DNA of 64,000 bases. Origin: an uncultured Chthonomonadaceae bacterium. GTDB taxonomy: Bacteria > Armatimonadota > Chthonomonadetes > Chthonomonadales > Chthonomonadaceae. Shown one piece after another: positions 1 to 64,000 of the stretch; position 1 is the first letter of the stretch; each line of letters begins with the position of its first letter. The stretch covers positions 512,001-576,000 of the forward strand of contig CAWFQB010000001.1 in the NCBI GenBank assembly GCA_963817895.1. The letters run 5' to 3'. A model generated the notes under the pieces. That model was not told the origin of the DNA. It did not search any database and saw nothing but the letters and a program-made list of their open reading frames with translations. Made by a program: the position numbers and the translations under genes.

Positions 1-1
1 T

Positions 2-298
2 AAAGAAGCCGACGCCTGCGTCAAGCCGGGAGAGTTGGGGGCGCTGCTTCGCCGCGAAGGGCTGTACTCCTCCACGCTTGCCAACTTCCGCAAACTGCGC
101 GAGGCGGGTCAGTTGGGCGAGAAGAACTCTGCCCAGGCGCAGAAGCAGCGCAAAGACAAAGAAGCCGCCCGCCAACGCGATGCCCGCAGGATGGCCGCTC
201 TGGAAACCGAGAACCAGAAACTGCGCGTTCTGCTGGAACTCCAAAAAAAAGTAGCGGCCTTGCTCGACCTGACACTGGAAGAAACGCCGCCCGAATAA
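2..298 (+). CDS. IS3 transposase OrfA (5'-partial)
   Basis: GALLRREGLYSS HTH-type motif followed by a coiled coil ending LELQKKV. Confidence 0.85.
   Translation, partial: KEADACVKPGELGALLRREGLYSSTLANFRKLREAGQLGEKNSAQAQKQRKDKEAARQRDARRMAALETENQKLRVLLELQKKVAALLDLTLEETPPE
243..251 (+). promoter_or_regulatory. Programmed -1 frameshift site (AAAAAAAAG) joining OrfA and OrfB
   Basis: A8G run at the end of orfA; the -1 frame is open from here into orfB. Confidence 0.75.
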
Positions 299-351
299 GC
301 CTGGTTGCCGAAGCGGGCGCAACGACCGGGATTGGCCGCGCCTGTGATGCG

Positions 352-1326
352 GTGCAACTGAGCCGCGCCCGCTTCTACCGGGAGCAACACGCTGGTACGG
401 GCACAATCCAAGAAGGCGTCCTTGTTCCCAAAGCACAACGGGGTTCTCCTCGCCGCTTGTCGGAAGAGGAACGCGCCCTGTTGCTCAATCTACTCTTGTC
501 GGAACGCTTTGTAGACGCTTCGCCCCGGCAGGTGTATGCGCAATTGCTGCAAGAAGGCGTGTATCACGCTTCCTATCGCACGATGTATCGCCTGCTGCAC
601 GAACACCAAGCCATCTGTGAGCGTCGGCGGGTTCGCAGGCATCCGGCGTATAGCAAACCTGAACTTAAGGCAACCGGCCCTAATCAGGTGTGGACATGGG
701 ACATCACCTACTTGAAGACGCCCATTCGGGGTCGCTTCTATTACTTATATGTGGTTATGGACATCTACAGTCGTTATGTGGTCGGCTGGATGCTCGCAGA
801 CCGGGAGTGTCAATACCTGGCGCACAAGCTGCTGCAAGAAACCTGTCGTAAATACAACATCGCGCCTAACCAACTCACCCTCCATGCGGATCGCGGCGGG
901 CCGATGAAAAGCCAGTCGGTAGCGCAGCTCTTACTTTCGTTGCAGGTGACCCGTTCGCACAGCCGCCCGCGTGTCAGCAACGACAACCCGTACTCGGAAG
1001 CCGGGTTCAAAACGATGAAGTACAGCGCCTACTTCCCGGAGCGCTTTAGCAGCCAGGAAGACGCGCAGACGTTCTGCCAGGACTACTTTGTCGGGTACAA
1101 TACGTGCCACCACCATACCGGCTTGGTGTTGCTTACGCCCGAACAGGTGCATTTCGGCGAAGCAACGCAGGTATTGGCGCAGCGGCAAGTCACGTTAGAT
1201 AACGCCTATGCCGCGCATCCGCAACGCTTTCGAGAGCGTCCGCAGGCGGGGCAGTTACCCGACGTTGTCTGGATCAATGCGCCTGCGTTGCCCGTTGGCG
1301 AAGGCACAGCACCGGTTGCCGGTTGA
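352..1326 (+). CDS. IS3 transposase OrfB, rve integrase core (frame open from about 244)
   Basis: PNQVWTWDITY, LHADRG and SRPRVSNDNPYSEA give the D-D-E triad. Confidence 0.92.
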   Translation: MQLSRARFYREQHAGTGTIQEGVLVPKAQRGSPRRLSEEERALLLNLLLSERFVDASPRQVYAQLLQEGVYHASYRTMYRLLHEHQAICERRRVRRHPAYSKPELKATGPNQVWTWDITYLKTPIRGRFYYLYVVMDIYSRYVVGWMLADRECQYLAHKLLQETCRKYNIAPNQLTLHADRGGPMKSQSVAQLLLSLQVTRSHSRPRVSNDNPYSEAGFKTMKYSAYFPERFSSQEDAQTFCQDYFVGYNTCHHHTGLVLLTPEQVHFGEATQVLAQRQVTLDNAYAAHPQRFRERPQAGQLPDVVWINAPALPVGEGTAPVAG

Positions 1327-1396
1327 GTGGCGAGGAATGACTGCTCGCTACATAAAATACTTTCGCTTTTTGTCTCAAAATCCTTGACACATTCCG

Positions 1397-1629
1397 AGCG
1401 CCTGAACAAGCGTTGTGTTGTTGCTTTGCACCGCCAGCGCCAGCGCGCTCAAACTTTGTGTACGGTTCACACTTGCGTCAGGCGCGACATCCGTGTGCTG
1501 ACGCGTGGCAATGAACACCTGATGTCGTTGCGCTTGCCGCCACTCCTGCCAGATCAGGCTTACAGGAAGGGCGAGAGCGATCAAGAAAACAATCAAGGCG
1601 GGCAGGGAAATGCGGCGTTTGCGTATCAT
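1397..1629 (-). pseudogene. 5' fragment of a membrane-anchored, probably ankyrin-repeat protein cut by the IS
   Basis: N-terminal TM helix, then ALALAVQSNNTTLVQAL (ankyrin-like) reading straight into IS-derived GMCQGF*. Confidence 0.55.
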
Positions 1630-1715
1630 AGGCGAGTCGTTTCCTGATTTGAGAGAACAGAGCGAAGCATGGTATAATCAAAACAACTGTGCAGAGTATG
1701 GCAGGAGAACCCATC

Positions 1716-1943
1716 ATGCAAACGGATATGCAGACACAAACCGTTCCTTTTGTCGGATTGACGCCGGAAGAGCGCGCCGAACTTATCAGGGATATTAATA
1801 GCCTTTTTGTTCATCCTGAACAGTGGCTGGATACGCCCCACCACTTACTCAGCAATCACAAACCGCTTGAGTTTTTGGAACCGGGTCGGGAAGCGCCCCT
1901 GTATAACCTGATTGGTATGATTAAGTACGGACTATTTGCATGA
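1716..1943 (+). CDS. Xre/MbcA/ParS-type antitoxin (toxin-binding domain)
   Basis: WLDTPHHLLSNHKPLEFL...MIKYGLFA motif; AGGAG RBS; ATGA overlap with the RES gene. Confidence 0.8.
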   Translation: MQTDMQTQTVPFVGLTPEERAELIRDINSLFVHPEQWLDTPHHLLSNHKPLEFLEPGREAPLYNLIGMIKYGLFA

Positions 1944-2533
1944 ATCTGTCTTCTGTTCCCACGCTGCCAACCGTGCCGCGAACCGGAACGTGGTATCGCG
2001 CTACGCCGCCACAGTTTTACCCGGCTTCCATTTCTCAACTCAGCTACACGCCCCGAATCGCAAGCCGGTTTTCTGCCGGGCTATATTCGCAGCAACCGTA
2101 CGAAACGCTATATCTGGCGCAAACGCCGGAAATGGCTCTGCTGGAAACCGAAAATGTATACGGCAGAATCGGCAATACCGTCGCCAATCTACGCGCCGTA
2201 ACGCTGTACGCTGTAGAAGCTCAAACTTTTCGGCTGGTCAACTTGACCGATCCCGGCATTCAGGCGATGCTGCAAACTTCCACGCAGGAACTTACCGGCA
2301 ACTGGACAATTTACGGCGCGAATATGCCAACTTCTCCGTTTCCCGTTTTCCTGCCGACTGCGCCAACTCAGCAGTTGGGCGCGGCGCTATTTGCCGAAGG
2401 CTTTGAAGGGCTGATTGCGCCATCCGCCAAAGACCCTCGCTTTCCTTCCCTGATGCTGTTTCCTCAAAATTTGCAATTCAACAGCATTGTTACGCATACC
2501 GACCCGGCTACCGGGCAGATATACCGCGTTTAG
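1940..2533 (+). CDS. RES-domain toxin (NAD+ phosphorylase family)
   Basis: WYR, LYLAQTPEMALLE and GLIAPSA supply the R-E-S residues; coupled to the antitoxin. Confidence 0.85.
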   Translation: MNLSSVPTLPTVPRTGTWYRATPPQFYPASISQLSYTPRIASRFSAGLYSQQPYETLYLAQTPEMALLETENVYGRIGNTVANLRAVTLYAVEAQTFRLVNLTDPGIQAMLQTSTQELTGNWTIYGANMPTSPFPVFLPTAPTQQLGAALFAEGFEGLIAPSAKDPRFPSLMLFPQNLQFNSIVTHTDPATGQIYRV

Positions 2534-2800
2534 CTTGCTCCCTGCGCGGCTTTTGGCTCCCATCAGCGGGGACTGCTCAGAGTTGCCATCGTTTTGCCTA
2601 CTACTTTCCTTTTCCTTAAACACTCCCACAGTACAGGCCGGAACTGGAATGGTCTTAACAGTTACCGCTATTTGTCGGTCGAAAACCATACCGCCGGAAT
2701 TCCAGGTAACGTTCTGGACGCGCTGGTCGCGCGGCATGTTGCCGGATGTGTCTTCAGCGGGTTCGGCGTGGGCGTCCCGTGAGGTAAGACAGGAGCGAGA

Positions 2801-3271
2801 TCAGCCATCGGCCTTCAACCATTCCACGGTTCGCAGAAGCTGCGCGGCGTCCTCCACTTTCAGGGTCACGCCCTCCAGATCGGCCAGATCGCCGCGCTCT
2901 ACCAGATCAAGCAGACCTGTGGGCGTGTCCACGCCGAATTCCAGTTCCAGCAGGCGAACCAGACGCGGCGACAGGCCGGGAACGCGCAGCATCTCCTGAA
3001 TCGGCGGCGGCACTTCCGTTTGCAGCCGCTCGTACAGGTCACACGTTCCGGTTTTCAGTATCTCGCTGATTTTGCCCGCAATCGCGTCGCCCACACCCGG
3101 CAGGGTTTGCAGTTCGTTCCGATCCGCTACCTCCTGCAAGGGCGTGGTCAGCGCGGTCAGCGTCAGGGCGGCGCGATAGTACGAGCGCACCTTGAACATA
3201 TTCTCGTCCCGAAATGCCATCAGTTCGGCTACGCGCAGAAACACGGCTGCGACTTCGGAGTTGGTGGGCAT
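2801..3271 (-). CDS. Stand-alone DNA polymerase X N-terminal (8-kDa/HhH) domain protein
   Basis: NSEVAAVF...ENMFKVRSY, LPGVGDAIAGKISEILKTG and a second HhH (VPGLSP); no palm or PHP domain. Confidence 0.8.
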   Translation of the reverse strand: MPTNSEVAAVFLRVAELMAFRDENMFKVRSYYRAALTLTALTTPLQEVADRNELQTLPGVGDAIAGKISEILKTGTCDLYERLQTEVPPPIQEMLRVPGLSPRLVRLLELEFGVDTPTGLLDLVERGDLADLEGVTLKVEDAAQLLRTVEWLKADG

Positions 3272-3283
3272 GGTTGGCTCCGG

Positions 3284-3404
3284 TGATTGGTGGTTGGTGA
3301 TTGGTGGTTGGTTTGTCGAATTGAAGGCTCTGTACGTTTATTGACATACTCACATAGATGAAGAGCGCTTCTTAACCAACCACCAACCACCAATCACCAA
3401 CCAC
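3284..3404. repeat. Inverted pair of heptamer tandem arrays (TTGGTGG/CCAACCA type)
   Basis: GTGATTGGTGGTTGGTGATTGGTGGTTGG near 3284-3312 is complementary to the ACCAACC/ACCAATC array near 3374-3404. Confidence 0.7.
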
Positions 3405-4460
3405 CTAACGTGCTACAAACAAAAACGCCAGCGCGATAATGATGTAAACGGCCAATAGCTGCGCGCCCTCCAGCCAGTGGCTTTTGCCGTCCAGCGAAAT
3501 CAGGACGCCGATGAGAACGGCTGCGGATACGGCGATCAGCTCGAAGTTGCTGAACAGGATGCTCATCGGATGCCCCAGCAGCAGGCTGACGAAAATCAGC
3601 AGGGGCGCGACAAACATGGCGATCTGCGTACTCGACGACACGGCGATATTGAGGCTGATGTCCATTTTATTGCGCATCGCCATCATGACTGCCGTGCTGT
3701 GTTCCGCCGCGTTGCCGATGATGGGAACGACAATAATGCCGACAAACAGCTTGCTCAGGCCCCATTGATGCACGACGGGTTCGATGCCGCCGACAAGCAG
3801 TTCGCTTTCCACCGCGATAATCAGGGTGGCGGCCAGCAGAACCAGCATCGCCTTCCCCTGCGACCATTTGGCAGGCTCCAATTCGTGTTCTCCGCCCGCC
3901 TGAAACAGTTGCTCGTGGGTGCGCAGGGCAAACAGCAGGCTGCCAATGTAAATCAGAATATCCACGACGGCAACGCCGACGCTGAGTTTTTGAATATCGG
4001 GATTGCTGGTATGTTCGTTGATGCCCGGCACGCTGCGGGCAAACAGCGCGGGTACAAGCAGGGCGACGGCGGCAAGGGCGAGCATGGTGGCATGGGCCTG
4101 CGCCACATCCACATTGAAGGTTTGTATCTTGTGCTTCACGCCGCCAAGCAGGATAGACAGCCCCAACACCAGCAGGATATTACCGATGATGCTGCCGATA
4201 AGGGACGCTTTGACAATCGCGATTTCGCCCCGTTGCAGGGCCACGATGCAGATGATGAGTTCGGTCGCGTTGCCGAAAGTGGCGTTGAGCAGGCCGCCGA
4301 TAGCGGGGCCGCGCGCTTTCGCCAGTTCTTCCGTGGCTTCGCTCAATACGCCCGCGAGAGGCACAATCGCCAGACTGGAAGCGGCGAACAGCCACACGCC
4401 CGGAACTTTGAGCCAGGCCATGACAAAACTGATGGGAACAAACAGCAGCAGCCAGCGCAT
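3405..4460 (-). CDS. cax: Calcium/proton exchanger (CaCA family)
   Basis: GLLNATFGNATE and IIGNAAEH alpha-repeat motifs; about 10-11 TM helices. Confidence 0.92.
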   Translation of the reverse strand: MRWLLLFVPISFVMAWLKVPGVWLFAASSLAIVPLAGVLSEATEELAKARGPAIGGLLNATFGNATELIICIVALQRGEIAIVKASLIGSIIGNILLVLGLSILLGGVKHKIQTFNVDVAQAHATMLALAAVALLVPALFARSVPGINEHTSNPDIQKLSVGVAVVDILIYIGSLLFALRTHEQLFQAGGEHELEPAKWSQGKAMLVLLAATLIIAVESELLVGGIEPVVHQWGLSKLFVGIIVVPIIGNAAEHSTAVMMAMRNKMDISLNIAVSSSTQIAMFVAPLLIFVSLLLGHPMSILFSNFELIAVSAAVLIGVLISLDGKSHWLEGAQLLAVYIIIALAFLFVAR

Positions 4461-4724
4461 CAAGAGCGTTTTTCTCCTTGCGCAGCGTATCTTCGTGTCA
4501 TCGGGAACCCTCTTTCATCCAGAATAGTTCAGAATTGTTGTTCAAGAAGACGGCAGGCGCATCAGGATACGCCGTCAACATGTTTTATACGCGGTTTCGG
4601 CATAATAGACTGCGTTCCCTGCCCCGCGCCCATCAACGACAGGCAATCACTGTTACATAACTCACAGTTATTTTAGCGTAAATCGCATATAATGGTAGGC
4701 AAGCCCCGTCCGAGGAGTACGCCG

Positions 4725-7700
4725 ATGCAGACCATAACCCCGCCTTTCTTTATCGCCGGAGGAACGGTTCCCGCCGATGCCCCCTGCTACGTCACCCGTC
4801 AGGCGGACAACGACCTCTTTCACGCGCTCCACAACGCCGAATTTTGTTTCGTTCTGGACACGCGGCAGGTGGGGAAGTCGTCCCTGATGGCGCGTACCGC
4901 CGAGCGTCTGCGCGAAAAAGAGGTTCGCGTCGCGCTGCTCGACCTCACGGCGCTGGGCAAAGAGAGCAATCCCGAAAACTGGCACTACGGGCTGCTGGAA
5001 CTGATCGGGCAGGAGTTGCGCTGCCTGAAACCGTTGCGCGCCTTTTGGGAGGCGAACGGCGGGCTGCCGCTCACACAGCGATTCATGCAGGCCATTGAGC
5101 AAATCGCGCTGGAAAAAGAGCCAACGTCGCTTGTCCTCGCCATTGACGAAATAGACTTCGTTCGCAGCCTGCCGTTCGATACGGATGATTTCTTCGCCGG
5201 TATCCGCGAGTGCCACAATCGCCGCGCGCACCAACCCGCGTTGAAACGCCTCACCTTCTGTCTGATCGGTTCCGCAACCCCCAACGACCTGATTCAAAAC
5301 GTCCATATCACGCCGTTCAACGTCGGCAGGCGCGTGACGATTACCGATTTCACCGAACAGGAAGCCCGTCCCCTTGCGGATGGCCTGACCGCAGCGGGCA
5401 AGGACGGCAAAACCCTCCTAGCGCAGATTTTGTACTGGACAAACGGGCATCCCTATCTCACGCAGCGGCTGTGCGCAGAAGCGGCGTCCGCCCCGGAAAT
5501 CAGTGGGGCCGGGGACATTGACCGGCTTGCGAAACGGCTGTTTCTGTCGCGGCGGGCGTCTGCCACCGAAGATGTCAATCTGGCGTTCACGCGCGACCGC
5601 CTGCTGAAAAGCGACTTAAACAAAGACAGGCTGTTCGGGTTGTATCAGGCCGTTCACGACGAAAAACGCGCCATTGCCGACGATCCGCGCGACCCGTACT
5701 GCAACGCCCTGCGCCTGTCGGGGATCGTGGCAGAGCGCGAAGGGTACTTATTTGTCCGCAACCGCATCTATCGCGAGTTGTTCACGCGGGCATGGGCGCA
5801 GGAGCAGATGCCGGGTATCGAGGCCGCGCAGCATCGCCGGGAGGTTCGCCGCGCCCGCCTACAGGTTGCGGGTATCGCCGGGTGCATCATCGCCGGAATG
5901 GGTGGGCTTGCCTACAACGCCAATCAACAATACCAACGCGCCAACACCAATGCCCATAAACTCCAACTCGCCCTGACCGACGCCGAAAATTCCCGCAACA
6001 GCGCGAACAAAAGCGCACAGAAAGCAAGGGACGAAGCGGAAGAATCTGCCCGACAGAAAAGTCGTGCCGAAAATCAGAAATCAAAGGCTGACAAACAGAA
6101 AGCGGAAGCCGACAGACAAAGAAAACTGGCAGAGCGCCGAAAAAACGAAGCGGACAAGTCAAGGCAAAAGCTTGTAGAAACCGTTGACATTCTTGGACGT
6201 GAGGAGAAAAAGGCCACAAACAGCGCGGTTAAAGCCAAACAAAGCGCGGTTGCTGCCCGACAGGAGGCCGACCGCGCCGAACGGTTCCGCTATATCGCCA
6301 ACATGAACCTGATACAACGCGAGTACGAAGCCAACAACATTGCCAACACGCTGACGCTTCTGGAAGAAACCCGGAATTCTCCCTGTCGCGGTTTCGAGTG
6401 GGGCTACTGGAATCGTCTCTGTCATCTTGACGTCAGTACGCGCAAAATAGGTTCAGGCTGTTTTTCTCCTGACGGCAAGCAGATTGTGGGTATCAGCGGC
6501 AATACCGCAAAGGTGTGGGATGTTCCTACCGGAAAAGAAGTGCTCACTCTTAAAGGACACACAAAACTGGTTAAGGCTACTGCCTTCTCCTCAGATGGTA
6601 AACGTATTGTTACGGGAAGCGACGACAATACGACCAAAGTATGGGATACGCAAACGGGAAAAGAATTACTGACTTTCAAAGGCAGTAACGGAGGAATTAA
6701 ATCTGTTGCTATCTCCCCTGATGGGAAACGCATTATTGCCGTCAATGATGATTCTACAGCAAAGGAATGGGATGTACAAACTGGAAGAGAATTACTAAAC
6801 CTTACAACAGGCTCACATATTGCTTTCTCCCCCGATAGCAAACGGCTTGTGGCGGGGTATGGTGTTACTGTCAAACTATGGGACGCCACTACTGGTAAGG
6901 AAACGCTCACCTTCGAGGGGCATACTGTTAAAAGGCGTTTACTTAATAAGACCCCTCATTTGACCGAATATGTGGAGTCAGGTTTCATTACGTCAGTTGC
7001 TTTCTCTCCTGATGGCAAGTGGTTCATCACTGGCAGTACTGACACAGCAAAGGTATGGGATGCGCAAACGGGAAAAGAAACCCTCATATTAAAAGGGCAT
7101 ATTGGGGGTATCTCATCAATCGCCTTTTCCCCTGACAGCAGGCAGATTGTCACAGGAGGGTATGACAAGACGGTGAAGGTGTGGGACGCTACTACTGGCG
7201 CAGAGATAGTGACTCTCACGGGACATACTGAACCGGTTGAAGCCATTGCCTTTTCGCCAGACGGTAAAAAGGTTATCACGGATGATACCCATGGTGTTGT
7301 CAAGATGTGGAATACCGATACCTGCGAAGCCCTCACTTTCAAGAAGCATACTGGTTATATCCGGTCTGTGGCTTTCTCTCCTGATGGGAAAAGAGTCGTT
7401 ACCGGGAGTGAAGACGAGACGGCGCGGGTATGGAATGCCCGAACCGGAAAAGAATATTTCACTCTGAACGAGCAGCCACAATTGAAGGTGTCATCGTGTA
7501 CACCACCGAGGCACGGGTGCGTACCTAATGAGTACCTTCTTGTCGTTTACTCGCCTGACGGCAAGCGGATCGTCACCGGAAGTTCGGGAAATATAACCAA
7601 AGTGTGGGACGCGCAAACTGGCAAGGAGTTGCTGACGCTCAAAGCGCAGTCAGTCCTATCCGTCGTCTTCTCTCCTGATAGCAAGCGGATCGTCACCGGA

Positions 7701-8243
7701 AATTGGGATAAGACAGCAAGAGTATGGGATGCTCAAACCGGCAAAGAGATGCTCATTCTGAAAGGGCATACGTCCACTGTTCACTCGGTCGCTTTTTCCC
7801 CTGATGGCAAGCGGATCGTGACAGGGAGTGGTGACAAGACAACAAAGGTGTGGGACGCCCAAACAGGAAAAGAAATACTTGCCTTGAAGGGACATACAAG
7901 TTCCGTCATGTCTGTCGCCTTTTCTCCTGATGGCAGTCAGATTGCGACAGCAAGCGATGATAACACCGTTAAAATATGGAATGCCACTACCGGAAAGGAG
8001 ATTCGTACTCTCAAAGGCCATACGAGCGGTATTATGTCCGTTGCTTTTTCTCCCGATGGCAGGCGCATTGTGACAGGGAGTGAGGACTCTACGGCAAGAA
8101 TTTGGGATACGGCAACGGGTAGAGAACTTCTTGTTTTGAATGGGCATACTGACGTAGTTAGAGCAGTTGCTTTCTCTCCTGACGGCAAGCGGATTGTGAC
8201 GGGAAGCGATGACAATACAGCAAAAGTGTGGAGTGGAGAGTAG
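4725..8243 (+). CDS. AAA_35 (STAND-like) NTPase + TM/coiled coil + WD40 repeats
   Basis: YVTRQAD, RQVGKSSL (Walker A), LAIDEID (Walker B), PFNVG, WTNGHPYLTQ; more than 12 GH..V.SVAFSPDG..WD repeats. Confidence 0.9.
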   Translation: MQTITPPFFIAGGTVPADAPCYVTRQADNDLFHALHNAEFCFVLDTRQVGKSSLMARTAERLREKEVRVALLDLTALGKESNPENWHYGLLELIGQELRCLKPLRAFWEANGGLPLTQRFMQAIEQIALEKEPTSLVLAIDEIDFVRSLPFDTDDFFAGIRECHNRRAHQPALKRLTFCLIGSATPNDLIQNVHITPFNVGRRVTITDFTEQEARPLADGLTAAGKDGKTLLAQILYWTNGHPYLTQRLCAEAASAPEISGAGDIDRLAKRLFLSRRASATEDVNLAFTRDRLLKSDLNKDRLFGLYQAVHDEKRAIADDPRDPYCNALRLSGIVAEREGYLFVRNRIYRELFTRAWAQEQMPGIEAAQHRREVRRARLQVAGIAGCIIAGMGGLAYNANQQYQRANTNAHKLQLALTDAENSRNSANKSAQKARDEAEESARQKSRAENQKSKADKQKAEADRQRKLAERRKNEADKSRQKLVETVDILGREEKKATNSAVKAKQSAVAARQEADRAERFRYIANMNLIQREYEANNIANTLTLLEETRNSPCRGFEWGYWNRLCHLDVSTRKIGSGCFSPDGKQIVGISGNTAKVWDVPTGKEVLTLKGHTKLVKATAFSSDGKRIVTGSDDNTTKVWDTQTGKELLTFKGSNGGIKSVAISPDGKRIIAVNDDSTAKEWDVQTGRELLNLTTGSHIAFSPDSKRLVAGYGVTVKLWDATTGKETLTFEGHTVKRRLLNKTPHLTEYVESGFITSVAFSPDGKWFITGSTDTAKVWDAQTGKETLILKGHIGGISSIAFSPDSRQIVTGGYDKTVKVWDATTGAEIVTLTGHTEPVEAIAFSPDGKKVITDDTHGVVKMWNTDTCEALTFKKHTGYIRSVAFSPDGKRVVTGSEDETARVWNARTGKEYFTLNEQPQLKVSSCTPPRHGCVPNEYLLVVYSPDGKRIVTGSSGNITKVWDAQTGKELLTLKAQSVLSVVFSPDSKRIVTGNWDKTARVWDAQTGKEMLILKGHTSTVHSVAFSPDGKRIVTGSGDKTTKVWDAQTGKEILALKGHTSSVMSVAFSPDGSQIATASDDNTVKIWNATTGKEIRTLKGHTSGIMSVAFSPDGRRIVTGSEDSTARIWDTATGRELLVLNGHTDVVRAVAFSPDGKRIVTGSDDNTAKVWSGE

Positions 8244-8330
8244 GCAGTTTGGCACAAGTAGGGAGAGCGCGAGGAGGTTGTTCGATGGATAACGCGTAGT
8301 ACACCGTCAAGGGTGAACATAGGGGTAAAT

Positions 8331-8407
8331 TGTAGGGGTTCTGCTTGCTGAACCCTCCTCAATGCAAGAACTTCCTCGATGCAAGGCGCAGCAAGCAGCG
8401 CCCCTAC
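8331..8407. repeat. GTAG-type REP pair between convergent genes
   Basis: TGTAGGGGTTCTGCTTGCTGAACCCT ... GGCGCAGCAAGCAGCGCCCCTAC; same family at 20773-20959. Confidence 0.75.
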
Positions 8408-8441
8408 TCTTGCCTTCTCCCTTGACGGACTACTTGCGTGG

Positions 8442-8738
8442 TTACATGGACTTCAATTTGCGTTTGAACTCTTTGTAGGCTTCCTCCCCATCCCGTTTCC
8501 CAATCACATAGACGGACACGATATCGGTCTCTTCTACATAGCCGTAGAGGATGCGGTACTCGCCAATGTCGGCGCGATAGTAGCCGGAAAACTCTTCGCT
8601 CTGTAAGGCTTCGGCATCGGCGGGAAATGCCTCCGCCGTAAGCGCAAGCAGTTTATTCGTGACCTGACGATGCCGCTTGACGTCGTTGAGGTTACTGATA
8701 AAATCTCTGGCGTCTTTGGAGAGGGACAGCAGAGGCAC
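8442..8738 (-). CDS. RelE/ParE-family toxin
   Basis: YYRADIGEYRILY...VYVIGKR; directly downstream of a Phd antitoxin. Confidence 0.85.
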   Translation of the reverse strand: MPLLSLSKDARDFISNLNDVKRHRQVTNKLLALTAEAFPADAEALQSEEFSGYYRADIGEYRILYGYVEETDIVSVYVIGKRDGEEAYKEFKRKLKSM

Positions 8739-8745
8739 GAGCCGT

Positions 8746-8991
8746 TTACTCCTTCTCCTGCGTTAAAAAAGCCATTGTCTCTTCCGGCGTAAGCATGCCG
8801 TTTTTTTTGGCTTCTGCCGCCATCTGGCCCCAATGTCTATCTTCCACACCCTGCAATCTTTCATATTCCGCCTGCGAGAGCAGAACAGCATACTTACGGC
8901 CATTCTTCTTGATAGAAACCGGTTCCTGTTGGGCGCGATCAACATATTCGCCAAAGCGCGTTTGTACTTCCGTAGCCGTTGCTGAAGTCAA
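8746..8991 (-). CDS. Phd/YefM-family antitoxin (TTG start)
   Basis: ATEVQTRFGEYVDRAQQEPVSIKKNGRKYAVLLSQAEYERL; AAAGGA RBS upstream of the TTG. Confidence 0.88.
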   Translation of the reverse strand: MTSATATEVQTRFGEYVDRAQQEPVSIKKNGRKYAVLLSQAEYERLQGVEDRHWGQMAAEAKKNGMLTPEETMAFLTQEKE

Positions 8992-9061
8992 TGTGGTATG
9001 TCCTTTCTTCACCAGCCTCTGTTTCCCGTGAAGGATTTTATCTATTATAGCCGGATTACCC

Positions 9062-9210
9062 AAAATCGTCAACTGCCGCGCCCTGATCAAACAGGCGCTC
9101 ACGGAACGCGCCGCGCTGATGCGAAGCCAGCCACTTCCCGGCGAGGAAATCGTCTGCCTGCTCGACGACGCGACGGACAACTATCTTTTACTGCGCACTG
9201 TATATAGAGT
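9062..9210 (+). pseudogene. XisI-like N-terminal fragment
   Basis: RALIKQALTERAALMRSQPLPGEEIVCLLDDATDNYLLL resembles XisI N-termini; no proper start, similarity lost after about 48 codons. Confidence 0.55.
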
Positions 9211-9298
9211 GAGATATGGACGCGCGGGAGCAGGAAAGAAGACTTTCAGCACAATGTTCCTTTACGCGCTGATAGTCGCCGCAAACGAAATTGATTGC

Positions 9299-9724
9299 CT
9301 AACTCGGAGGATGTACGCCGAAGCGATGCAGCGCGGCGCGAAGATTGACCAACCCCGGACGATTCAAGCGCAACCGCGCAATTGTTGCGCGTCCCGTCGC
9401 CGTGATGCCGATAACCTGTGTCGTATCATCGTTCCATGCAAAGTGCTGTGTCCATTGCTGCTGTCGCGGATGGAACAGGGGAACTTCTCTTTCTGTCACC
9501 GGGTCTATCCCGGTTTGAAACGCGCCTTTGAAACTGTTGCATCCCAAACATGACAGCGCCAGATTCGCCTCATCCGTAGAACCGCCTCTGGCTTCGGGAA
9601 TAATATGCTCTACGGCAAACGGGTCAGAGTGAAACTCGGTCAGACAGCGATAATACTCGCATTGTCCTCTGGAACGCTCCGTAACGAGACGTTCAAGCGC
9701 CACAGGAATGTACGTTTGAGACAT
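9299..9724 (-). CDS. HNH endonuclease
   Basis: CEYYRC...VEHIIPEARGG...NLALSCLGCNSFK; LFHPRQQQW tail. Confidence 0.88.
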   Translation of the reverse strand: MSQTYIPVALERLVTERSRGQCEYYRCLTEFHSDPFAVEHIIPEARGGSTDEANLALSCLGCNSFKGAFQTGIDPVTEREVPLFHPRQQQWTQHFAWNDDTTQVIGITATGRATIARLRLNRPGLVNLRAALHRFGVHPPS

Positions 9725-9729
9725 GGTGG

Positions 9730-10188
9730 TCAGGAAAACGGTATTTCCAGTTCCTGCGTGATTTCAGCAAGTGAGAGTCCACGCCGTTGAGCGAGTTCGG
9801 CAAGACATTGCCATCGTTTCGCGTTGGCGAGTTCGACTACATCTATAAGCCGGGTGAGAGTTTCCTGTTCTGCCTCCGTCAGTTCTCGTTGTTTTTGCAA
9901 AGTCAGCAAAGCATCGCGTTCCTGCCGTTCTTGCGGAGCAATCGGAGCATTGATGATTTGCAGCAGGCGCATGTCCGATTCGGGCAGCGCGTCATGGCGC
10001 AGTCCCTTACGGATACTATCAAGCAGGAACGCGGCAACTTCCTTGTCTTGTGTACGCGTTGCCTGTTGCACTTGCTCTTTCAGTTCCGCTACCTGCGCCT
10101 CCAGAGCAAGGCGTTCCAAACGCATCCGTTCTGTAGACTGTTCCAACCGGCGGTCGAACTCTTCACGGGTGATTGTCTCCAGTGTCAT
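9730..10188 (-). CDS. Hypothetical helical protein, probable HNH partner
   Basis: ELTEAEQETL...NAKRWQCLAELAQRRG motif; co-oriented directly upstream of the HNH gene. Confidence 0.65.
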   Translation of the reverse strand: MTLETITREEFDRRLEQSTERMRLERLALEAQVAELKEQVQQATRTQDKEVAAFLLDSIRKGLRHDALPESDMRLLQIINAPIAPQERQERDALLTLQKQRELTEAEQETLTRLIDVVELANAKRWQCLAELAQRRGLSLAEITQELEIPFS

Positions 10189-10567
10189 CAGGTTGGTTCC
10201 TCAAGGGTTCCGGGCTGTTCTTGGTCTGCGTTCGCCCAATCAATTTATCCAGCAAATCATAAATCGCCTCGCGTTGCTCCACAGTAATGGCTCCGATACG
10301 TCCGGCGATGGCCCGCCGATCCACAGCGCGAATTTGAAAGACCAGCGCGACAGAGGATTTATGCAGGCCGTTGTTCGCGTCAGGTTCTATCGTCAGTGTG
10401 CCAGCGAAGCGGGCGGCGACAGTCGCGCCCGTAAGCGGGACAACGATACTAAGCGGCAACTCTCCCGCATAGGTATCCTCTTGCAAGAGTATCGCGGGGC
10501 GGCGACCAGATTGCTCATGTCCGGCGCTCACCGGGAACTCTACCCAATAAATTTCACCGGGGTTCAT
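10163..10567 (-). CDS. PemK/MazF-family toxin
   Basis: GEIYWVEF...GHEQSGRRPAIL...NGLHKSSVALVFQIRAVD. Confidence 0.92.
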   Translation of the reverse strand: MNPGEIYWVEFPVSAGHEQSGRRPAILLQEDTYAGELPLSIVVPLTGATVAARFAGTLTIEPDANNGLHKSSVALVFQIRAVDRRAIAGRIGAITVEQREAIYDLLDKLIGRTQTKNSPEPLRNQPDDTGDNHP

Positions 10568-10794
10568 GCGAGGCTCTCCGGGTCACTGCCCTCTTCCGCT
10601 TCCCATTTCGCGATCAACTGCCACGCCTCTGCGCCGGCTCTGTCCCAAAAAGTAAATTCCTCGCGCAGTTCGGCTTGCGCCAGCGTAACTACAACGTCCG
10701 TGCCTTCCGGTAAAGTAACGCCGCCGTTCAGCACAACAACGCCATCTTTGAAGGTGCCATGAAGCGGCATTACTTCTTCTATTATTAAGGACAT
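10564..10794 (-). CDS. Probable antitoxin for MazF
   Basis: Small acidic protein (HGTFKDGVVVL...LPEGTDV); 4-nt overlap with mazF. Confidence 0.7.
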   Translation of the reverse strand: MSLIIEEVMPLHGTFKDGVVVLNGGVTLPEGTDVVVTLAQAELREEFTFWDRAGAEAWQLIAKWEAEEGSDPESLA

Positions 10795-11059
10795 AGGTTT
10801 AACCCTCCTTTGCTGTCCCGCCCTCTACTTCATTCGGCAACGTAAGAGTTTACTTCCGTCAGCAGATTCTGGAACGAATTTAATCAGGTGTTTGTTTCTC
10901 TCATTATACCATGCCTGGTAACATGTCCCCCAAACCGTCAGACTATTCAATGAGGTTTGCAAAGCGCAGAAGTTGAGGTTTGGACAGCAGGAATTCAGCG
11001 CGGCCTTGTAGAATCGTGGCGTTGTTGAGGCATCAGAACGGTTTTAGAAGGCAGGCGGA

Positions 11060-12634
11060 ATGACGGACACGAATACATTGATAGGCCATGTTCTGTTTAT
11101 GGATATTGTCGCCTTCACGCAGCGGGACGAGGCGGCGAAAGAGCGGCTTATTGGAACGCTCAAACACGCCGTCCGCGCCTCCGCCGCCTATCAAAACGCC
11201 CTTGCGCAACATACAGTTCTGGATAGCTTTACGGGCGACGGCATGGCGCTGATCTTTCTGGAAGACGAAACCTCGCCCCTGCGCTGCGCCCTCGACATTG
11301 CCCATTTCCTCCTCTCCCATCACGATCTGCCCCTGCGTTATGGTATTCACAGCGGCGCAATCAAACCCGAAACCAGCGTCGGCGGCATCCCCAACTACAT
11401 CGGAATCGGCGTGGATCGGGCGCAGCGCGTCATGGATTGCGCCCTGCCCGGTCAAATCCTCGTTGCGCGCGATACGGTTGACGGCTTTCCCGCGTATGCC
11501 CAATTCGGCGCGGGTCTTCACGACCTGGGCGAACGCAAAATCAAGCATGGGAACTGGATTGCCCTGTACGGCTACTACGATGGCGCCATCGGCCTGCCGC
11601 CCGTTCCCGAATCCGAGCCGCTGGAAACCCCGTCCGGGGCGGTTCCGCTGGAATCGAAATTCTACATCGAGCGGCCCTGTGACGAAACCCTGCGCCGCCA
11701 TCTCACACATTCCAGCAGTATCGTCGTCCTCTACGGCGCGCGACAGATGGGCAAAACATCGCTGCTGGCGCGGGGAATGGAGCAGGCGCGCGAACACAAC
11801 GCCACCCTGCTGTTCACCGATCTACAGGCGTTTGAGCGCGCCGCCTTCGAGTCGCCCAAAACCTTTTATCTAGCGGTCATGGAGGATATGGCGCGTCAGC
11901 TGCGCCTCAAAGTGGATTGGGAAACGGTCTGGAGCGAACGCAGCCGTCCCAACTTCAACTTTGAACAGTTCTTTCTGGAGGAGATACTCGACCGGGCGGA
12001 GGGATCGGTCGTATGGGGAATTGACGAAGCCGACAGGCTGTTCCACGTAGAGTTCGGGCAGGATGTTTTCGGGCTTCTGCGCACCTGGCACAACAACCGC
12101 GCCAACCGTCCGCGCGAAAAATGGCGGCAGCTCACCCTCCTTCTCGCCTGCGCCGCCGATGCCCGCCTCTTTTTGCCCGACGACAACCAATCGCCGTTCA
12201 ATGTCGGCGAGCGTATTCTGCTCCATGACTTTACGCGGGAACAGGCCACCGAACTCAACTGCCGCTATCAGTTGCCCCTGAAAACCGAGGCCGAGATCGA
12301 AGCCCTGCACCGTCTCACCAACGGGCATCCGTATCTCTTCAGGCGCGGCCTGCACGAAATACGCGCCGCTCCCCTGTCGCTGTCCCGCCTTGTGGCAACC
12401 GCCGCTACGGACGCCGGGCCTTATGGCGACCACCTGCGGCGTCTGCTGGCCCTGCTCCAGCGCGAACCGGAACTGAACCAGACAGTACAAAGTATGCTCA
12501 ATGGCGGTCGCTGTCCCGATGAACGCCTGTTCTATCGCCTGCGCAGTATCGGTGTTCTCGACGGCTTCAGTTGCCTTGATGCTCACCTGCGCTGCCCGCT
12601 TTATCGCGATTATTTTGCCTGCTGCCTTGCCTGA
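11060..12634 (+). CDS. Class III nucleotidyl-cyclase domain + AAA_35 NTPase
   Basis: LFMDIVAFT, TGDGMAL, LRYGIHSG and AQRVMD; then GAVPLESKFYIER, GARQMGKTSL, GIDEAD, SPFNVG, GHPYL. Confidence 0.88.
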   Translation: MTDTNTLIGHVLFMDIVAFTQRDEAAKERLIGTLKHAVRASAAYQNALAQHTVLDSFTGDGMALIFLEDETSPLRCALDIAHFLLSHHDLPLRYGIHSGAIKPETSVGGIPNYIGIGVDRAQRVMDCALPGQILVARDTVDGFPAYAQFGAGLHDLGERKIKHGNWIALYGYYDGAIGLPPVPESEPLETPSGAVPLESKFYIERPCDETLRRHLTHSSSIVVLYGARQMGKTSLLARGMEQAREHNATLLFTDLQAFERAAFESPKTFYLAVMEDMARQLRLKVDWETVWSERSRPNFNFEQFFLEEILDRAEGSVVWGIDEADRLFHVEFGQDVFGLLRTWHNNRANRPREKWRQLTLLLACAADARLFLPDDNQSPFNVGERILLHDFTREQATELNCRYQLPLKTEAEIEALHRLTNGHPYLFRRGLHEIRAAPLSLSRLVATAATDAGPYGDHLRRLLALLQREPELNQTVQSMLNGGRCPDERLFYRLRSIGVLDGFSCLDAHLRCPLYRDYFACCLA

Positions 12635-12732
12635 AAGCAACGCGAACAACCATAGTTATCAAATGAGTTATCAATGGGCGGCATTATCGCCTTTCCTGAT
12701 AGGCAGAGATTGAAAATCCCTGGCTGAACAAA

Positions 12733-12790
12733 GCAAGCGTCCCTCAGACGCAACCTTCTATCAAAATTCCCGCGTCTGAGGGACGCTTGC
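12733..12790. repeat. Perfect 19-bp inverted repeat (REP-like)
   Basis: GCAAGCGTCCCTCAGACGC (12733-12751) / GCGTCTGAGGGACGCTTGC (12772-12790); adjacent CCGGGTGTT...AACACCCGG hairpin. Confidence 0.8.
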
Positions 12791-12872
12791 ACTCTCCTGC
12801 CGGGTGTTTTCAACACCCGGCCTACCGGGATAGATTCTAAATTCTGCTCTGCGTTCTTCAAAGGAGGAGAGC

Positions 12873-14066
12873 ATGGCTTCCAAACAACCGGCGTCTGATG
12901 CGCCCGATTCCAAACGCCCGTCGCGTTCTCGCCTGCCTGCCGGGTCACGCCTTATCTGGAGTCTGGTATTTCTGGCGATTGTGGGCAGTGTCGGGGTTCG
13001 AATTCGTCATGCGCGGATGCAGGCTGCCGCCGCCGCCGTAAAGCCGTCTGTGGACATTCACGAAGCGCCCGCGTTATTAGAAGAGCGGCTGAAAACGGTT
13101 CCCCCGGCACTACAGGAACAGGCAACGCTCGGCTATGCGCGGGATGCAAGCGCGGCCCTGCGCTATGCCGCAATGGACGAACTGGCGAAACTGCGCTCGC
13201 CTGCCGCCGCGCAGGCAATGGAGCAGGCATTTACCGACTCGGACAGCGAAGTGCGCAAGCGAGCCATGGAAAACTTGATTCAAGCCGACAAACCGCGCGG
13301 ACTGCGCCTGCTGCTTGCCGGGCTGCATGATGGGGATTCGTGGATACGCGAGGATGCCGTTTCTCAACTCAATGGCCGTATCGAACGCAAAAACAGCGGC
13401 GTGGACAAACAGTTCGTCCCCATGCTGATGACGGCCATTACCGACACGAATGAGACTGTGGCCGCGACCGCCGTTCACGCGCTGAGTAAACTGACAGGCA
13501 ATCCCTGGCGGTTTTCCGTTCTGGATAAGGACGAGAAGCGCGGAATGGTGATTGCTAAATGGCAGCAGTGGTGGCAAAAATCAGGCGCGGGCTGGCCTGT
13601 CTCGCCGGAATGGGCCGATGTGCCGCCGCAGTTTCCCACGCGCGCCGATGCCGCGCCCGCCTTTGAAGTGGACGATACGCGCGGCAAAACCCTCCGCAGC
13701 GACGATCTGAAAGGCAAAATCACGCTAATCAATTTCTGGGGAACCTGGTGTCCGCCCTGCAAAATGGAGATTCCGGCTCTTGTCAAGATTGACCGGATGT
13801 ACCGGGATCGAAACGTTGCGGTTGTGGGTCTGACGGTCGGGGACAAAAGCGAAGCCGGCGTTGAAACCTGGTGCCGCGCGAATGGCGTTGAATATCGGCA
13901 GGCGCTGTCAACGGAGGAGGCGCGGCGGGCGTTCGGCGGCATGGAAGAGGTTCCCGTTTCGTTCCTGATAGACCCGCAGGGGCGAATCCGCTACCAGTGG
14001 GACGGGGAACGCGATTTCGGCACATTTCAGGCGGCTATCGAGCGGCTGCTGCATGAAAATAGTTGA
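12873..14066 (+). CDS. Membrane-anchored HEAT-repeat + TlpA/redoxin protein
   Basis: N-terminal TM; HEAT repeats (DSDSEVRKRA); LINFWGTWCPPCKMEIP. Confidence 0.85.
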   Translation: MASKQPASDAPDSKRPSRSRLPAGSRLIWSLVFLAIVGSVGVRIRHARMQAAAAAVKPSVDIHEAPALLEERLKTVPPALQEQATLGYARDASAALRYAAMDELAKLRSPAAAQAMEQAFTDSDSEVRKRAMENLIQADKPRGLRLLLAGLHDGDSWIREDAVSQLNGRIERKNSGVDKQFVPMLMTAITDTNETVAATAVHALSKLTGNPWRFSVLDKDEKRGMVIAKWQQWWQKSGAGWPVSPEWADVPPQFPTRADAAPAFEVDDTRGKTLRSDDLKGKITLINFWGTWCPPCKMEIPALVKIDRMYRDRNVAVVGLTVGDKSEAGVETWCRANGVEYRQALSTEEARRAFGGMEEVPVSFLIDPQGRIRYQWDGERDFGTFQAAIERLLHENS

Positions 14067-14138
14067 GGGTTGCAGCCTTTCCTGCGGGTGGACGCTCGAG
14101 TTGAGGGTTGAGGGTTGAACGGCATTGCGTCTGCTACT

Positions 14139-14795
14139 TCAATCCTCCAACGGCAAAATCCCCCGGCGAATGGCGTAGCGAACAAGATCGGTTTGCGAGT
14201 GCAGGTCTAATTTTTGCAGGATGCGGGCGCGATGCACCTCTACCGTGCGGGAACTGATGGACAGCTTCTCGGCAATCTGGCCGTTGGTCGCGCCCTCCGC
14301 CGCCAGTTGCAGCACTTCGCGCTCCCGGTTGGTCAGCGTGTCGTACACATCCAGCGTACCCGTCTGCGCCTGCTGCACATACGCTTCGATAGCCCGCTCG
14401 GAAAGCGGCGGGCATAGATACCGATGCCCGCCCGCTACCGTTCGCACGGCTTCGGCAAGCGTTTCCGCGCTGGCGCTTTTCAGGATATAGCCCGCCGCCC
14501 CGTTGCGCAGGGCTTCCAGAACGTAGGCTTCATTGGCATGCATCGAGAGTACCAGAACGCGGGTTTGCGGGACGCGCTGCCGCACCTGCCGCGTTACTTC
14601 CAACCCGTTCAATCCCGGCATCTGCACGTCCACAATCAAGACGTTCGGCTGTAGCCGCTCCACGAGGGCGCTCACCTGCAATCCCTCGGCAGCCTCGCCA
14701 ATGACCGTAAAATCCGGTTCGGTATTCAGCAGTGTCCGCAATCCCTGCCGCACCACATGATGATCTTCCGCCAGTACGAGGGTGATTTTATTCAT
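14139..14795 (-). CDS. NarL/LuxR-family response regulator
   Basis: EDHHVVRQG, VDVQMPG and LTNREREVL...TVEVHR HTH. Confidence 0.95.
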   Translation of the reverse strand: MNKITLVLAEDHHVVRQGLRTLLNTEPDFTVIGEAAEGLQVSALVERLQPNVLIVDVQMPGLNGLEVTRQVRQRVPQTRVLVLSMHANEAYVLEALRNGAAGYILKSASAETLAEAVRTVAGGHRYLCPPLSERAIEAYVQQAQTGTLDVYDTLTNREREVLQLAAEGATNGQIAEKLSISSRTVEVHRARILQKLDLHSQTDLVRYAIRRGILPLED

Positions 14796-16374
14796 GAGGG
14801 TGTTTTCCCAGCGGTAGTTCCGCCGTGATGCAGGTTCCCGTTTCCGGCGCGGGGGCGGTTGTGGATTCTATGGTCAGGCGTCCGCCCAATAGCGTTGCCC
14901 GCTCTTCCATGCCGAGCAACCCGCCCGTGCCGAAACTGCCCCGGATGCGGGGCGCGTCGAACCCGCAGCCCCTGTCCACAATCTGAACTCCAAGCAGACT
15001 GCGCGTGGCCCACAGACGGACGGTGACTTCGCCGATATGGGCATGGCGCGCCACATTGGTCAGGCCCTCCTGCGCGATACGATACGCGGCGGTTTCCACT
15101 TCTACGGGGAAACGCTGTTCCACGCCTGTATGTTCGCAGCAGACTTTTACGCCCGTCAGGGCGGAATAGCGCCCGAAATGCCACAGCAGAGTCGGCAGCA
15201 ATCCCAGATCGTCGAGCATGGCGGGGCGCAAATGCAGGGACAGGTCGCGCGCGTGGGTTATCAACTCGTTAATCAGGGCAAGCGCGTCGGTTAGATTTGC
15301 CTGCGAATTGGGCGGCGATTGCCGCGCGCTCATTTCCAGATTCAGTTTTAAGCCCGTGAGCGTCTGCCCGATCTCATCATGCAGTTCGCGCGCAATCTGC
15401 CGCCGTTCGGCCTCCTGCACCTGCACCAGTCGGCGCGACAGCAGTTGCAGGCGTTCCCGGCCTGCGCATACCTCCGCATACAACCGGGCATTCTCAACGA
15501 CCACGCCGATCTGCCTGCCAAGCGCGATCCAGAAGGCAGGGCCGTACCCGTCGCCCTCTCCGGCCTGCCGCCCGCCTATGTATAATGCGCCCTGAAGTTC
15601 TTCATTGGCGATCAGAGAAATGGCGGTTCCCTCCAGACTGCCGAATTTCCACGCGCCCGGTTGATGTTCAAAACTATCCACAGGCAATTCCGCCCACTCC
15701 CGCGCAAACGTTCCCGGCAATCCCCACGACGCTTTCAGGCTCAAATGAGAGTGTTCCTCATTTGCCACGAAAATCGCGCCACAGGCAATGTTCAGTCGGG
15801 ACATTAATTGCTGCTGAAGGCGTTCCAGAACCACGCGCATCTCCAGAGAAACGCTGACCGCGCTGGTAATGCTGTTGAGCGCGGCAAGTTCATCCTTTAC
15901 GACAGTTAATTCCTGCACAAGGTCCTGCGAACGCCGATCCGCCGCCCGTGTTCGCGCCTGCAAGCGTCCGCCCACGCCATTGATAAGCAGGGCGACAAGG
16001 ACAAACAGCAGCAGCGTAGGGGCGTCGCTACGATAAATCGTAAACGAATGAAAGGGCGGCAGGAAAAAGTAGTCGTAGCAGGCGACGGAAAGCAGCGTCG
16101 CGCAAATGCCGACATACAAATCTCCAATGCTTGTGCTGACAATCACGGCGATGAGGAAAAAGACGGACGAGGGAGATTTCTGCCCCATCCCCTCTTGCAG
16201 CAGACGGGTAGAAAGACAGGCAGCGGCAACGGCAAGCGTGGGAACCCCAAAACGCAACCCAAAGGCGCGCGAGAACGCAGGCGGCGCTTTTGGGGAGTGG
16301 GGATTGACTTTTGTGTTTATATCCAACGGCATCATCCCTGAATTTCTCGCCTTCCCTGTTCCGGGCGTTTTCAA
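14788..16374 (-). CDS. Sensor histidine kinase, DUF4118-like TM + GAF + HisKA_3 (start uncertain)
   Basis: YDYFFLPPFHSF (KdpD-type TM signature); ERRQIARELHDEIGQ; QEGLTNVARHA; DRGCGF. Confidence 0.9.
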   Translation of the reverse strand: MKTPGTGKARNSGMMPLDINTKVNPHSPKAPPAFSRAFGLRFGVPTLAVAAACLSTRLLQEGMGQKSPSSVFFLIAVIVSTSIGDLYVGICATLLSVACYDYFFLPPFHSFTIYRSDAPTLLLFVLVALLINGVGGRLQARTRAADRRSQDLVQELTVVKDELAALNSITSAVSVSLEMRVVLERLQQQLMSRLNIACGAIFVANEEHSHLSLKASWGLPGTFAREWAELPVDSFEHQPGAWKFGSLEGTAISLIANEELQGALYIGGRQAGEGDGYGPAFWIALGRQIGVVVENARLYAEVCAGRERLQLLSRRLVQVQEAERRQIARELHDEIGQTLTGLKLNLEMSARQSPPNSQANLTDALALINELITHARDLSLHLRPAMLDDLGLLPTLLWHFGRYSALTGVKVCCEHTGVEQRFPVEVETAAYRIAQEGLTNVARHAHIGEVTVRLWATRSLLGVQIVDRGCGFDAPRIRGSFGTGGLLGMEERATLLGGRLTIESTTAPAPETGTCITAELPLGKHPHE

Positions 16375-16631
16375 TATCCGGCAAACTGACTATACGCGCA
16401 TTGTCGCCAACCACCAACCACCAGCCGCCAATCACCAATGATAAGGGCAATCCGACAACAAAATACGTATTCGCCCTCATGCGCTTTCTATGCGAATGTG
16501 TTTCAATAGACAGGGACGTTTCTGCCTGTAACTTTGTTGCTGAGATACGTTCCGTCAACCGCAGCAATGCAGCCGTCGGTCGCTTCCTAGTTCCTCTGCC
16601 GAAAATGCGACGCGCTGCCCGGAGGTCATTC

Positions 16632-18758
16632 GTGTCGGATCGCCATCAAGAACCTGCCCCCTTCGCGCCCAGGCCCAGTGATCGCCTGCCCTTCACCAAG
16701 CGCTTTCGCCGCCTGCTGCTCGGCAGTCCCGTTTCCAGCGAAAATGCGGAGCATACCCTGCTGCCGAAGTTTCTTGCCCTGCCCGTTTTCGCCTCGGACG
16801 CCATCTCGTCCGTCGCTTATGCCACGCAGCAGATCATTCTCGCGCTTGGCGCGTCGGGCCTGTACCTGTCTCAATACGCGGATCAGTACCGTTTCAATAC
16901 GTTTCTGATTGCCGGACTGATCGTGTCCCTGCTGATCATTGTCGTGTTTTCCTACTGGCAGACCATCTTCGCCTATCCCAAAGGCGGCGGCTCTTACATC
17001 GTCACCAAAGACAATCTTGGCATCATGCCGGGACTGGTGGCCGGGGCCGCGCTGCTGATTGACTACGTTCTCACCGTGTCCGTTTCCATCGCGTCGGGTG
17101 TGCAGAATCTGGTCAGTATCCCATTTGCCAAACAGTGGAATCTGGATCAGCATCTGGTGGGCTGGTGTCTGATTTTCATCGGCCTGCTGACGCTGGTAAA
17201 CCTGCGCGGCCTGAAAGAGTCGGGCGCGTTGTTTGCCGTGTTCACGTATGGCTTTGTCGTGATGTGCGGCATTATGATTGTTATACCTATTATCGGCCCG
17301 TTTTTAGGCTGGAAACCGCATCTGGAAGAGATAAACGACGTTTACCAAAACTGGCCTATCGAGCAGGCGAAACACTCCGCGCAAACATTCGGCGCGCTCG
17401 TGCTGCTGCGCGCGTTCGCCAACGGCTGTTCGGCCATGACGGGAACCGAGGCTGTCAGCGACGGCATCCCCGCTTTTCAGGAACCCAAATCCAAAAACGC
17501 CGCCCTGACCCTGCTCAACATGGGGCTGATTCTTGGCACGATCTTTATGGGCGTGACGTGGCTTGCCATGCACTTTCATGTGGTCTACTGGGAAGCCGGG
17601 GGCAAAACCGCGCCCGCCGTAATTGACCAGATTTCCGGCGCCATTTTCGGCAAAACCGGGCCGTTCAGCTTCGCTTATCTTGTGACACAGTTCTTTACCG
17701 CTGCGGTTCTCGTCCTTGCCGCCAATACCGCGTATGCCGACTTTCCGCGGCTCTGCTCGTTCCTTGCCCGCGACCGCTTCGCGCCCAAGCAGTTCGCCAA
17801 TCTGGGCGACAAACTGGTTTTCAACAACGGCATTGTGATCCTCGGCCTTTTCGCGGCAGTTCTTATTTACGCGAAAAAGGGGCAGGTAGACGCCCTGATT
17901 CCCCTGTACGCGACGGGCGTTTTCACGGCCTTTACCCTGTCGCAGTCTTCGATGGTCATGCGCTGGCGGCGATTGCGGGGGCCGGGATGGTTTCGCAAAG
18001 CCTGTATCAACGGTTTCGGCGCGTGTACCACGTTTATTGTGCTGTTCTTTGTCGTGTGGGAGAAGTTCAAGGAGGGCGCGTGGATCGTGCTGATGCTGAT
18101 CGCCATTCTGGTCTTCGGCTTCCGCAAAATCCATGACCATTACGCCGACGCCGCCGGACAGTTGCGGCTGCCCGAAGCGCCCGAACCGGATACGCCCCTG
18201 CTAAACACGGTACTCGTGCTTGTGCCGGGATTGCATCGGGGTGTCCTGCCCGCCCTGAAATACGCGCGGCTTATCTCCCCGGACTGCCGCGCCGTGTACA
18301 TCGAAACCGACCCGGAACGCAGCCAGCAACTCAAATCAAAGTGGGAGGAGTGGAGTCACGGCGTTCCGCTTGTGATTCTCAATTCCACATACCGCTCGCT
18401 CATCAGCCCCATCATGCGCTATCTGGACGCGGTGCAGGCGGAGCGGCGCAGGCATCTCATCACGGTAATCGTGCCGGAATTCGTGCCGACACAGCGCTGG
18501 CATCAACTGCTGCACGGCAACAACGGCCTGCTGCTGAAATTCGCCCTGATGGGCCGCAAAGATGTGATCGTGACGAATGTGCGCTACTACCTACAGCATA
18601 CGGACGAGCCGCCCACGCAGGACGCGCTTGACGAAGAGGTCGCGTCTTTCGCGCCAATCGAACCTGTTGACCACGCGCAGGCGGAAACGCAACCTTCGGA
18701 AATAGCTCCCGTTTTGCTGGCGCAAGCCCCGCATGGAGACGAGGAACGTGATTATTGA
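16632..18758 (+). CDS. APC-family permease, KimA/YdaO-like (putative K+/H+ symporter)
   Basis: ALPVFASDAISSVAYA, AYPKGGGSY, LIDYVLTVSVS, GCSAMTGTEA; cytoplasmic tail WHQLLH; GGAGG RBS before GTG. Confidence 0.88.
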   Translation: MSDRHQEPAPFAPRPSDRLPFTKRFRRLLLGSPVSSENAEHTLLPKFLALPVFASDAISSVAYATQQIILALGASGLYLSQYADQYRFNTFLIAGLIVSLLIIVVFSYWQTIFAYPKGGGSYIVTKDNLGIMPGLVAGAALLIDYVLTVSVSIASGVQNLVSIPFAKQWNLDQHLVGWCLIFIGLLTLVNLRGLKESGALFAVFTYGFVVMCGIMIVIPIIGPFLGWKPHLEEINDVYQNWPIEQAKHSAQTFGALVLLRAFANGCSAMTGTEAVSDGIPAFQEPKSKNAALTLLNMGLILGTIFMGVTWLAMHFHVVYWEAGGKTAPAVIDQISGAIFGKTGPFSFAYLVTQFFTAAVLVLAANTAYADFPRLCSFLARDRFAPKQFANLGDKLVFNNGIVILGLFAAVLIYAKKGQVDALIPLYATGVFTAFTLSQSSMVMRWRRLRGPGWFRKACINGFGACTTFIVLFFVVWEKFKEGAWIVLMLIAILVFGFRKIHDHYADAAGQLRLPEAPEPDTPLLNTVLVLVPGLHRGVLPALKYARLISPDCRAVYIETDPERSQQLKSKWEEWSHGVPLVILNSTYRSLISPIMRYLDAVQAERRRHLITVIVPEFVPTQRWHQLLHGNNGLLLKFALMGRKDVIVTNVRYYLQHTDEPPTQDALDEEVASFAPIEPVDHAQAETQPSEIAPVLLAQAPHGDEERDY

Positions 18759-19116
18759 AACCGACCATGAGGTGATTTACATGTCCGGCGCCCTCCGCGC
18801 TAATCAGTGGCCCGCCATCAAAACAACAGCGTATCTCGTGTACGCGAGTTACCCGATGGGCGTGACGCTGGATTTTGGCGGCGTCCGGTGCGTATCCGTC
18901 GGGGGAGAAAGCACGTTTCTGGACGCGCTTGCGGATATTGAGCGCCATGAATTGCCCTTTGCGCTTTCCCGCGTCCCCCCGGAAGTGGCGGCGCGATTAC
19001 AGCAAAAGATGGGGAATTTTTCGGATTCGCGCCGCCCGGATGCGGGGGAGGAGAGCCGCATCCGGCAGGCCATCGGCTCTGAAACCTGGTGGCGGAAGTT
19101 GTGGGGCGCGACCTAA
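18733..19116 (+). CDS. STAS-like small protein
   Basis: IYMSGAL...VTLDFGGVRCVSVGG pattern; overlaps the end of the permease. Confidence 0.55.
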   Translation: METRNVIIETDHEVIYMSGALRANQWPAIKTTAYLVYASYPMGVTLDFGGVRCVSVGGESTFLDALADIERHELPFALSRVPPEVAARLQQKMGNFSDSRRPDAGEESRIRQAIGSETWWRKLWGAT

Positions 19117-19283
19117 TCTGAAAATACCGCATCGGCTCATTTTTGCAGAAATCGTAAGAAGGATACACTCTGCCCCTGTTAGCAATGAACTTTCCGCGCA
19201 TGGCGTGGAACTAATGAAGTGAACCGCGCGGTTTCAACCGGAAGCGCGGCTCTTGACAACATGTTCATTGACGAAAGAGGCAG

Positions 19284-20756
19284 ATGATGCAGCCGAATAA
19301 ACCCAAAACAACCTCAACGGGCGCGAAATTGACGGCAATGGCAGGCGCAATCGCCGTTCTGGCGGGAGGGCGAGGCGTGGCAGACGTACCCAAAACAAAG
19401 GCGACGACACACCCGGACGTGTCCGGTTCCGTCGCGTACCACAGCGCGGTGCAGAAGACCGCCGGAATGGTTTCCGACGCGACCGCGCAGCACATGGCGA
19501 AGCAGCATGGGCTGGACATTCTCAACTTGACGTGGGAAGACACGGGGCAATTCAAAGGCTCGTCCGTAGGACCCAACATCAGCGACATGACCATTCAGGT
19601 GGCTGCCCGCAACCCGCAAACGCGGCAGTTGGACGTGACCTGCATGCCCGTGATTCGCTATCCCAACTTTTCTGACAAGACCTGCGATCTCGACCCGCGC
19701 GATTTTGAACTGCTTGTCGGTAATCAGGCGTCGGGCAGCGACGGCAATTTGAAGCGGGTATCGCTGTACGAGTTTTTGCAGGAGCCAACGGCGTTTCTGA
19801 CGCATCCGGCCTCGTGGAGCGGGAATAAAGCCAAAAGTTTGATCGCGCCCAATCGTGACAGCAAAGTTCTGGTATCCGCGCAGGCGTGTTTCCTGCCGGT
19901 TCCCAAACAGGGCAAGGCCACATTCAACCCGATCGTGTTCAACTACCAGAGCTACGCCAAAAATCCGGCTGTGCTGACTATTCTCGCCACGCGGGAGGGA
20001 ACGAGCGCAACTGTTATTGACAACACGCGAGACGCTTTCGAAACGGGCGCGGTATGGGGACAGCGCCTGTTCCACAACGCGCATGGGCAGCGCGCCAGCC
20101 TGACGGGGGAGCGCGAAAGTGATTTCAAGGCGAACCATCATAACGACGTTTCGCCAGACAGTCCCGCAGTGGCGAAAACCGAGACCGGCTTGAACATGGT
20201 GCTGCTGATACAGGTTCCCCTAAAGCAACAGGAACGCCCGCGCAGAATGTACGAAATGGAAGACAAAGCAATGGCTGCGCCCGGAATGAGCGCGGGTTCT
20301 ATCCGTAGACGCGCCGCCAGCAACGTGGAAAACGCGGTCATCGGACATGGCGCGATGGAAGGCCCATTCACGGAGATAGACAACCTGCCGGTTGAACGCG
20401 ACCCGCGCTATCCGGTTCGCGTCACCGTACAGTTCTATAAAGCGACGGATAACGGCGTTGTGAGCGCGGACGATTTGCAGGCCATCAAAACGCAGATAGA
20501 TCGCGTGTACGCGCATAGCGATAGCGTCGGCAGTCTGGTTACGAATGGCGAAACGGGGCGCGTCACGGAATACGCGGGCGCGAAAGTGCAGCCTGCCGAC
20601 TGGTGGCAGACCTTCTGGCGCGATTACGAGGCGCATTTCCACGTTCCGCGCGAAGTCGCCATCCAGCGCCTGCGCAAACTCCTCGGACACGATTATGAAC
20701 GACAGCCGGTGACGGATTTGTACGCGCGTCATCTGCTGCGCCATCACAGCGCATAG
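19284..20756 (+). CDS. Hypothetical exported protein
   Basis: 490-aa ORF with RBS and signal-like N-terminus; WEDTGQFKGSSVGPNISDMT and FNYQS blocks. Confidence 0.75.
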   Translation: MMQPNKPKTTSTGAKLTAMAGAIAVLAGGRGVADVPKTKATTHPDVSGSVAYHSAVQKTAGMVSDATAQHMAKQHGLDILNLTWEDTGQFKGSSVGPNISDMTIQVAARNPQTRQLDVTCMPVIRYPNFSDKTCDLDPRDFELLVGNQASGSDGNLKRVSLYEFLQEPTAFLTHPASWSGNKAKSLIAPNRDSKVLVSAQACFLPVPKQGKATFNPIVFNYQSYAKNPAVLTILATREGTSATVIDNTRDAFETGAVWGQRLFHNAHGQRASLTGERESDFKANHHNDVSPDSPAVAKTETGLNMVLLIQVPLKQQERPRRMYEMEDKAMAAPGMSAGSIRRRAASNVENAVIGHGAMEGPFTEIDNLPVERDPRYPVRVTVQFYKATDNGVVSADDLQAIKTQIDRVYAHSDSVGSLVTNGETGRVTEYAGAKVQPADWWQTFWRDYEAHFHVPREVAIQRLRKLLGHDYERQPVTDLYARHLLRHHSA

Positions 20757-20772
20757 TATTCCGTCAATGGTG

Positions 20773-20959
20773 AACCTTGTAGGGGCGCTGCTTGCTGCGC
20801 CCTCTCAAAACTCTGAAAACGTTGCGATCTCTCAAAACTCTAAAAACGTTGCGCCCTCTGGAAACTTGCTGCGCCTTGTTGCAAAGAGGGTTCAGCAGAC
20901 TGTGAAGAGGGTTCAGCAGACTGTGAAGAGGGTTCAGCAAGCAGAACCCCTACAAGGTT
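20773..20959. repeat. GTAG-type REP pair with internal tandem duplications
   Basis: AACCTTGTAGGGG ... CCCCTACAAGGTT arms; AAGAGGGTTCAGCA three times at 21-nt period; CTCTCAAAACTCT.AAAACGTTGCG twice. Confidence 0.8.
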
Positions 20960-20987
20960 TCCGCGATGTGATTGTTCAATAGGGTTG

Positions 20988-22383
20988 TTATCTGGCGCGC
21001 GTGGCGAGGAACAGATAGGTTTCATCGCCGGGGAGGTCGGTGACGGTCAGCGTTTTGGCGTTGTGGAGAGGGAGGGTCTTGCGCGGGCCATCCCATCCGT
21101 ACACATTGATGTAGGTCGCGTCGGAGGGTATGTCGGTCAGTGTAAACGCATTGCCGGGATGATTGCTCCACGCCTTGCGGTTTTGCCACACCCACAGTTT
21201 TTTGCTCGCGCCCGTCAACACGAACTCGCCTTTGCCGCGTGGGTCGAGGCTGGCAAACTTCATGCCGCGCGTCAGGTTTATTACCATTTGCAGCGTTTTG
21301 CCGCGCAGAGTGGGCGTATATGGGTCGGGATTTTCCGTCATGCCGAACTCTTTATCGCTTGATGTGTTGTTGAATAGGTTCCACGGAAAGGCGATCACGG
21401 TCACGGGCGTTTTGCCGTCGTTGCCCACCACGCCCAGATTGTCCCAGATGCCCGTCAATAGCCCGCGCCGCCTGCGGTTCTTCGACAAGCCGCTTTTTGT
21501 AGTTGAACTCGGTCGAATAAAACCGAATGTCCCGCGTGATGCCGCTTGCCTTTTTCACCATGTCGAAATTGTTCTGCGCGGAGCGCTGGTAGGTGTTTTC
21601 CATCGGCGCGTATTGTACATCGTAATAGGTGTGCAGGTCCATGCCGTCCAGATGCCCGTCGTTCCACAGGGGCGCGAGGGCGGGACCAAGCCCGCGCAAT
21701 TTCCAGTCGGCGAAAGCGTTCGCGCTGAGAAAGCCACCCGGCAGAACCCGCAGCGATTTATCCACACCATGAACGCCTTCTGAAAGTCCCTTTAGCGCGG
21801 CAACGTACTGCGCCGGACCGAGTTTGCCGCCCGCCTTGAAGTCGCCGCCATCCGGTTCGTTGAAGGCCGTATAAATCGTAATGCCCCAATCTTTGACGCG
21901 GTTTTCTCGCGCCCACGCGCCGTTGGGCCGATACCGTTCCGCAAACGCGCATCCCAAACTCGCCCATTGCGTCTCGCTTCCCGCCGCCATGTTGTTTTTG
22001 GTCACGTAATCCGAGTAGAACTCGAACAGAATCAGGGGCGTCACGTTGCGCGTATGCGCCAGCAGGAGAATGTTGTCCAGCGCGTGAATGTTGGGCCGGT
22101 TCCAATCGTTGTTGACGAGATACTTGCCCGGATACAGGTTGATACGGCAGGCATGCGCGTCCAGCGTTTCCAGAACCGCGAACTGCCGCTGCTCGTTCGC
22201 GCCCACGTCGCCGTTCGTAAAGTTTCCGCCGCCTATACGCGCGTTGATGTTGCCCGACGGTTCCCGCGTTTCCGCTTTTTGCCCCTGCGTCCCTCTCATT
22301 CCGCAAAGCGCGAGCGCAAGCAGTACGCCGCCTACGCGAAACCAAATGCGCGGCGTACCGATAAATCGTATGAATAATCTCAT
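20988..22383 (-). CDS. Secreted clan GH-A glycoside hydrolase-like protein (frameshift near 21465)
   Basis: Signal peptide; AFNEPD, DLHTY and STEFN motifs; continues in the 20988-21488 frame (GIWDNLG...FPWN). Confidence 0.7.
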
Positions 22384-22562
22384 AACTCTGTTCCCCTGTG
22401 GAATGAAATCGCGCCCCAATCTCTGAACTGAACGAATTCCTGTCACGGCAGCAGGAATTTTGTGTCAAACTGAGAATAGAGTTTTCACGACGCCGATTCC
22501 TCTTTTTGCCTGTAAAGTTGCCAATCAAGGAGAAAAGTTTGACTGCCACGAAACATTCTGCA

Positions 22563-23501
22563 ATGCCGATATTGATAACCGGGCTGATGCTGTTCAGCGC
22601 GCTGCTTGTCACCACCGACCTTTCCGCGCAAAACGCGAAAAAGCCCAAACCGAAAACAGGAGCCGCGAAACCCGCCGATAAGAGCGCGGCCACAACGGGC
22701 GGCGGCGCGGACGCCGATGCGATTGCGGCAGGTAAAAAAATCTACGACGCGAACGGCTGCTCTACCTGCCACGCGATTTCCGGCAAGGGCGGCGCGGCGG
22801 GACCGATTCTGACCACAACGGGAGCCGCGCCCACCCACACGGCGCAATGGCTTGGCGAACAGGTGGCCAACCCCAAAGCGCACAATCCCGGTTCCACGAT
22901 GCCGGGTTACGCCACTTCCATCAAGGGCAAAGACCTCACCGCGCTGTCCGTGTTTCTGGTGAGTCTGAAGGGCGAACCGGCCGCCGCGCTCAACGCGCCC
23001 AAAAAGCTCGGCATTGCGCCCGACCCTGCCGCAATGGGGCAGATACAGAAAATGGGCGGGCTGGTCAGCCCGGTTGCCGAAAACGACGACCATCTGGACA
23101 TCAACCTGCGCATGGCGGGAACGGCTGCCAACGACGCGGCCCTGACACCCGTAAGCAAACTGGCGGGAACGTCCCGGCTGGACCTGGGACAAACGGCAAT
23201 TACGGACGCAGGTTTAGCCCGGTTGAAGGGGCTGAAAAACCTGACCGCGCTGCATCTGGAGGGTACGCGCATCACGGACGCGGGACTTGTGGCGATACAG
23301 GACATGCGCAGTCTGGAATACCTGAACCTGTACAACACGGGCGTGACGGATGCCGGACTGGAACATCTCACGCGCCTGACCAATCTGCGCCATCTGTATG
23401 TGTGGCAGACCAAAGTGACGGACGCGGGCGTCGCCAAACTGAAAAAGGCGCTGCCGCAGGTTGAAATCGTGCAGGGTATTGCCGCCACGCCCGCAAAATA
23501 G
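22563..23501 (+). CDS. Exported c-type cytochrome + leucine-rich-repeat protein
   Basis: Signal peptide; CSTCH heme motif with GSTMP; LxxLxLxxTxITDAGL repeats. Confidence 0.85.
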   Translation: MPILITGLMLFSALLVTTDLSAQNAKKPKPKTGAAKPADKSAATTGGGADADAIAAGKKIYDANGCSTCHAISGKGGAAGPILTTTGAAPTHTAQWLGEQVANPKAHNPGSTMPGYATSIKGKDLTALSVFLVSLKGEPAAALNAPKKLGIAPDPAAMGQIQKMGGLVSPVAENDDHLDINLRMAGTAANDAALTPVSKLAGTSRLDLGQTAITDAGLARLKGLKNLTALHLEGTRITDAGLVAIQDMRSLEYLNLYNTGVTDAGLEHLTRLTNLRHLYVWQTKVTDAGVAKLKKALPQVEIVQGIAATPAK

Positions 23502-23525
23502 CAACTTGTCATTTGCTGAACGGTT

Positions 23526-24575
23526 ATGATGAACCGCAAACGCGCGCCTGTGCCAGAAGTTCTCAAAAGCCTCCGCAAACGCCTGAACCATCGTGATGAA
23601 ACCATACGCGAACAGGCGTTTCAGGAGGCGCTTGCCCTGCCGCCCGAAATGCTGCTGCGATTGATGCAATGGGATGCGGGACGGGCGCGCGTTTACGGGC
23701 GGATACATCATGCTCTGGGCGGTTCCTGCTGTCTGTGGGTTTTGATTTGCCTTGTAACCGCTATCGGGCAATTTGTCTATAAGACAGCCTTTCTGCTGCG
23801 GGACGCGCTGCTGTTTTTGTGGATGCCGCTCTCCTTTGTCGCGATGGGGAGAATACAGGCTCGCACCCGCTTGTGCGGTGTGTTGAGTCGCGTCATTATG
23901 GCCCGCGATGAGGCGCGTTTTGTATTTCCGGCTCTGATGTTTTACCACTATGTGGAAACAGATATGTACACGGACATTCGCCAGACCCTGCTGCGCCTCA
24001 TGCCGCTTTTAACGCCTGCGGATGTGGAGGAATGGACGAGTGAGTGTACAGCGGCTTCCCGGCAGCGCATGTTCTGGCGTTCGCGCGGTTTTGACCTGTG
24101 GCACGATCTGGAGATGCTGGATTGCGCGCTGGAAACGCTGGCGCGCGTGGGAAGCGCGGAAGACGTTGTCACTGTTCGCAGTGTCGCGCGTCTGACGCCG
24201 GAGCAGATTGCCCGCAAAATACGCCCGCATGCGCTTGCCGATGACCGCAAAGAGGTATATCGCGCCATTCGCAATTCTACAATCCTAAACCCCAAACAGC
24301 ACGGCAGAATTGACCCGGAAAATAACGCGGTGATGCAGGACGAGCGTTACCGCCAATGGTGTTTGAGTCGGGCGCGGGAGATATACGCGCTGGCGAATTG
24401 CAGTCTCGCCGCATTGTTGGAGCGGGGCGAACAGCAGCAACGGGCGGCGGGATTGTTACGCGCTTCTCAGGCGACAGACACAGAGGCCGCGAAGATTCTA
24501 TTACGCCCGCAAATCGAACACGAATCCCAAACACCGCCTGAACAACTGCTGCGCGCGAATACATCAAAACTCTAA
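23526..24575 (+). CDS. Hypothetical 2-TM protein, triple-LLR C-terminal family
   Basis: TM hairpin; ALETLARVG; tail GLLRAS...ILLRP...TPPEQLLRA. Confidence 0.75.
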   Translation: MMNRKRAPVPEVLKSLRKRLNHRDETIREQAFQEALALPPEMLLRLMQWDAGRARVYGRIHHALGGSCCLWVLICLVTAIGQFVYKTAFLLRDALLFLWMPLSFVAMGRIQARTRLCGVLSRVIMARDEARFVFPALMFYHYVETDMYTDIRQTLLRLMPLLTPADVEEWTSECTAASRQRMFWRSRGFDLWHDLEMLDCALETLARVGSAEDVVTVRSVARLTPEQIARKIRPHALADDRKEVYRAIRNSTILNPKQHGRIDPENNAVMQDERYRQWCLSRAREIYALANCSLAALLERGEQQQRAAGLLRASQATDTEAAKILLRPQIEHESQTPPEQLLRANTSKL

Positions 24576-24621
24576 CAACCTAACAACCTAACAACTTAAC
24601 AACCTGAAACGGAGGCTTGAC

Positions 24622-25903
24622 ATGGCGCAGGACAGACGGCAATTTCTTATCAATTCGGCTCTGGCGGGAGCGGCTGCGGCATTGCTTGATACGCCTGCAA
24701 ACGCGAAGCGGCATTCACAGGCGGATAAACTCAACGTCGCGGTTGTGGGCGTGGCGAACCGGGGCGGGGATAATTTGAACGGCGTGAGCAGCCTGAGCAG
24801 CGTCAATATCGTGGCCCTGTGCGACGTGGATGACAACTATCTTCATGCCGCCGGGTCGCGCTTTCCCAACGCCAAAACCTACAACGATTACCGCAAGATG
24901 CTCGAACAGAAAGACATTGACGCGGTTGTCGTCAGCACGCCCGATCACATGCACGGGCCGATTACCCTTGCCGCAATGGAAGCGGGACACGATGTATATT
25001 GCGAAAAGCCCCTTGCACATACGGTTGCCGAGTGCCGCAAAGTGACCGATACCGCCCGCAAATTGAAGCGGGTTACGCAGATGGGGACGCAGATACACGC
25101 GACGGCTAATTATCGCCGCGTGGTGGAGAAGATACAGGCGGGCGCAATTGGAACTGTGACGGAGGCGCACTCGTGGTCGGACAAAGTTTGGACGGGTGTT
25201 TCGCCCCTGCCTGAAAGCAGGCCGCAGCCCCCGACCCTGCACTGGGATTTATGGCTCGGCAAGTCCGCGCCGCGCCCGTACAATGAGGCGTATGTGCCGG
25301 CCAAATGGCGCGGCTGGTGGCAATGGGGCGGAGGAACCCTTGCGGACATGGCCTGTCACCATTTAGACCTGCCGTTCTGGGCGCTGAATCTGGACTATCC
25401 GCGCACTATCAGAAGCAACCGGCCCGCCCGTCAGCCCGGACATTACTCCGGCATGGCTGATTGTACACTATGCGTTTCCCGCCCGCGATCAACGCGCGCC
25501 CGTCGAATTAAACTGGTATTGCGGCGGCAAGCGCCCGCCCCAATTTGAGCAGGCAGGCGTTCTGCCCAGATGGGGCGACGGAACGCTGTTTGTGGGCAAC
25601 AAGGGGATGCTGCTGGCCGATTACGACCGTCATGTACTGCTGCCGGAAAAGGATTTCGCCGGTTACGCCGCGCCCCCGCTCTCCATTCCCGACAGCATCG
25701 GACATCATGCCGAATGGGTGGAAGCCTGCAAGCATCGGGGAACCACAACCTGCCGTTTCGAGTACAGCGGACTGCTTGCGGAAACCGTCGCGCTCGGCAA
25801 TGTCGCGTACCGCATGGGCCAAAAACTGGAATGGAACGCCCGCGCCCTGAAAGTCACGAACTGCCGCGAAGCCGATGCGCTGTTACATCCGTCCAAAGTA
25901 TAG
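24622..25903 (+). CDS. Tat-exported Gfo/Idh/MocA oxidoreductase (frameshift near 25420)
   Basis: DRRQFL Tat motif; VGVANRG, STPDHMH, YCEKP, DMACH; removing one C restores the frame into 25592-25903. Confidence 0.85.
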
Positions 25904-25981
25904 GAGCGGCCAACATCAGGCCGAATACCTGAACACCAAACACCTGAATATCGGCTTTTTCTACCGGGGAGGAGGCGAACA

Positions 25982-26917
25982 ATGCGCGTTCAGCACACCC
26001 ATGAGCGGGAACCGGAGCAGGAATCAGGTTTGGAAAGTATTCGCGCCCGCCTGCAAAATGACCGTCAGGAGGTGGACAGCGAAGCGGCTGCAAGCCTGGA
26101 GTCTTCTGATGCAGAGCAACTGCTGCGGACGGGACAGGCGGAAGCGCGACATTGGCGGCGTGTTGAAGTCGCTACCAATTGGACAATGGCGCTGTGCTGG
26201 CTTGTGGGTCTGAGTCTGTTGATCTTTCGTCCGCTCACGCATGCCCTATCGCGCCAGTTTGATGAGATTGTGGGATATGGAGTGATCGTTCTCGGCGGCT
26301 ACATTGTGCAACGCTATCGCAGGCAAATGTCAGTGTCGCGCCTGAAATTGGCGCAAAACTACAGCAATGTTCGTGACAAACGGCTGGTTCCCATGGGATT
26401 GCTGTTGCTGCGCGACCGCTCCGTGAACAATCCAATGCTCGTTGAGATGCTGGTTCGCTCCCTGCCGCTTTTGACCTATAACGAAGTTCAAATGTGGACC
26501 TACGAACAAAGGGCCGCGCTTCTATCTGTTCTGGAACTCCCCCTGCGCGACTACCGGCTGGCGCTGGCCGCGCTGAAAGCATTGGAACAGGTAGGGGATG
26601 AAAGCGCGTTGCCTGTGGCGCAGAAACTGGCGGACATGCAGCGCGAATTGCCTCTTTTACGCGAAGATGTCTTGAAGTTGTTCCGTCCAAACCTCAATAT
26701 GCTTGCGATGGAGGTCAAACAAGAGGCAAAGCAGTGCCTGCCTTATCTGACTGGCCGAGCGAATGAGCAGCGGCTGGCGCGAACTTTGCTGCGTGGCTCA
26801 ACGGCGACCATTATACCGAGCGCGGATATTCTGCTGCGCCCGGCAACGGGAGAAGCGGACACCCTGCCCTCAGAGCAACTGTTGAGGCCGGTGGAGGAAG
26901 AAGAGAGTAGTATATAG
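25982..26917 (+). CDS. Hypothetical 2-TM protein, triple-LLR C-terminal family
   Basis: GGAGG RBS; TM hairpin; ALKALEQVGDESALPV; tail TLLRGS...ILLRPA...PSEQLLRP. Confidence 0.8.
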   Translation: MRVQHTHEREPEQESGLESIRARLQNDRQEVDSEAAASLESSDAEQLLRTGQAEARHWRRVEVATNWTMALCWLVGLSLLIFRPLTHALSRQFDEIVGYGVIVLGGYIVQRYRRQMSVSRLKLAQNYSNVRDKRLVPMGLLLLRDRSVNNPMLVEMLVRSLPLLTYNEVQMWTYEQRAALLSVLELPLRDYRLALAALKALEQVGDESALPVAQKLADMQRELPLLREDVLKLFRPNLNMLAMEVKQEAKQCLPYLTGRANEQRLARTLLRGSTATIIPSADILLRPATGEADTLPSEQLLRPVEEEESSI

Positions 26918-26995
26918 CTTTTTCGTTGCTTTGATTGGCGCGCAGGGCAAGGTGTAACAGGTATCGCTTCCATCCTCCATCTCGCATCCATTATT

Positions 26996-27698
26996 TTACC
27001 CTGTGCGGATGTCGCGCAGGTATTTTGCATGGCCGTCGAGGAACAGGCGATTGCGCCCGCCGGTGTGGACGGCATCGCCTTTTAATTCATTTGGCACGGT
27101 GGGAATAGTGCGGGGGAAATAGGGGTCAACGGCCATTTCCACATCGGCGGGGCCGTCGGGAATGCCCGCCTGCGGGTTGTTGGCCTGCCGCAAATCAGCG
27201 ACGGCCTGCAATTCCATTTTGCCCCAGAACTCATCCAGGGGCGTGGGAACGTCCGGGCGGTCGAAGCGCCAGAGCCAGTAGCGCGTGATGGCTGCGTTGG
27301 GAGTGGCGTCCACCGCCTGTGCCACCTGTGGGGCGTCGCGCATCATGCTTCCCGCCACGCTTGGACAGTTCCAGATGGCCTGATTACGAGTATACGGCTG
27401 CAAGACAAGCGCGGCCCATGCCCCGCGCGGATCGGATGTCGGCCAGGTAGTCCAGGGCTTATAGCCGCCTGGAAAAGCCGTCTTTAGATCGCGGCGGTCG
27501 GGCATCAATTCGTCATAATCCTGCACATACATAGCAAACGCGGTTCCAATCTGCCGCAGATTGGACAGACACGCGGCCTGCCGCGCTTTTTCCCGCGCCT
27601 GCGCAAAGACCGGAAACAGAATCGCCGCGAGAATCGCAATAATCGCGATCACGACGAGCAATTCGATCAGGGTGAAGGCGGTGTTGGGTGTTGGGCAT
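26996..27698 (-). CDS. Prepilin-type N-terminal cleavage / DUF1559 H-X9-DG protein
   Basis: [34 protein letters not shown]...[15 protein letters not shown]. The likely ATG (27698) is out of frame, implying a small indel near 27680. Confidence 0.88.
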
Positions 27699-27746
27699 TT
27701 AGACCCTGTGAACTCCTTTCGCCTGAGAGCATGAAAATAGGTGACT

Positions 27747-27795
27747 CCCCTTCTCCCAAGCTTTTTTGGGAGAAGGGGCCGAGGGTTGAGGGCTA
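27747..27795. repeat. CCCCT(T)CTCCC...GGGAGA(A)GGGG palindromic element (copies near 35436, 55550, 57503)
   Basis: Four similar hairpins, several followed by GGGTTGAGGGC. Confidence 0.75.
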
Positions 27796-27992
27796 TTTCA
27801 AAAACAGAATTTGGATTGTTGGCTGGCATGGTTTTGTGACTTGCTTGTAAACGTGTTTGTCTCTTGTTGGTTTTACCTGCGTGGCGCGTACAGAGTTCCC
27901 GAAACTTTTAAGGACGCGCCCTGCAACGTTCCCGCGATAAAATTCATAAAGTTTGTCGCGTGTATTTGCGGCTAAATTCAGGAGTGTACAGT

Positions 27993-28997
27993 ATGAGTGA
28001 CGAACCATTATTGGAACCGCGCCGGTCGAAAGCGACGTTCTGGACACGCTTGCAGGAAAAGTCGCTGCCGGAAGCGGCCTGGCTCAACGAGCAAAAACAA
28101 CTGGCGGGAATGGAACCGGCACAACGCCGGGCATGGCTGAAGCGGCTGCGCCATGGCAACAAGTTTATTCGTCAGGAGACGTTGCGCAGTTTTCACGGAT
28201 TATCGCCTGCCGTCCGGCGTCTGCTGACAGCGCAAGCCTATCAGCAGGCGCTTATGCAGCAGGTGACGCTGGCAATACCGGGCAGTTTTACAAGCATTGT
28301 CCTTCTTGTTGTTGGCGCGGTCAGCGGATGGCAATGGTTAGCGCTCAACAGCCTGTTCACAATGGTAATATGGTTCGTATTGGCAGCATATCTCCTGCCC
28401 AATCGTCAGCGGGCGCTGGCGAAAAACCTTCTGGATCAGACGTGGGACGCGCGCCTGCTTCCCTACCTGCTTATCCGACAGTATCAGAATCGCGCTAACA
28501 ATCGCTCGGAATTGAAGATATTCGGCGGGCGCAACATTCGCAATGCGCTGGTTCGGCTGCTGCCGCTGGCGCAGGAGAGCGATGTGGCGGAATGGACGGG
28601 AACGCATTGGAACTATATGCTGTACTATCTGTGGAATCCGCATGACGACGTGGAGATCACCCTTCTGACGCTGAACTTCGTCGCGCGATACGGCAATGAG
28701 CAGGCGTTGCGCGCGGTGGAGGCGATGACCAAAAAGCAAATTAATCTGGAACACGCGACCACGATAGGAGCCGCGCGAACCGCGCTGGAAGCCAATCGCG
28801 AGGTGATACAGGCTGCGGCAGAAGCCTGCCTGCCGCCCCTGCGGGCCTCGGTCGCGCTGCAAAAGCAGGCGCAAACCCTGCTGCGTCCATCAGGCGAAAC
28901 GCCCGCAATGGGACAAGATATTTTACTCCGTCCCGCGTCCGCTTACATGACGGACACGCCCGCCGAACAACTGCTGCGCCCCGGAAGCGCGGAGTAG
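27993..28997 (+). CDS. Hypothetical 2-TM protein, triple-LLR C-terminal family
   Basis: AGGAG RBS; TM hairpin; AAEACLPPL; tail TLLRPS...ILLRPA...TPAEQLLRP. Confidence 0.8.
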   Translation: MSDEPLLEPRRSKATFWTRLQEKSLPEAAWLNEQKQLAGMEPAQRRAWLKRLRHGNKFIRQETLRSFHGLSPAVRRLLTAQAYQQALMQQVTLAIPGSFTSIVLLVVGAVSGWQWLALNSLFTMVIWFVLAAYLLPNRQRALAKNLLDQTWDARLLPYLLIRQYQNRANNRSELKIFGGRNIRNALVRLLPLAQESDVAEWTGTHWNYMLYYLWNPHDDVEITLLTLNFVARYGNEQALRAVEAMTKKQINLEHATTIGAARTALEANREVIQAAAEACLPPLRASVALQKQAQTLLRPSGETPAMGQDILLRPASAYMTDTPAEQLLRPGSAE

Positions 28998-29053
28998 CGA
29001 GAAACAGGGCGCAACCCTGAACAAATCTATAACAATCTATAAGGTATCCGTTC

Positions 29054-29752
29054 GTGGAAACATTCTCAACTCTGGACGTGTCGCAGCCATTGGTGGAACA
29101 ACTGCCACCCCTGCCCCGCGAATTCTATTTGCAGGACACGCTGCTTGTCGCGAAACGTTTGCTCAATTGCCTGCTGGTACATGATGGCGCGGATGGCCTG
29201 ACAGTGGGGCGCATCTCGGAAACGGAAGCGTATACCCACAATGACCCCGCCTGCCATGCCTTTACGCGCAAAACCACCCGCAACGCGGCTATGTTCGGCC
29301 CGCCCGGACATGCGTACCTGCATCTGAATTATGGCCTGCACTGGTGCTTTAACGCCGTGACCGCGCCGGAAGATGTTGCCGAGGCCACGCTTGTCCGCGC
29401 TCTGGAACCTCTGGTCGGTGTGGAACTTATGCGGCGGAGGCGTGGTCTAGTGGAAGAGGAAGCGTTGCGCGACGGGACAGACGCAGCAATTATTGCCAGA
29501 CAAACTGTGAAGACAGGAAACTTTTTGTGCGGCGGTCCGGGCAAATTGGCGGTGGCAATGGGCATTACATCGCCGCTCAACACACTTGATTTAACTTTGG
29601 GACGAACGCTCTGGATCGCGCCCCCCACCGCGCAAACCGAGTACGCGGAACCGGACGCTATAGTGGAAACAACGCGCATCGGCATCACCAAAGCCGCCGA
29701 TTATCCCTGGCGCTTTTATCTGCGCAGTGAACCCTACCTTTCAAGAAGATGA
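29054..29752 (+). CDS. mpg: DNA-3-methyladenine glycosylase (MPG/AAG family)
   Basis: GRISETEAY, MFGPPGHAY...YGLHWCFN, GPGKL, TRIGITKA...PWRF. Confidence 0.93.
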   Translation: METFSTLDVSQPLVEQLPPLPREFYLQDTLLVAKRLLNCLLVHDGADGLTVGRISETEAYTHNDPACHAFTRKTTRNAAMFGPPGHAYLHLNYGLHWCFNAVTAPEDVAEATLVRALEPLVGVELMRRRRGLVEEEALRDGTDAAIIARQTVKTGNFLCGGPGKLAVAMGITSPLNTLDLTLGRTLWIAPPTAQTEYAEPDAIVETTRIGITKAADYPWRFYLRSEPYLSRR

Positions 29753-29772
29753 GCCTTTTAAGAAAACAACCC

Positions 29773-29990
29773 TTGTTGAAGAGATAACATCTGTCAGCGA
29801 CCCCATGCGTAAACGCAGGGGCTTGTCCCTAATCTCAGGCCGTAGCCGTTGACTGGAACAATAGGCCCGCCGACAGAGAGGCCCGTGCTGCCAGATTTTG
29901 CGCGGCATTAACGTCCGCGTTGGTCTGGTAGCCACATTGGAGGCAACAAAAACTCTCCTGCGACTTGCGGTTGGCGCGTTCGCAGTGCTG
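29773..29990 (-). ncRNA. Predicted TnpB omega (re)RNA: scaffold over the tnpB 3' end and right end, guide from the flank
   Basis: Inferred from known TnpB architecture. Guide would start just after TGAC (AGATGTTATCTCTTCAACAA); 5' boundary is a guess. Confidence 0.5.
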
Positions 29991-31088
29991 GCATTGCGAA
30001 CAGGTCTGCGAACTGTAACGCGGGTCTACTTCAATCACGGTGACGCCCGCGCGTTTCGCTTTGTAGTGCAGGAAGGTTTTGAGTTGCAGAAATGCCCAGT
30101 TGTGGAGTTTGGTACGAAACGCCCGATGCAAGCCGTTGCCTCGATTGCGGATGCCTGTAAGCAGTTCCACCGCGAGTGCCTTCTTTCGGAGAAGCGCGTT
30201 TTGTACCAGTTCTTTGCTGATGCGGTGGTTCTCGTTGCGGACGAAGCGGCTTTCTTTGCGTCGCGTCTTTTGCAGATGTTTGCGCGCCGAGCGGGTCTTG
30301 CGGGGTTGTAGTAGTTGGCGCAGACGGCGGTACTTGCGCCGCGCACGCTGGACGGGTTCGCCCGTGTAGCGGTGGCCTTCACTGTCGGTCGCCACGTTGA
30401 CCAGCCCTAAATCCACGCCAATCACGCCCTCTGGCTTGAAAGGTTCGGCTTCGGGTACATCTAGGGGGCAGGACAGATAGAACACGCCGTCGCGCAATAG
30501 AAGATCGGATTGCCCCCGCTTACCTTGCAGGAGTGCCTTCTGTTCCTTTGAGCATAGGAACGGGATTTTGAGCCGTCCCTGCGTCGTGGCAATGTTGCAG
30601 ACCTGCGCTTCCACATCCCAATCCAGCAGGCGGGCGTCGAGTTCAACCGCTCCGAGTGGCGCGAAGGCGCGCAGAGTGCGAGTGTCGCGTTTGTAAGCGT
30701 CGGCGACTTTGGCAAGGGCGCGGATAACATGATTCGCGTGGAGTTTCGTGACCGCTTTGACGCTATGGTAGCAGAGCGTCTGCAAAGGAAACTTGCGAAA
30801 CGTGCCCGTTTCAAACGCCAATCTACTGATGCAGTTGCAGGCCGCATTGCACACGCGCATGGTTTGCGCCAGTGCAGCGTGTTGTTGCGAGTTGGTATGC
30901 AGTTTGACGACCGTACAAAGTTGCATAAATTATTGTACCGGAAAGACCAATCGAAAACAATCGTTTGGAACCCAATAGAAAGGCAGGAACGCGGAAGTTT
31001 TTCGATTGGATAGCCTTTTGCTGAGACAAAAGTTTCCCAACAGGAAAGCCATTCCTCCGCATTGCTAAAGCAAGCGGCTTCCTGAATT
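29793..31088 (-). mobile_element. IS200/IS605-family tnpB-only (IS1341-like) element
   Basis: Minus-strand left end GGAAGCCGCTTGCTTTAGCAATGCGGAGGAAT; right end CAAGCCCCTGCGTTTACGCATGGGGTCGCTGAC; no tnpA. Confidence 0.8.
29835..30926 (-). CDS. tnpB: RNA-guided endonuclease TnpB
   Basis: RuvC residues in GVDLG, AVE and NADVNAA; CSQC...CLQC zinc finger; VDPRYSSQTC. Confidence 0.92.
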   Translation of the reverse strand: MQLCTVVKLHTNSQQHAALAQTMRVCNAACNCISRLAFETGTFRKFPLQTLCYHSVKAVTKLHANHVIRALAKVADAYKRDTRTLRAFAPLGAVELDARLLDWDVEAQVCNIATTQGRLKIPFLCSKEQKALLQGKRGQSDLLLRDGVFYLSCPLDVPEAEPFKPEGVIGVDLGLVNVATDSEGHRYTGEPVQRARRKYRRLRQLLQPRKTRSARKHLQKTRRKESRFVRNENHRISKELVQNALLRKKALAVELLTGIRNRGNGLHRAFRTKLHNWAFLQLKTFLHYKAKRAGVTVIEVDPRYSSQTCSQCQHCERANRKSQESFCCLQCGYQTNADVNAAQNLAARASLSAGLLFQSTATA

Positions 31089-31095
31089 TAATTCG

Positions 31096-31959
31096 GTGAC
31101 CGTATCCAATTTAGGCTATTATCTGCTGCTGCCGCCCCCCTGGCTTGCTGCCCTGTTGAGCGGGCTGTTCGCGCTGCTGGCGTGGCGTCTGCGCTGGCTG
31201 ACGGGGCGGGGAGCCGTTTCGACGTTTATTGTCGGCTTCTGCATCTTCTGGTTTGGCGGCGGCAAAGCCATCGTACCCCTGCTGGTTTTCTTCCTGTCGT
31301 CCTCCCTCCTTTCCAGATGGAGCAGGGCGCGTTCCCGAAACGGCAACAATCAGGAGAACATCCACTCGGAAAAGGGCAGTACAAGGGACGCGGGGCAGGT
31401 GTGGGCGAATGGCGGCATGGCGGTTGCCATCATTCTGCTGCACCGCCTGCTCGTTCTGCGCGGCCTGCCGACGTTTCGATTGGAGCAGTTTCCCACCCTG
31501 TTTCTGGCCGCGCTTGCCACTGTGAACGCCGACACCTGGGCAACCGAATTAGGCCGCCTGTCGGGACAAACGCCCCGTTCCCTGCGCGACTGGAAGCCGA
31601 TTACGCCGGGAAGTTCGGGCGCGATTTCCCTCGCAGGCACACTGGCAACGGTTGTGGGCGCGGTTATCGTACCGCTGTCCGTATACTGGTTCTGGCCCCT
31701 GAATCTGGCGCAGTTCGTGTGCGTATGCTGGGCGGGCGTTATGGGCAGCCTGATTGACAGCCTGCTCGGAGCCAGCCTGCAAGCGCAGTACCGCGACCTG
31801 ACAAGCAACGAACTGACGGAACGCGAAAATGTAAACGGACGCGCCACCAAACATGTTCGCGGCCTGCTGTGGCTGACCAACGATTGGGTTAACTTCTTCG
31901 CCAGCGTGGGCGGCGTCCTCTGCGCCTACTACCTCCTCCGCCATAGCCATTTAATGTAA
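31096..31959 (+). CDS. DUF92 membrane protein
   Basis: RDAGQVWANG, ADTWATELG, GSSGAISLAG, DSLLGASLQ, NDWVNF. Confidence 0.9.
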   Translation: MTVSNLGYYLLLPPPWLAALLSGLFALLAWRLRWLTGRGAVSTFIVGFCIFWFGGGKAIVPLLVFFLSSSLLSRWSRARSRNGNNQENIHSEKGSTRDAGQVWANGGMAVAIILLHRLLVLRGLPTFRLEQFPTLFLAALATVNADTWATELGRLSGQTPRSLRDWKPITPGSSGAISLAGTLATVVGAVIVPLSVYWFWPLNLAQFVCVCWAGVMGSLIDSLLGASLQAQYRDLTSNELTERENVNGRATKHVRGLLWLTNDWVNFFASVGGVLCAYYLLRHSHLM

Positions 31960-31971
31960 TTCACCACCCGC

Positions 31972-32203
31972 TGCGCTAGAGACACAGAGACACAGAGAGG
32001 GAACACAGAGAAGATAGGAGATAGGAGATAGGAGATACGAGAGGAGAATAGACAGGATTAACAGGATTTTCAGGATTGAACAGGATTATGTTGGAGCGGG
32101 AAGGCTTGTGGTTATTCCCTCTCGTATCTCCTATCTCCTATCTCCTATCTCCTATCTTCTCTTTCCTCCTCTCGCATTGGCTTTTCCTCTGTGTCTCTAG
32201 CGT
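31972..32203. repeat. Nested inverted tandem-repeat element (GATAGGA/TCCTATC arms)
   Basis: Outer arms CGCTAGAGACACAGAG / CTCTGTGTCTCTAGCG; inner heptamer arms; central CAGGATT repeats. Confidence 0.8.
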
Positions 32204-32332
32204 AGCGTGTGGTCTTTTTTCGATACAGAGAAGACGATTTTGAAAAATCAGGCAGGAGGCGCGGCAGGAAAAGCCGAACTGTCAGGGTGACGAGACTGGC
32301 TCGTAACCATCACACAGGAGGACATTCCCGCA

Positions 32333-33392
32333 ATGACTGCCGGAAACACACCAAAAGACAAAATCCGCGTCGGACTGATCGGCTGCGGAGGCATTTCCAA
32401 ATCCCATCTGCCCCACCTTTCCAAATCCGAGGACGTGGAACTCGCCGCGTTCTGCGATGTTGTCGTAGAACGGGCGCAGAAACGCGCCGAAGAATACGGC
32501 GGCAACGTGTACGACGATGCCGCCAAAATGCTGGCAGCCGAAAATCTGGATGCCGCCTACATTCTCATCCCCACCTACGCGCACGGAGCGCCGGAACGCG
32601 CCTGCATCGCGGCCCAAGTGCCGTTCCTGGTGGAAAAGCCAATGCACCTTGACCCGGTTGACCTGCGCAAACTGTCTAAAGAGGTAGAAGCGTCCGGCTT
32701 GATTGCAATGTCGGGCTTTATGAACCGCTATCGGCAGTCCGTGAATCGCGTCAAGGACATACTTGCTGAAGACAGCGTGATCCTGATGGATGGCGCGTGG
32801 GTGAGCGGCCCGCCCGTGAAGAAAGAGGGCGATTATTTCGCCAACAATCCTATCGGGCAGTGGTGGCCCGTCAAGGAAAAAAGCGGCGGGCAATTCGTGG
32901 AGCAGGTGATTCACACGGTTGATCTGGCGCGGTATCTCGGCGGGGACGTGGCGGAAGTACACGCTTTCGCGGCGCGGGGCTTCAATCAGAAACTGTCGAA
33001 CATCGTGGACAACTACACCAACGACGACGCGATGGTCGTGTCCATGAAGTTCGCGAACGGCGGCGTGGGCAATATCTTCGCGTCGTGTTCCACGCCTGCG
33101 GGCGGCGGCGTGTTCCTGAACGTGTGGGCGGGTCAGCATACAGCCAAGTTCACCGATTGGGCGCACCACGTCAGCATTTATACGGCGGGCGAAAAAGAGG
33201 CCGAAGTCCATCAAGGGCGACATTGACGACATCTTCCCCACAGAAGACCGCGTGTTCATTGACGCCGTGAAAACCGGCGACCGCTCCAAAATCAAAGCCA
33301 CCTACATGGACGGCGCGAAAACCACTCTGCTTTGTCTCGCCGCCAACGAAAGCCTCGAAAAGGGCGGCCCGGTGAAGGTGCAGTACGAGTAG
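32333..33392 (+). CDS. Gfo/Idh/MocA oxidoreductase (frameshift near 33209)
   Basis: GLIGCGGI, LVEKP, GGQFVEQVIH; C-terminus EDRVFIDAVKTGD...AANES lies in the shifted frame. Confidence 0.85.
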
Positions 33393-33517
33393 AGGAAAGA
33401 TAGGAGATACGAGATACGAGATAGGAGTAAATGCGTTGTTTCCATCACTTTCTTGCGAAGGCATAAAAACCGAAATCCGCTTTTCACTCGTATCTCGTAT
33501 CTCGTATCTCCTATCTC

Positions 33518-34619
33518 CTAAAGGTACTGCCGGAACGTGAACGGCTTGCCTTGCAGGAGTTTCCACTGCGCCTGCTGTTCGGGGGTGAGGAGCAGGAGGG
33601 CCTTCTTGTCGGCGGCTTTCAGGGCGGCTTCGCTCTGTTTGGCGGCGGCATCGCTGGCCTGCTGTATCTGTTCGGGCGTGGGCGGGGTGAAATTGCCGGG
33701 AGTTGCCGGAGTGGCGGCATCGGGCGGCGTGTTGGGAGCGGCCTTGTCGTTCGGGTCTGTGGGCTGCGCGCCGCTTTTCCCGGTTGTACCCCGTGTGCCG
33801 GTTGCGCCCCGCGCGCCGGTCGGACGATTGCCGCCGACGCCGGGATTCGCGCCCGGAAGTCCGGGGAAACCGCCGCCGGGCGAAAACATGCTGGTCTGCG
33901 CTTTCATGCGGGTGTCGCGCAATTCTTTGAGCATGGCGGTGAATTTGGCGCGCTGATCCGGCGTCAGACCCACTTTATCCGCCAGTTTCTCGTCGGACAG
34001 AGCAAGCGGGCCGCGCCATTGCAAATCCAGTTCGCGCAGGCGTTTGGTTTGCGCCGGGAATCAAGACCGCTTCGGACTTCTTGTTCTGGTCGGCCTGAAC
34101 CGCCGTAAGGCTGTCGGTTACTGTGTCGCGCATCTGCGTGAACATCTGCTGGCGCTCATCCGGGGACATGGAGCGGGGGTCCAGATTGCCGCCCTCCTGC
34201 TGCATTTTCTGAATACTGCTCATCACGGTCGTCATTATGCCCGTCATCATGGCGGCGGGATAGCCGTTTTGCAGACCGACGATAGTTTCCGTCTGGCGTC
34301 CGTTGAGAATCAGTTCGTTGCGCACGTCGGAGCGGGTCAGCAGGTTGGCCGTCTGGCCGACGCCGGGGTCCACAAAGGCGTGGGTCTGGCGCATTTTGTT
34401 GAGCATTTCGCCCATCTGCGCGCCCATCGGGCTGTTCATAATCGCGCCCGTGACATTGGGAATTTGGCCGGGGGTCAGGGTGGGGGTGGGATTGCCGCCG
34501 TTCGCGCCTCCCTGCCCGCCCGCGCCCTGCGCGAAACTGAGGCCATTCGCGCTGAGGAACAACACGGCAGCAGCGCCTGCCACAAGAAGTACGGGTTTTC
34601 GGTTGAGCCGAGTGTTCAT
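33518..34619 (-). CDS. Exported helical protein with LTxxQ motifs (frameshift near 34057)
   Basis: Signal peptide; VRNELIL, KRLRELDLQWRG, GLTPDQ, LLTPEQQAQW...GKPF. Confidence 0.7.
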
Positions 34620-34765
34620 AAAAGTTTTCTCCTGATCAGGTTCTCGTGAACCTGTTAAAACACATTACCACAAAAACGGCGTGAATGGCGTCATTGGTTT
34701 CAAACAACCTGTAGTCAAATTCAGTCAACAATGTTCTCCCTGCCTGCGTATTTAGCGGAAATGCG

Positions 34766-35165
34766 GTTTTAATCCCCCCGGCTTTAGCCGCGCGTGTCCT
34801 TCGCTTCGCGTGGACGCCCGATACGCAAACCGCAACGCGCGAAGCGCATTTTGAATCTGACGGTTGGCAACCTCCGCTTGACGAACTGTACGCTTGTCGG
34901 GCATAGCAGAGTCACTGCCACAAAGCGCGGAGCAGGTTGGTATAGATGTTGGGCTGCAACCTTTTGCGGCTACCAGCGAAGGGGAGTTCGTCGTCGGGCG
35001 TCCACCGGGCGTAGCCGGAAGGACATCCCCGCTTCTTCCGCAAGGACGAGAAGGCTCTGGCGAAAGCGCAACGCAAAGCCGACAAGTGCAAACACGCCCG
35101 TACAAAGGAGCAGAAGACGGAACGGTGAAAAGGCGCCTTCATGGACGCGCAACGCGGGATGCGAT
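34766..35165 (+). pseudogene. Decayed tnpB / IS605-family remnant
   Basis: End-like AATCCCCCCGGCTTTAGCCG; QVGIDVGLQPFAATSEGE (RuvC-I) and PRFFRKDEKALAKAQRK in different frames. Confidence 0.75.
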
Positions 35166-35498
35166 AAGCAGGCGCAAAGCAGGAAGCGGCAAGCGAGTTC
35201 TGAATACAGCAGGGTAACAGAAAAGACTGAAAAGAGAAGCAGGTGACTAGACTTTAACACATCCCGCTAATTTTGCCAACCTATTTCCGAAAGTTTTTTT
35301 GAACCAATTTATCGACATGTTGCGGAAGGGTTCCTCGCTGCTCCACCGACGAAAAACAGCCCCTACGCAATTGTGAAATCACGGAAGGGCTGCCTCTCCC
35401 TGTCAACTATCAGGGTGTACCTTCAACGAAAGGACTCCCCTTCTCCCAGGCTTTTTGGGAGAAGGGGTATGTCCACAAGTGGACGCCCGGGTTGAGGG

Positions 35499-37460
35499 CT
35501 ACAATCGCGGGGAGGGCGGCTTGATTGGCTCCTCGAACGGCAACACGCCCTTGACGCGCAGTTTGCGTTTGTACAATACGCCGCCACAGGCGAGATACAG
35601 CGTGTCATGGTTTGCCCCGCCCCATGTCATGTCGGTAGGTGGCTTGCGCAACGGCAGCGACAAAATGCCGTTCACGCGCCCCGCCTGATCGCACACCTGA
35701 ATGCCCGCCGGAGTCGCCACATACAGCCAGCCCTGCGTATCCGTTACCATTGCTGTCGCCTGCGTTCCCGTCTGGCGATACGGAATCGTCAGGTCGAAAA
35801 ACGGCTCAACGTCGGACAACGTGCCATCCGCCTGTATGCGCCACGAAACCAGCGACTTACGCGGTTCGCTCCCCGTCGTTATCAGCAAGCTTTGGTCGGG
35901 CGTAAGCGCAAGAGGGAAATCGGAATTTTTGAACCGGTTGCGGAAATCGTTAGCAGCGAGAAGCATCTCTTCTTCAATGTCTCTGGGGTAAGCGAGATGG
36001 CTTTTCCCTTTTTTATCCAGCATCCATATATCGCCCCGGCGAGTGTCTGTGTAATAGGCCATGCCCTGATGATTATAAATCAGTCTTGATGCGAAAACAT
36101 TGCGAGCAAGAACCGTTGTCTTTTTGTCCGTCTCATAAAGGGTCACATCCCTGTCACCGATTACAATGAGCCGGCCATCGGGAGTGACAGCAAGCGAATA
36201 TACAGATGGGGTATCGCGGCGGAGTACGTCCACAACTCCCGTTGTATTGAGACGGCGTATGGAACTCCTGGGGTAGTCTGTGAAATAAACGTTGCCCGCC
36301 GCATCGGCTGCCAGGCTTGTCGCCGTCTGGTTTTCTATTGGCTGCCAGTCGTCACCGGGGGAAATGATCTGCATAATCGGCTGCCGCGACGTGGTTGTCG
36401 CCGCCACAATCGGCGCGGGGTAGTCGCGCCACAGCCAGCGCATCACTTCGGGAAAGATTAAACTGCCCGGCCTGCCGTCATGTCCGCCTTTGCCCACGAC
36501 AAACTGCGTATCGTAGCCCCCAAACTTCAACGCGGCAGCCACTTCCTGATTGGCGAGCGGCCAGCTTCCCGAATAGATGTCCTGATCCTGATCGTTGTCC
36601 TGTAGGAAAATGCGCAGGGGTTTCGGCTCGTACTTGCGGATTTTCGACGGGAACGTATCGCCGCCCGCCAGATCGGTGAAACTGCCGATCACGCTGTACA
36701 CGCGCCGGAACTGGTCGGGACGCTCCCATGCGGCGACAAACGCGGCAATGCCTCCCGAACTGCCCCCGCACAAACCCCGGTCATTGGGATTCTGGCTCAG
36801 GTTGACGGTCTTTTCCACTTCCGGCAATATTTCGTCCAGCAGAAACCGCGCGTAGGTATCGTCCGGCGTATCGTATTCCACGCTGCGATTGTAGCGGGGC
36901 AGGGCATTGTTCGGATTTGCGCCCGCAGGCGGAGCGACGCCCGGATTGATGCCGATAGCAACCGTGACAGGCATCTGCTTTTTGGCAATCAGGTTGTCGA
37001 ATACGGTGGGCGCGTTGAACCCCAATCCGTCCTGAAAGATCATCACGCAGGCCGGTTTGGAAGCGTCGTACTGCGCGGGAATATACACGCGATACCGGTG
37101 TTCCGTGCCGGGATAGATGTGGCTCGTCTTCCAAACGTAATCTTTCACGGTTCCATGCGGCACGTTCTGCGCCTGCAAGTCCGGGTCGGGCGGCGCGGCC
37201 TGCGCCCCGGATTTACAAACCGCGAAACACGCGAAATACACGAAAAGGGAAAAAGGAAAAAGGAGAAAGGAGAAAGCCGAACGCCTCAATTTCCGAATTC
37301 CCAAATGGCGAAAAGGCAAAATGCTATTACTCTGAAGCGTCGCTATGCGCGTGTTTCTTTCGTTCCCAGAACGATTGGCCGCAGGCCTGATTAACCGGAT
37401 TTTTATAATCCGGTTACGAGGGGAAGATTTATGCAAAATCGCCCAATCGAAAATCTTCAT
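35499..37460 (-). CDS. Esterase (Fes-like alpha/beta hydrolase) + SMP-30/gluconolactonase fusion (start uncertain)
   Basis: VYIPAQY, FQDG, GGSSGG, IGSF, GGHDG; then beta-propeller GIQVCDQAGRV. Confidence 0.85.
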   Translation of the reverse strand: MKIFDWAILHKSSPRNRIIKIRLIRPAANRSGNERNTRIATLQSNSILPFRHLGIRKLRRSAFSFLLFPFSLFVYFACFAVCKSGAQAAPPDPDLQAQNVPHGTVKDYVWKTSHIYPGTEHRYRVYIPAQYDASKPACVMIFQDGLGFNAPTVFDNLIAKKQMPVTVAIGINPGVAPPAGANPNNALPRYNRSVEYDTPDDTYARFLLDEILPEVEKTVNLSQNPNDRGLCGGSSGGIAAFVAAWERPDQFRRVYSVIGSFTDLAGGDTFPSKIRKYEPKPLRIFLQDNDQDQDIYSGSWPLANQEVAAALKFGGYDTQFVVGKGGHDGRPGSLIFPEVMRWLWRDYPAPIVAATTTSRQPIMQIISPGDDWQPIENQTATSLAADAAGNVYFTDYPRSSIRRLNTTGVVDVLRRDTPSVYSLAVTPDGRLIVIGDRDVTLYETDKKTTVLARNVFASRLIYNHQGMAYYTDTRRGDIWMLDKKGKSHLAYPRDIEEEMLLAANDFRNRFKNSDFPLALTPDQSLLITTGSEPRKSLVSWRIQADGTLSDVEPFFDLTIPYRQTGTQATAMVTDTQGWLYVATPAGIQVCDQAGRVNGILSLPLRKPPTDMTWGGANHDTLYLACGGVLYKRKLRVKGVLPFEEPIKPPSPRL

Positions 37461-38515
37461 GCCGTCAGTTCCTCCATTGTCACCACGCCGCCCCGCGTGA
37501 CGGCCTCGCGCGTGAGCAGGCAGGCGAGAACCGAGTCGCGGCCCTCTGCAACGCCCGCGACGGGAGCGGTGCGCGTCCGTACCGAGTTGACAAACGCTTT
37601 CAGGCACAGCAGGGAGTTGGTCACGCCTTCGGGCAGGTCCTGACCGGGACGATCCGGCAGTTTCAGTTCCCGGCGGTAGGAGATCAGGCCGGAATTGAAA
37701 TCCACGCCGCCCCGTGTGCCGAGCAGCCGCGTGTACTCGTCGTTGAATGCGGGTTTGAACGCGCCCTCCTGACCGGGCGCGACCCAACTGTGCAGGATGT
37801 TGACCACAAGGCCATTCGGGTACTCCACGAGCGCGGAGTAATAATCGGTCACGTCCCGATCCGGCTGCTGTTCCTTGTAAAGCCCTTTGCGTCCCATCCC
37901 CATTGCCCGAATCGGCAGGCTGCGCGTCGCCCAGTTGATAACGTCCCAGTTGTGGACGGCCTGTTCCACCATCCAGTCGCCGGACACGTCCCGATGCCCG
38001 AACCAGTTGTACAGCGGCCCCCAGGCGTTGGACCAGCAGACGCGCGCCTCCACCAGATCGCCCAACTCGCCCGCGTAAATCTCCTGCATGGTTTCAATGA
38101 AACGCGGGTCGGCGCGGCGCTGAAATCCCAACTGCACGATCTGCTTGCTGCCATTGGCTGCCTGAACCACTTTGTCGCACTCCTGCGGCGTCAGGGCAAG
38201 GGGTTTTTCGCCATACAAATCCTTGCCCGCCGCAATGGTATCCAGATAGTTTTGCGCGTGAAGGCCGCACGGCAGGGCGCTGACAACCGCCTCGATGCCG
38301 GGATGCGCCAGAGCCTCCTGCCAGTTCTCAAATTCGGCGGGCGCGGGCTGTCCCGCGTCCATGATTCTCTTCTTGGCTTTGGCGCGGTTGTCGGCGTTGG
38401 GGTCGCAAATAGCGCGAACGGCCACGCCCTCAATCTTCAGCAGCAGTTGCAGCAGATACCCGCCGCGCCCACCCACGCCAATGCTGGCAAACGAAATGTC
38501 GTTAGTTGTTGTCAT
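37457..38515 (-). CDS. Gfo/Idh/MocA oxidoreductase
   Basis: IGVGGRG, YGEKP, GFQRR, SGDWMVEQAVH. Confidence 0.9.
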   Translation of the reverse strand: MTTTNDISFASIGVGGRGGYLLQLLLKIEGVAVRAICDPNADNRAKAKKRIMDAGQPAPAEFENWQEALAHPGIEAVVSALPCGLHAQNYLDTIAAGKDLYGEKPLALTPQECDKVVQAANGSKQIVQLGFQRRADPRFIETMQEIYAGELGDLVEARVCWSNAWGPLYNWFGHRDVSGDWMVEQAVHNWDVINWATRSLPIRAMGMGRKGLYKEQQPDRDVTDYYSALVEYPNGLVVNILHSWVAPGQEGAFKPAFNDEYTRLLGTRGGVDFNSGLISYRRELKLPDRPGQDLPEGVTNSLLCLKAFVNSVRTRTAPVAGVAEGRDSVLACLLTREAVTRGGVVTMEELTA

Positions 38516-38618
38516 GGAAAACTCCTTGAGGATAGGTTGTTAGGTTGTTAGTTGTTAGCGCCAGCCTTGTTTGACTTGCGCATTGGCCTAATGACCTAAC
38601 AACTAACAACCTAACAAC

Positions 38619-39092
38619 CTAATTCCTCGCGCACCATTGAAATAAAATTTGCCACTCTTCGCGCTGGCGGGCAAGGAGGGCGGGAGGATCGCTGCCGGGC
38701 GCTTGAGAGACGGCGTCTATGAGCGCGTCGGGATCAAGATCGGAATGGGATTGGCGCAGGGGATGGCGGGCGGCGCGGCGCATCCAGTAGTGGCTGTTGG
38801 AAAAATCGCCTTCGCGCCGGTGCATGATGCCGTGCCAGTACGCGCCGGTCGCATCGTCGAGGGATTGGCTCAATTCGTGGCTGCGCTCCAGATCGTCCAC
38901 GTACAGCCACAAGCCTGCGGCAAGATCGGGACGGGAGGCGAGAGCGGGGGAATGGAGAGCGGTTTGCAGAGCGGCCATTACCGCCTCCGGGGGCGCATGG
39001 CTGCCCACTAAATGGGGCATCGCTGCCTCTAAAGGCAGAATGGCGAACAAATCCGCGCAGGCGGCGGCAATTTCCGGGGGCAAGTCGAGCAT
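38619..39092 (-). CDS. Conserved hypothetical protein
   Basis: AGLWLYVDDLERSH...YWHGIMHRREGDFSNSHYW. Confidence 0.75.
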   Translation of the reverse strand: MLDLPPEIAAACADLFAILPLEAAMPHLVGSHAPPEAVMAALQTALHSPALASRPDLAAGLWLYVDDLERSHELSQSLDDATGAYWHGIMHRREGDFSNSHYWMRRAARHPLRQSHSDLDPDALIDAVSQAPGSDPPALLARQREEWQILFQWCARN

Positions 39093-39188
39093 CGCAAGGT
39101 TTCTCCCTGTGTCGTTGATAATCAGCGTCCTGATTGTTCATCGAAACACAGGGAAATACCTGCCGCAAACGCGGAAAACGAGAAATTA

Positions 39189-39911
39189 TCAGGAATGAAG
39201 GAAACGCCGTTCCTCCGAACGGATAGCCGGGGGCGAGGCGGTTCCCCTGCGCCCACCCTCCAGTACGCGATCTATCAGGCCGTATTCCTGCGCTTCCCGC
39301 GCCGACAGATAGTAGTCTCGATCCATGTCGCGGCGCAGTTTCTCTCTGTCCCTGCCCGTCGCGTTGGCGTAAATATCGAGAAGTGTCTCGTACTGCCGGT
39401 TCATCTCTTCCAGATAGATTTTGGCGTCGGACACGTTGCCCTGAAAGCCGCCGCTGGCCTGATGTATCATAATGCGGGCGTTGGGCAGGGCGTAGCGTTT
39501 GCCCGGTGTGCCGCCCGCCAGCAAAACCGAACCCATCGAGGCCGCGATGCCCACGCAAACGGTCGCGATGTCACAGGAGATGTGCGTCATCACATCGTAC
39601 ATTGCCAGTCCCGCCGAAACGCTGCCGCCCGGGCTGTTGATATAAATGTCAATGTCGGCGTCCGGGTCTTCCTTTTCCAGAAACAGCAGTTCGGCAATCA
39701 CGAGGTTGGCGATCTGATCGTCAATTTGGTCGCCGATGAAAACCACGCGGTCTTTGAGCAGGCGCGAATAGATGTCATAGGCGCGTTCGCCCCGCGCCGA
39801 CTGCTCGATCACCATCGGAACCACGCCCCGCACCATTTGCGGCGGCACGAAATTAGAAGAATTAAATTGGCGCATGTAAGCCTCCTCCCGCTTTTCATAA
39901 GCCGGTTTCAC
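39189..39911 (-). CDS. clpP: ATP-dependent Clp protease proteolytic subunit
   Basis: [24 protein letters not shown] (Ser), IMIHQ (His), MDRD (Asp). Confidence 0.95.
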
Positions 39912-40474
39912 AATGTAACTTTTTCACGGTCAAACTCTGTTGTTATGCGGCGGCGGACGCAACGGATTGGCTGCGCTGACGTTGGCAGTATGATGCGGCC
40001 CATTCGAGTTTGCCCCGCCTGCGAACCATCGGAACTCAGAAAGGCGGCAAGACGGTTCGCAAAGTTGATGGAAACGAAATGGTTGTTTCCCCCCGAATTG
40101 GCGCGGGATGTTTCCAGCCCGATGTGTTCCAATCGCAGGCGGGTTCCCTCCTCAACGGCTTCCAGCGTCCATGTAACGAGCGTGGGCGTTTGCTGCTCAT
40201 CATCGGCCTGCCATGTGTAGGCAAGTCGGCGCGGCGCTTCCAACTCCACAACCTGACAGCGCACTTTCACCCGAACCCCCTTTTCCGATGCGCGGGTGAA
40301 GTGGAAACGATGGCCCCGCTTCGGCTTGAAAGTGGTGGGCAGCAGCCATTGCGACAGCGCGTTCGGGTCCGTTAAGGCTTGCCAGACCCTCTCCGGCGAA
40401 TGTGAGAAGACTCTCTCAAAATGGATTCCATTCCGCAAGCGACCTGCTCTTTCCGGTTTTATATCCGGTTTCAT
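39908..40474 (-). CDS. SRPBCC/AHSA1-domain protein
   Basis: [12 protein letters not shown]...LAYTW...VTWTLE...GTRLRLEH. Confidence 0.88.
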
Positions 40475-40517
40475 GCGCTCCTCCTTTGCGTCAATTTCGC
40501 TTCATTCCGGCCTTGCT

Positions 40518-40856
40518 TTATTCCGGTTCGTTTTGTTCTTGTTCTGCCAGATATGTTTCCAGCGCGTCCAGTTTATTGTTCCAGAACGGCTCATAGAAGG
40601 CAATCCAATCGGCGACGGGTTTCAGGGCGTACGGGTTCAGGCGGTACACGCGCTCCCGGCCCGCTTTACGCGCTGTCACCAACCCCACTTCGCGCAGAAT
40701 GTGAAGATGCTGCGAGATGGCCGAAAGCGAAACCTCAAACTGCGCCTTCAGCGCCGAAACCGGCAGTTCGCCGCTCCCCAGATTGCGCAGAATCGCGCGT
40801 CGGGTCGGGTCGGCAATCGCGGTAAAAACATCCATAGCGGCATCGTGTCGGCTCAT
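40518..40856 (-). CDS. ArsR/SmtB-family transcriptional regulator
   Basis: [44 protein letters not shown]. Confidence 0.92.
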
Positions 40857-40862
40857 GGGTTC

Positions 40863-40892
40863 ATTATACATTAGCAAATGCTTAAATGTCAA
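40863..40892 (-). promoter_or_regulatory. Consensus sigma70 promoter of the arsR operon with a probable operator in the spacer
   Basis: TTGACA-N18-TATAAT, 6 nt before ATG (leaderless); spacer holds the imperfect palindrome TTAAGCATTTGCTAA. Confidence 0.75.
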
Positions 40893-40968
40893 GCCTGCAC
40901 ACAGGGCAAACGTTTGCGATTTTCATACGTTTATAGTTGAAGAAGAAAATCTGCCCAAAGGTAAACCT

Positions 40969-42126
40969 ATGTTGTACTCATTCCTATCTAAACTTCTGTT
41001 GCCGTCGCTCATGTTGGGCTGCTTTCTAAGCGTGTCCGCAATGTTGAACGCGCAAAGCCATTCCTATTTTCCTCCTGCCGGGGATAAGTGGGAAACGCGC
41101 AAGCCTGAAGCCGTCGGCATGGATGGCGCAAAACTGGCAAAAGCCGTCGCGTTCGCCCAGGCCAATGAAACCGATTTTCCGCGCGACTTTTCCACGCAGG
41201 AGAAGATTTTCGGCAGGCCGCTCGGCCCGCTTCCCGCCCAACGCGCCGGTACAAGCGGCCTTATACTGCGGCACGGTTATATTGTCGCGCAGTGGGGCGA
41301 CACGCGGCATATTGATCCGACATACAGCGCGGCCAAAAGTTTTCTGTCTACCCTGCTCGGAATCGCGCTGGACCGCAAGTTGATTGCCGACATCAACGAA
41401 CCCGTTGGTAAAACAATTCACGATGGCGGCTACGACTCGCCCCATAACGCTGCAATAACGTGGAAGAACCACGCGCAGCAAAACAGCGAGTGGCAGGGCG
41501 AAATGTGGGGCAAAGCCTCCGATTTCATCGGGGAACGGGAGTTTGGGGAGGGGCGGCATACGGCGCGGGAACTGCGGGAACCGGGCAGCCTTTTCGAGTA
41601 CAACGACGTTCGCATCAACCGCCTCGCGCTTTCCCTGTTGCGCGTGTGGAAACGCCCCCTGCCCGATGTTCTCCAAACCGAAGTGATGAATCCGATTGGC
41701 GCTTCCAACGATTGGAAATGGATTCCCTACGACAACGCCCGCGCCGAAGTGGACGGCAAAATGCTGCCCTCCGTAAGCGGCGGGACGCGCTGGGGCGGCG
41801 GGTTGTGGATCAGCGCTTAAGATGAGGCGCGGTTCGGACTCTTGTTTCTGAACAAAGGAAAGTGGAAAAACCGGCAGATCGTTTCTGAATCGTGGGCGCA
41901 GGACGCAACGACGCCGAGCGCGACCAATCCCGCTTACGGCTATCTGTGGTGGCTCAACACGGACGGCAAAATGTGGCCGCAAACGCCTGTTTCCGCTTTC
42001 GCCGCTGTGGGTTTCGGCGGCAACACCATCTGGATAGACCCACAGCATGATCTTGTCGTCGTATGGCGTTGGCACAAAGGCAACGGCGCGGAACTGTTTC
42101 GGCAGGTGGTTTCGTCTATTGAATAA
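40969..42126 (+). CDS. Serine hydrolase, beta-lactamase family (in-frame TAA at 41818-41820)
   Basis: YSAAKS (SxxK), [26 protein letters not shown]; same frame continues after the stop. Confidence 0.85.
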
Positions 42127-42219
42127 GTATATCTTTAGTTTACTTTGAGAACCATTTGCAATGACAGTGGTATAGCCGCGCGGCCACGTAAGCCGGCCCT
42201 GCAAAAACGGAAAACACGT

Positions 42220-44253
42220 ATGTCGGAACCTATCAGTCCAGAATCAGCCACGAATCACATAGCGATGCGCGGCACAACGTCCTCCGGCGCGACTGCAACT
42301 CACTGTAGCGAGTCGCCGGAGGCAATGCAGGCGGACATGGCGGCGCGTCGTTTTCAGTGCCTGATTGAGAACGCGCTCGACATCATTACGATATTGGACG
42401 CGGCGGGCATCATTCGTTACCAGAGTCCCGCCATTGAGCCGACGCTGGGATATGGGCGCGAGGAGATGAACGGCAAGTGGTGTTTTGATTACGTGCATCC
42501 TGATGACCTGCCGCATGTCCGGCATTTGTACGATGAACTTCTGCTGTGCCCCGGCGCGACCCTGAGCGTGGAGTACCGTTTTCGCCACGCCGACGGTTCC
42601 TGGCGACTGCTGGAATCGCGGGGGCGCAATCTCCTGATGCAGCCAGGCGTGGAAGCGATTGTCATCAATTCCCGCGACATCAGCGCGAACAAGCAAGCGG
42701 AAGAGGCCCTTCGCGCCAGCGAACAGCAGTACCGCTACCTTGCCGAGTCCATTCCGCAGATCGTGTGGACAGCGGCTCCGGACGGCAGCCGGGATTATTA
42801 CAATCAGCGCTGGATGGAGTACACGGGACTGACGCTGGAACAGACGCTTGCCGGGGGCGCGCGGGAAGCCCTGCACCCCGAAGATTTACCGCTCACGCGC
42901 CATGCCTGGGCGCAGGCGCGGCAAACGGGCGGAGACTACCAGAGAGAGCATCGGATTCGGGGCGGGGACGGCGTGTACCGCTGGTTTCTTACGCGCGCCG
43001 CGCCCATGCGCGACCCGCAGGGCAACATTCTGAAATGGTTCGGCACGGCGACGGACATTGACGCGCAAAAAAGCGCGCAGGCACGGGAGCGCCTGTTGAG
43101 CGAGTTGGGCGAACAGATGCGCGCGACGCCCGACCCGCAGGACGTGATGTGGGCCGTGGTTCGGATGGTGGGCGAGCATCTGCAAGTGTCGCGCTGCTAT
43201 TATACGGATACGGATGTGGACGCCGACAAAGTAATCATTCATCGGGATTACTGCCGGGGCGTGGCAAGCTGGGCGGGAACCTATCGCCTGAGTTCCTTTG
43301 GCGCGGGGGTGCAGGCTGAACTGAATGTCGGCAAGACCGTCACCATTGCCGATACCGCAGCCGATTCTCGAACCGCGTCACAGTACGAAGACACGTATGC
43401 GCCCACAGACATTCGCGCTTATGTCGCGGTTCCGCTCATGGAGGGCGGCAAGCGGGTGGCTTCGTTCGTGGTCAGCGTGGCGGGCAACCCGCGCGCATGG
43501 ACGCCCGAAGAGGTTGCGCTGCTGGAAACGGTGGCGGCGCGTACCCGGCTGGCTGTAGAAAACTCCCGCTTGTGGCAGGCCGAACGTGAACGGAGCGCGC
43601 AACTGGCCCGCGCCATTCAAGAAGTACATCATCGCGTAAAGAATTCCTTGCAGGGCGTTTCCGCGCTATTGGAAATGCAGTTGCCCTTTGACAGCGATGT
43701 GATGCCTGTAGAAACCATGCGGCAGGGGCTGAACCAGATTCGGGTCATCGCGCTCGTCCACGATTTGCTGGCGCGGGACCAGCCCATCGGCAAAGTGAAT
43801 GCCGGAGTCGTGCTAACCAAACTGGCGCAGTTGATGTCGGCGGGACTGGCGACGGCGGAGCGTCCCGCCCCGGTTCAGGCGCGAACCGACGAGGCATGGA
43901 TACCCACCAAAGCGGCGACCGCGCTGGCCCTGACCGTGCAGGAACTAATCACCAACGCCGACAAGCACAGCCGCAATTACAAAGGGACGGACGGGCTGAA
44001 TACGCAGCCTATCGAAGTCCGCCTGACGAAGCAGGGAGAAAAAATTGTAGTGGTGGTGCAGGACTGCGGGCCGGGTTTCCCGTCCAATTTCAACCCGCTC
44101 AAAAGCGCGAACATCGGGCTGGAACTTGTCCTTACCCTTGTCCGCCATGACCTCGGCGGCAGCGTCACCTTTACCAACCGCGCCGACCACAACGCGAACA
44201 TACGCGGCGGACAGGTAGAAATTCTCTTTTCCGAAGGCGGTCTTGCAGAATAG
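42220..44253 (+). CDS. PAS-PAS-GAF histidine kinase (HisKA_2 type)
   Basis: Two PAS domains (VHPDDL, LHPEDL), GAF, EVHHRVKNSLQ, ELITNADKH, DCGPGF. Confidence 0.92.
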   Translation: MSEPISPESATNHIAMRGTTSSGATATHCSESPEAMQADMAARRFQCLIENALDIITILDAAGIIRYQSPAIEPTLGYGREEMNGKWCFDYVHPDDLPHVRHLYDELLLCPGATLSVEYRFRHADGSWRLLESRGRNLLMQPGVEAIVINSRDISANKQAEEALRASEQQYRYLAESIPQIVWTAAPDGSRDYYNQRWMEYTGLTLEQTLAGGAREALHPEDLPLTRHAWAQARQTGGDYQREHRIRGGDGVYRWFLTRAAPMRDPQGNILKWFGTATDIDAQKSAQARERLLSELGEQMRATPDPQDVMWAVVRMVGEHLQVSRCYYTDTDVDADKVIIHRDYCRGVASWAGTYRLSSFGAGVQAELNVGKTVTIADTAADSRTASQYEDTYAPTDIRAYVAVPLMEGGKRVASFVVSVAGNPRAWTPEEVALLETVAARTRLAVENSRLWQAERERSAQLARAIQEVHHRVKNSLQGVSALLEMQLPFDSDVMPVETMRQGLNQIRVIALVHDLLARDQPIGKVNAGVVLTKLAQLMSAGLATAERPAPVQARTDEAWIPTKAATALALTVQELITNADKHSRNYKGTDGLNTQPIEVRLTKQGEKIVVVVQDCGPGFPSNFNPLKSANIGLELVLTLVRHDLGGSVTFTNRADHNANIRGGQVEILFSEGGLAE

Positions 44254-44320
44254 CGCAGCCGCAACACGGGCAAATCATGTTGTTGTTGGCTTGCCGTCCT
44301 GTGTGAGTTGCCATCACTAA

Positions 44321-44488
44321 TGGAAGTTCACGGCGCGGCCTGCCCCTGTTCGGCTTGACAGGGCGCGGCAATACCTTCTACAATATTTCAGCAATTCCTC
44401 TCTGCATCCCCTTTGATAACCGTTGACCTTCTGCGCCTGACAACGTTCACCGGCAGAAGACGCGGGGAAGGATAAACTTGTGAAGCGT
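44321..44488 (+). repeat. 168-bp direct repeat, copy 1 (promoter + RBS + GTG AAG CGT)
   Basis: Matches 48793-48960 with 2 mismatches; TTGACA 44355-44360, TACAAT 44379-44384. Confidence 0.95.
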
Positions 44489-44508
44489 AATCCTATTCAG
44501 GCGAATCC

Positions 44509-45708
44509 ATGACCATTTTTGATCAACCCTGGCACGGGCGCATGAATGACGAGCTAAACGCGCTGTTGCTGCAAACTCCCCGGTTTGACCGGGTTTGTGT
44601 GGCAGTGGCTTTCGCCAAGCGGAGTGGCGTTTCTCTTTTGCGCCCCGCGCTGGACGCGTTCGTTCAAGATGGGGGCGCGTTGGAAGTGGTTGCAGGGATT
44701 GACCACCGGGGAACATCAAGACAGGGGCTGGAAGAACTGCTTGCCGTCACGCCCAACGTTTTCATCTTTCGCGACAACCGGCAGAATTGTACTTTTCATA
44801 CAAAATTGTATCTGTTCGAGCGAACCGGGGCGGAAGCCGCCGCGTATGTGGGATCAAGCAACCTTACGGCAGGCGGGCTTTACAGCAATTATGAAACGAA
44901 TGTTCGGTACGATCTTGATTTGTCCGCGCCTGCCGATGCGACGCAGTATCAGGCGCTGACGCAAGTTTTTCAACAGGCGCGACAATATGCGTTGCCGCTT
45001 ACCTCGACACTAATGGCGGATTTAGGGCAACGGGGCTGGCTGGGAAACGAAGACGCCGGGTTTACAGCCATTCCGAATACTGTTTTGGGAACGCAAAGCG
45101 GCGTTGTTCCTCTGCCTGCTCCCTCGCCGTTTCCTCGAATTCCCGTCCCGACTGCGCCGCGCCGAGCGCGTCCTGTTTCAAGGCCGCCCCGCCCTCGACG
45201 CGCTTCAACGCCCACCCCGCAAATGCCTGCCCCTGTGTCGCCTGTTCCCATTGCTCTGCCGCCCGCCAGCACATTCTTGATGACGCTGCAAAACACGGAT
45301 ATTACACGGGGAAGCCGGTCGCCGGATGTGTGGATACCTTTGGAGGCGCGGGACAAAAACATGGCGTTCTGGCAATGGCCCCTCCGCTACAATCGGGTAC
45401 AGCGCCAGAGCGGAACGTATGATGAGTGTTATTTTCGCGTCAACATTGCTTCACCCGGCGGCGTGTCCCTTGAAGACGTTCGCTTCTACCACTACTATGA
45501 GAAAAGCGAGTTTCGCATCAATACGGATAAAATCCGATCTCAGGCGCAGGTGGGCGATTTGCTGCAAATTGACCGCGTGGGCGCAGGCGTGGGCTATGAG
45601 TACGAAATTACTATCATCCCGCAAACCAATCCTGTTCACGCGCAACTGCTGTCATTGTGCCAGAAAGTTCGGGCAGGCAATTCGCAGAAGCGGTTTGCTT
45701 ATGTTTAG
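44509..45708 (+). CDS. PLD-family restriction endonuclease (BfiI/NgoFVII-like)
   Basis: VAFAKRSG, FHTKLYLF, VGSSNLTAGGL..NYE; Pro-rich linker; C-terminal putative DNA-binding domain. Confidence 0.82.
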   Translation: MTIFDQPWHGRMNDELNALLLQTPRFDRVCVAVAFAKRSGVSLLRPALDAFVQDGGALEVVAGIDHRGTSRQGLEELLAVTPNVFIFRDNRQNCTFHTKLYLFERTGAEAAAYVGSSNLTAGGLYSNYETNVRYDLDLSAPADATQYQALTQVFQQARQYALPLTSTLMADLGQRGWLGNEDAGFTAIPNTVLGTQSGVVPLPAPSPFPRIPVPTAPRRARPVSRPPRPRRASTPTPQMPAPVSPVPIALPPASTFLMTLQNTDITRGSRSPDVWIPLEARDKNMAFWQWPLRYNRVQRQSGTYDECYFRVNIASPGGVSLEDVRFYHYYEKSEFRINTDKIRSQAQVGDLLQIDRVGAGVGYEYEITIIPQTNPVHAQLLSLCQKVRAGNSQKRFAYV

Positions 45709-45710
45709 TT

Positions 45711-47429
45711 TTAGGGCTTTTGCAGCACTATAATGGTTTCGCTTTTGACCATGTTTTTGCTGTGGCGCATGTAGCCTGCCTGATCGGTCATTGGCAGTGA
45801 TTCGCAGTGCCGAAACCCCTGCGTAATGGCGATTTCCGTCAGCCAATCATCCGTTCGTATTTCGTAAACGTCTTCTCCAATGCTTGTCGCGCTGTTGCCG
45901 ATAACGACAATATAACGCCCGCCCGGTTCGAGCGCGTCTTTTACCTGCGTGAATGTTGCCTGCATATCCACGAAATACTTGTATAATAACGCGGCCATGT
46001 TGCGCTTACGAAACCCCGAATCCGCTTTGATGTTGCCCTGAAAAATATTGCGGATATGCGCCAGTACGCCTGTCGGCAGGCCGTGTTCATTCGCCATTAG
46101 CTGTGTTTCCAATTCGCGGCGTTTGGCGTCGCTGATTTCGCGGTTGCCGATCATCGCCCATTCCAACTCGCCCCGTTCGCCCTTTTGCAGCAGGCCCAGC
46201 GCGAACAAACTCAGCCTGTCCGTATCAATATAAGGCAGGGCGGTCGCGTAAGGCGGTGACGTGATAGCGGCCTTAAAGCGAATGTTTCCAAGCGCGGCCT
46301 CCTGCAACGCCTGCCCGATGTGGCGCGCGTCTCCTTTGAGAACATGGGCGCAGGCGGCTGTCGGATGGCAGTAAGGCGCAAGGCAGCGCTGCGTTTCCAG
46401 AGCGTTGAGACGCTTTTCCACGCCCCGCGTCATGCGTTCCAGCAGGTTAGCAGGCGGCGGCGGAGTTTTGCGCCGCAACACCCGCAGCGATTCCGGGTCT
46501 TGTAGAGAAATTTCGCGCAGATTGTCGGAAAGCGCGAGCAGGCATATTCCCTGTGAGGGCGCGTAGCGGTACTTTCGGATGGCGCGGAGGCAGGCGTTTA
46601 TCTCGGCAAGAGCGTCGGGAGGAAACCATTCGCGCAAATACGCGCGGTTTTCCGGCAAGAATTGGTCCAATCCGGCTTCCTGCCACTGACAGGTTGACAC
46701 GCTGTTTTTGAGGGTGGCAAGAATATGGCGGCAATTCGCTTCAATGAGGCTGAACGGCTCTGTAACCGCGCTTGTTTTCACCTCGGCAATCAAACGCGCC
46801 AGCGGGTTCATGTCAATGCCAACGGCGTTGACGCCGCGCATGGCGCACTCCACTAAGGTTGTTCCACTCCCGGCGAACGGTTCCAGTACCCAATCTCCCG
46901 GCTGTACGCCGCACATATTCAATAACGCGCCGACAAGCTGCGGGTAATACTTGCCCTTGTACGCATGAAATGAGTGGGACAGATAACTGTGTTCGCGCTT
47001 GTTACAGCGTACCGTTTCCAGCGTGCCGATTTCGGGCAAAGCCGCGTCACTCCCACTTTTCACCATTTTGGGCAGGCGGTTGATGTATACCTGAGTGGGA
47101 ATAATAGTGGAGGGCGTTTCTGCGGAAATGCCTTCTACGCGCTCGATGTAGGCGAGTTCGCGGACAAGGGTTTTGCCGATACGAACCAGCGTGAATACGC
47201 ATATTTGCGCGATAGGCATCTCTTCGACAATCTGAATCGCGTAGGGAAAAACGGCTGCCGGTTCGCCGTATTGCCCGATGGCTTCATAGAGGTTGGGGCT
47301 GATATGAAGCGTGACATCCGGCGGCACACCCGCTTTTTGCAGACAGGCCGCCACTTCGCGCAATCCTAAAGCCCGCTCGAAGTCGCGCAGTTGATATTCA
47401 GTTTGCAAATAAAAGGTGTAGGCGATCAT
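45711..47429 (-). CDS. DNA amino-methyltransferase (TSPPY, likely m4C) with N-terminal extension
   Basis: HAYKGKYYPQL, EPFAGSGTT, ITSPPY. Confidence 0.88.
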   Translation of the reverse strand: MIAYTFYLQTEYQLRDFERALGLREVAACLQKAGVPPDVTLHISPNLYEAIGQYGEPAAVFPYAIQIVEEMPIAQICVFTLVRIGKTLVRELAYIERVEGISAETPSTIIPTQVYINRLPKMVKSGSDAALPEIGTLETVRCNKREHSYLSHSFHAYKGKYYPQLVGALLNMCGVQPGDWVLEPFAGSGTTLVECAMRGVNAVGIDMNPLARLIAEVKTSAVTEPFSLIEANCRHILATLKNSVSTCQWQEAGLDQFLPENRAYLREWFPPDALAEINACLRAIRKYRYAPSQGICLLALSDNLREISLQDPESLRVLRRKTPPPPANLLERMTRGVEKRLNALETQRCLAPYCHPTAACAHVLKGDARHIGQALQEAALGNIRFKAAITSPPYATALPYIDTDRLSLFALGLLQKGERGELEWAMIGNREISDAKRRELETQLMANEHGLPTGVLAHIRNIFQGNIKADSGFRKRNMAALLYKYFVDMQATFTQVKDALEPGGRYIVVIGNSATSIGEDVYEIRTDDWLTEIAITQGFRHCESLPMTDQAGYMRHSKNMVKSETIIVLQKP

Positions 47430-48661
47430 GGCTTGCGCAAAAATACGAGATGTTCCTGTTTGATGTTGCCGATGGCGGGGTTAAACGCTTTTCTGCCGCT
47501 GTGAATGGTTCGGTTCAGCGTGATAAGGGGCCGCAGTCCTACGCTCTGCCCCGCTTCGCGGATGATGGCCGCGTTGTCAATTTTTTCGCCCCGAATGATG
47601 GAATCCCCCACAACAAACACGCAGAGTTTACCCGGTTTGAGCATCTGTTCCACACCCCGCAAGACTGCCGTCATTTCCGCGCGAAAGGTTTGCGCTGTCG
47701 CGCCTTTGTCACCCTTAGCGCTGTACTTGCGGTGCGAGCCGATCTCTTCCTGCTTGAAACGGGGCTGATCGTAGCCAAGCCACTCCATACGAAAACGGTG
47801 GTACAAATGGTAACTGTAAGCGTTCGGATAGGGCGGGGATGTAATCACTAAATCTACAGTCTCGGCTTCCACGCCTTCCAGACAGCGCGCGTCCATTGCA
47901 AGCGCGCGAATCTCGCCCAACGGGACAACCGCATCCAACTGTTTTATCGCGGCGAGCATTTCGTTGACGCGGGTTTGCCACTTGCGCAGGGTTTCTTTTG
48001 GTTTTAGCCCCTTATCGCGGCGGGTGTAGCGCGTGTCGCTATCCTGATAGGATACGTTTACGATAATGGAGGAAAAGGCAACCTGCGCAAACTCTCTGGC
48101 GCGTATCAGCGGGCAGGCATCCATAGCCTGTTTGATAAGAGCGAGTTCGTTTTGCGCCACAATGGGGAACCAGAAGTTGAGTTCGCGGATGGGCGGAAGT
48201 ATGGGGCGCAGGTCGAACAAATCCAGTTGCGGGGCGTCCGTCAAGAAAGCCTCTTGATAAAACATGCCGACTAACTCTGCCGCGTGGCAGGCGCATTCCA
48301 CAACGGCGGCGCGTTCCGCGTGATTGAGCGGCTGTCCTTTCACGCGGGCAATCAGAGTTGCAAGGGGGTTGGCGTCAATTCCGATGGCGTTGCGTCCCAT
48401 ACGAACCGCTTCCACCAGCGTTGTTCCACTTCCGCAGAATACATCCGCGATGGTATCCCCCGGCGCGGTAAAAAGGTTTATCAGCGTGCCGCTTATTTGC
48501 GGGATGAATTTGGCGGGATAGGGATGAAAACCGTGCGTGAAATCCCCTGTGCTGGCGGTTGTGAAATCCCAATCTACGCCGGAAACAGCGGCAATGATTT
48601 GCGCATCCGAAGTTGGCACTGGCGGGGCAGTTGCAGGCATGGCGACACTTTCCGGTTTCAT
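47426..48661 (-). CDS. DNA amino-methyltransferase (TSPPY, likely m4C)
   Basis: HPYPAKFIPQI, DVFCGSGTT, VITSPPY. Confidence 0.9.
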   Translation of the reverse strand: MKPESVAMPATAPPVPTSDAQIIAAVSGVDWDFTTASTGDFTHGFHPYPAKFIPQISGTLINLFTAPGDTIADVFCGSGTTLVEAVRMGRNAIGIDANPLATLIARVKGQPLNHAERAAVVECACHAAELVGMFYQEAFLTDAPQLDLFDLRPILPPIRELNFWFPIVAQNELALIKQAMDACPLIRAREFAQVAFSSIIVNVSYQDSDTRYTRRDKGLKPKETLRKWQTRVNEMLAAIKQLDAVVPLGEIRALAMDARCLEGVEAETVDLVITSPPYPNAYSYHLYHRFRMEWLGYDQPRFKQEEIGSHRKYSAKGDKGATAQTFRAEMTAVLRGVEQMLKPGKLCVFVVGDSIIRGEKIDNAAIIREAGQSVGLRPLITLNRTIHSGRKAFNPAIGNIKQEHLVFLRKP

Positions 48662-48792
48662 AGCAAACGCTCGTGGCTTGCAGTTGATTTACTACCTACC
48701 AAGATACCCTATCACGCCCAACTGTACAACCTCGCGCCTTGCGAAATCAGAGCCACAGATTAAGCCGCCGATTGTCGCAAACAAGCGGATAC

Positions 48793-48960
48793 TGGAAGTT
48801 CACGGCGCGGCCTGCCCCTGTTCGGCTTGACAGGGCGCGGCAATACCTTCTACAATATTTCAGCAATTCCTCTCTGCATCCCCTTTGATAACCGTTGACC
48901 TTCTGCGCCTGACAACGTTCACCGGCAGAAGACGCGGGGAAGGATAAATTCGTGAAGCGT
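48793..48960 (+). repeat. 168-bp direct repeat, copy 2 (native promoter and start of the 48952 gene)
   Basis: Same sequence as 44321-44488 at an offset of 4472. Confidence 0.95.
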
Positions 48961-49860
48961 GTTGTCAGTGTCAGTCTGGGGTCGTCCAAGCGCGACAAAA
49001 AAGTGAGCGCCAACTTTTTCGGCGAAGAGTTTGAAATCGAGCGCGTTGGAGCGGATGGCGATGTGGAAAAATACAAGCGCATGATCGCCGAACGCGACGG
49101 CAAAGTGGACGCTTTCGGCGTCGGCGGAACCGATTTATACGTATGGGTAGGCAGCAGGCGCTATACCCTGCCGGAAAGCGTTGGCTGGTGGTCGGTGGTG
49201 AAACATACGCCCTACGTGGACGGCAGCGGCCTGAAAAATACGATGGAACGCGCGACAGTCACGTATTTGCAGGAAAACAATCTGGTGGATTTCGGCAGCA
49301 AGCGCGTCCTGATCGTCAGTTCCGTAGACCGATTCGGCATGGCGGAAGCCCTCGCGCAATACGCCAAATCCATTGTGTTCGCCGACCTGATGTTCACATT
49401 GGGTATTCCCATTCCGATTCGTTCGCTGAAAGCGACCCAACGGCTGGCCCATATTATTCTGCCGATAGCGGTCCATATCCCGTTCAAGTACCTGTACCCG
49501 ACCGGTGAAAAACAGGAACAGAACACGCCCAAGTACACGAAATTCTTTGCCGAAGCGGACATCATCGCGGGCGATTTTCACTATATCAAGCGGTACATGC
49601 CCGAAGACATGAAGGGCAAAATCGTCCTGACCAATACGACAACGGAAGCGGATGTGGCGGAACTGAAACGCCGGGGCGTAGCGCAGTTGATAACGACAAC
49701 GCCCGTGATTGACGGACGCTCTTTCGGCACGAACGTCATGGAAGCCGTACTCGTAACCATATTAAATAAGAAGCCGTCCGAACTCACGCCGGACGACTAC
49801 TTCGCCAAACTGAAAGAACTGAACTGGACGCCGCAGGTGCAGCAGTTACAGCCGGTTTAA
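48952..49860 (+). CDS. Conserved protein often labelled quinate 5-dehydrogenase-like (function unproven)
   Basis: VVSVSLGSSKRD, VDGSGLKNT, GRSFGTNVMEA. Confidence 0.7.
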   Translation: MKRVVSVSLGSSKRDKKVSANFFGEEFEIERVGADGDVEKYKRMIAERDGKVDAFGVGGTDLYVWVGSRRYTLPESVGWWSVVKHTPYVDGSGLKNTMERATVTYLQENNLVDFGSKRVLIVSSVDRFGMAEALAQYAKSIVFADLMFTLGIPIPIRSLKATQRLAHIILPIAVHIPFKYLYPTGEKQEQNTPKYTKFFAEADIIAGDFHYIKRYMPEDMKGKIVLTNTTTEADVAELKRRGVAQLITTTPVIDGRSFGTNVMEAVLVTILNKKPSELTPDDYFAKLKELNWTPQVQQLQPV

Positions 49861-49864
49861 TGCA

Positions 49865-49958
49865 GAAAAGGAGAAAAGGAGAAGAGGAGAAAAGGAGAAT
49901 ATGAAAGGGGAGCGGTTTGTCTCCTCTTCTCCTCTTCTCCTTTTCTCCTTTTCTCCTT
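49865..49958. repeat. Inverted octamer tandem arrays (GAAAAGGA / TCCTTTTC)
   Basis: About 4 units per arm, forming a long hairpin between co-oriented genes. Confidence 0.75.
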
Positions 49959-49969
49959 CCGGAGTTTCG

Positions 49970-51079
49970 ATGCAGCAATTTGCTTTTATTGTTCATCCCA
50001 TAGATGCGCGGCGGGACGTGGGGCGCAAGTATCCTATCGCCAAACATCTGCCGGAAAACTGGATCGAGTGGTACATCAAGAAGCGCGACCCACTGATTGT
50101 GTCCGATGTCACGGGTATCCAATCGCCGACCGGGGCGGAAGCGCGGGGCTGGTATATCGCCTGCCCGCTGACGCCGCGCCAGATGCTGACCCTGCCGATT
50201 GAGTTCGTGTGGGAAAAGCTGGAGATGTGCGGCAAAATCGCGCAGGAGGCGGGGGCGGGCATTTTGGGATTGGGCGCGTTTACCAGCGTCGTGGGCGATG
50301 GCGGCATCACGCTTTCCCAACGCCTGCCGGGATTGGCGATTACCACAGGAAACTCGTACACGGTCGCAACCGCCATTGAGGGGGCGCGGACGGCGGGCGA
50401 GATGATGGGGCATGTGCTGAACGAGAGCAATGTGGCGATTGTAGGCGCGACGGGTTCTATCGGCGCGACGTGCGCCGAAATTCTGGCGCGGGACGCGGCT
50501 AACGTTGCGCTCATCGGGCGCGACCTGCCCAAACTGCAAGCCCTTGCCGACAGATTGCGACCTGTCAGCAAAGCGCCTATCCGCGTGTTTACGGATGTGG
50601 CGACGGGACTCCGAGACGCGGATATTATTATCACGGTGACAAGCGCGGTAGACGCGGTCATCCTGCCGGAACATATCAAGCCGGGCGCGGTGGTGTGCGA
50701 CGTGGCGCGTCCCCGTGACGTTTCGGTTCGGGTGGCGCGGGAACGTGATGACGTTTTAGTTATTGAGGGCGGCGTGGTGCAGATACCGGGCGACGTGAAG
50801 ATGCAAAAGCGCGAAAAGCCCGATCAGCCGTTTACCTTCGGATTCCCGCCCAAAACCGCGTATGCCTGCATGTCCGAAACTATGATGCTCGCTCTGGACA
50901 ACCGCTACGAGAATTTTACGCTGGGCAAGGAGGTCGGGGTTGGGCAGGTGGATGAGATCAACCGCCTTGCCGTCAAGCACGGCTTCAAACTGGCCGGGTT
51001 CCGCTCCTTTGAGAAAGCCGTAGATCAGGAGCGCATCGCCCTCGTCCGACAGAACGCTCTCAAAAAAGAACGAAAGTAG
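49970..51079 (+). CDS. COG5322-type NAD(P)-dependent dehydrogenase (acyl-ACP-reductase-like)
   Basis: FAFIVHP, GLGAFTSVVGDGG, TTGNSYT, VGATGSIG, CDVARPRDV, AYACMSET. Confidence 0.8.
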   Translation: MQQFAFIVHPIDARRDVGRKYPIAKHLPENWIEWYIKKRDPLIVSDVTGIQSPTGAEARGWYIACPLTPRQMLTLPIEFVWEKLEMCGKIAQEAGAGILGLGAFTSVVGDGGITLSQRLPGLAITTGNSYTVATAIEGARTAGEMMGHVLNESNVAIVGATGSIGATCAEILARDAANVALIGRDLPKLQALADRLRPVSKAPIRVFTDVATGLRDADIIITVTSAVDAVILPEHIKPGAVVCDVARPRDVSVRVARERDDVLVIEGGVVQIPGDVKMQKREKPDQPFTFGFPPKTAYACMSETMMLALDNRYENFTLGKEVGVGQVDEINRLAVKHGFKLAGFRSFEKAVDQERIALVRQNALKKERK

Positions 51080-51087
51080 TGTCGAAC

Positions 51088-53037
51088 ATGAAAAACCAAA
51101 CGTATGCTTCCTGCGCTTTCCTATTTGTGTTGCTGTTGGCGGCTTCCCCGCTGTCGGCGCGCGACAAAACCGCCACCGCGAAACCGAACGCGAAAACCAC
51201 AGCCGCCACCGCAGCCGTATTTGCGCCGGACGTGATTAAGGGTGAAATCGGCTATCTGGCTTCCGATGAACTGCGCGGGCGCGGCAGCGGGGAACCGGGC
51301 AACGACAAGGCCGCGCAGTACGTGGCGCAGGAATTTGCCCGCTGCGGCCTGAAACCGCTCGGAACCGGCAAGCAGCGCGACCCGAAAGCGCCCATAGACG
51401 GCAGTGGCTACTTCCAGCCCTTCTCCTTTGTGGCGGGGCGCGTGGTCGGCAGCAACAATCGCCTGGTGTCGCGTTCCACAACCAAAGGCAGCCGCCCCCT
51501 CCCACCTTTCAAAGCCAATCAGGATTACGAGCCGTCGAGCGTTTCCGCGTCGGGCAGCGTGGAGGGCAAAATCGTGTTTGTCGGCTATGGTATCCACGCG
51601 CCCAAAGTGAAGCATGACGATTACGCGGGTATCAGCGTCAAAGACAGCGTTGTGCTGCTGTTGGCAGGCAGCCCCAAAGATGATCCGCACAGCCCCCTTG
51701 CCGATTACGCGGAAATCTACCCCAAAGCTATCGCCGCCCGCGATCTGGGCGCGAAAGCCGTGCTGGTAATCATGCCCGACGCGCCCAAATCGCAGCCGCC
51801 CGCGCGAACCGGCTTCGACAACGTTTCCGATGCGGGGATTCCCGTCCTGCGTCTGCGCCACAACGCCGCCGCCGCCCTGATGGACAATAGCGGCAGGGGC
51901 CTTGACGCCTTGCAGCAGGCCGCTAATGGGGGCGAACACGTTTCCGAGACATTGGATCAAATCGCGCAGGTGCAGGTGGACGTGAAGAAAGTGGAAAAAA
52001 TCACGGCCAACGTCATCGGCATGATTGAAGGCAGCGACCCCGTCTTGAAAAACGAGTATGTCATTATCGGCGCGCACGTAGACCATTTAGGCATGGGCGG
52101 CGCAGGTTCTCTCGCCAAATCAAGCGCGCCCGCCATTCATCACGGCGCGGACGACAACGCCAGCGGCGCGGCAGGCGTCATGGAGTTAGCCAAATTCTTC
52201 GGAAGGATGAAGGATGAAGGCGGAAGGATGAAAGCACCCGCTTCCGGCGTACAAACTTCATCCTTCATCCCTCATCCTTCATCCTTGCTCAAGCGCAGCA
52301 TTATTCTGATGTGTTTTAGCGGCGAGGAACTGGGATTGCTCGGCTCGGACTGGTATGCAAAGCATCCAATTGTACCCTTAGCCAAAACCGTCGCCATGCT
52401 GAACATGGACATGATCGGGCGATTGCGCGATAACAAATTGACGATTATCGGCAGCGGCACGGCCAAAGAGTGGGACCGCCTGCTCGACGACGCGAACAAG
52501 AGCGCGGGATTCGCGTTGGGCAAAAGCGAAAGCGGGTTCGGCGCGAGCGATCAGCAGTCGTTTTACACCAAGAACGTGCCGGTGCTGTTCTTCTTTACGG
52601 GAACCCACTCGCAGTACCACACGCCGGAAGATACGGTTGACCTTATCAACAGCGAGGGCGAAGCGAAAGTGCTGAAGCTGGTAGCCGATTGCGCCACCCG
52701 CATTGCCGACAATCCCGCCCGCCCAACGTTCCAGCGCATCAATCTGCCGACTGCGCCCTCAAGCGGCCTGCGCGTGTACTTTGGCAGTGTGCCGGATTAC
52801 GCCGCCAATGTGGTAGGCGTCCAGCTTAACGGCGTCCGCGAAGGCAGCCCGGCGGAAAAAGCGGGACTGAAGGCGGGCGACATCATCGTGAAGTTCAATG
52901 GCCGCGTGATTAAGAACGTGTACGATTACACATACGCGCTGCAAGACTGCAAGCCCAACGACATGGTGCAGATCGAAGTGAAGCGCGGCGACGCGATGCT
53001 GAAACTCAACGTGGTTCTTGCCGCCCGCCCGGAATAG
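51088..53037 (+). CDS. M28-family peptidase with PA and PDZ domains
   Basis: GAHVDH, GADDNASG, SGEELG, NMDMIG, SDQ, YHTPED; C-terminal GSPAEKAGL PDZ. Confidence 0.92.
   Translation: MKNQTYASCAFLFVLLLAASPLSARDKTATAKPNAKTTAATAAVFAPDVIKGEIGYLASDELRGRGSGEPGNDKAAQYVAQEFARCGLKPLGTGKQRDPKAPIDGSGYFQPFSFVAGRVVGSNNRLVSRSTTKGSRPLPPFKANQDYEPSSVSASGSVEGKIVFVGYGIHAPKVKHDDYAGISVKDSVVLLLAGSPKDDPHSPLADYAEIYPKAIAARDLGAKAVLVIMPDAPKSQPPARTGFDNVSDAGIPVLRLRHNAAAALMDNSGRGLDALQQAANGGEHVSETLDQIAQVQVDVKKVEKITANVIGMIEGSDPVLKNEYVIIGAHVDHLGMGGAGSLAKSSAPAIHHGADDNASGAAGVMELAKFFGRMKDEGGRMKAPASGVQTSSFIPHPSSLLKRSIILMCFSGEELGLLGSDWYAKHPIVPLAKTVAMLNMDMIGRLRDNKLTIIGSGTAKEWDRLLDDANKSAGFALGKSESGFGASDQQSFYTKNVPVLFFFTGTHSQYHTPEDTVDLINSEGEAKVLKLVADCATRIADNPARPTFQRINLPTAPSSGLRVYFGSVPDYAANVVGVQLNGVREGSPAEKAGLKAGDIIVKFNGRVIKNVYDYTYALQDCKPNDMVQIEVKRGDAMLKLNVVLAARPE
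52203..52286. repeat. 84-bp palindromic heptamer element inserted in frame in the M28 gene
   Basis: AAGGATGAAGGATGAAGGCGGAAGGATGAA / TTCATCCTTCATCCCTCATCCTTCATCCTT. Confidence 0.85.
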
Positions 53038-53054
53038 TTTCATGGAGGCAAACC

Positions 53055-53597
53055 ATGCGACGCCAGCCCAATGTAAAAAGGCGCGTTGTGACCAAGAAAG
53101 CTTACGCGAGAAAGTTAGGCGCGAAAACCACAATAGCTTTGACGGGCGTTTTCATTTTTGCATGCGGTATCATCGGTGTTATCCTGAGTCTTCTGGTTGC
53201 CTGCGTTGCGCTGACTCACCTTAGCGCGGAAACCCTGCTGATGCTGACCATATTCCTTGGACTTGGCGCCGGTTCCGTGTATCTGCTCTACATCGGCAGG
53301 CGCACGGTGAAGGAAGCTGGAGAGATAAATACGGGTATTCCGCTCACGCGCGCCAATATCGGAGATTTGCCGGTACGAGAAAGCCTTGTTCGCGCTTCCA
53401 GCGAACCGGTTCAGGAGCAGCAGGATGTGCTGTTACGCGCCGCGACAAATACGGATAAAACGCCAGCGGAACAGTTGGTACGCGCCTATCAGGAGCCTGT
53501 TCAGGAGGAGCAAACGGCGTTTATTCCAACGGCTCAACCCGTTCTGACGGCTACTGCGGTTGCCGAAGCAGAACTTGTCCAACAAAGGGCAAGGTAA
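53055..53597 (+). CDS. Hypothetical 2-TM protein, triple-LLR C-terminal family (short member)
   Basis: GGAGG RBS; TM hairpin; SLVRAS...VLLRAA...TPAEQLVRA. Confidence 0.78.
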   Translation: MRRQPNVKRRVVTKKAYARKLGAKTTIALTGVFIFACGIIGVILSLLVACVALTHLSAETLLMLTIFLGLGAGSVYLLYIGRRTVKEAGEINTGIPLTRANIGDLPVRESLVRASSEPVQEQQDVLLRAATNTDKTPAEQLVRAYQEPVQEEQTAFIPTAQPVLTATAVAEAELVQQRAR

Positions 53598-53683
53598 TAC
53601 CGTTCCAATAAAACTCCGTAGGGACACAACATGTTGTGTCCGCAATTGGTAACAGTTCGTGCCTGCAAGGGCAAGGTGGGGCT

Positions 53684-54019
53684 ATGGGTTCGTGGAAAGC
53701 GTTCGGGCAGCTTGTAGCGCTGCTCACAGTTGCCGCGCTGCTGGAAGTGGGCGGCGATGCGGGGATGCGGGCGGGACTGCAAGGCCGGCGCGTCGGCTTT
53801 GTCGCGGGAATAATCCTGCTTGTCAGTTACGGCCTGATCGTCAACCTTGCCAATCTGGATTTCGGCAGGCTGATGGGCATTTACATCAGCCTGTTCTTCA
53901 TCGTTTCCCAACTCATTGCCGCGCTGGTGTTCAAGGAGAAGCTTCAGCCTGCCGTTCTGGTTGGCGGCGCGCTGATTGTGGCGGGTGGCTGCGTCCTCAC
54001 TTTCTGGCGGCAAACGTGA
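53684..54019 (+). CDS. Small 4-TM membrane protein (DMT/SMR-like)
   Basis: AALLEVGGD, DFGRLMGIY, GGALIVAGG. Confidence 0.7.
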   Translation: MGSWKAFGQLVALLTVAALLEVGGDAGMRAGLQGRRVGFVAGIILLVSYGLIVNLANLDFGRLMGIYISLFFIVSQLIAALVFKEKLQPAVLVGGALIVAGGCVLTFWRQT

Positions 54020-54073
54020 AAAGAAGACGGAATATGGAATACGGGAATATAGGAAGCCTGATAACCTGATAAC

Positions 54074-54688
54074 CTAATGACCTAACTCCGGTACATGGGG
54101 ATCATCGGGGGAGGCGGAACCGATGTTGCAGAGTTGATGCAGCGCTTCCGCGAACAGTTCGTAAAGCGACTCGAGCTGGTTTACGTCTGTAACCACGCCG
54201 GGAGTTTGAAAGTACAGTTCATCCACGCCCTGCGGAAATCGCGCGCCGAACCAGCCCTCATCATCTTTCACTTCCAGATACACGGATGGCTGGCCCGCAA
54301 TCAGTTCGCGCAGGCGCGTGTCGGCAAACAGGGCGCGTACCTTCGCTTCTTCCGTGCCTTTGATGATGTACTGCGCGTCAAAGGCCGGGTTACCAATCTC
54401 CACATCCTGCATACCCAAAAACTTCCCCACTCCGCTGAATACCGTATGGGTATAGATACAGAACCGAAATCCGCGTGGATTGACAAAAGGCGCGCGAATA
54501 CGGGTATACGTGACTGTTGCCCTGCCGACAGGTTCCCGGCGCGTATCCAGCGTCACAGTCCAGCCGTCCACATGCGCCTCGATGTAGTCTTCATGCAGCA
54601 AATCCCCGGTCACGAATTTTGCGCCGAGTTTGTCGGAAAGCTGCTTCCATACATCCGCTTTGCTGTTCTTAAATCCCTGCCTCCACAT
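54074..54688 (-). CDS. Hypothetical protein (DUF3137-like)
   Basis: YTRIRAPF, GMQDVEIGNPAFD; last gene of the operon. Confidence 0.65.
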   Translation of the reverse strand: MWRQGFKNSKADVWKQLSDKLGAKFVTGDLLHEDYIEAHVDGWTVTLDTRREPVGRATVTYTRIRAPFVNPRGFRFCIYTHTVFSGVGKFLGMQDVEIGNPAFDAQYIIKGTEEAKVRALFADTRLRELIAGQPSVYLEVKDDEGWFGARFPQGVDELYFQTPGVVTDVNQLESLYELFAEALHQLCNIGSASPDDPHVPELGH

Positions 54689-54728
54689 AACGCTCTCTTT
54701 CGGGCATACAGAAAATCAATTGCTGCTT

Positions 54729-55523
54729 TCAGGCGGTTGTCAGGCCGTTTGGATTCGTTGCCGCGTATTTGGAGGGCGGCACGTCCAGGCTGAAAAATTC
54801 CAATACATCGTCAAGCCGGTGCGACTCGTCGGTGCAAAGCTGCGTTTCGCGGAACTGCCGTTGCTGCGCGTTCGCGACCGCCTGACGGATTTTATCAATC
54901 TCGGCTTCCAGTTCGGCGATTTTCTGCGTGGACAGGGTTGTATACTCCTGCGTTGTCTGCGTCAGGTGTTCCGTATAGGCGGCAAGCGCGGCCAGTTTGC
55001 GCGAAGCGTCCGCCACAATGCTTTCGGGGGACGCGCCAATCGCTTTGCCCATCGCGTTGACGGACACCTGCATCATCTGGCGTTTGGTTTGCAGCGGCAA
55101 TTCGGCGGGGAGTTCGCCGAACATGTCCAGAACCTGCTCTGCCGAAAACGGGGCGGCAGGCAGATTCGCCGCCTGATAAATGCTCTTGAAATCCAGTGTG
55201 CCGCTGAGATGCGCGTCCGGGTGAACAGCATGGGACGTGACCTGAATTTGGTCTAAATTCGGCCCATGCTCGTCACGAACGATTTGCTCGACGGTTTTGG
55301 AAGATGCGGGCGCGGCGAACGGCACGGCGGTTTGCGCGGTTTGTGTCGCCTGTGTCGCCTGCCCGGTTTGCGGCTTTTGCGAGGCTTTCTCCAACTCCGC
55401 CCACATCTGATCGGTCATGCCGCCGCCCGCGCCGCTTCCCGCATGAGACGCCGTTTCTTCCTGATCCGGCGGCAGTTCCACCAACAGTCCCGCCGCTTTG
55501 CGTAACGTATTGCGAAGGCTCAT
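54729..55523 (-). CDS. Hypothetical coiled-coil protein
   Basis: N-terminal amphipathic LRKAAGLLVEL; LPLQTKRQ; long C-terminal coiled coil. Confidence 0.72.
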   Translation of the reverse strand: MSLRNTLRKAAGLLVELPPDQEETASHAGSGAGGGMTDQMWAELEKASQKPQTGQATQATQTAQTAVPFAAPASSKTVEQIVRDEHGPNLDQIQVTSHAVHPDAHLSGTLDFKSIYQAANLPAAPFSAEQVLDMFGELPAELPLQTKRQMMQVSVNAMGKAIGASPESIVADASRKLAALAAYTEHLTQTTQEYTTLSTQKIAELEAEIDKIRQAVANAQQRQFRETQLCTDESHRLDDVLEFFSLDVPPSKYAATNPNGLTTA

Positions 55524-55632
55524 AGCAAATAGATCCTTTTATAATGGCTCTCACCCCAACCCCTCTCCCAGGCTTTTTTGGGAGAGGGGCTATTTCTCGC
55601 TTCTAACAACTAGAAGGGGCGGGGGTTGAGGG

Positions 55633-56586
55633 CTATGACGCGAAACGCGCCATCATCTGTTCTACCGAGGCCAGTTCCTGTAGCGAGGAGGCCATGGTGT
55701 CGGTCGCTACCACCACTTCTTCCACATCCGCCAGAATCTGCTCGGGCGAACGGGCGCGGATTTCATCGTTAATCAGCCCGAAGGTATCCTCAACGAGTTG
55801 AAGCTGATGATTGAGATTGACCAGTATTCTGCCGATTTTGCCGACGAACTCATCCCGCCGCTGTAAAATGTCCATGCGCTTTTGCAGAATGGAACGAGTC
55901 GCCTCATCCGTTTCGGCTTCGAGGGATTGGCGCAGTTTTTCGGCTTCCTGACGATAGTGCGCCTGTATTTCTCCCACCACCCGCTGCGTCCACTCGTCCG
56001 GGGACGCGGCGGCGTAGGAGTTGGAAACGGATTTGCGTTTGGCGTTCTGCCCGTCTCGCGCTTCGTCACGGGAATGGGCGCGGGAAGCGTTGCGGTCGCG
56101 CTCAAAGTTCCAATTCGGCTCGTAGGCAGGGACGGCGTTGGCGTGAAGCTCGTTTTGAAGCTGTTCCAGATACGCGCGAAACTGAACTTCCTTACCCGCA
56201 AACAGCAGGAACTTATCCAGCAGGTAATCCAGCTTGCGCAGCACTTCCCGAAACCACGCTTTATCTTCCGCCGATTGCGCGTCAATCTGCGCGCGCGTCG
56301 CTTCCAGATGCGCGAACCGCTCCTGCATATCCGGGCGCAATAGAGTCAGCGTTTGCGCCTTCATCTGCTGCCGCTGCTCCTCGATTTCCGCGTCATAACG
56401 CTGTGACAGCCGCGCCTGATACCACGCGGAATCCGGCACAAACAGCAGATACGCGGCCTCGGCGACAATGGCGGCCAACAGCGGCAGGGGGTTGAGCAGG
56501 GCAGCCGACAACGCCACGGCTCCGGCAAGGCCGACCGCATTGTAGCTCTCCTTCATCGCTTCGACGATACGGTTATGTTTAGGCAT
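55633..56586 (-). CDS. Hypothetical membrane-anchored coiled-coil protein
   Basis: N-terminal TM hairpin followed by long helices. Confidence 0.72.
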   Translation of the reverse strand: MPKHNRIVEAMKESYNAVGLAGAVALSAALLNPLPLLAAIVAEAAYLLFVPDSAWYQARLSQRYDAEIEEQRQQMKAQTLTLLRPDMQERFAHLEATRAQIDAQSAEDKAWFREVLRKLDYLLDKFLLFAGKEVQFRAYLEQLQNELHANAVPAYEPNWNFERDRNASRAHSRDEARDGQNAKRKSVSNSYAAASPDEWTQRVVGEIQAHYRQEAEKLRQSLEAETDEATRSILQKRMDILQRRDEFVGKIGRILVNLNHQLQLVEDTFGLINDEIRARSPEQILADVEEVVVATDTMASSLQELASVEQMMARFAS

Positions 56587-56681
56587 GGGAGTTGAGATAC
56601 GAGATACGAGATACGAGATACAGGCACAGAGTCAGTTGAACCACTGGCATTTACTCGTATCTCCTATCTTGTATCTCGTAT

Positions 56682-57500
56682 CTACAAATTGACAAACACC
56701 GTTCGGATTTCGCGCAGCAGTTCTAAGAATTCTGGCGAGTTGGGGCCGTCGTCGCGCCAGGCTACGCCGCGCTCCACGCAGTTGTATACGGCTTGTATAC
56801 GCGCGCCGGGGATGATTTGTCCCTGCGCGTCGCGGTCGCGGCCTAACAGCCACACGGTATCCACGACCGACAGCGCGGCGGCAATATCATGGGTGACGAT
56901 TACAAACGTTTTGAGTTCATCGGTTTGCGCCATATCGCGTATCAGGGCGCAGACGCTCTCCTGCGCCACCAAATCCAGCCCGGAAAACGGCTCGTCCATC
57001 AGCAGCAGATGTTCGCTGCACATAAACTGCTGCGCGATGGCAACGCGCTGCCGCTGCCCGCCCGAAAGCTGAACCGGGTACTTGTTGGCCTGCGCTTCCA
57101 GCCCAAAGCGGGTAAGCAGGGATTGGGCAAGGGCTGTCGCCTGAGCCTGCGGCAGATGCCCCAATTTACCCGCCACGCGCAGGTTCGCCAGTACCGTCCG
57201 ATGTTCAAACAGGGGATAATTTTGCGCGACAACGCCCACCATGCCCCGATGCACCGGCTGGTTTTCGATCACGATAGAGCCGCTGTCCGGCGCTTCCAGC
57301 CCCGCCAGCAGCCGAAACAGGGTTGTTTTGCCCACGCCCGACGGCCCAAGCAGTCCGATGACCTGCCCCTGCGTGTAGCCTTTGCGCAGAATGTCTTTCA
57401 CTTCCAGATCAACATCGCGCAGAATCTGTTCCTGTCCCAGACGTTTGTTGACGCCGGTGACTTTGAGAATTGTTTCTCCATAATCGTATGCTGCGACCAT
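56682..57500 (-). CDS. ABC transporter ATP-binding protein (NitT/TauT-like)
   Basis: GPSGVGKT, LSGGQRQR, LMDEPFSG, VTHD. Confidence 0.93.
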   Translation of the reverse strand: MVAAYDYGETILKVTGVNKRLGQEQILRDVDLEVKDILRKGYTQGQVIGLLGPSGVGKTTLFRLLAGLEAPDSGSIVIENQPVHRGMVGVVAQNYPLFEHRTVLANLRVAGKLGHLPQAQATALAQSLLTRFGLEAQANKYPVQLSGGQRQRVAIAQQFMCSEHLLLMDEPFSGLDLVAQESVCALIRDMAQTDELKTFVIVTHDIAAALSVVDTVWLLGRDRDAQGQIIPGARIQAVYNCVERGVAWRDDGPNSPEFLELLREIRTVFVNL

Positions 57501-57606
57501 ACCTTACCCCAACCCCTCTCCTGACCGCGCTACGCGCTAGGAGAGGGGCTATTTTAGGTTGCCCCTTCCTGCCGTTGTTAATTGCGCCAGAAGTAGAGCT
57601 ATATGT

Positions 57607-58548
57607 TTACTTACGTTCCAGTGTCAGGTCGGCGTAGGGGCAGACGAGTCTTCGCGCCGCGCCGATGGCGTAGTCTTGCAGCAGGCCGACAATCAGAATT
57701 ACGATCTGAATGGCGAACACTTCGGCAAGCAGAAAATGCTTGCTCTGGTTGAGCAGCATGGCTCCGACGCCGCCCTCCGAACGCGAAATGCCCTCCACCA
57801 TCGTCAGCATCATCCAGCCAATCGCCGCGTTCTGGCGCAGCACTTCAAACGCCTTTTCCGCCGTGCCTAAAATCACCACTTCCCAGACCACCTGCCACTC
57901 GCTCATGCGCAGGGTTCGGGCGTAATCGAAATTGCTTTTGGGAATCGCCGCGATGACAGCGGCCATCGAAGTGACATAGAACACGGTTACGGCAAATACG
58001 AGTAGGGACGTTTTCAGCGCGTCGCCGCCGGGAAAGATCAGCATGAACACAAACGTAAACCCGGTCAGGCTCAGAAACCGCCCCTTCGAAACGGCTGCGG
58101 CAAGCGGGCGAAAAACCGGTATCACGGTCAGATACGCCAGTCCGAGCGACAGAACGGAAGACCACGCGAGGGCGCGAACGTTGAGCAGGAAACTTGTCCA
58201 CAGTTCCGGCCCCAATCCCTGCGTAAACCACAGCGAACGCAACGCGGTCAGCACCTCGCCGGGAAGGGGAAGCACCTTGAATGGCGAACGTATCCAGATC
58301 AGGAGCGCAATCGCCGCTTCAACAAGAACAATCAGCCGCATGGTCCCACGCGATACGGCGCGGTTGGGCAGGAAGATATCCATCCATCTGCCCGCAGCGT
58401 GGGGTTTTCGCTCCTGCCCCGGCAGAAGGTCCCCCACTTTCAGCGCGGCGTTTCCATGCGCCCCCGCCACAAGGACGTTACCGGCTGTCGCGTCGGTCGC
58501 CTGTTCCATCGGAGAAATTTCAGGTTCTATCTTGGATGTTTGGTTCAT
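57607..58548 (-). CDS. ABC transporter permease (NitT/TauT-like)
   Basis: DYARTLRMSEW loop, AIGWMMLTMVE, GGVG; about 6 TM helices. Confidence 0.88.
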   Translation of the reverse strand: MNQTSKIEPEISPMEQATDATAGNVLVAGAHGNAALKVGDLLPGQERKPHAAGRWMDIFLPNRAVSRGTMRLIVLVEAAIALLIWIRSPFKVLPLPGEVLTALRSLWFTQGLGPELWTSFLLNVRALAWSSVLSLGLAYLTVIPVFRPLAAAVSKGRFLSLTGFTFVFMLIFPGGDALKTSLLVFAVTVFYVTSMAAVIAAIPKSNFDYARTLRMSEWQVVWEVVILGTAEKAFEVLRQNAAIGWMMLTMVEGISRSEGGVGAMLLNQSKHFLLAEVFAIQIVILIVGLLQDYAIGAARRLVCPYADLTLERK

Positions 58549-58581
58549 GGATGGTTGCTGTAAATAGAGACGATATTGGTT

Positions 58582-60384
58582 CTAACTGCCGGCTCCCATA
58601 ATGATTTCCACGCGGCGATTCTGGGCGCGGCCCTGCGGCGTGGCGTTTTCCGATACGGGGTTTTCCGAACCGTGCGCGAAGACCCGAATACGTCCCGACG
58701 GGAAGTTGACCGGGTATTCCTGTTCCAATCGCTTCTTTACGGCAAAAGCGCGGGATTCGGACAGCGCCATGTTCGCCGAAGGCGATCCCTGATTGTCGGT
58801 ATGGCCGTGAATTTCAACCACTGTGCCACTGGCAACCAGCGCATCGCGGCCCAATTGTTCCACCATGCGCTTGGAGTCGGCGGCAAGTGTCGCTTTGCCG
58901 GTATCGAAGTGGATGTTCCAGGCGCGGCGGCTGACCGGAATTTTAACGACACCGGGATTCGGGTATTTCGGTTTTGAGCGGTCAATTGTCGCCATTGTTG
59001 GCGCGGCCTTTTTCACAATATCCTGAAGGTAGGACGTATCCAGAACCTGATTGATGGGCTGATAACTGGGCAATAACTGCGGGTACTGCGCGACGACTAT
59101 ATCGCCGAACACGCGGTAAGTGGCCTCGTACAGGTTTGCCGAACCGCTGACCATTCCGAAGGTGAGCAGCATTTCGGCCAGGTTGCTCGCGCTCGACCCG
59201 CCGAGATCAACCTGCTGCCCGGTTTTATCCGGCTCGGTCACGCCCCGGTAGTAACGCGCCCAGTACGGCGCGTCCGATTCGTGGTAGACAACCGCGCTGA
59301 CGGCTGCGGCTTTTTGCAGGGCGTCGGGATTGGCGCGTACCGCGTCGCCGCCCTCGGCAATCGCCTGTAGCATCCCCTCTACCGTGCCGCGATTCGCCTT
59401 CATCCACTTGTCAATGCCGATGATGATGCACGGCATCTGCGAACTATATTCTTTCGTAGACACGATGGAAACCAGACCGCCCTTTTTTTCGGCCACGTTC
59501 ACGTCGCCCGGTGTCCACGTTACAACTCCATTTACGACGACGTGTTTGGTTTCTCCCGTTCGCTTGCCGTTGTGTACGACCGGGCGATCTTCAGCGTAGC
59601 CCGCAATGTATTTCTGCGCGGCGTCCAGATAGTCTGAAGCGTTCACCCAGTTCATTGCGTCGGGATCATAGGTTTTCTCGTCGGGATTGGTGCGCAGGCC
59701 GTTGTCGCCAAGCCACTTTTGCGCGATGTTCCAGTCGCCGTCGCGCAGGACGCCCGCCACAAACCCGCCCCGGCTGGAGGGGGGATTGGCTTTCCAGACC
59801 GCCGGCCCCATGAACTTGTCTTCGCCATGCGAATAACCGCACGAACCGACCACTTTGGCCTGATAATCCGGCCCGATACGGCGCAGGGTATCATTGAGCG
59901 GCTTCAAAAACGCCGCGCTGCCATCGCCCATGATGGTGACGAAGTGCGCGCCCGTTTGCGGGTTAGCGTTGCCCCGACTCAACTCGGTGGCAAACGCCGT
60001 CAGCGCTTCCTGCAATTTGCCGTTGTCGTCCTGTCGGCTGAATTTGAGGTTGACGCCGTGTTTCGCCATCAGGCTGCCCTGTGTCGCCTGCGGCCCGCCA
60101 TTCGCGAAAAGCAGACCCATCTGCGCGTTCCAGGCATAGCCCTGAAAGCGCACTTCGGGCTTGTCGGGAACACCGGGCGCATCGCCGGGAATCGCCACAG
60201 CGCCGCCCCCGCCGCTATTCGTCGGCTTGGTCGGGTCTATTGGCGGCAGGGGCGCTGGAATTGGTACAACAGGAATTTGTGGTGCCGCGGGTGGGGCAAG
60301 CTTGTTCCAGAACCGCCACAATCCAAACGCCAAACCGACAGCCAGTATCAAAACAACAATTTTTCCGGTCGGCTTCAGCTTCAT
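58582..60384 (-). CDS. Membrane-anchored substrate-binding domain + OmpA-like peptidoglycan-binding domain
   Basis: N-terminal TM and Pro linker; NMT1-like binding region; C-terminal IHFDTG...HGHTDN...LSESRA...NRRVEI. Confidence 0.88.
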   Translation of the reverse strand: MKLKPTGKIVVLILAVGLAFGLWRFWNKLAPPAAPQIPVVPIPAPLPPIDPTKPTNSGGGGAVAIPGDAPGVPDKPEVRFQGYAWNAQMGLLFANGGPQATQGSLMAKHGVNLKFSRQDDNGKLQEALTAFATELSRGNANPQTGAHFVTIMGDGSAAFLKPLNDTLRRIGPDYQAKVVGSCGYSHGEDKFMGPAVWKANPPSSRGGFVAGVLRDGDWNIAQKWLGDNGLRTNPDEKTYDPDAMNWVNASDYLDAAQKYIAGYAEDRPVVHNGKRTGETKHVVVNGVVTWTPGDVNVAEKKGGLVSIVSTKEYSSQMPCIIIGIDKWMKANRGTVEGMLQAIAEGGDAVRANPDALQKAAAVSAVVYHESDAPYWARYYRGVTEPDKTGQQVDLGGSSASNLAEMLLTFGMVSGSANLYEATYRVFGDIVVAQYPQLLPSYQPINQVLDTSYLQDIVKKAAPTMATIDRSKPKYPNPGVVKIPVSRRAWNIHFDTGKATLAADSKRMVEQLGRDALVASGTVVEIHGHTDNQGSPSANMALSESRAFAVKKRLEQEYPVNFPSGRIRVFAHGSENPVSENATPQGRAQNRRVEIIMGAGS

Positions 60385-60848
60385 CGTTTCAGTCTCCTTC
60401 GGGCGATACTATCATTGTAATCGCCGCAACATCGCATCATTGCTTCAGACTGCATTCTGTCGCGAAGAGCAGGCGCAAAGGAACTACTCTGCGCCTGCTG
60501 GCATTGCAAGCCTGTTGATGCAATATTGGACGAAATGCCTCATTAAAGCGTTTCAAAATGGGGACATACTTAACAAAAACAATCCTCTGCCAGCGTTAGT
60601 TCACAACGGCGCATTTGCGTATGCTGCTATCCAATACGGAGGACGGGCGAACAGTCTGATGGCCTACTATATCAGTATGACATATTTTGATAGTTCAGGG
60701 AAAATGATATTATGTGACAGCAAAGTGGGTATAAAAGGCGGCGAAAGTCGTATACTCTGGCATGACACGCGGGCATAGTCCGTTATTCGCCAACGTTTTT
60801 CAACGGCTTCCTGACGCTGCGTGTCGCGCAACATCAAAGGAGATAATT

Positions 60849-61271
60849 ATGAGACGATTCCAGACGATTCTCGCGCTGTCCGTACTGATGGCGTCCCTTC
60901 CCATGTTCGGGAGCGCGCAAAAGGGGTATCGGCCCTTCAACGGACACAAAGACAAGGCGTATCTATCCAGCTACAACCGGGCCAAAGCCAGCGTACATAA
61001 GCGGTTTACAGCGGAACAGCGAACGCGCATTGCCGGGGAACTGACAAAGTCCGAGAGCCGCGCCGCAGACGCCGCGAAACATCAGGTTCCGGTGACGTCG
61101 AAGATAGGCACGGCAGCCGCCAACAAACAGCAGGATCGGCAGAGCCACCTGAGCATGCGCCTGAGCCGACAATATCAGGCTCAGGTACGCGCCCGCTACC
61201 ACCTGACCCCCGATGAAGCGGTCGTCATCAATCGCGAGGCCATAGATAAAGGCGTCAGGACAGGCCAGTAG
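60849..61271 (+). CDS. Hypothetical exported protein
   Basis: AAGGAG RBS; signal peptide; basic mature region. Confidence 0.65.
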   Translation: MRRFQTILALSVLMASLPMFGSAQKGYRPFNGHKDKAYLSSYNRAKASVHKRFTAEQRTRIAGELTKSESRAADAAKHQVPVTSKIGTAAANKQQDRQSHLSMRLSRQYQAQVRARYHLTPDEAVVINREAIDKGVRTGQ

Positions 61272-62178
61272 ACGCCGGCAGCGCGTTGTCATTCGCTGCT
61301 TCCATGCTGACGCTGCGCGCCGGCTGTTCGGTTTCGAGATTGGGATGAGAACTTCCGGCAGGTCGCAATAGAGTTCGCGCAGGGGCCGCATCCGGCATGG
61401 TTGCCCGCAGAGAGGTTCGGGCGGTTACGGCCTGTTTCGTGCGGGCCTCTATTGCCAGCAGGCAGGCGTTGGCGGCGTGTTCAATGCGCGGCGCATCGGC
61501 CATCCAGACGGGACACGATAGCAGGCGGCGGACGACCCGACGGGAACGGGGAACGCCGACCTGCTCAAACGCGGCTAAAATCGCCAGTATCAGGTTTGCG
61601 TTCGTGCCGCGCAAAACTCGACATAACGCCCTGTGCTGCGCCCGCGAAAGCAAATTTTTGTCCCTCAAATGCGGCAGTGTTTCCACAAGAATCACCTGCG
61701 CGAGACAGGAGGCATCGCGGTCCCCGTAGCGCATGACATCCACGAAAACGTTTACGCGCTCCACAGGCGGAGCCTCCTGCAATAAAAACAGCAGGTTCCG
61801 TATCCGCCGTTGCTTTACGCTGTGCGCCAGACAGTGGCGCGTTAATAGCCGCGTCATCAGCAGGAACAGCGCAAAGAACAGCAGACCAATCCCATTCTGA
61901 ACAGGCCAGCCGAGGAGTAAACGGCCATGCGCGAGTATCAACAACGCGAGGGTCGTTATCAACAGCCATGCCCGCCGCCTGTGGCTTTCCCGAAAGCCCT
62001 GAATGTCGAGTACCAGCAACCCCGTCAGGAATTCGGCGGCAGGCAACCCTTTCGTATCCAGAATTGCCAGCGCGCGCCACAATCTGCGCCGGCTGTCGCT
62101 TTCCAGACAGGCATAAAGTTCATAAGCCGTTTGTCGCGTGAAGCGAGACTCCGGTTCCTCCCTCGTCGCAGGTATCAT
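61255..62178 (-). CDS. Hypothetical 2-TM protein, triple-LLR family (degenerate tail)
   Basis: TM hairpin; ILAAFEQVG; AANACLLAI; TSLRA...TLLRPA...ETEQPAR. Confidence 0.7.
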   Translation of the reverse strand: MIPATREEPESRFTRQTAYELYACLESDSRRRLWRALAILDTKGLPAAEFLTGLLVLDIQGFRESHRRRAWLLITTLALLILAHGRLLLGWPVQNGIGLLFFALFLLMTRLLTRHCLAHSVKQRRIRNLLFLLQEAPPVERVNVFVDVMRYGDRDASCLAQVILVETLPHLRDKNLLSRAQHRALCRVLRGTNANLILAILAAFEQVGVPRSRRVVRRLLSCPVWMADAPRIEHAANACLLAIEARTKQAVTARTSLRATMPDAAPARTLLRPAGSSHPNLETEQPARSVSMEAANDNALPASTGLS

Positions 62179-62242
62179 TTGTTTGCCTTTTGTTTGAATA
62201 CCCGCCCCGACTGCTGAAGCAAAACCGCGCCCCAAAGCAAAA

Positions 62243-62310
62243 GGAGGCCGGAAGCGGCGCGTTCCACCGGCACATTCTGTGCGCGGCGTCTGCAATCCAC
62301 TTCCGGCCTC
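62243..62310. repeat. GGAGGCCGGAAG...CTTCCGGCCTCC hairpin; second copy at 63040-63110
   Basis: 12-bp arms; the two copies flank the DUF1003 gene. Confidence 0.72.
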
Positions 62311-62404
62311 CCCTGCGACAAACCGCGAGTTTGTGTCTCGCGTCCTTCACATCAGCAGCCGAAATCGTTGTATTCCATTCTTGTGATAGGGATATTATAC
62401 CCTA

Positions 62405-62989
62405 TCAGGATTCACAAACCGAAGCCGCTTCCAGACTGGTTTCCAGAGCCGCAAGCACCTCGCCGGCATTGATGGTTTCGGAGAGCGCGTCCGCTTCAGG
62501 ATCGGGACGGTTTTGCACGGTCGGCATATCGCGGCGCAGTTCTTCCAGCAGCGCGATAATTTTCGCGGTGCGCTGGTCGTTGAGCATGTTGATTTGCAAA
62601 TCCAGTTGCTGCCGTCGTTCGGCAAGCTTGCCCTGACGGTTCTGCGTAATCAAGACAACCGTTGCCATCAGCAGCGCGCCCACGTTGACGATGCTGATCA
62701 GCAGGTTGAACGGCGCGGGGTCGAAAGTGGGCGCGTGGAAACGCGGCGCGAAAACATTGACCAGCACCCACGCGATCATCAAAAACATCAGCAGGTACAG
62801 GAAGCGGGGTCGGCCCAGCCATGCGGTTATTTTTTCCGCCACGCGCTGATGGCGGTCCACGTCATGCTCGGCCCGCGCCCGCAGTTCCGCGACGGTCGCG
62901 ATATTCTGGCTGATGGGGTCAAGCGGCGCGGGCGGCGAGATTTCTTCAACACTGTTTAACGCCTGTTGCGATGTTTGTGTAGTCTGCAT
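62405..62989 (-). CDS. DUF1003 membrane protein
   Basis: FDPAPFNLL...VVLITQNR...DLQIN. Confidence 0.88.
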   Translation of the reverse strand: MQTTQTSQQALNSVEEISPPAPLDPISQNIATVAELRARAEHDVDRHQRVAEKITAWLGRPRFLYLLMFLMIAWVLVNVFAPRFHAPTFDPAPFNLLISIVNVGALLMATVVLITQNRQGKLAERRQQLDLQINMLNDQRTAKIIALLEELRRDMPTVQNRPDPEADALSETINAGEVLAALETSLEAASVCES

Positions 62990-63515
62990 GGACAATGTTC
63001 TGCTCTTCCCGTATCTTCCCGAATTTTGCTCAAAACAAAGGAGGCCGGAAGCGGCGCGCGTTCAACCGGCGCGTTTCGCGCGCGGTATCCGCGTTTTGCT
63101 TCCGGCCTCCCTGACGACCAACAGCAAGCCTGCACCCCGCTGTTCTTCGTCCCGGCAACCGAAATTGTTATGGTGTTCCCACGCTATTGTAGCATGTTTG
63201 CTTTCCGGGCGCAGGCCATCTTTTGAAAAATACGCGCCCTCTCCGACGCTTCGCAACCTGATGCTTCGCAGAATGTCCGCGTCTGTTGTGGCGACGCGCC
63301 CTTGCTTTGCCGCGAAATACCTGTTTTGCTGAATTGCCGGTAAAAATATTCGCGTGTCGGCAGGAGTTTGCCCGCAAAACGCGAATCTAAATCCTGTTGC
63401 CTGACCGTTTGTTGTGTTTTCGCTTTTTAACGCGAAGAGTATTGCCCTCCCACGCTATGTATCTCAACCATCTATCCTGTTTCTGATTTAACTGTTTCCA
63501 AGGAGAAGAACACCT

Positions 63516-64000
63516 ATGAAGCCCATACGCCTCCGCCCTGTCGCCCTGTCCGGTTTGTCCCTGTTTTCCATTCTCATTGCCGCGCCCTATGTTTGCGCGC
63601 AAGCGCCTCGCCGCTTCTGTTCCCGCCGGACTGAAAAAGACCGCCAAATCCGCGCCCAAATCGCCTAATGTGAAATCCGGCGAGATCGTGGCCCTGAGCG
63701 CGGACGAGGGAACCATACAGATCAAAGACAAACTGGGCAAGACCGCCGAGTACGCGCTGACGGAAAAGACGCGGTTCCTGAAAGGCAAGCAGGAGGCCGA
63801 AGTCAGCGCGTTCAAGCCGGGGGAGGCGGTTGTCGTGCATATCCGCAAGGCGCGGGACGGGGGCGATGCGCAGGCGACGGAAGTGGCGGATAAAGCGTCG
63901 TGGGCATGGCTGGAAGATGTCAAGCGCAACATGGCGGAGGGCGTGATTACCTCGCTGGAAGATGAAGAATTGGTTGTTACGATTGGCGCGGAAAAGATTC
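63516..64000 (+). CDS. Hypothetical exported protein, 3'-partial (indel(s) near 63585-63610)
   Basis: AAGGAG RBS and signal peptide; beta-rich coding frame (GEIVAL...YALTEKTRF...FKPGEAVVV) continues in another frame. Confidence 0.55.

What the first reader, a model, noticed from the sequence alone, without database searches (positions are those of the whole stretch)
23526..62178. Dispersed membrane-protein family sharing a C-terminal triple LLR[AP] motif: candidate undescribed docking or sorting system
Seen: five separate genes (23526, 25982, 27993, 53055, 61255) with little similarity in their N-terminal halves all have a two-TM hairpin and end in the same pattern, roughly LLR[APG]S-x8-11-LLR[PA]-x7-9-P.EQLLR[AP]. 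The tails are GLLRAS..ILLRPQ..TPPEQLLRA; TLLRGS..ILLRPA..LPSEQLLRP; TLLRPS..ILLRPA..TPAEQLLRP; SLVRAS..VLLRAA..TPAEQLVRA; and the degenerate TSLRAT..TLLRPA..ETEQPAR. Four also have a HEAT-like block (ALEQVG-type) and an AxxCL helix before the tail; the 53055 gene has the tail without these, so the tail behaves as an independent module. The genes sit singly among unrelated genes. Inference: five in 64 kb suggests a large lineage-specific expansion. A conserved three-fold linear motif on variable bodies looks like a multivalent ligand for one shared partner (scaffold, protease, AAA+ adaptor or export machinery). I know of no named family for it.
Basis: partly seen in the sequence, partly recalled or inferred. 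Interest (0 to 1): 0.8.

Follow-up and report, generated by a model that had tools for sequence, protein, structure and literature searches.

The report
Triple-LLR docking tail of Chthonomonadales proteins
Dozens of otherwise different proteins in one little-studied group of bacteria end in the same flexible tail with three evenly spaced Leu-Leu-Arg motifs, which looks like an undescribed shared address tag for binding one common partner inside the cell that is still unidentified.

Summary
A ~40-residue tail with three LLR[AP] motifs (spaced 13-16, then mostly 15) ends about 85 genes of this genome (81 ORFs at E<=0.001, none in shuffles) and 3,098 protein clusters elsewhere. It occurs in 29 of 33 other Chthonomonadales genomes and 0 of 267 other Armatimonadota genomes, plus one record labelled Fimbriimonadia. 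No Pfam, NCBIfam, PHROGs or PDB match; no paper or earlier scan note found. The motif is constrained as protein (dN/dS about 0.07 against 0.29 for the bodies), is unstructured in two AlphaFold models, faces the cytoplasm, and sits on unrelated bodies: two-TM+HEAT, short two-TM, helix-turn-helix-like, soluble HEAT, Spo0M. The main body family exists without a tail in other Armatimonadota families, so the tail is an add-on. Best reading: a trivalent docking tag for one oligomeric partner (0.55). The partner is unknown: ClpX, the neighbouring MoxR and McsB were each not found in some tail-bearing genomes; ClpC remains open. Corrections: four of the five window genes are paralogues, the fifth tail is degenerate, many members are soluble or clustered. 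A cultured species carries the tail, so it is testable.

The parts
23526..24575 (+). Two-TM + HEAT-cap protein, 349 aa, with triple tail
   Evidence: (E 3e-10)
24453..24557 (+). Tail: LLRA 24453-24464, LLRP 24498-24509, LLRA 24546-24557
25982..26917 (+). Two-TM + HEAT-cap protein, 311 aa; AlphaFold: helical body, tail (residues 275-311) coil with pLDDT about 55
   Evidence: (E 1e-10)
26786..26890 (+). Tail: LLRG 26786-26797, LLRP 26831-26842, LLRP 26879-26890
27993..28997 (+). Two-TM + HEAT-cap protein, 334 aa, with triple tail
   Evidence: (E 2e-12)
28878..28982 (+). Tail: LLRP 28878-28889, LLRP 28923-28934, LLRP 28971-28982
   Evidence: for the first two; third counted back from the stop in the translation
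53055..53597 (+). Short two-TM class protein, 180 aa, no HEAT cap; tail followed by 36 further residues
   Evidence: (E 4e-14)
53385..53486 (+). Tail: LVRA 53385-53396, LLRA 53430-53441, LVRA 53475-53486
61255..62178 (-). Two-TM + HEAT-cap protein, 307 aa, degenerate tail
   Evidence: (E 0.11)
61360..61413 (-). Degenerate tail: SLRA 61402-61413, LLRP 61360-61371; third motif missing

Best explanation
The tail is a portable, unstructured, cytoplasmic docking tag. Each [DEQ]-x-L-L-R-[AP] unit binds weakly in a pocket of one shared oligomeric partner. Three units at a fixed 14-15 residue pitch bridge three equivalent pockets and give tight binding by avidity. In an ancestor of Chthonomonadales the tag was appended to existing scaffold-type proteins (two-TM hairpins with a HEAT cap, short hairpins, soluble HEAT solenoids, a Spo0M-like protein), and the tagged genes then multiplied. 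The effect is to gather tens of different proteins, many anchored in the inner membrane, on one hub, which either localises them or controls their turnover. Shown: the motif, spacing, selection, modularity and range. Inferred from prediction: disorder and cytoplasmic side. Inferred by analogy only: binding, avidity and a single partner. The partner is unidentified.
For: R is present at all three motifs in the 74 of 81 tails that the pattern parsed, L nearly so, while synonymous codons vary freely; spacing is 13-16 then 14-18, with 15 in 55 of 74. Pooled dN/dS is 0.074 for motif codons against 0.28 for linkers and 0.29 for bodies over 15 orthologue pairs. Linkers are 75% A/P/E/Q/T/S. The tail has pLDDT about 55 and 52 in two AlphaFold models whose bodies mostly score above 85. 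K/R residues flank the TM hairpins (3.1 before, 2.9 after, 1.0 in the loop; 39 of 48), placing both ends inside. The same tail sits on unrelated bodies. The HEAT-cap body lacks the tail in all 6 genomes outside the order that I read. Motif number varies: 3 in 143, 4 in 3 and 2 in 4 of the 150 best library hits. Only 1 of 5,079 non-member proteins has even two motifs at this pitch.
Against: No partner is identified and no neighbouring gene is shared across subfamilies. AlphaFold disorder is a prediction; tight spacing could also reflect a small fold it misses. The best neighbourhood leads failed as obligatory partners (moxR, clpX, mcsB). Synonymous sites are near saturation, so the ratios are rough.
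Confidence: 0.55

Rival explanations
1. Sub-case with a named partner: the tag binds the N-terminal domain of ClpC and tethers the proteins to ClpCP as substrates or membrane-anchored adaptors. The acidic residue and the Arg four places later would mimic phospho-arginine, or the LL would enter the hydrophobic groove.
For: Clp_N domains are in 47 of 47 genomes of the order. The ClpC N-domain is 84-99% identical across 15 aligned sequences and keeps the two glutamates that correspond to E32/E106. All characterised ClpC adaptors bind this domain (PMC12583610, passages). G000 has three stand-alone ClpC N-domain proteins. Clp_N count and tail count correlate across 34 genomes (rho 0.59; 0.58 within f1).
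Against: ClpC is also in tail-negative genomes. G301 has 63 tails and only 2 Clp_N matches. The pockets have a second reason to be conserved, the resting state (PMC12583610, passages).
Confidence: 0.13
2. The tails bind each other or the HEAT caps of other members, so the family polymerises into a lattice or condensate on the inner membrane with no outside hub.
For: 52 of 55 HEAT-cap hits in G000 carry a tail, and two of the three exceptions are gene fragments. Structural neighbours of the cap are armadillo/HEAT solenoids, several solved with Arg-rich peptides, all at E>0.1. No catalytic body was found apart from one probable fused ORF.
Against: The cap exists without tails in other families and at least 20 tail proteins in G000 have no cap. 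AlphaFold with 83 sequences did not dock the tail on its own cap.
Confidence: 0.15
3. The three arginines are sites of a shared post-translational modification (for example Arg phosphorylation), and the tail is an enzyme recognition element rather than a stable docking tag.
For: Invariant Arg in a disordered setting. McsB-family kinase found in 19 of 20 f2 genomes.
Against: McsB was not found in G000 or in any of 25 other f1 genomes, where tails are abundant. Three copies at a fixed pitch are not needed for modification.
Confidence: 0.07
4. The tail is a translocation or sorting signal, and the proteins are exported effectors or a diversified immunity set.
For: Shared C-terminal tag on diverse bodies, tandem arrays with fragments (C4:39-52 kb), bilobed hydrophobic hairpins.
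Against: No TM segment or basic cluster in the tail, variable trailing sequence, internal tails, no sorting enzyme, secretion gene or toxin recurring next to members, GC close to the genome mean (0.578 vs 0.586). I did not survey the secretion systems of the order.
Confidence: 0.06
5. The tail is a DNA repeat inserted in frame at gene ends, or an artefact of composition.
For: Tails in the C4 array share 60-80% DNA identity.
Against: Synonymous variation at every motif codon, dN/dS 0.07, always in frame near the C-terminus, none in shuffles.
Confidence: 0.01

Closest known systems
Rubisco-binding motif of the Chlamydomonas pyrenoid (Meyer et al. 2020, PMC7673724; abstract start and section headings seen)
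   Same: One short motif shared by otherwise different soluble and membrane proteins, targeting them to one oligomeric partner. This is the closest working analogy.
   Different: Eukaryotic organelle, different motif, known partner. Here bacterial, three copies at a fixed pitch near the C-terminus, about 85 genes in one genome, partner unknown.
SspB XB peptide and the ClpX zinc-binding domain (PMC12373786, passages seen; the LRVV core is recalled)
   Same: Short Leu-Arg tether on a disordered tail that works regardless of position in the chain.
   Different: Single motif on an adaptor. clpX was not found in 5 tail-bearing genomes of 96-100% completeness.
PEP-CTERM-type C-terminal sorting signals (recalled)
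   Same: Lineage-specific C-terminal homology region on tens of unrelated proteins in one genome.
   Different: Those are motif + TM helix + basic cluster with a dedicated processing enzyme. This tail has no TM helix, is internally repeated, faces the cytoplasm and has no linked enzyme.
HEAT_2 / PBS-lyase HEAT repeat proteins (PF13646, PF03130)
   Same: Many bodies match HEAT_2, mostly below the curated cut-off. One member from Chthonomonas calidirosea (WP_016483032.1, P0151) is annotated 'HEAT repeat domain-containing protein'.
   Different: The annotation covers the body only. The tail matches no model and many carriers have no HEAT repeat.

Membership tests
Any Pfam / NCBIfam / PHROGs family for the tail | Profile match over the tail | tested here: not met
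   Pfam: 5 window proteins, 64 further G000 members and 120 of the 150 library hits, no match over the tail. NCBIfam: 5 window proteins and 83 aligned members, only weak body hits. PHROGs: 0 of 57 tails.
PEP-CTERM-type sorting signals | Signature motif followed by a TM helix and a basic cluster at the C-terminus | tested here: not met
   Tail and trailing residues are hydrophilic; 2-53 variable residues follow motif 3.
PEP-CTERM-type sorting signals | Co-distributed dedicated sorting enzyme | tested here: inconclusive
   None recurs in 70 loci with 5 kb flanks or beside 73 G000 members; a genome-wide profile across genomes could not be run.
ClpX XB-type tether | ClpX present wherever the motif is kept | tested here: not met
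   TIGR00382 not found in g15 (0/3), g16 (0/2) and G301; G172, G062, G099, G207 and G301 carry 2-63 tails. These are draft genomes, but two whole genera lack it.
ClpX XB-type tether | Direct binding to the zinc-binding domain | not testable with these tools
   Needs a binding assay.
ClpC adaptor / pArg degron | Binding to the ClpC N-terminal domain | not testable with these tools
   Needs a binding assay.
ClpC adaptor / pArg degron | McsB kinase in the same genomes (for a true pArg degron) | tested here: not met
   PF00217 in 0 of 25 f1 genomes and not in G000; 19 of 20 f2.
Terminal degron (ssrA-like) or PDZ ligand | Conserved residues at the free C-terminus | tested here: not met
   Last residue spread over 18 amino acids, trailing length 2-53; internal tails in P0001, P0002 and P0101.
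MoxR-vWA system component | Consistent linkage to and co-occurrence with the moxR-DUF58-BatA operon | tested here: not met
   Member directly 3' of moxR in 8 of 30 loci, one origin not excluded; that moxR not found at E<=1e-120 in tail-bearing G036, G154, G099, G215 and G294, and present in tail-negative G109, G254 and G163.
HEAT_2 repeat proteins (bodies) | PF13646 above the curated cut-off | tested here: inconclusive
   Met in 11 of 64 G000 members, weaker in others; below cut-off in all five window genes.

The most novel reading that the evidence does not exclude
Chthonomonadales have their own cytoplasmic addressing system: a trivalent LLR tag recruits up to about 85 membrane-hairpin and HEAT-solenoid proteins to an unknown lineage-specific hub and builds a coat-like scaffold or condensate on the inner face of the membrane, a bacterial counterpart of motif-driven organelle assembly in eukaryotes.
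Probability: 0.2. Interest if true: 0.92.

Novelty: new variant of a known kind. Interest (0 to 1): 0.7.

Why it matters
From my own knowledge, shared short docking motifs in bacteria usually serve a handful of proteins. Here one tag sits on about 1% of the called genes of a genome; the tagged set is larger than any other paralogue cluster I found in it (next 54 and 53), and the tag is under about four-fold stronger constraint than the proteins that carry it. That points to an unknown cellular hub in a barely studied phylum. One pull-down could identify it, because the cultured Chthonomonas calidirosea carries the tail (WP_016483032.1). A 40-residue avidity tag with its partner could also be a useful protein-recruitment tool. 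The HMM alone gives a handle on some 3,100 clusters of hypothetical proteins.

Tried and rejected
Complex prediction of ClpC N-domain (A6) with the tail (A2): score 0.00 twice, verdict 'no answer', controls not folded; it says nothing either way. RNA runs: none was listed. ESM Atlas: full protein gave a 0.94 hit to an unnamed Armatimonadota cluster; tail alone no usable hit. PDB sequence search with the tail profile: best E 0.16. Fold searches: no Foldseek hit at E<=0.001; VIA-align gave only generic helical hairpins and armadillo solenoids, Z<=9.8, so the 'helix-turn-helix-like' label of the third class rests on a weak HTH_17 hit (E 0.016) and the model's secondary structure. Phage collection: no match to cap+tail; IMG/VR was not scanned. 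MoxR as hub: rejected. dnaK-dnaJ-prmA link at C14:721 kb: not seen in the 8 related loci checked. ECF sigma / anti-sigma-like operon: holds for one two-unit orthologue in 7 of 70 loci but not in G000. ClpX: zinc domain alike in tail-positive and tail-negative genomes, gene not found in several carriers. Expansion after McsB loss: looked attractive, but G301 has McsB and 63 tails, and many McsB-less families have no tails. Search for a repeated 'receptor' domain in G000: nothing evident, though the self-BLAST reported almost no internal repeats and so was insensitive. Tail tree against body class: too few columns to resolve. Earlier scan notes: nothing on this family.
Full report
Observation. 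The five ORFs and their tails are as described. The window is G000:C1:512001-576000 of a 7.48 Mb, 81% complete assembly. A strict triple-motif pattern hits 64 of 83,583 six-frame ORFs, all with the motif ending within 60 residues of the stop. An iterated 39-position HMM converges on 81 ORFs at E<=0.001 and 84 at 0.01, with none at E<=0.1 in three shuffles or the reversed set. I worked with 88 ORFs at E<=0.35 after dropping one that I took as spurious and that later proved to be the frameshifted tail of a HEAT gene. A few ORFs are two frames of one gene, so the gene count is about 85. The assembly also splits clpC and clpB, so some 'fragments' may be sequencing indels. The fifth window gene (61255) has only two motifs and scores E=0.11. 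Four of the five window genes are paralogues in their bodies.

The motif. In the 74 of 81 tails parsed by the pattern, each unit reads roughly [DEQ]-x-L-[LV]-R-[APG]-[SA]; unit 3 is usually P-E-Q-L-L-R. Pitch is 13-16 residues from unit 1 to 2 and 14-18 from unit 2 to 3 (15 in 55 of 74). All six Leu codons and four to six Arg codons are used at the motif positions. Over 15 orthologue pairs, pooled dN/dS is 0.074 for 178 motif codons, 0.28 for linkers and 0.29 for bodies; synonymous sites are close to saturation, so these are rough. This shows constraint at the protein level and implies the genes are translated. Linkers are mostly A, P, E, Q, T and S; 2-53 unconserved residues follow unit 3. 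AlphaFold2 leaves the tail at pLDDT about 55 in the 25982 protein (83 sequences) and about 52 in a different class (14 sequences). Among the best 150 library hits, 143 have three units, 3 have four and 4 have two; the last unit is within 60 residues of the end in 148. Three of them carry an extra internal tail from gene fusion.

The bodies. With tails removed, the 88 ORFs fall into clusters of 53 (HEAT cap, mostly behind a two-TM hairpin), 17 (short two-TM), 3 (two-TM plus a small helix-turn-helix-like domain) and 15 singletons. Singletons include a Spo0M protein (E 9e-9), a weak DUF1499 match, long soluble HEAT solenoids and fragments. A simple hydropathy scan finds a two-TM hairpin in 48 of 80 ORFs of at least 130 aa, with positive charge on both flanks in 39 of 48, which puts the tail in the cytoplasm (prediction only). 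No catalytic domain was found except one alcohol-dehydrogenase-like ORF that is probably a frameshift fusion.

Range. The tail profile matches 17 of 17 other genomes of the family, 12 of 15 of a sister family, 0 of 1 of a third family in the order, and 0 of 267 genomes of other orders of the phylum (only 24 candidates per genome were scored; a deeper look at five negatives stayed empty). Named contigs with relatives are Chthonomonadaceae, Chthonomonadales, Chthonomonas, Chthonomonadia, Armatimonadota or unclassified 'bacterium' in all 70 loci. Copy number runs from 3-9 in small genomes to 39, 63 and 70 and tracks genome size (rho 0.75, capped counts, related genomes). The 1.84-billion library holds 3,098 clusters at E<=0.001. 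Of 120 listed database hits, six carry an organism name: five Chthonomonadales and one Fimbriimonadia MAG with a full member (MEP0766892.1). Other phyla were not searched genome by genome. The cultured Chthonomonas calidirosea has the tail on WP_016483032.1, annotated only as a HEAT repeat protein. Importantly, the two-TM + HEAT-cap body also matches 20 genomes outside the order; in the 6 I read, the proteins lack the tail and most end right after the last cap helix, with 12 copies in G026. The four tail-negative genomes of the order lack the body family as well. So the tail is a later, lineage-specific addition.

Surroundings. In the window the genes lie among unrelated genes: cytochrome c-LRR protein, oxidoreductase, prepilin-type DUF1559, methylpurine glycosylase, M28 peptidase. 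Genome-wide, 38 of 88 lie within 1 kb of another member and 63 of 73 called members follow a same-strand gene, against 74% for all genes. Three neighbourhood leads were tested. A member lies directly after a conserved moxR in 8 of 30 loci, G000 included and one of them broken, but one origin is not excluded and that moxR was not found in five tail-bearing genomes. A two-unit orthologue follows an ECF sigma and an anti-sigma-like gene in 7 of 70 loci, not in G000. The dnaK-dnaJ-prmA position is not conserved.

Mechanism. Fixed pitch, invariant side chains, disordered linkers, variable unit number and portability are the anatomy of a multivalent linear motif. The simplest working model is avidity binding to three equivalent pockets on one oligomeric cytoplasmic partner, which gathers the tagged proteins (0.55). 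Candidate partners were tested by presence and absence. clpX was not found in 8 of 47 genomes, including two whole genera and G301, five of which are known tail carriers. McsB was found in 0 of 25 f1 and 19 of 20 f2 genomes, so the Arg residues cannot be obligatory McsB sites, and the idea of expansion after McsB loss fails on G301. ClpC is universal in the order and its N-domain is nearly invariant; it stays a candidate (0.13) on analogy with known adaptors (PMC12583610, passages). Self-assembly with HEAT caps (0.15), a modification site (0.07) and an export signal (0.06) are less likely; a DNA repeat is excluded.

Comparison and novelty. No Pfam, NCBIfam, PHROGs or PDB sequence match covers the tail. 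Six literature searches found no description: 'Armatimonad/C-terminal/motif/LLR' (20 of 493 listed), 'Chthonomonas + HEAT repeat' (0), 'Chthonomonad/paralog/hypothetical proteins/expansion' (15 of 899 listed), 'Armatimonadota + McsB' (0), 'Chthonomonas calidirosea + proteome' (10) and 'Armatimonadetes/C-terminal sorting/paralogous domain' (2). I judged these from listings only, and the library lacks most subscription papers and I saw no supplements. Earlier scan notes hold nothing on it. It works most like the pyrenoid Rubisco-binding motif (PMC7673724, abstract start and headings) or the SspB XB tether (PMC12373786, passages), and resembles PEP-CTERM-type signals (recalled) only in being a lineage-specific C-terminal module. 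It is a member of none of these.

Verdict. A real, undescribed, strongly selected trivalent motif on about 85 proteins of this genome, nearly confined to Chthonomonadales. The kind of device is known; this motif, its scale and its unknown partner are not. Interest 0.7.

Noticed in passing
G172, G303, G062 (g15); G207, G099 (g16); G301: clpX was not found in two whole genera of the sister family and in G301, all 96-100% complete. Loss of clpX is unusual in free-living bacteria (own knowledge).
   Followed up: partly
order-wide; phylum-wide: McsB-family arginine kinase is found next to clpC in 19 of 20 f2 genomes but in none of 26 f1 genomes, while the ClpC N-domain stays nearly invariant; it is patchy across the phylum (156 of 301).
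   Followed up: partly
G000:C1:1255040-1256875 and C4:792505-793560 (L211, L213, L217): Three stand-alone ClpC N-domain proteins with unrelated C-terminal halves; one sits behind an ECF sigma and an anti-sigma-like gene.
   Followed up: no
L013 (G000:C4:39164-52743): Array of ten short-class tail ORFs and fragments interleaved with what look like exported ankyrin-repeat genes (recognised by eye), resembling a diversifying cassette region.
   Followed up: partly
L209, L220-L228: The ClpX zinc-binding domain diverges from the Pfam-type consensus I recall in all 8 Armatimonadota sequences parsed, with or without tails.
   Followed up: partly
L078, L080:6482-6859 (-): A ClpS-like gene (recognised by eye, not scanned) faces the two-unit tail gene in two loci.
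   Followed up: no
window 54074-60384 (-): Run of genes with three unassigned proteins, an ABC ATPase and an OmpA-domain protein; looks like one uncharacterised operon.
   Followed up: no
window 22563-23501 (+): Cytochrome c fused to leucine-rich repeats, directly upstream of the first tail gene.
   Followed up: no
window 29835-30926 (-): TnpB / Cas12f1-like IS605 protein.
   Followed up: no
window 24622-25903; G000:C14:6567-9163; C3:741699-744419: An oxidoreductase, clpC and clpB are split into adjacent ORFs, suggesting indel errors in this assembly.
   Followed up: no
P0183 (MEP0766892.1): Full HEAT + two-TM + tail protein in a MAG labelled Fimbriimonadia, outside the order.
   Followed up: partly
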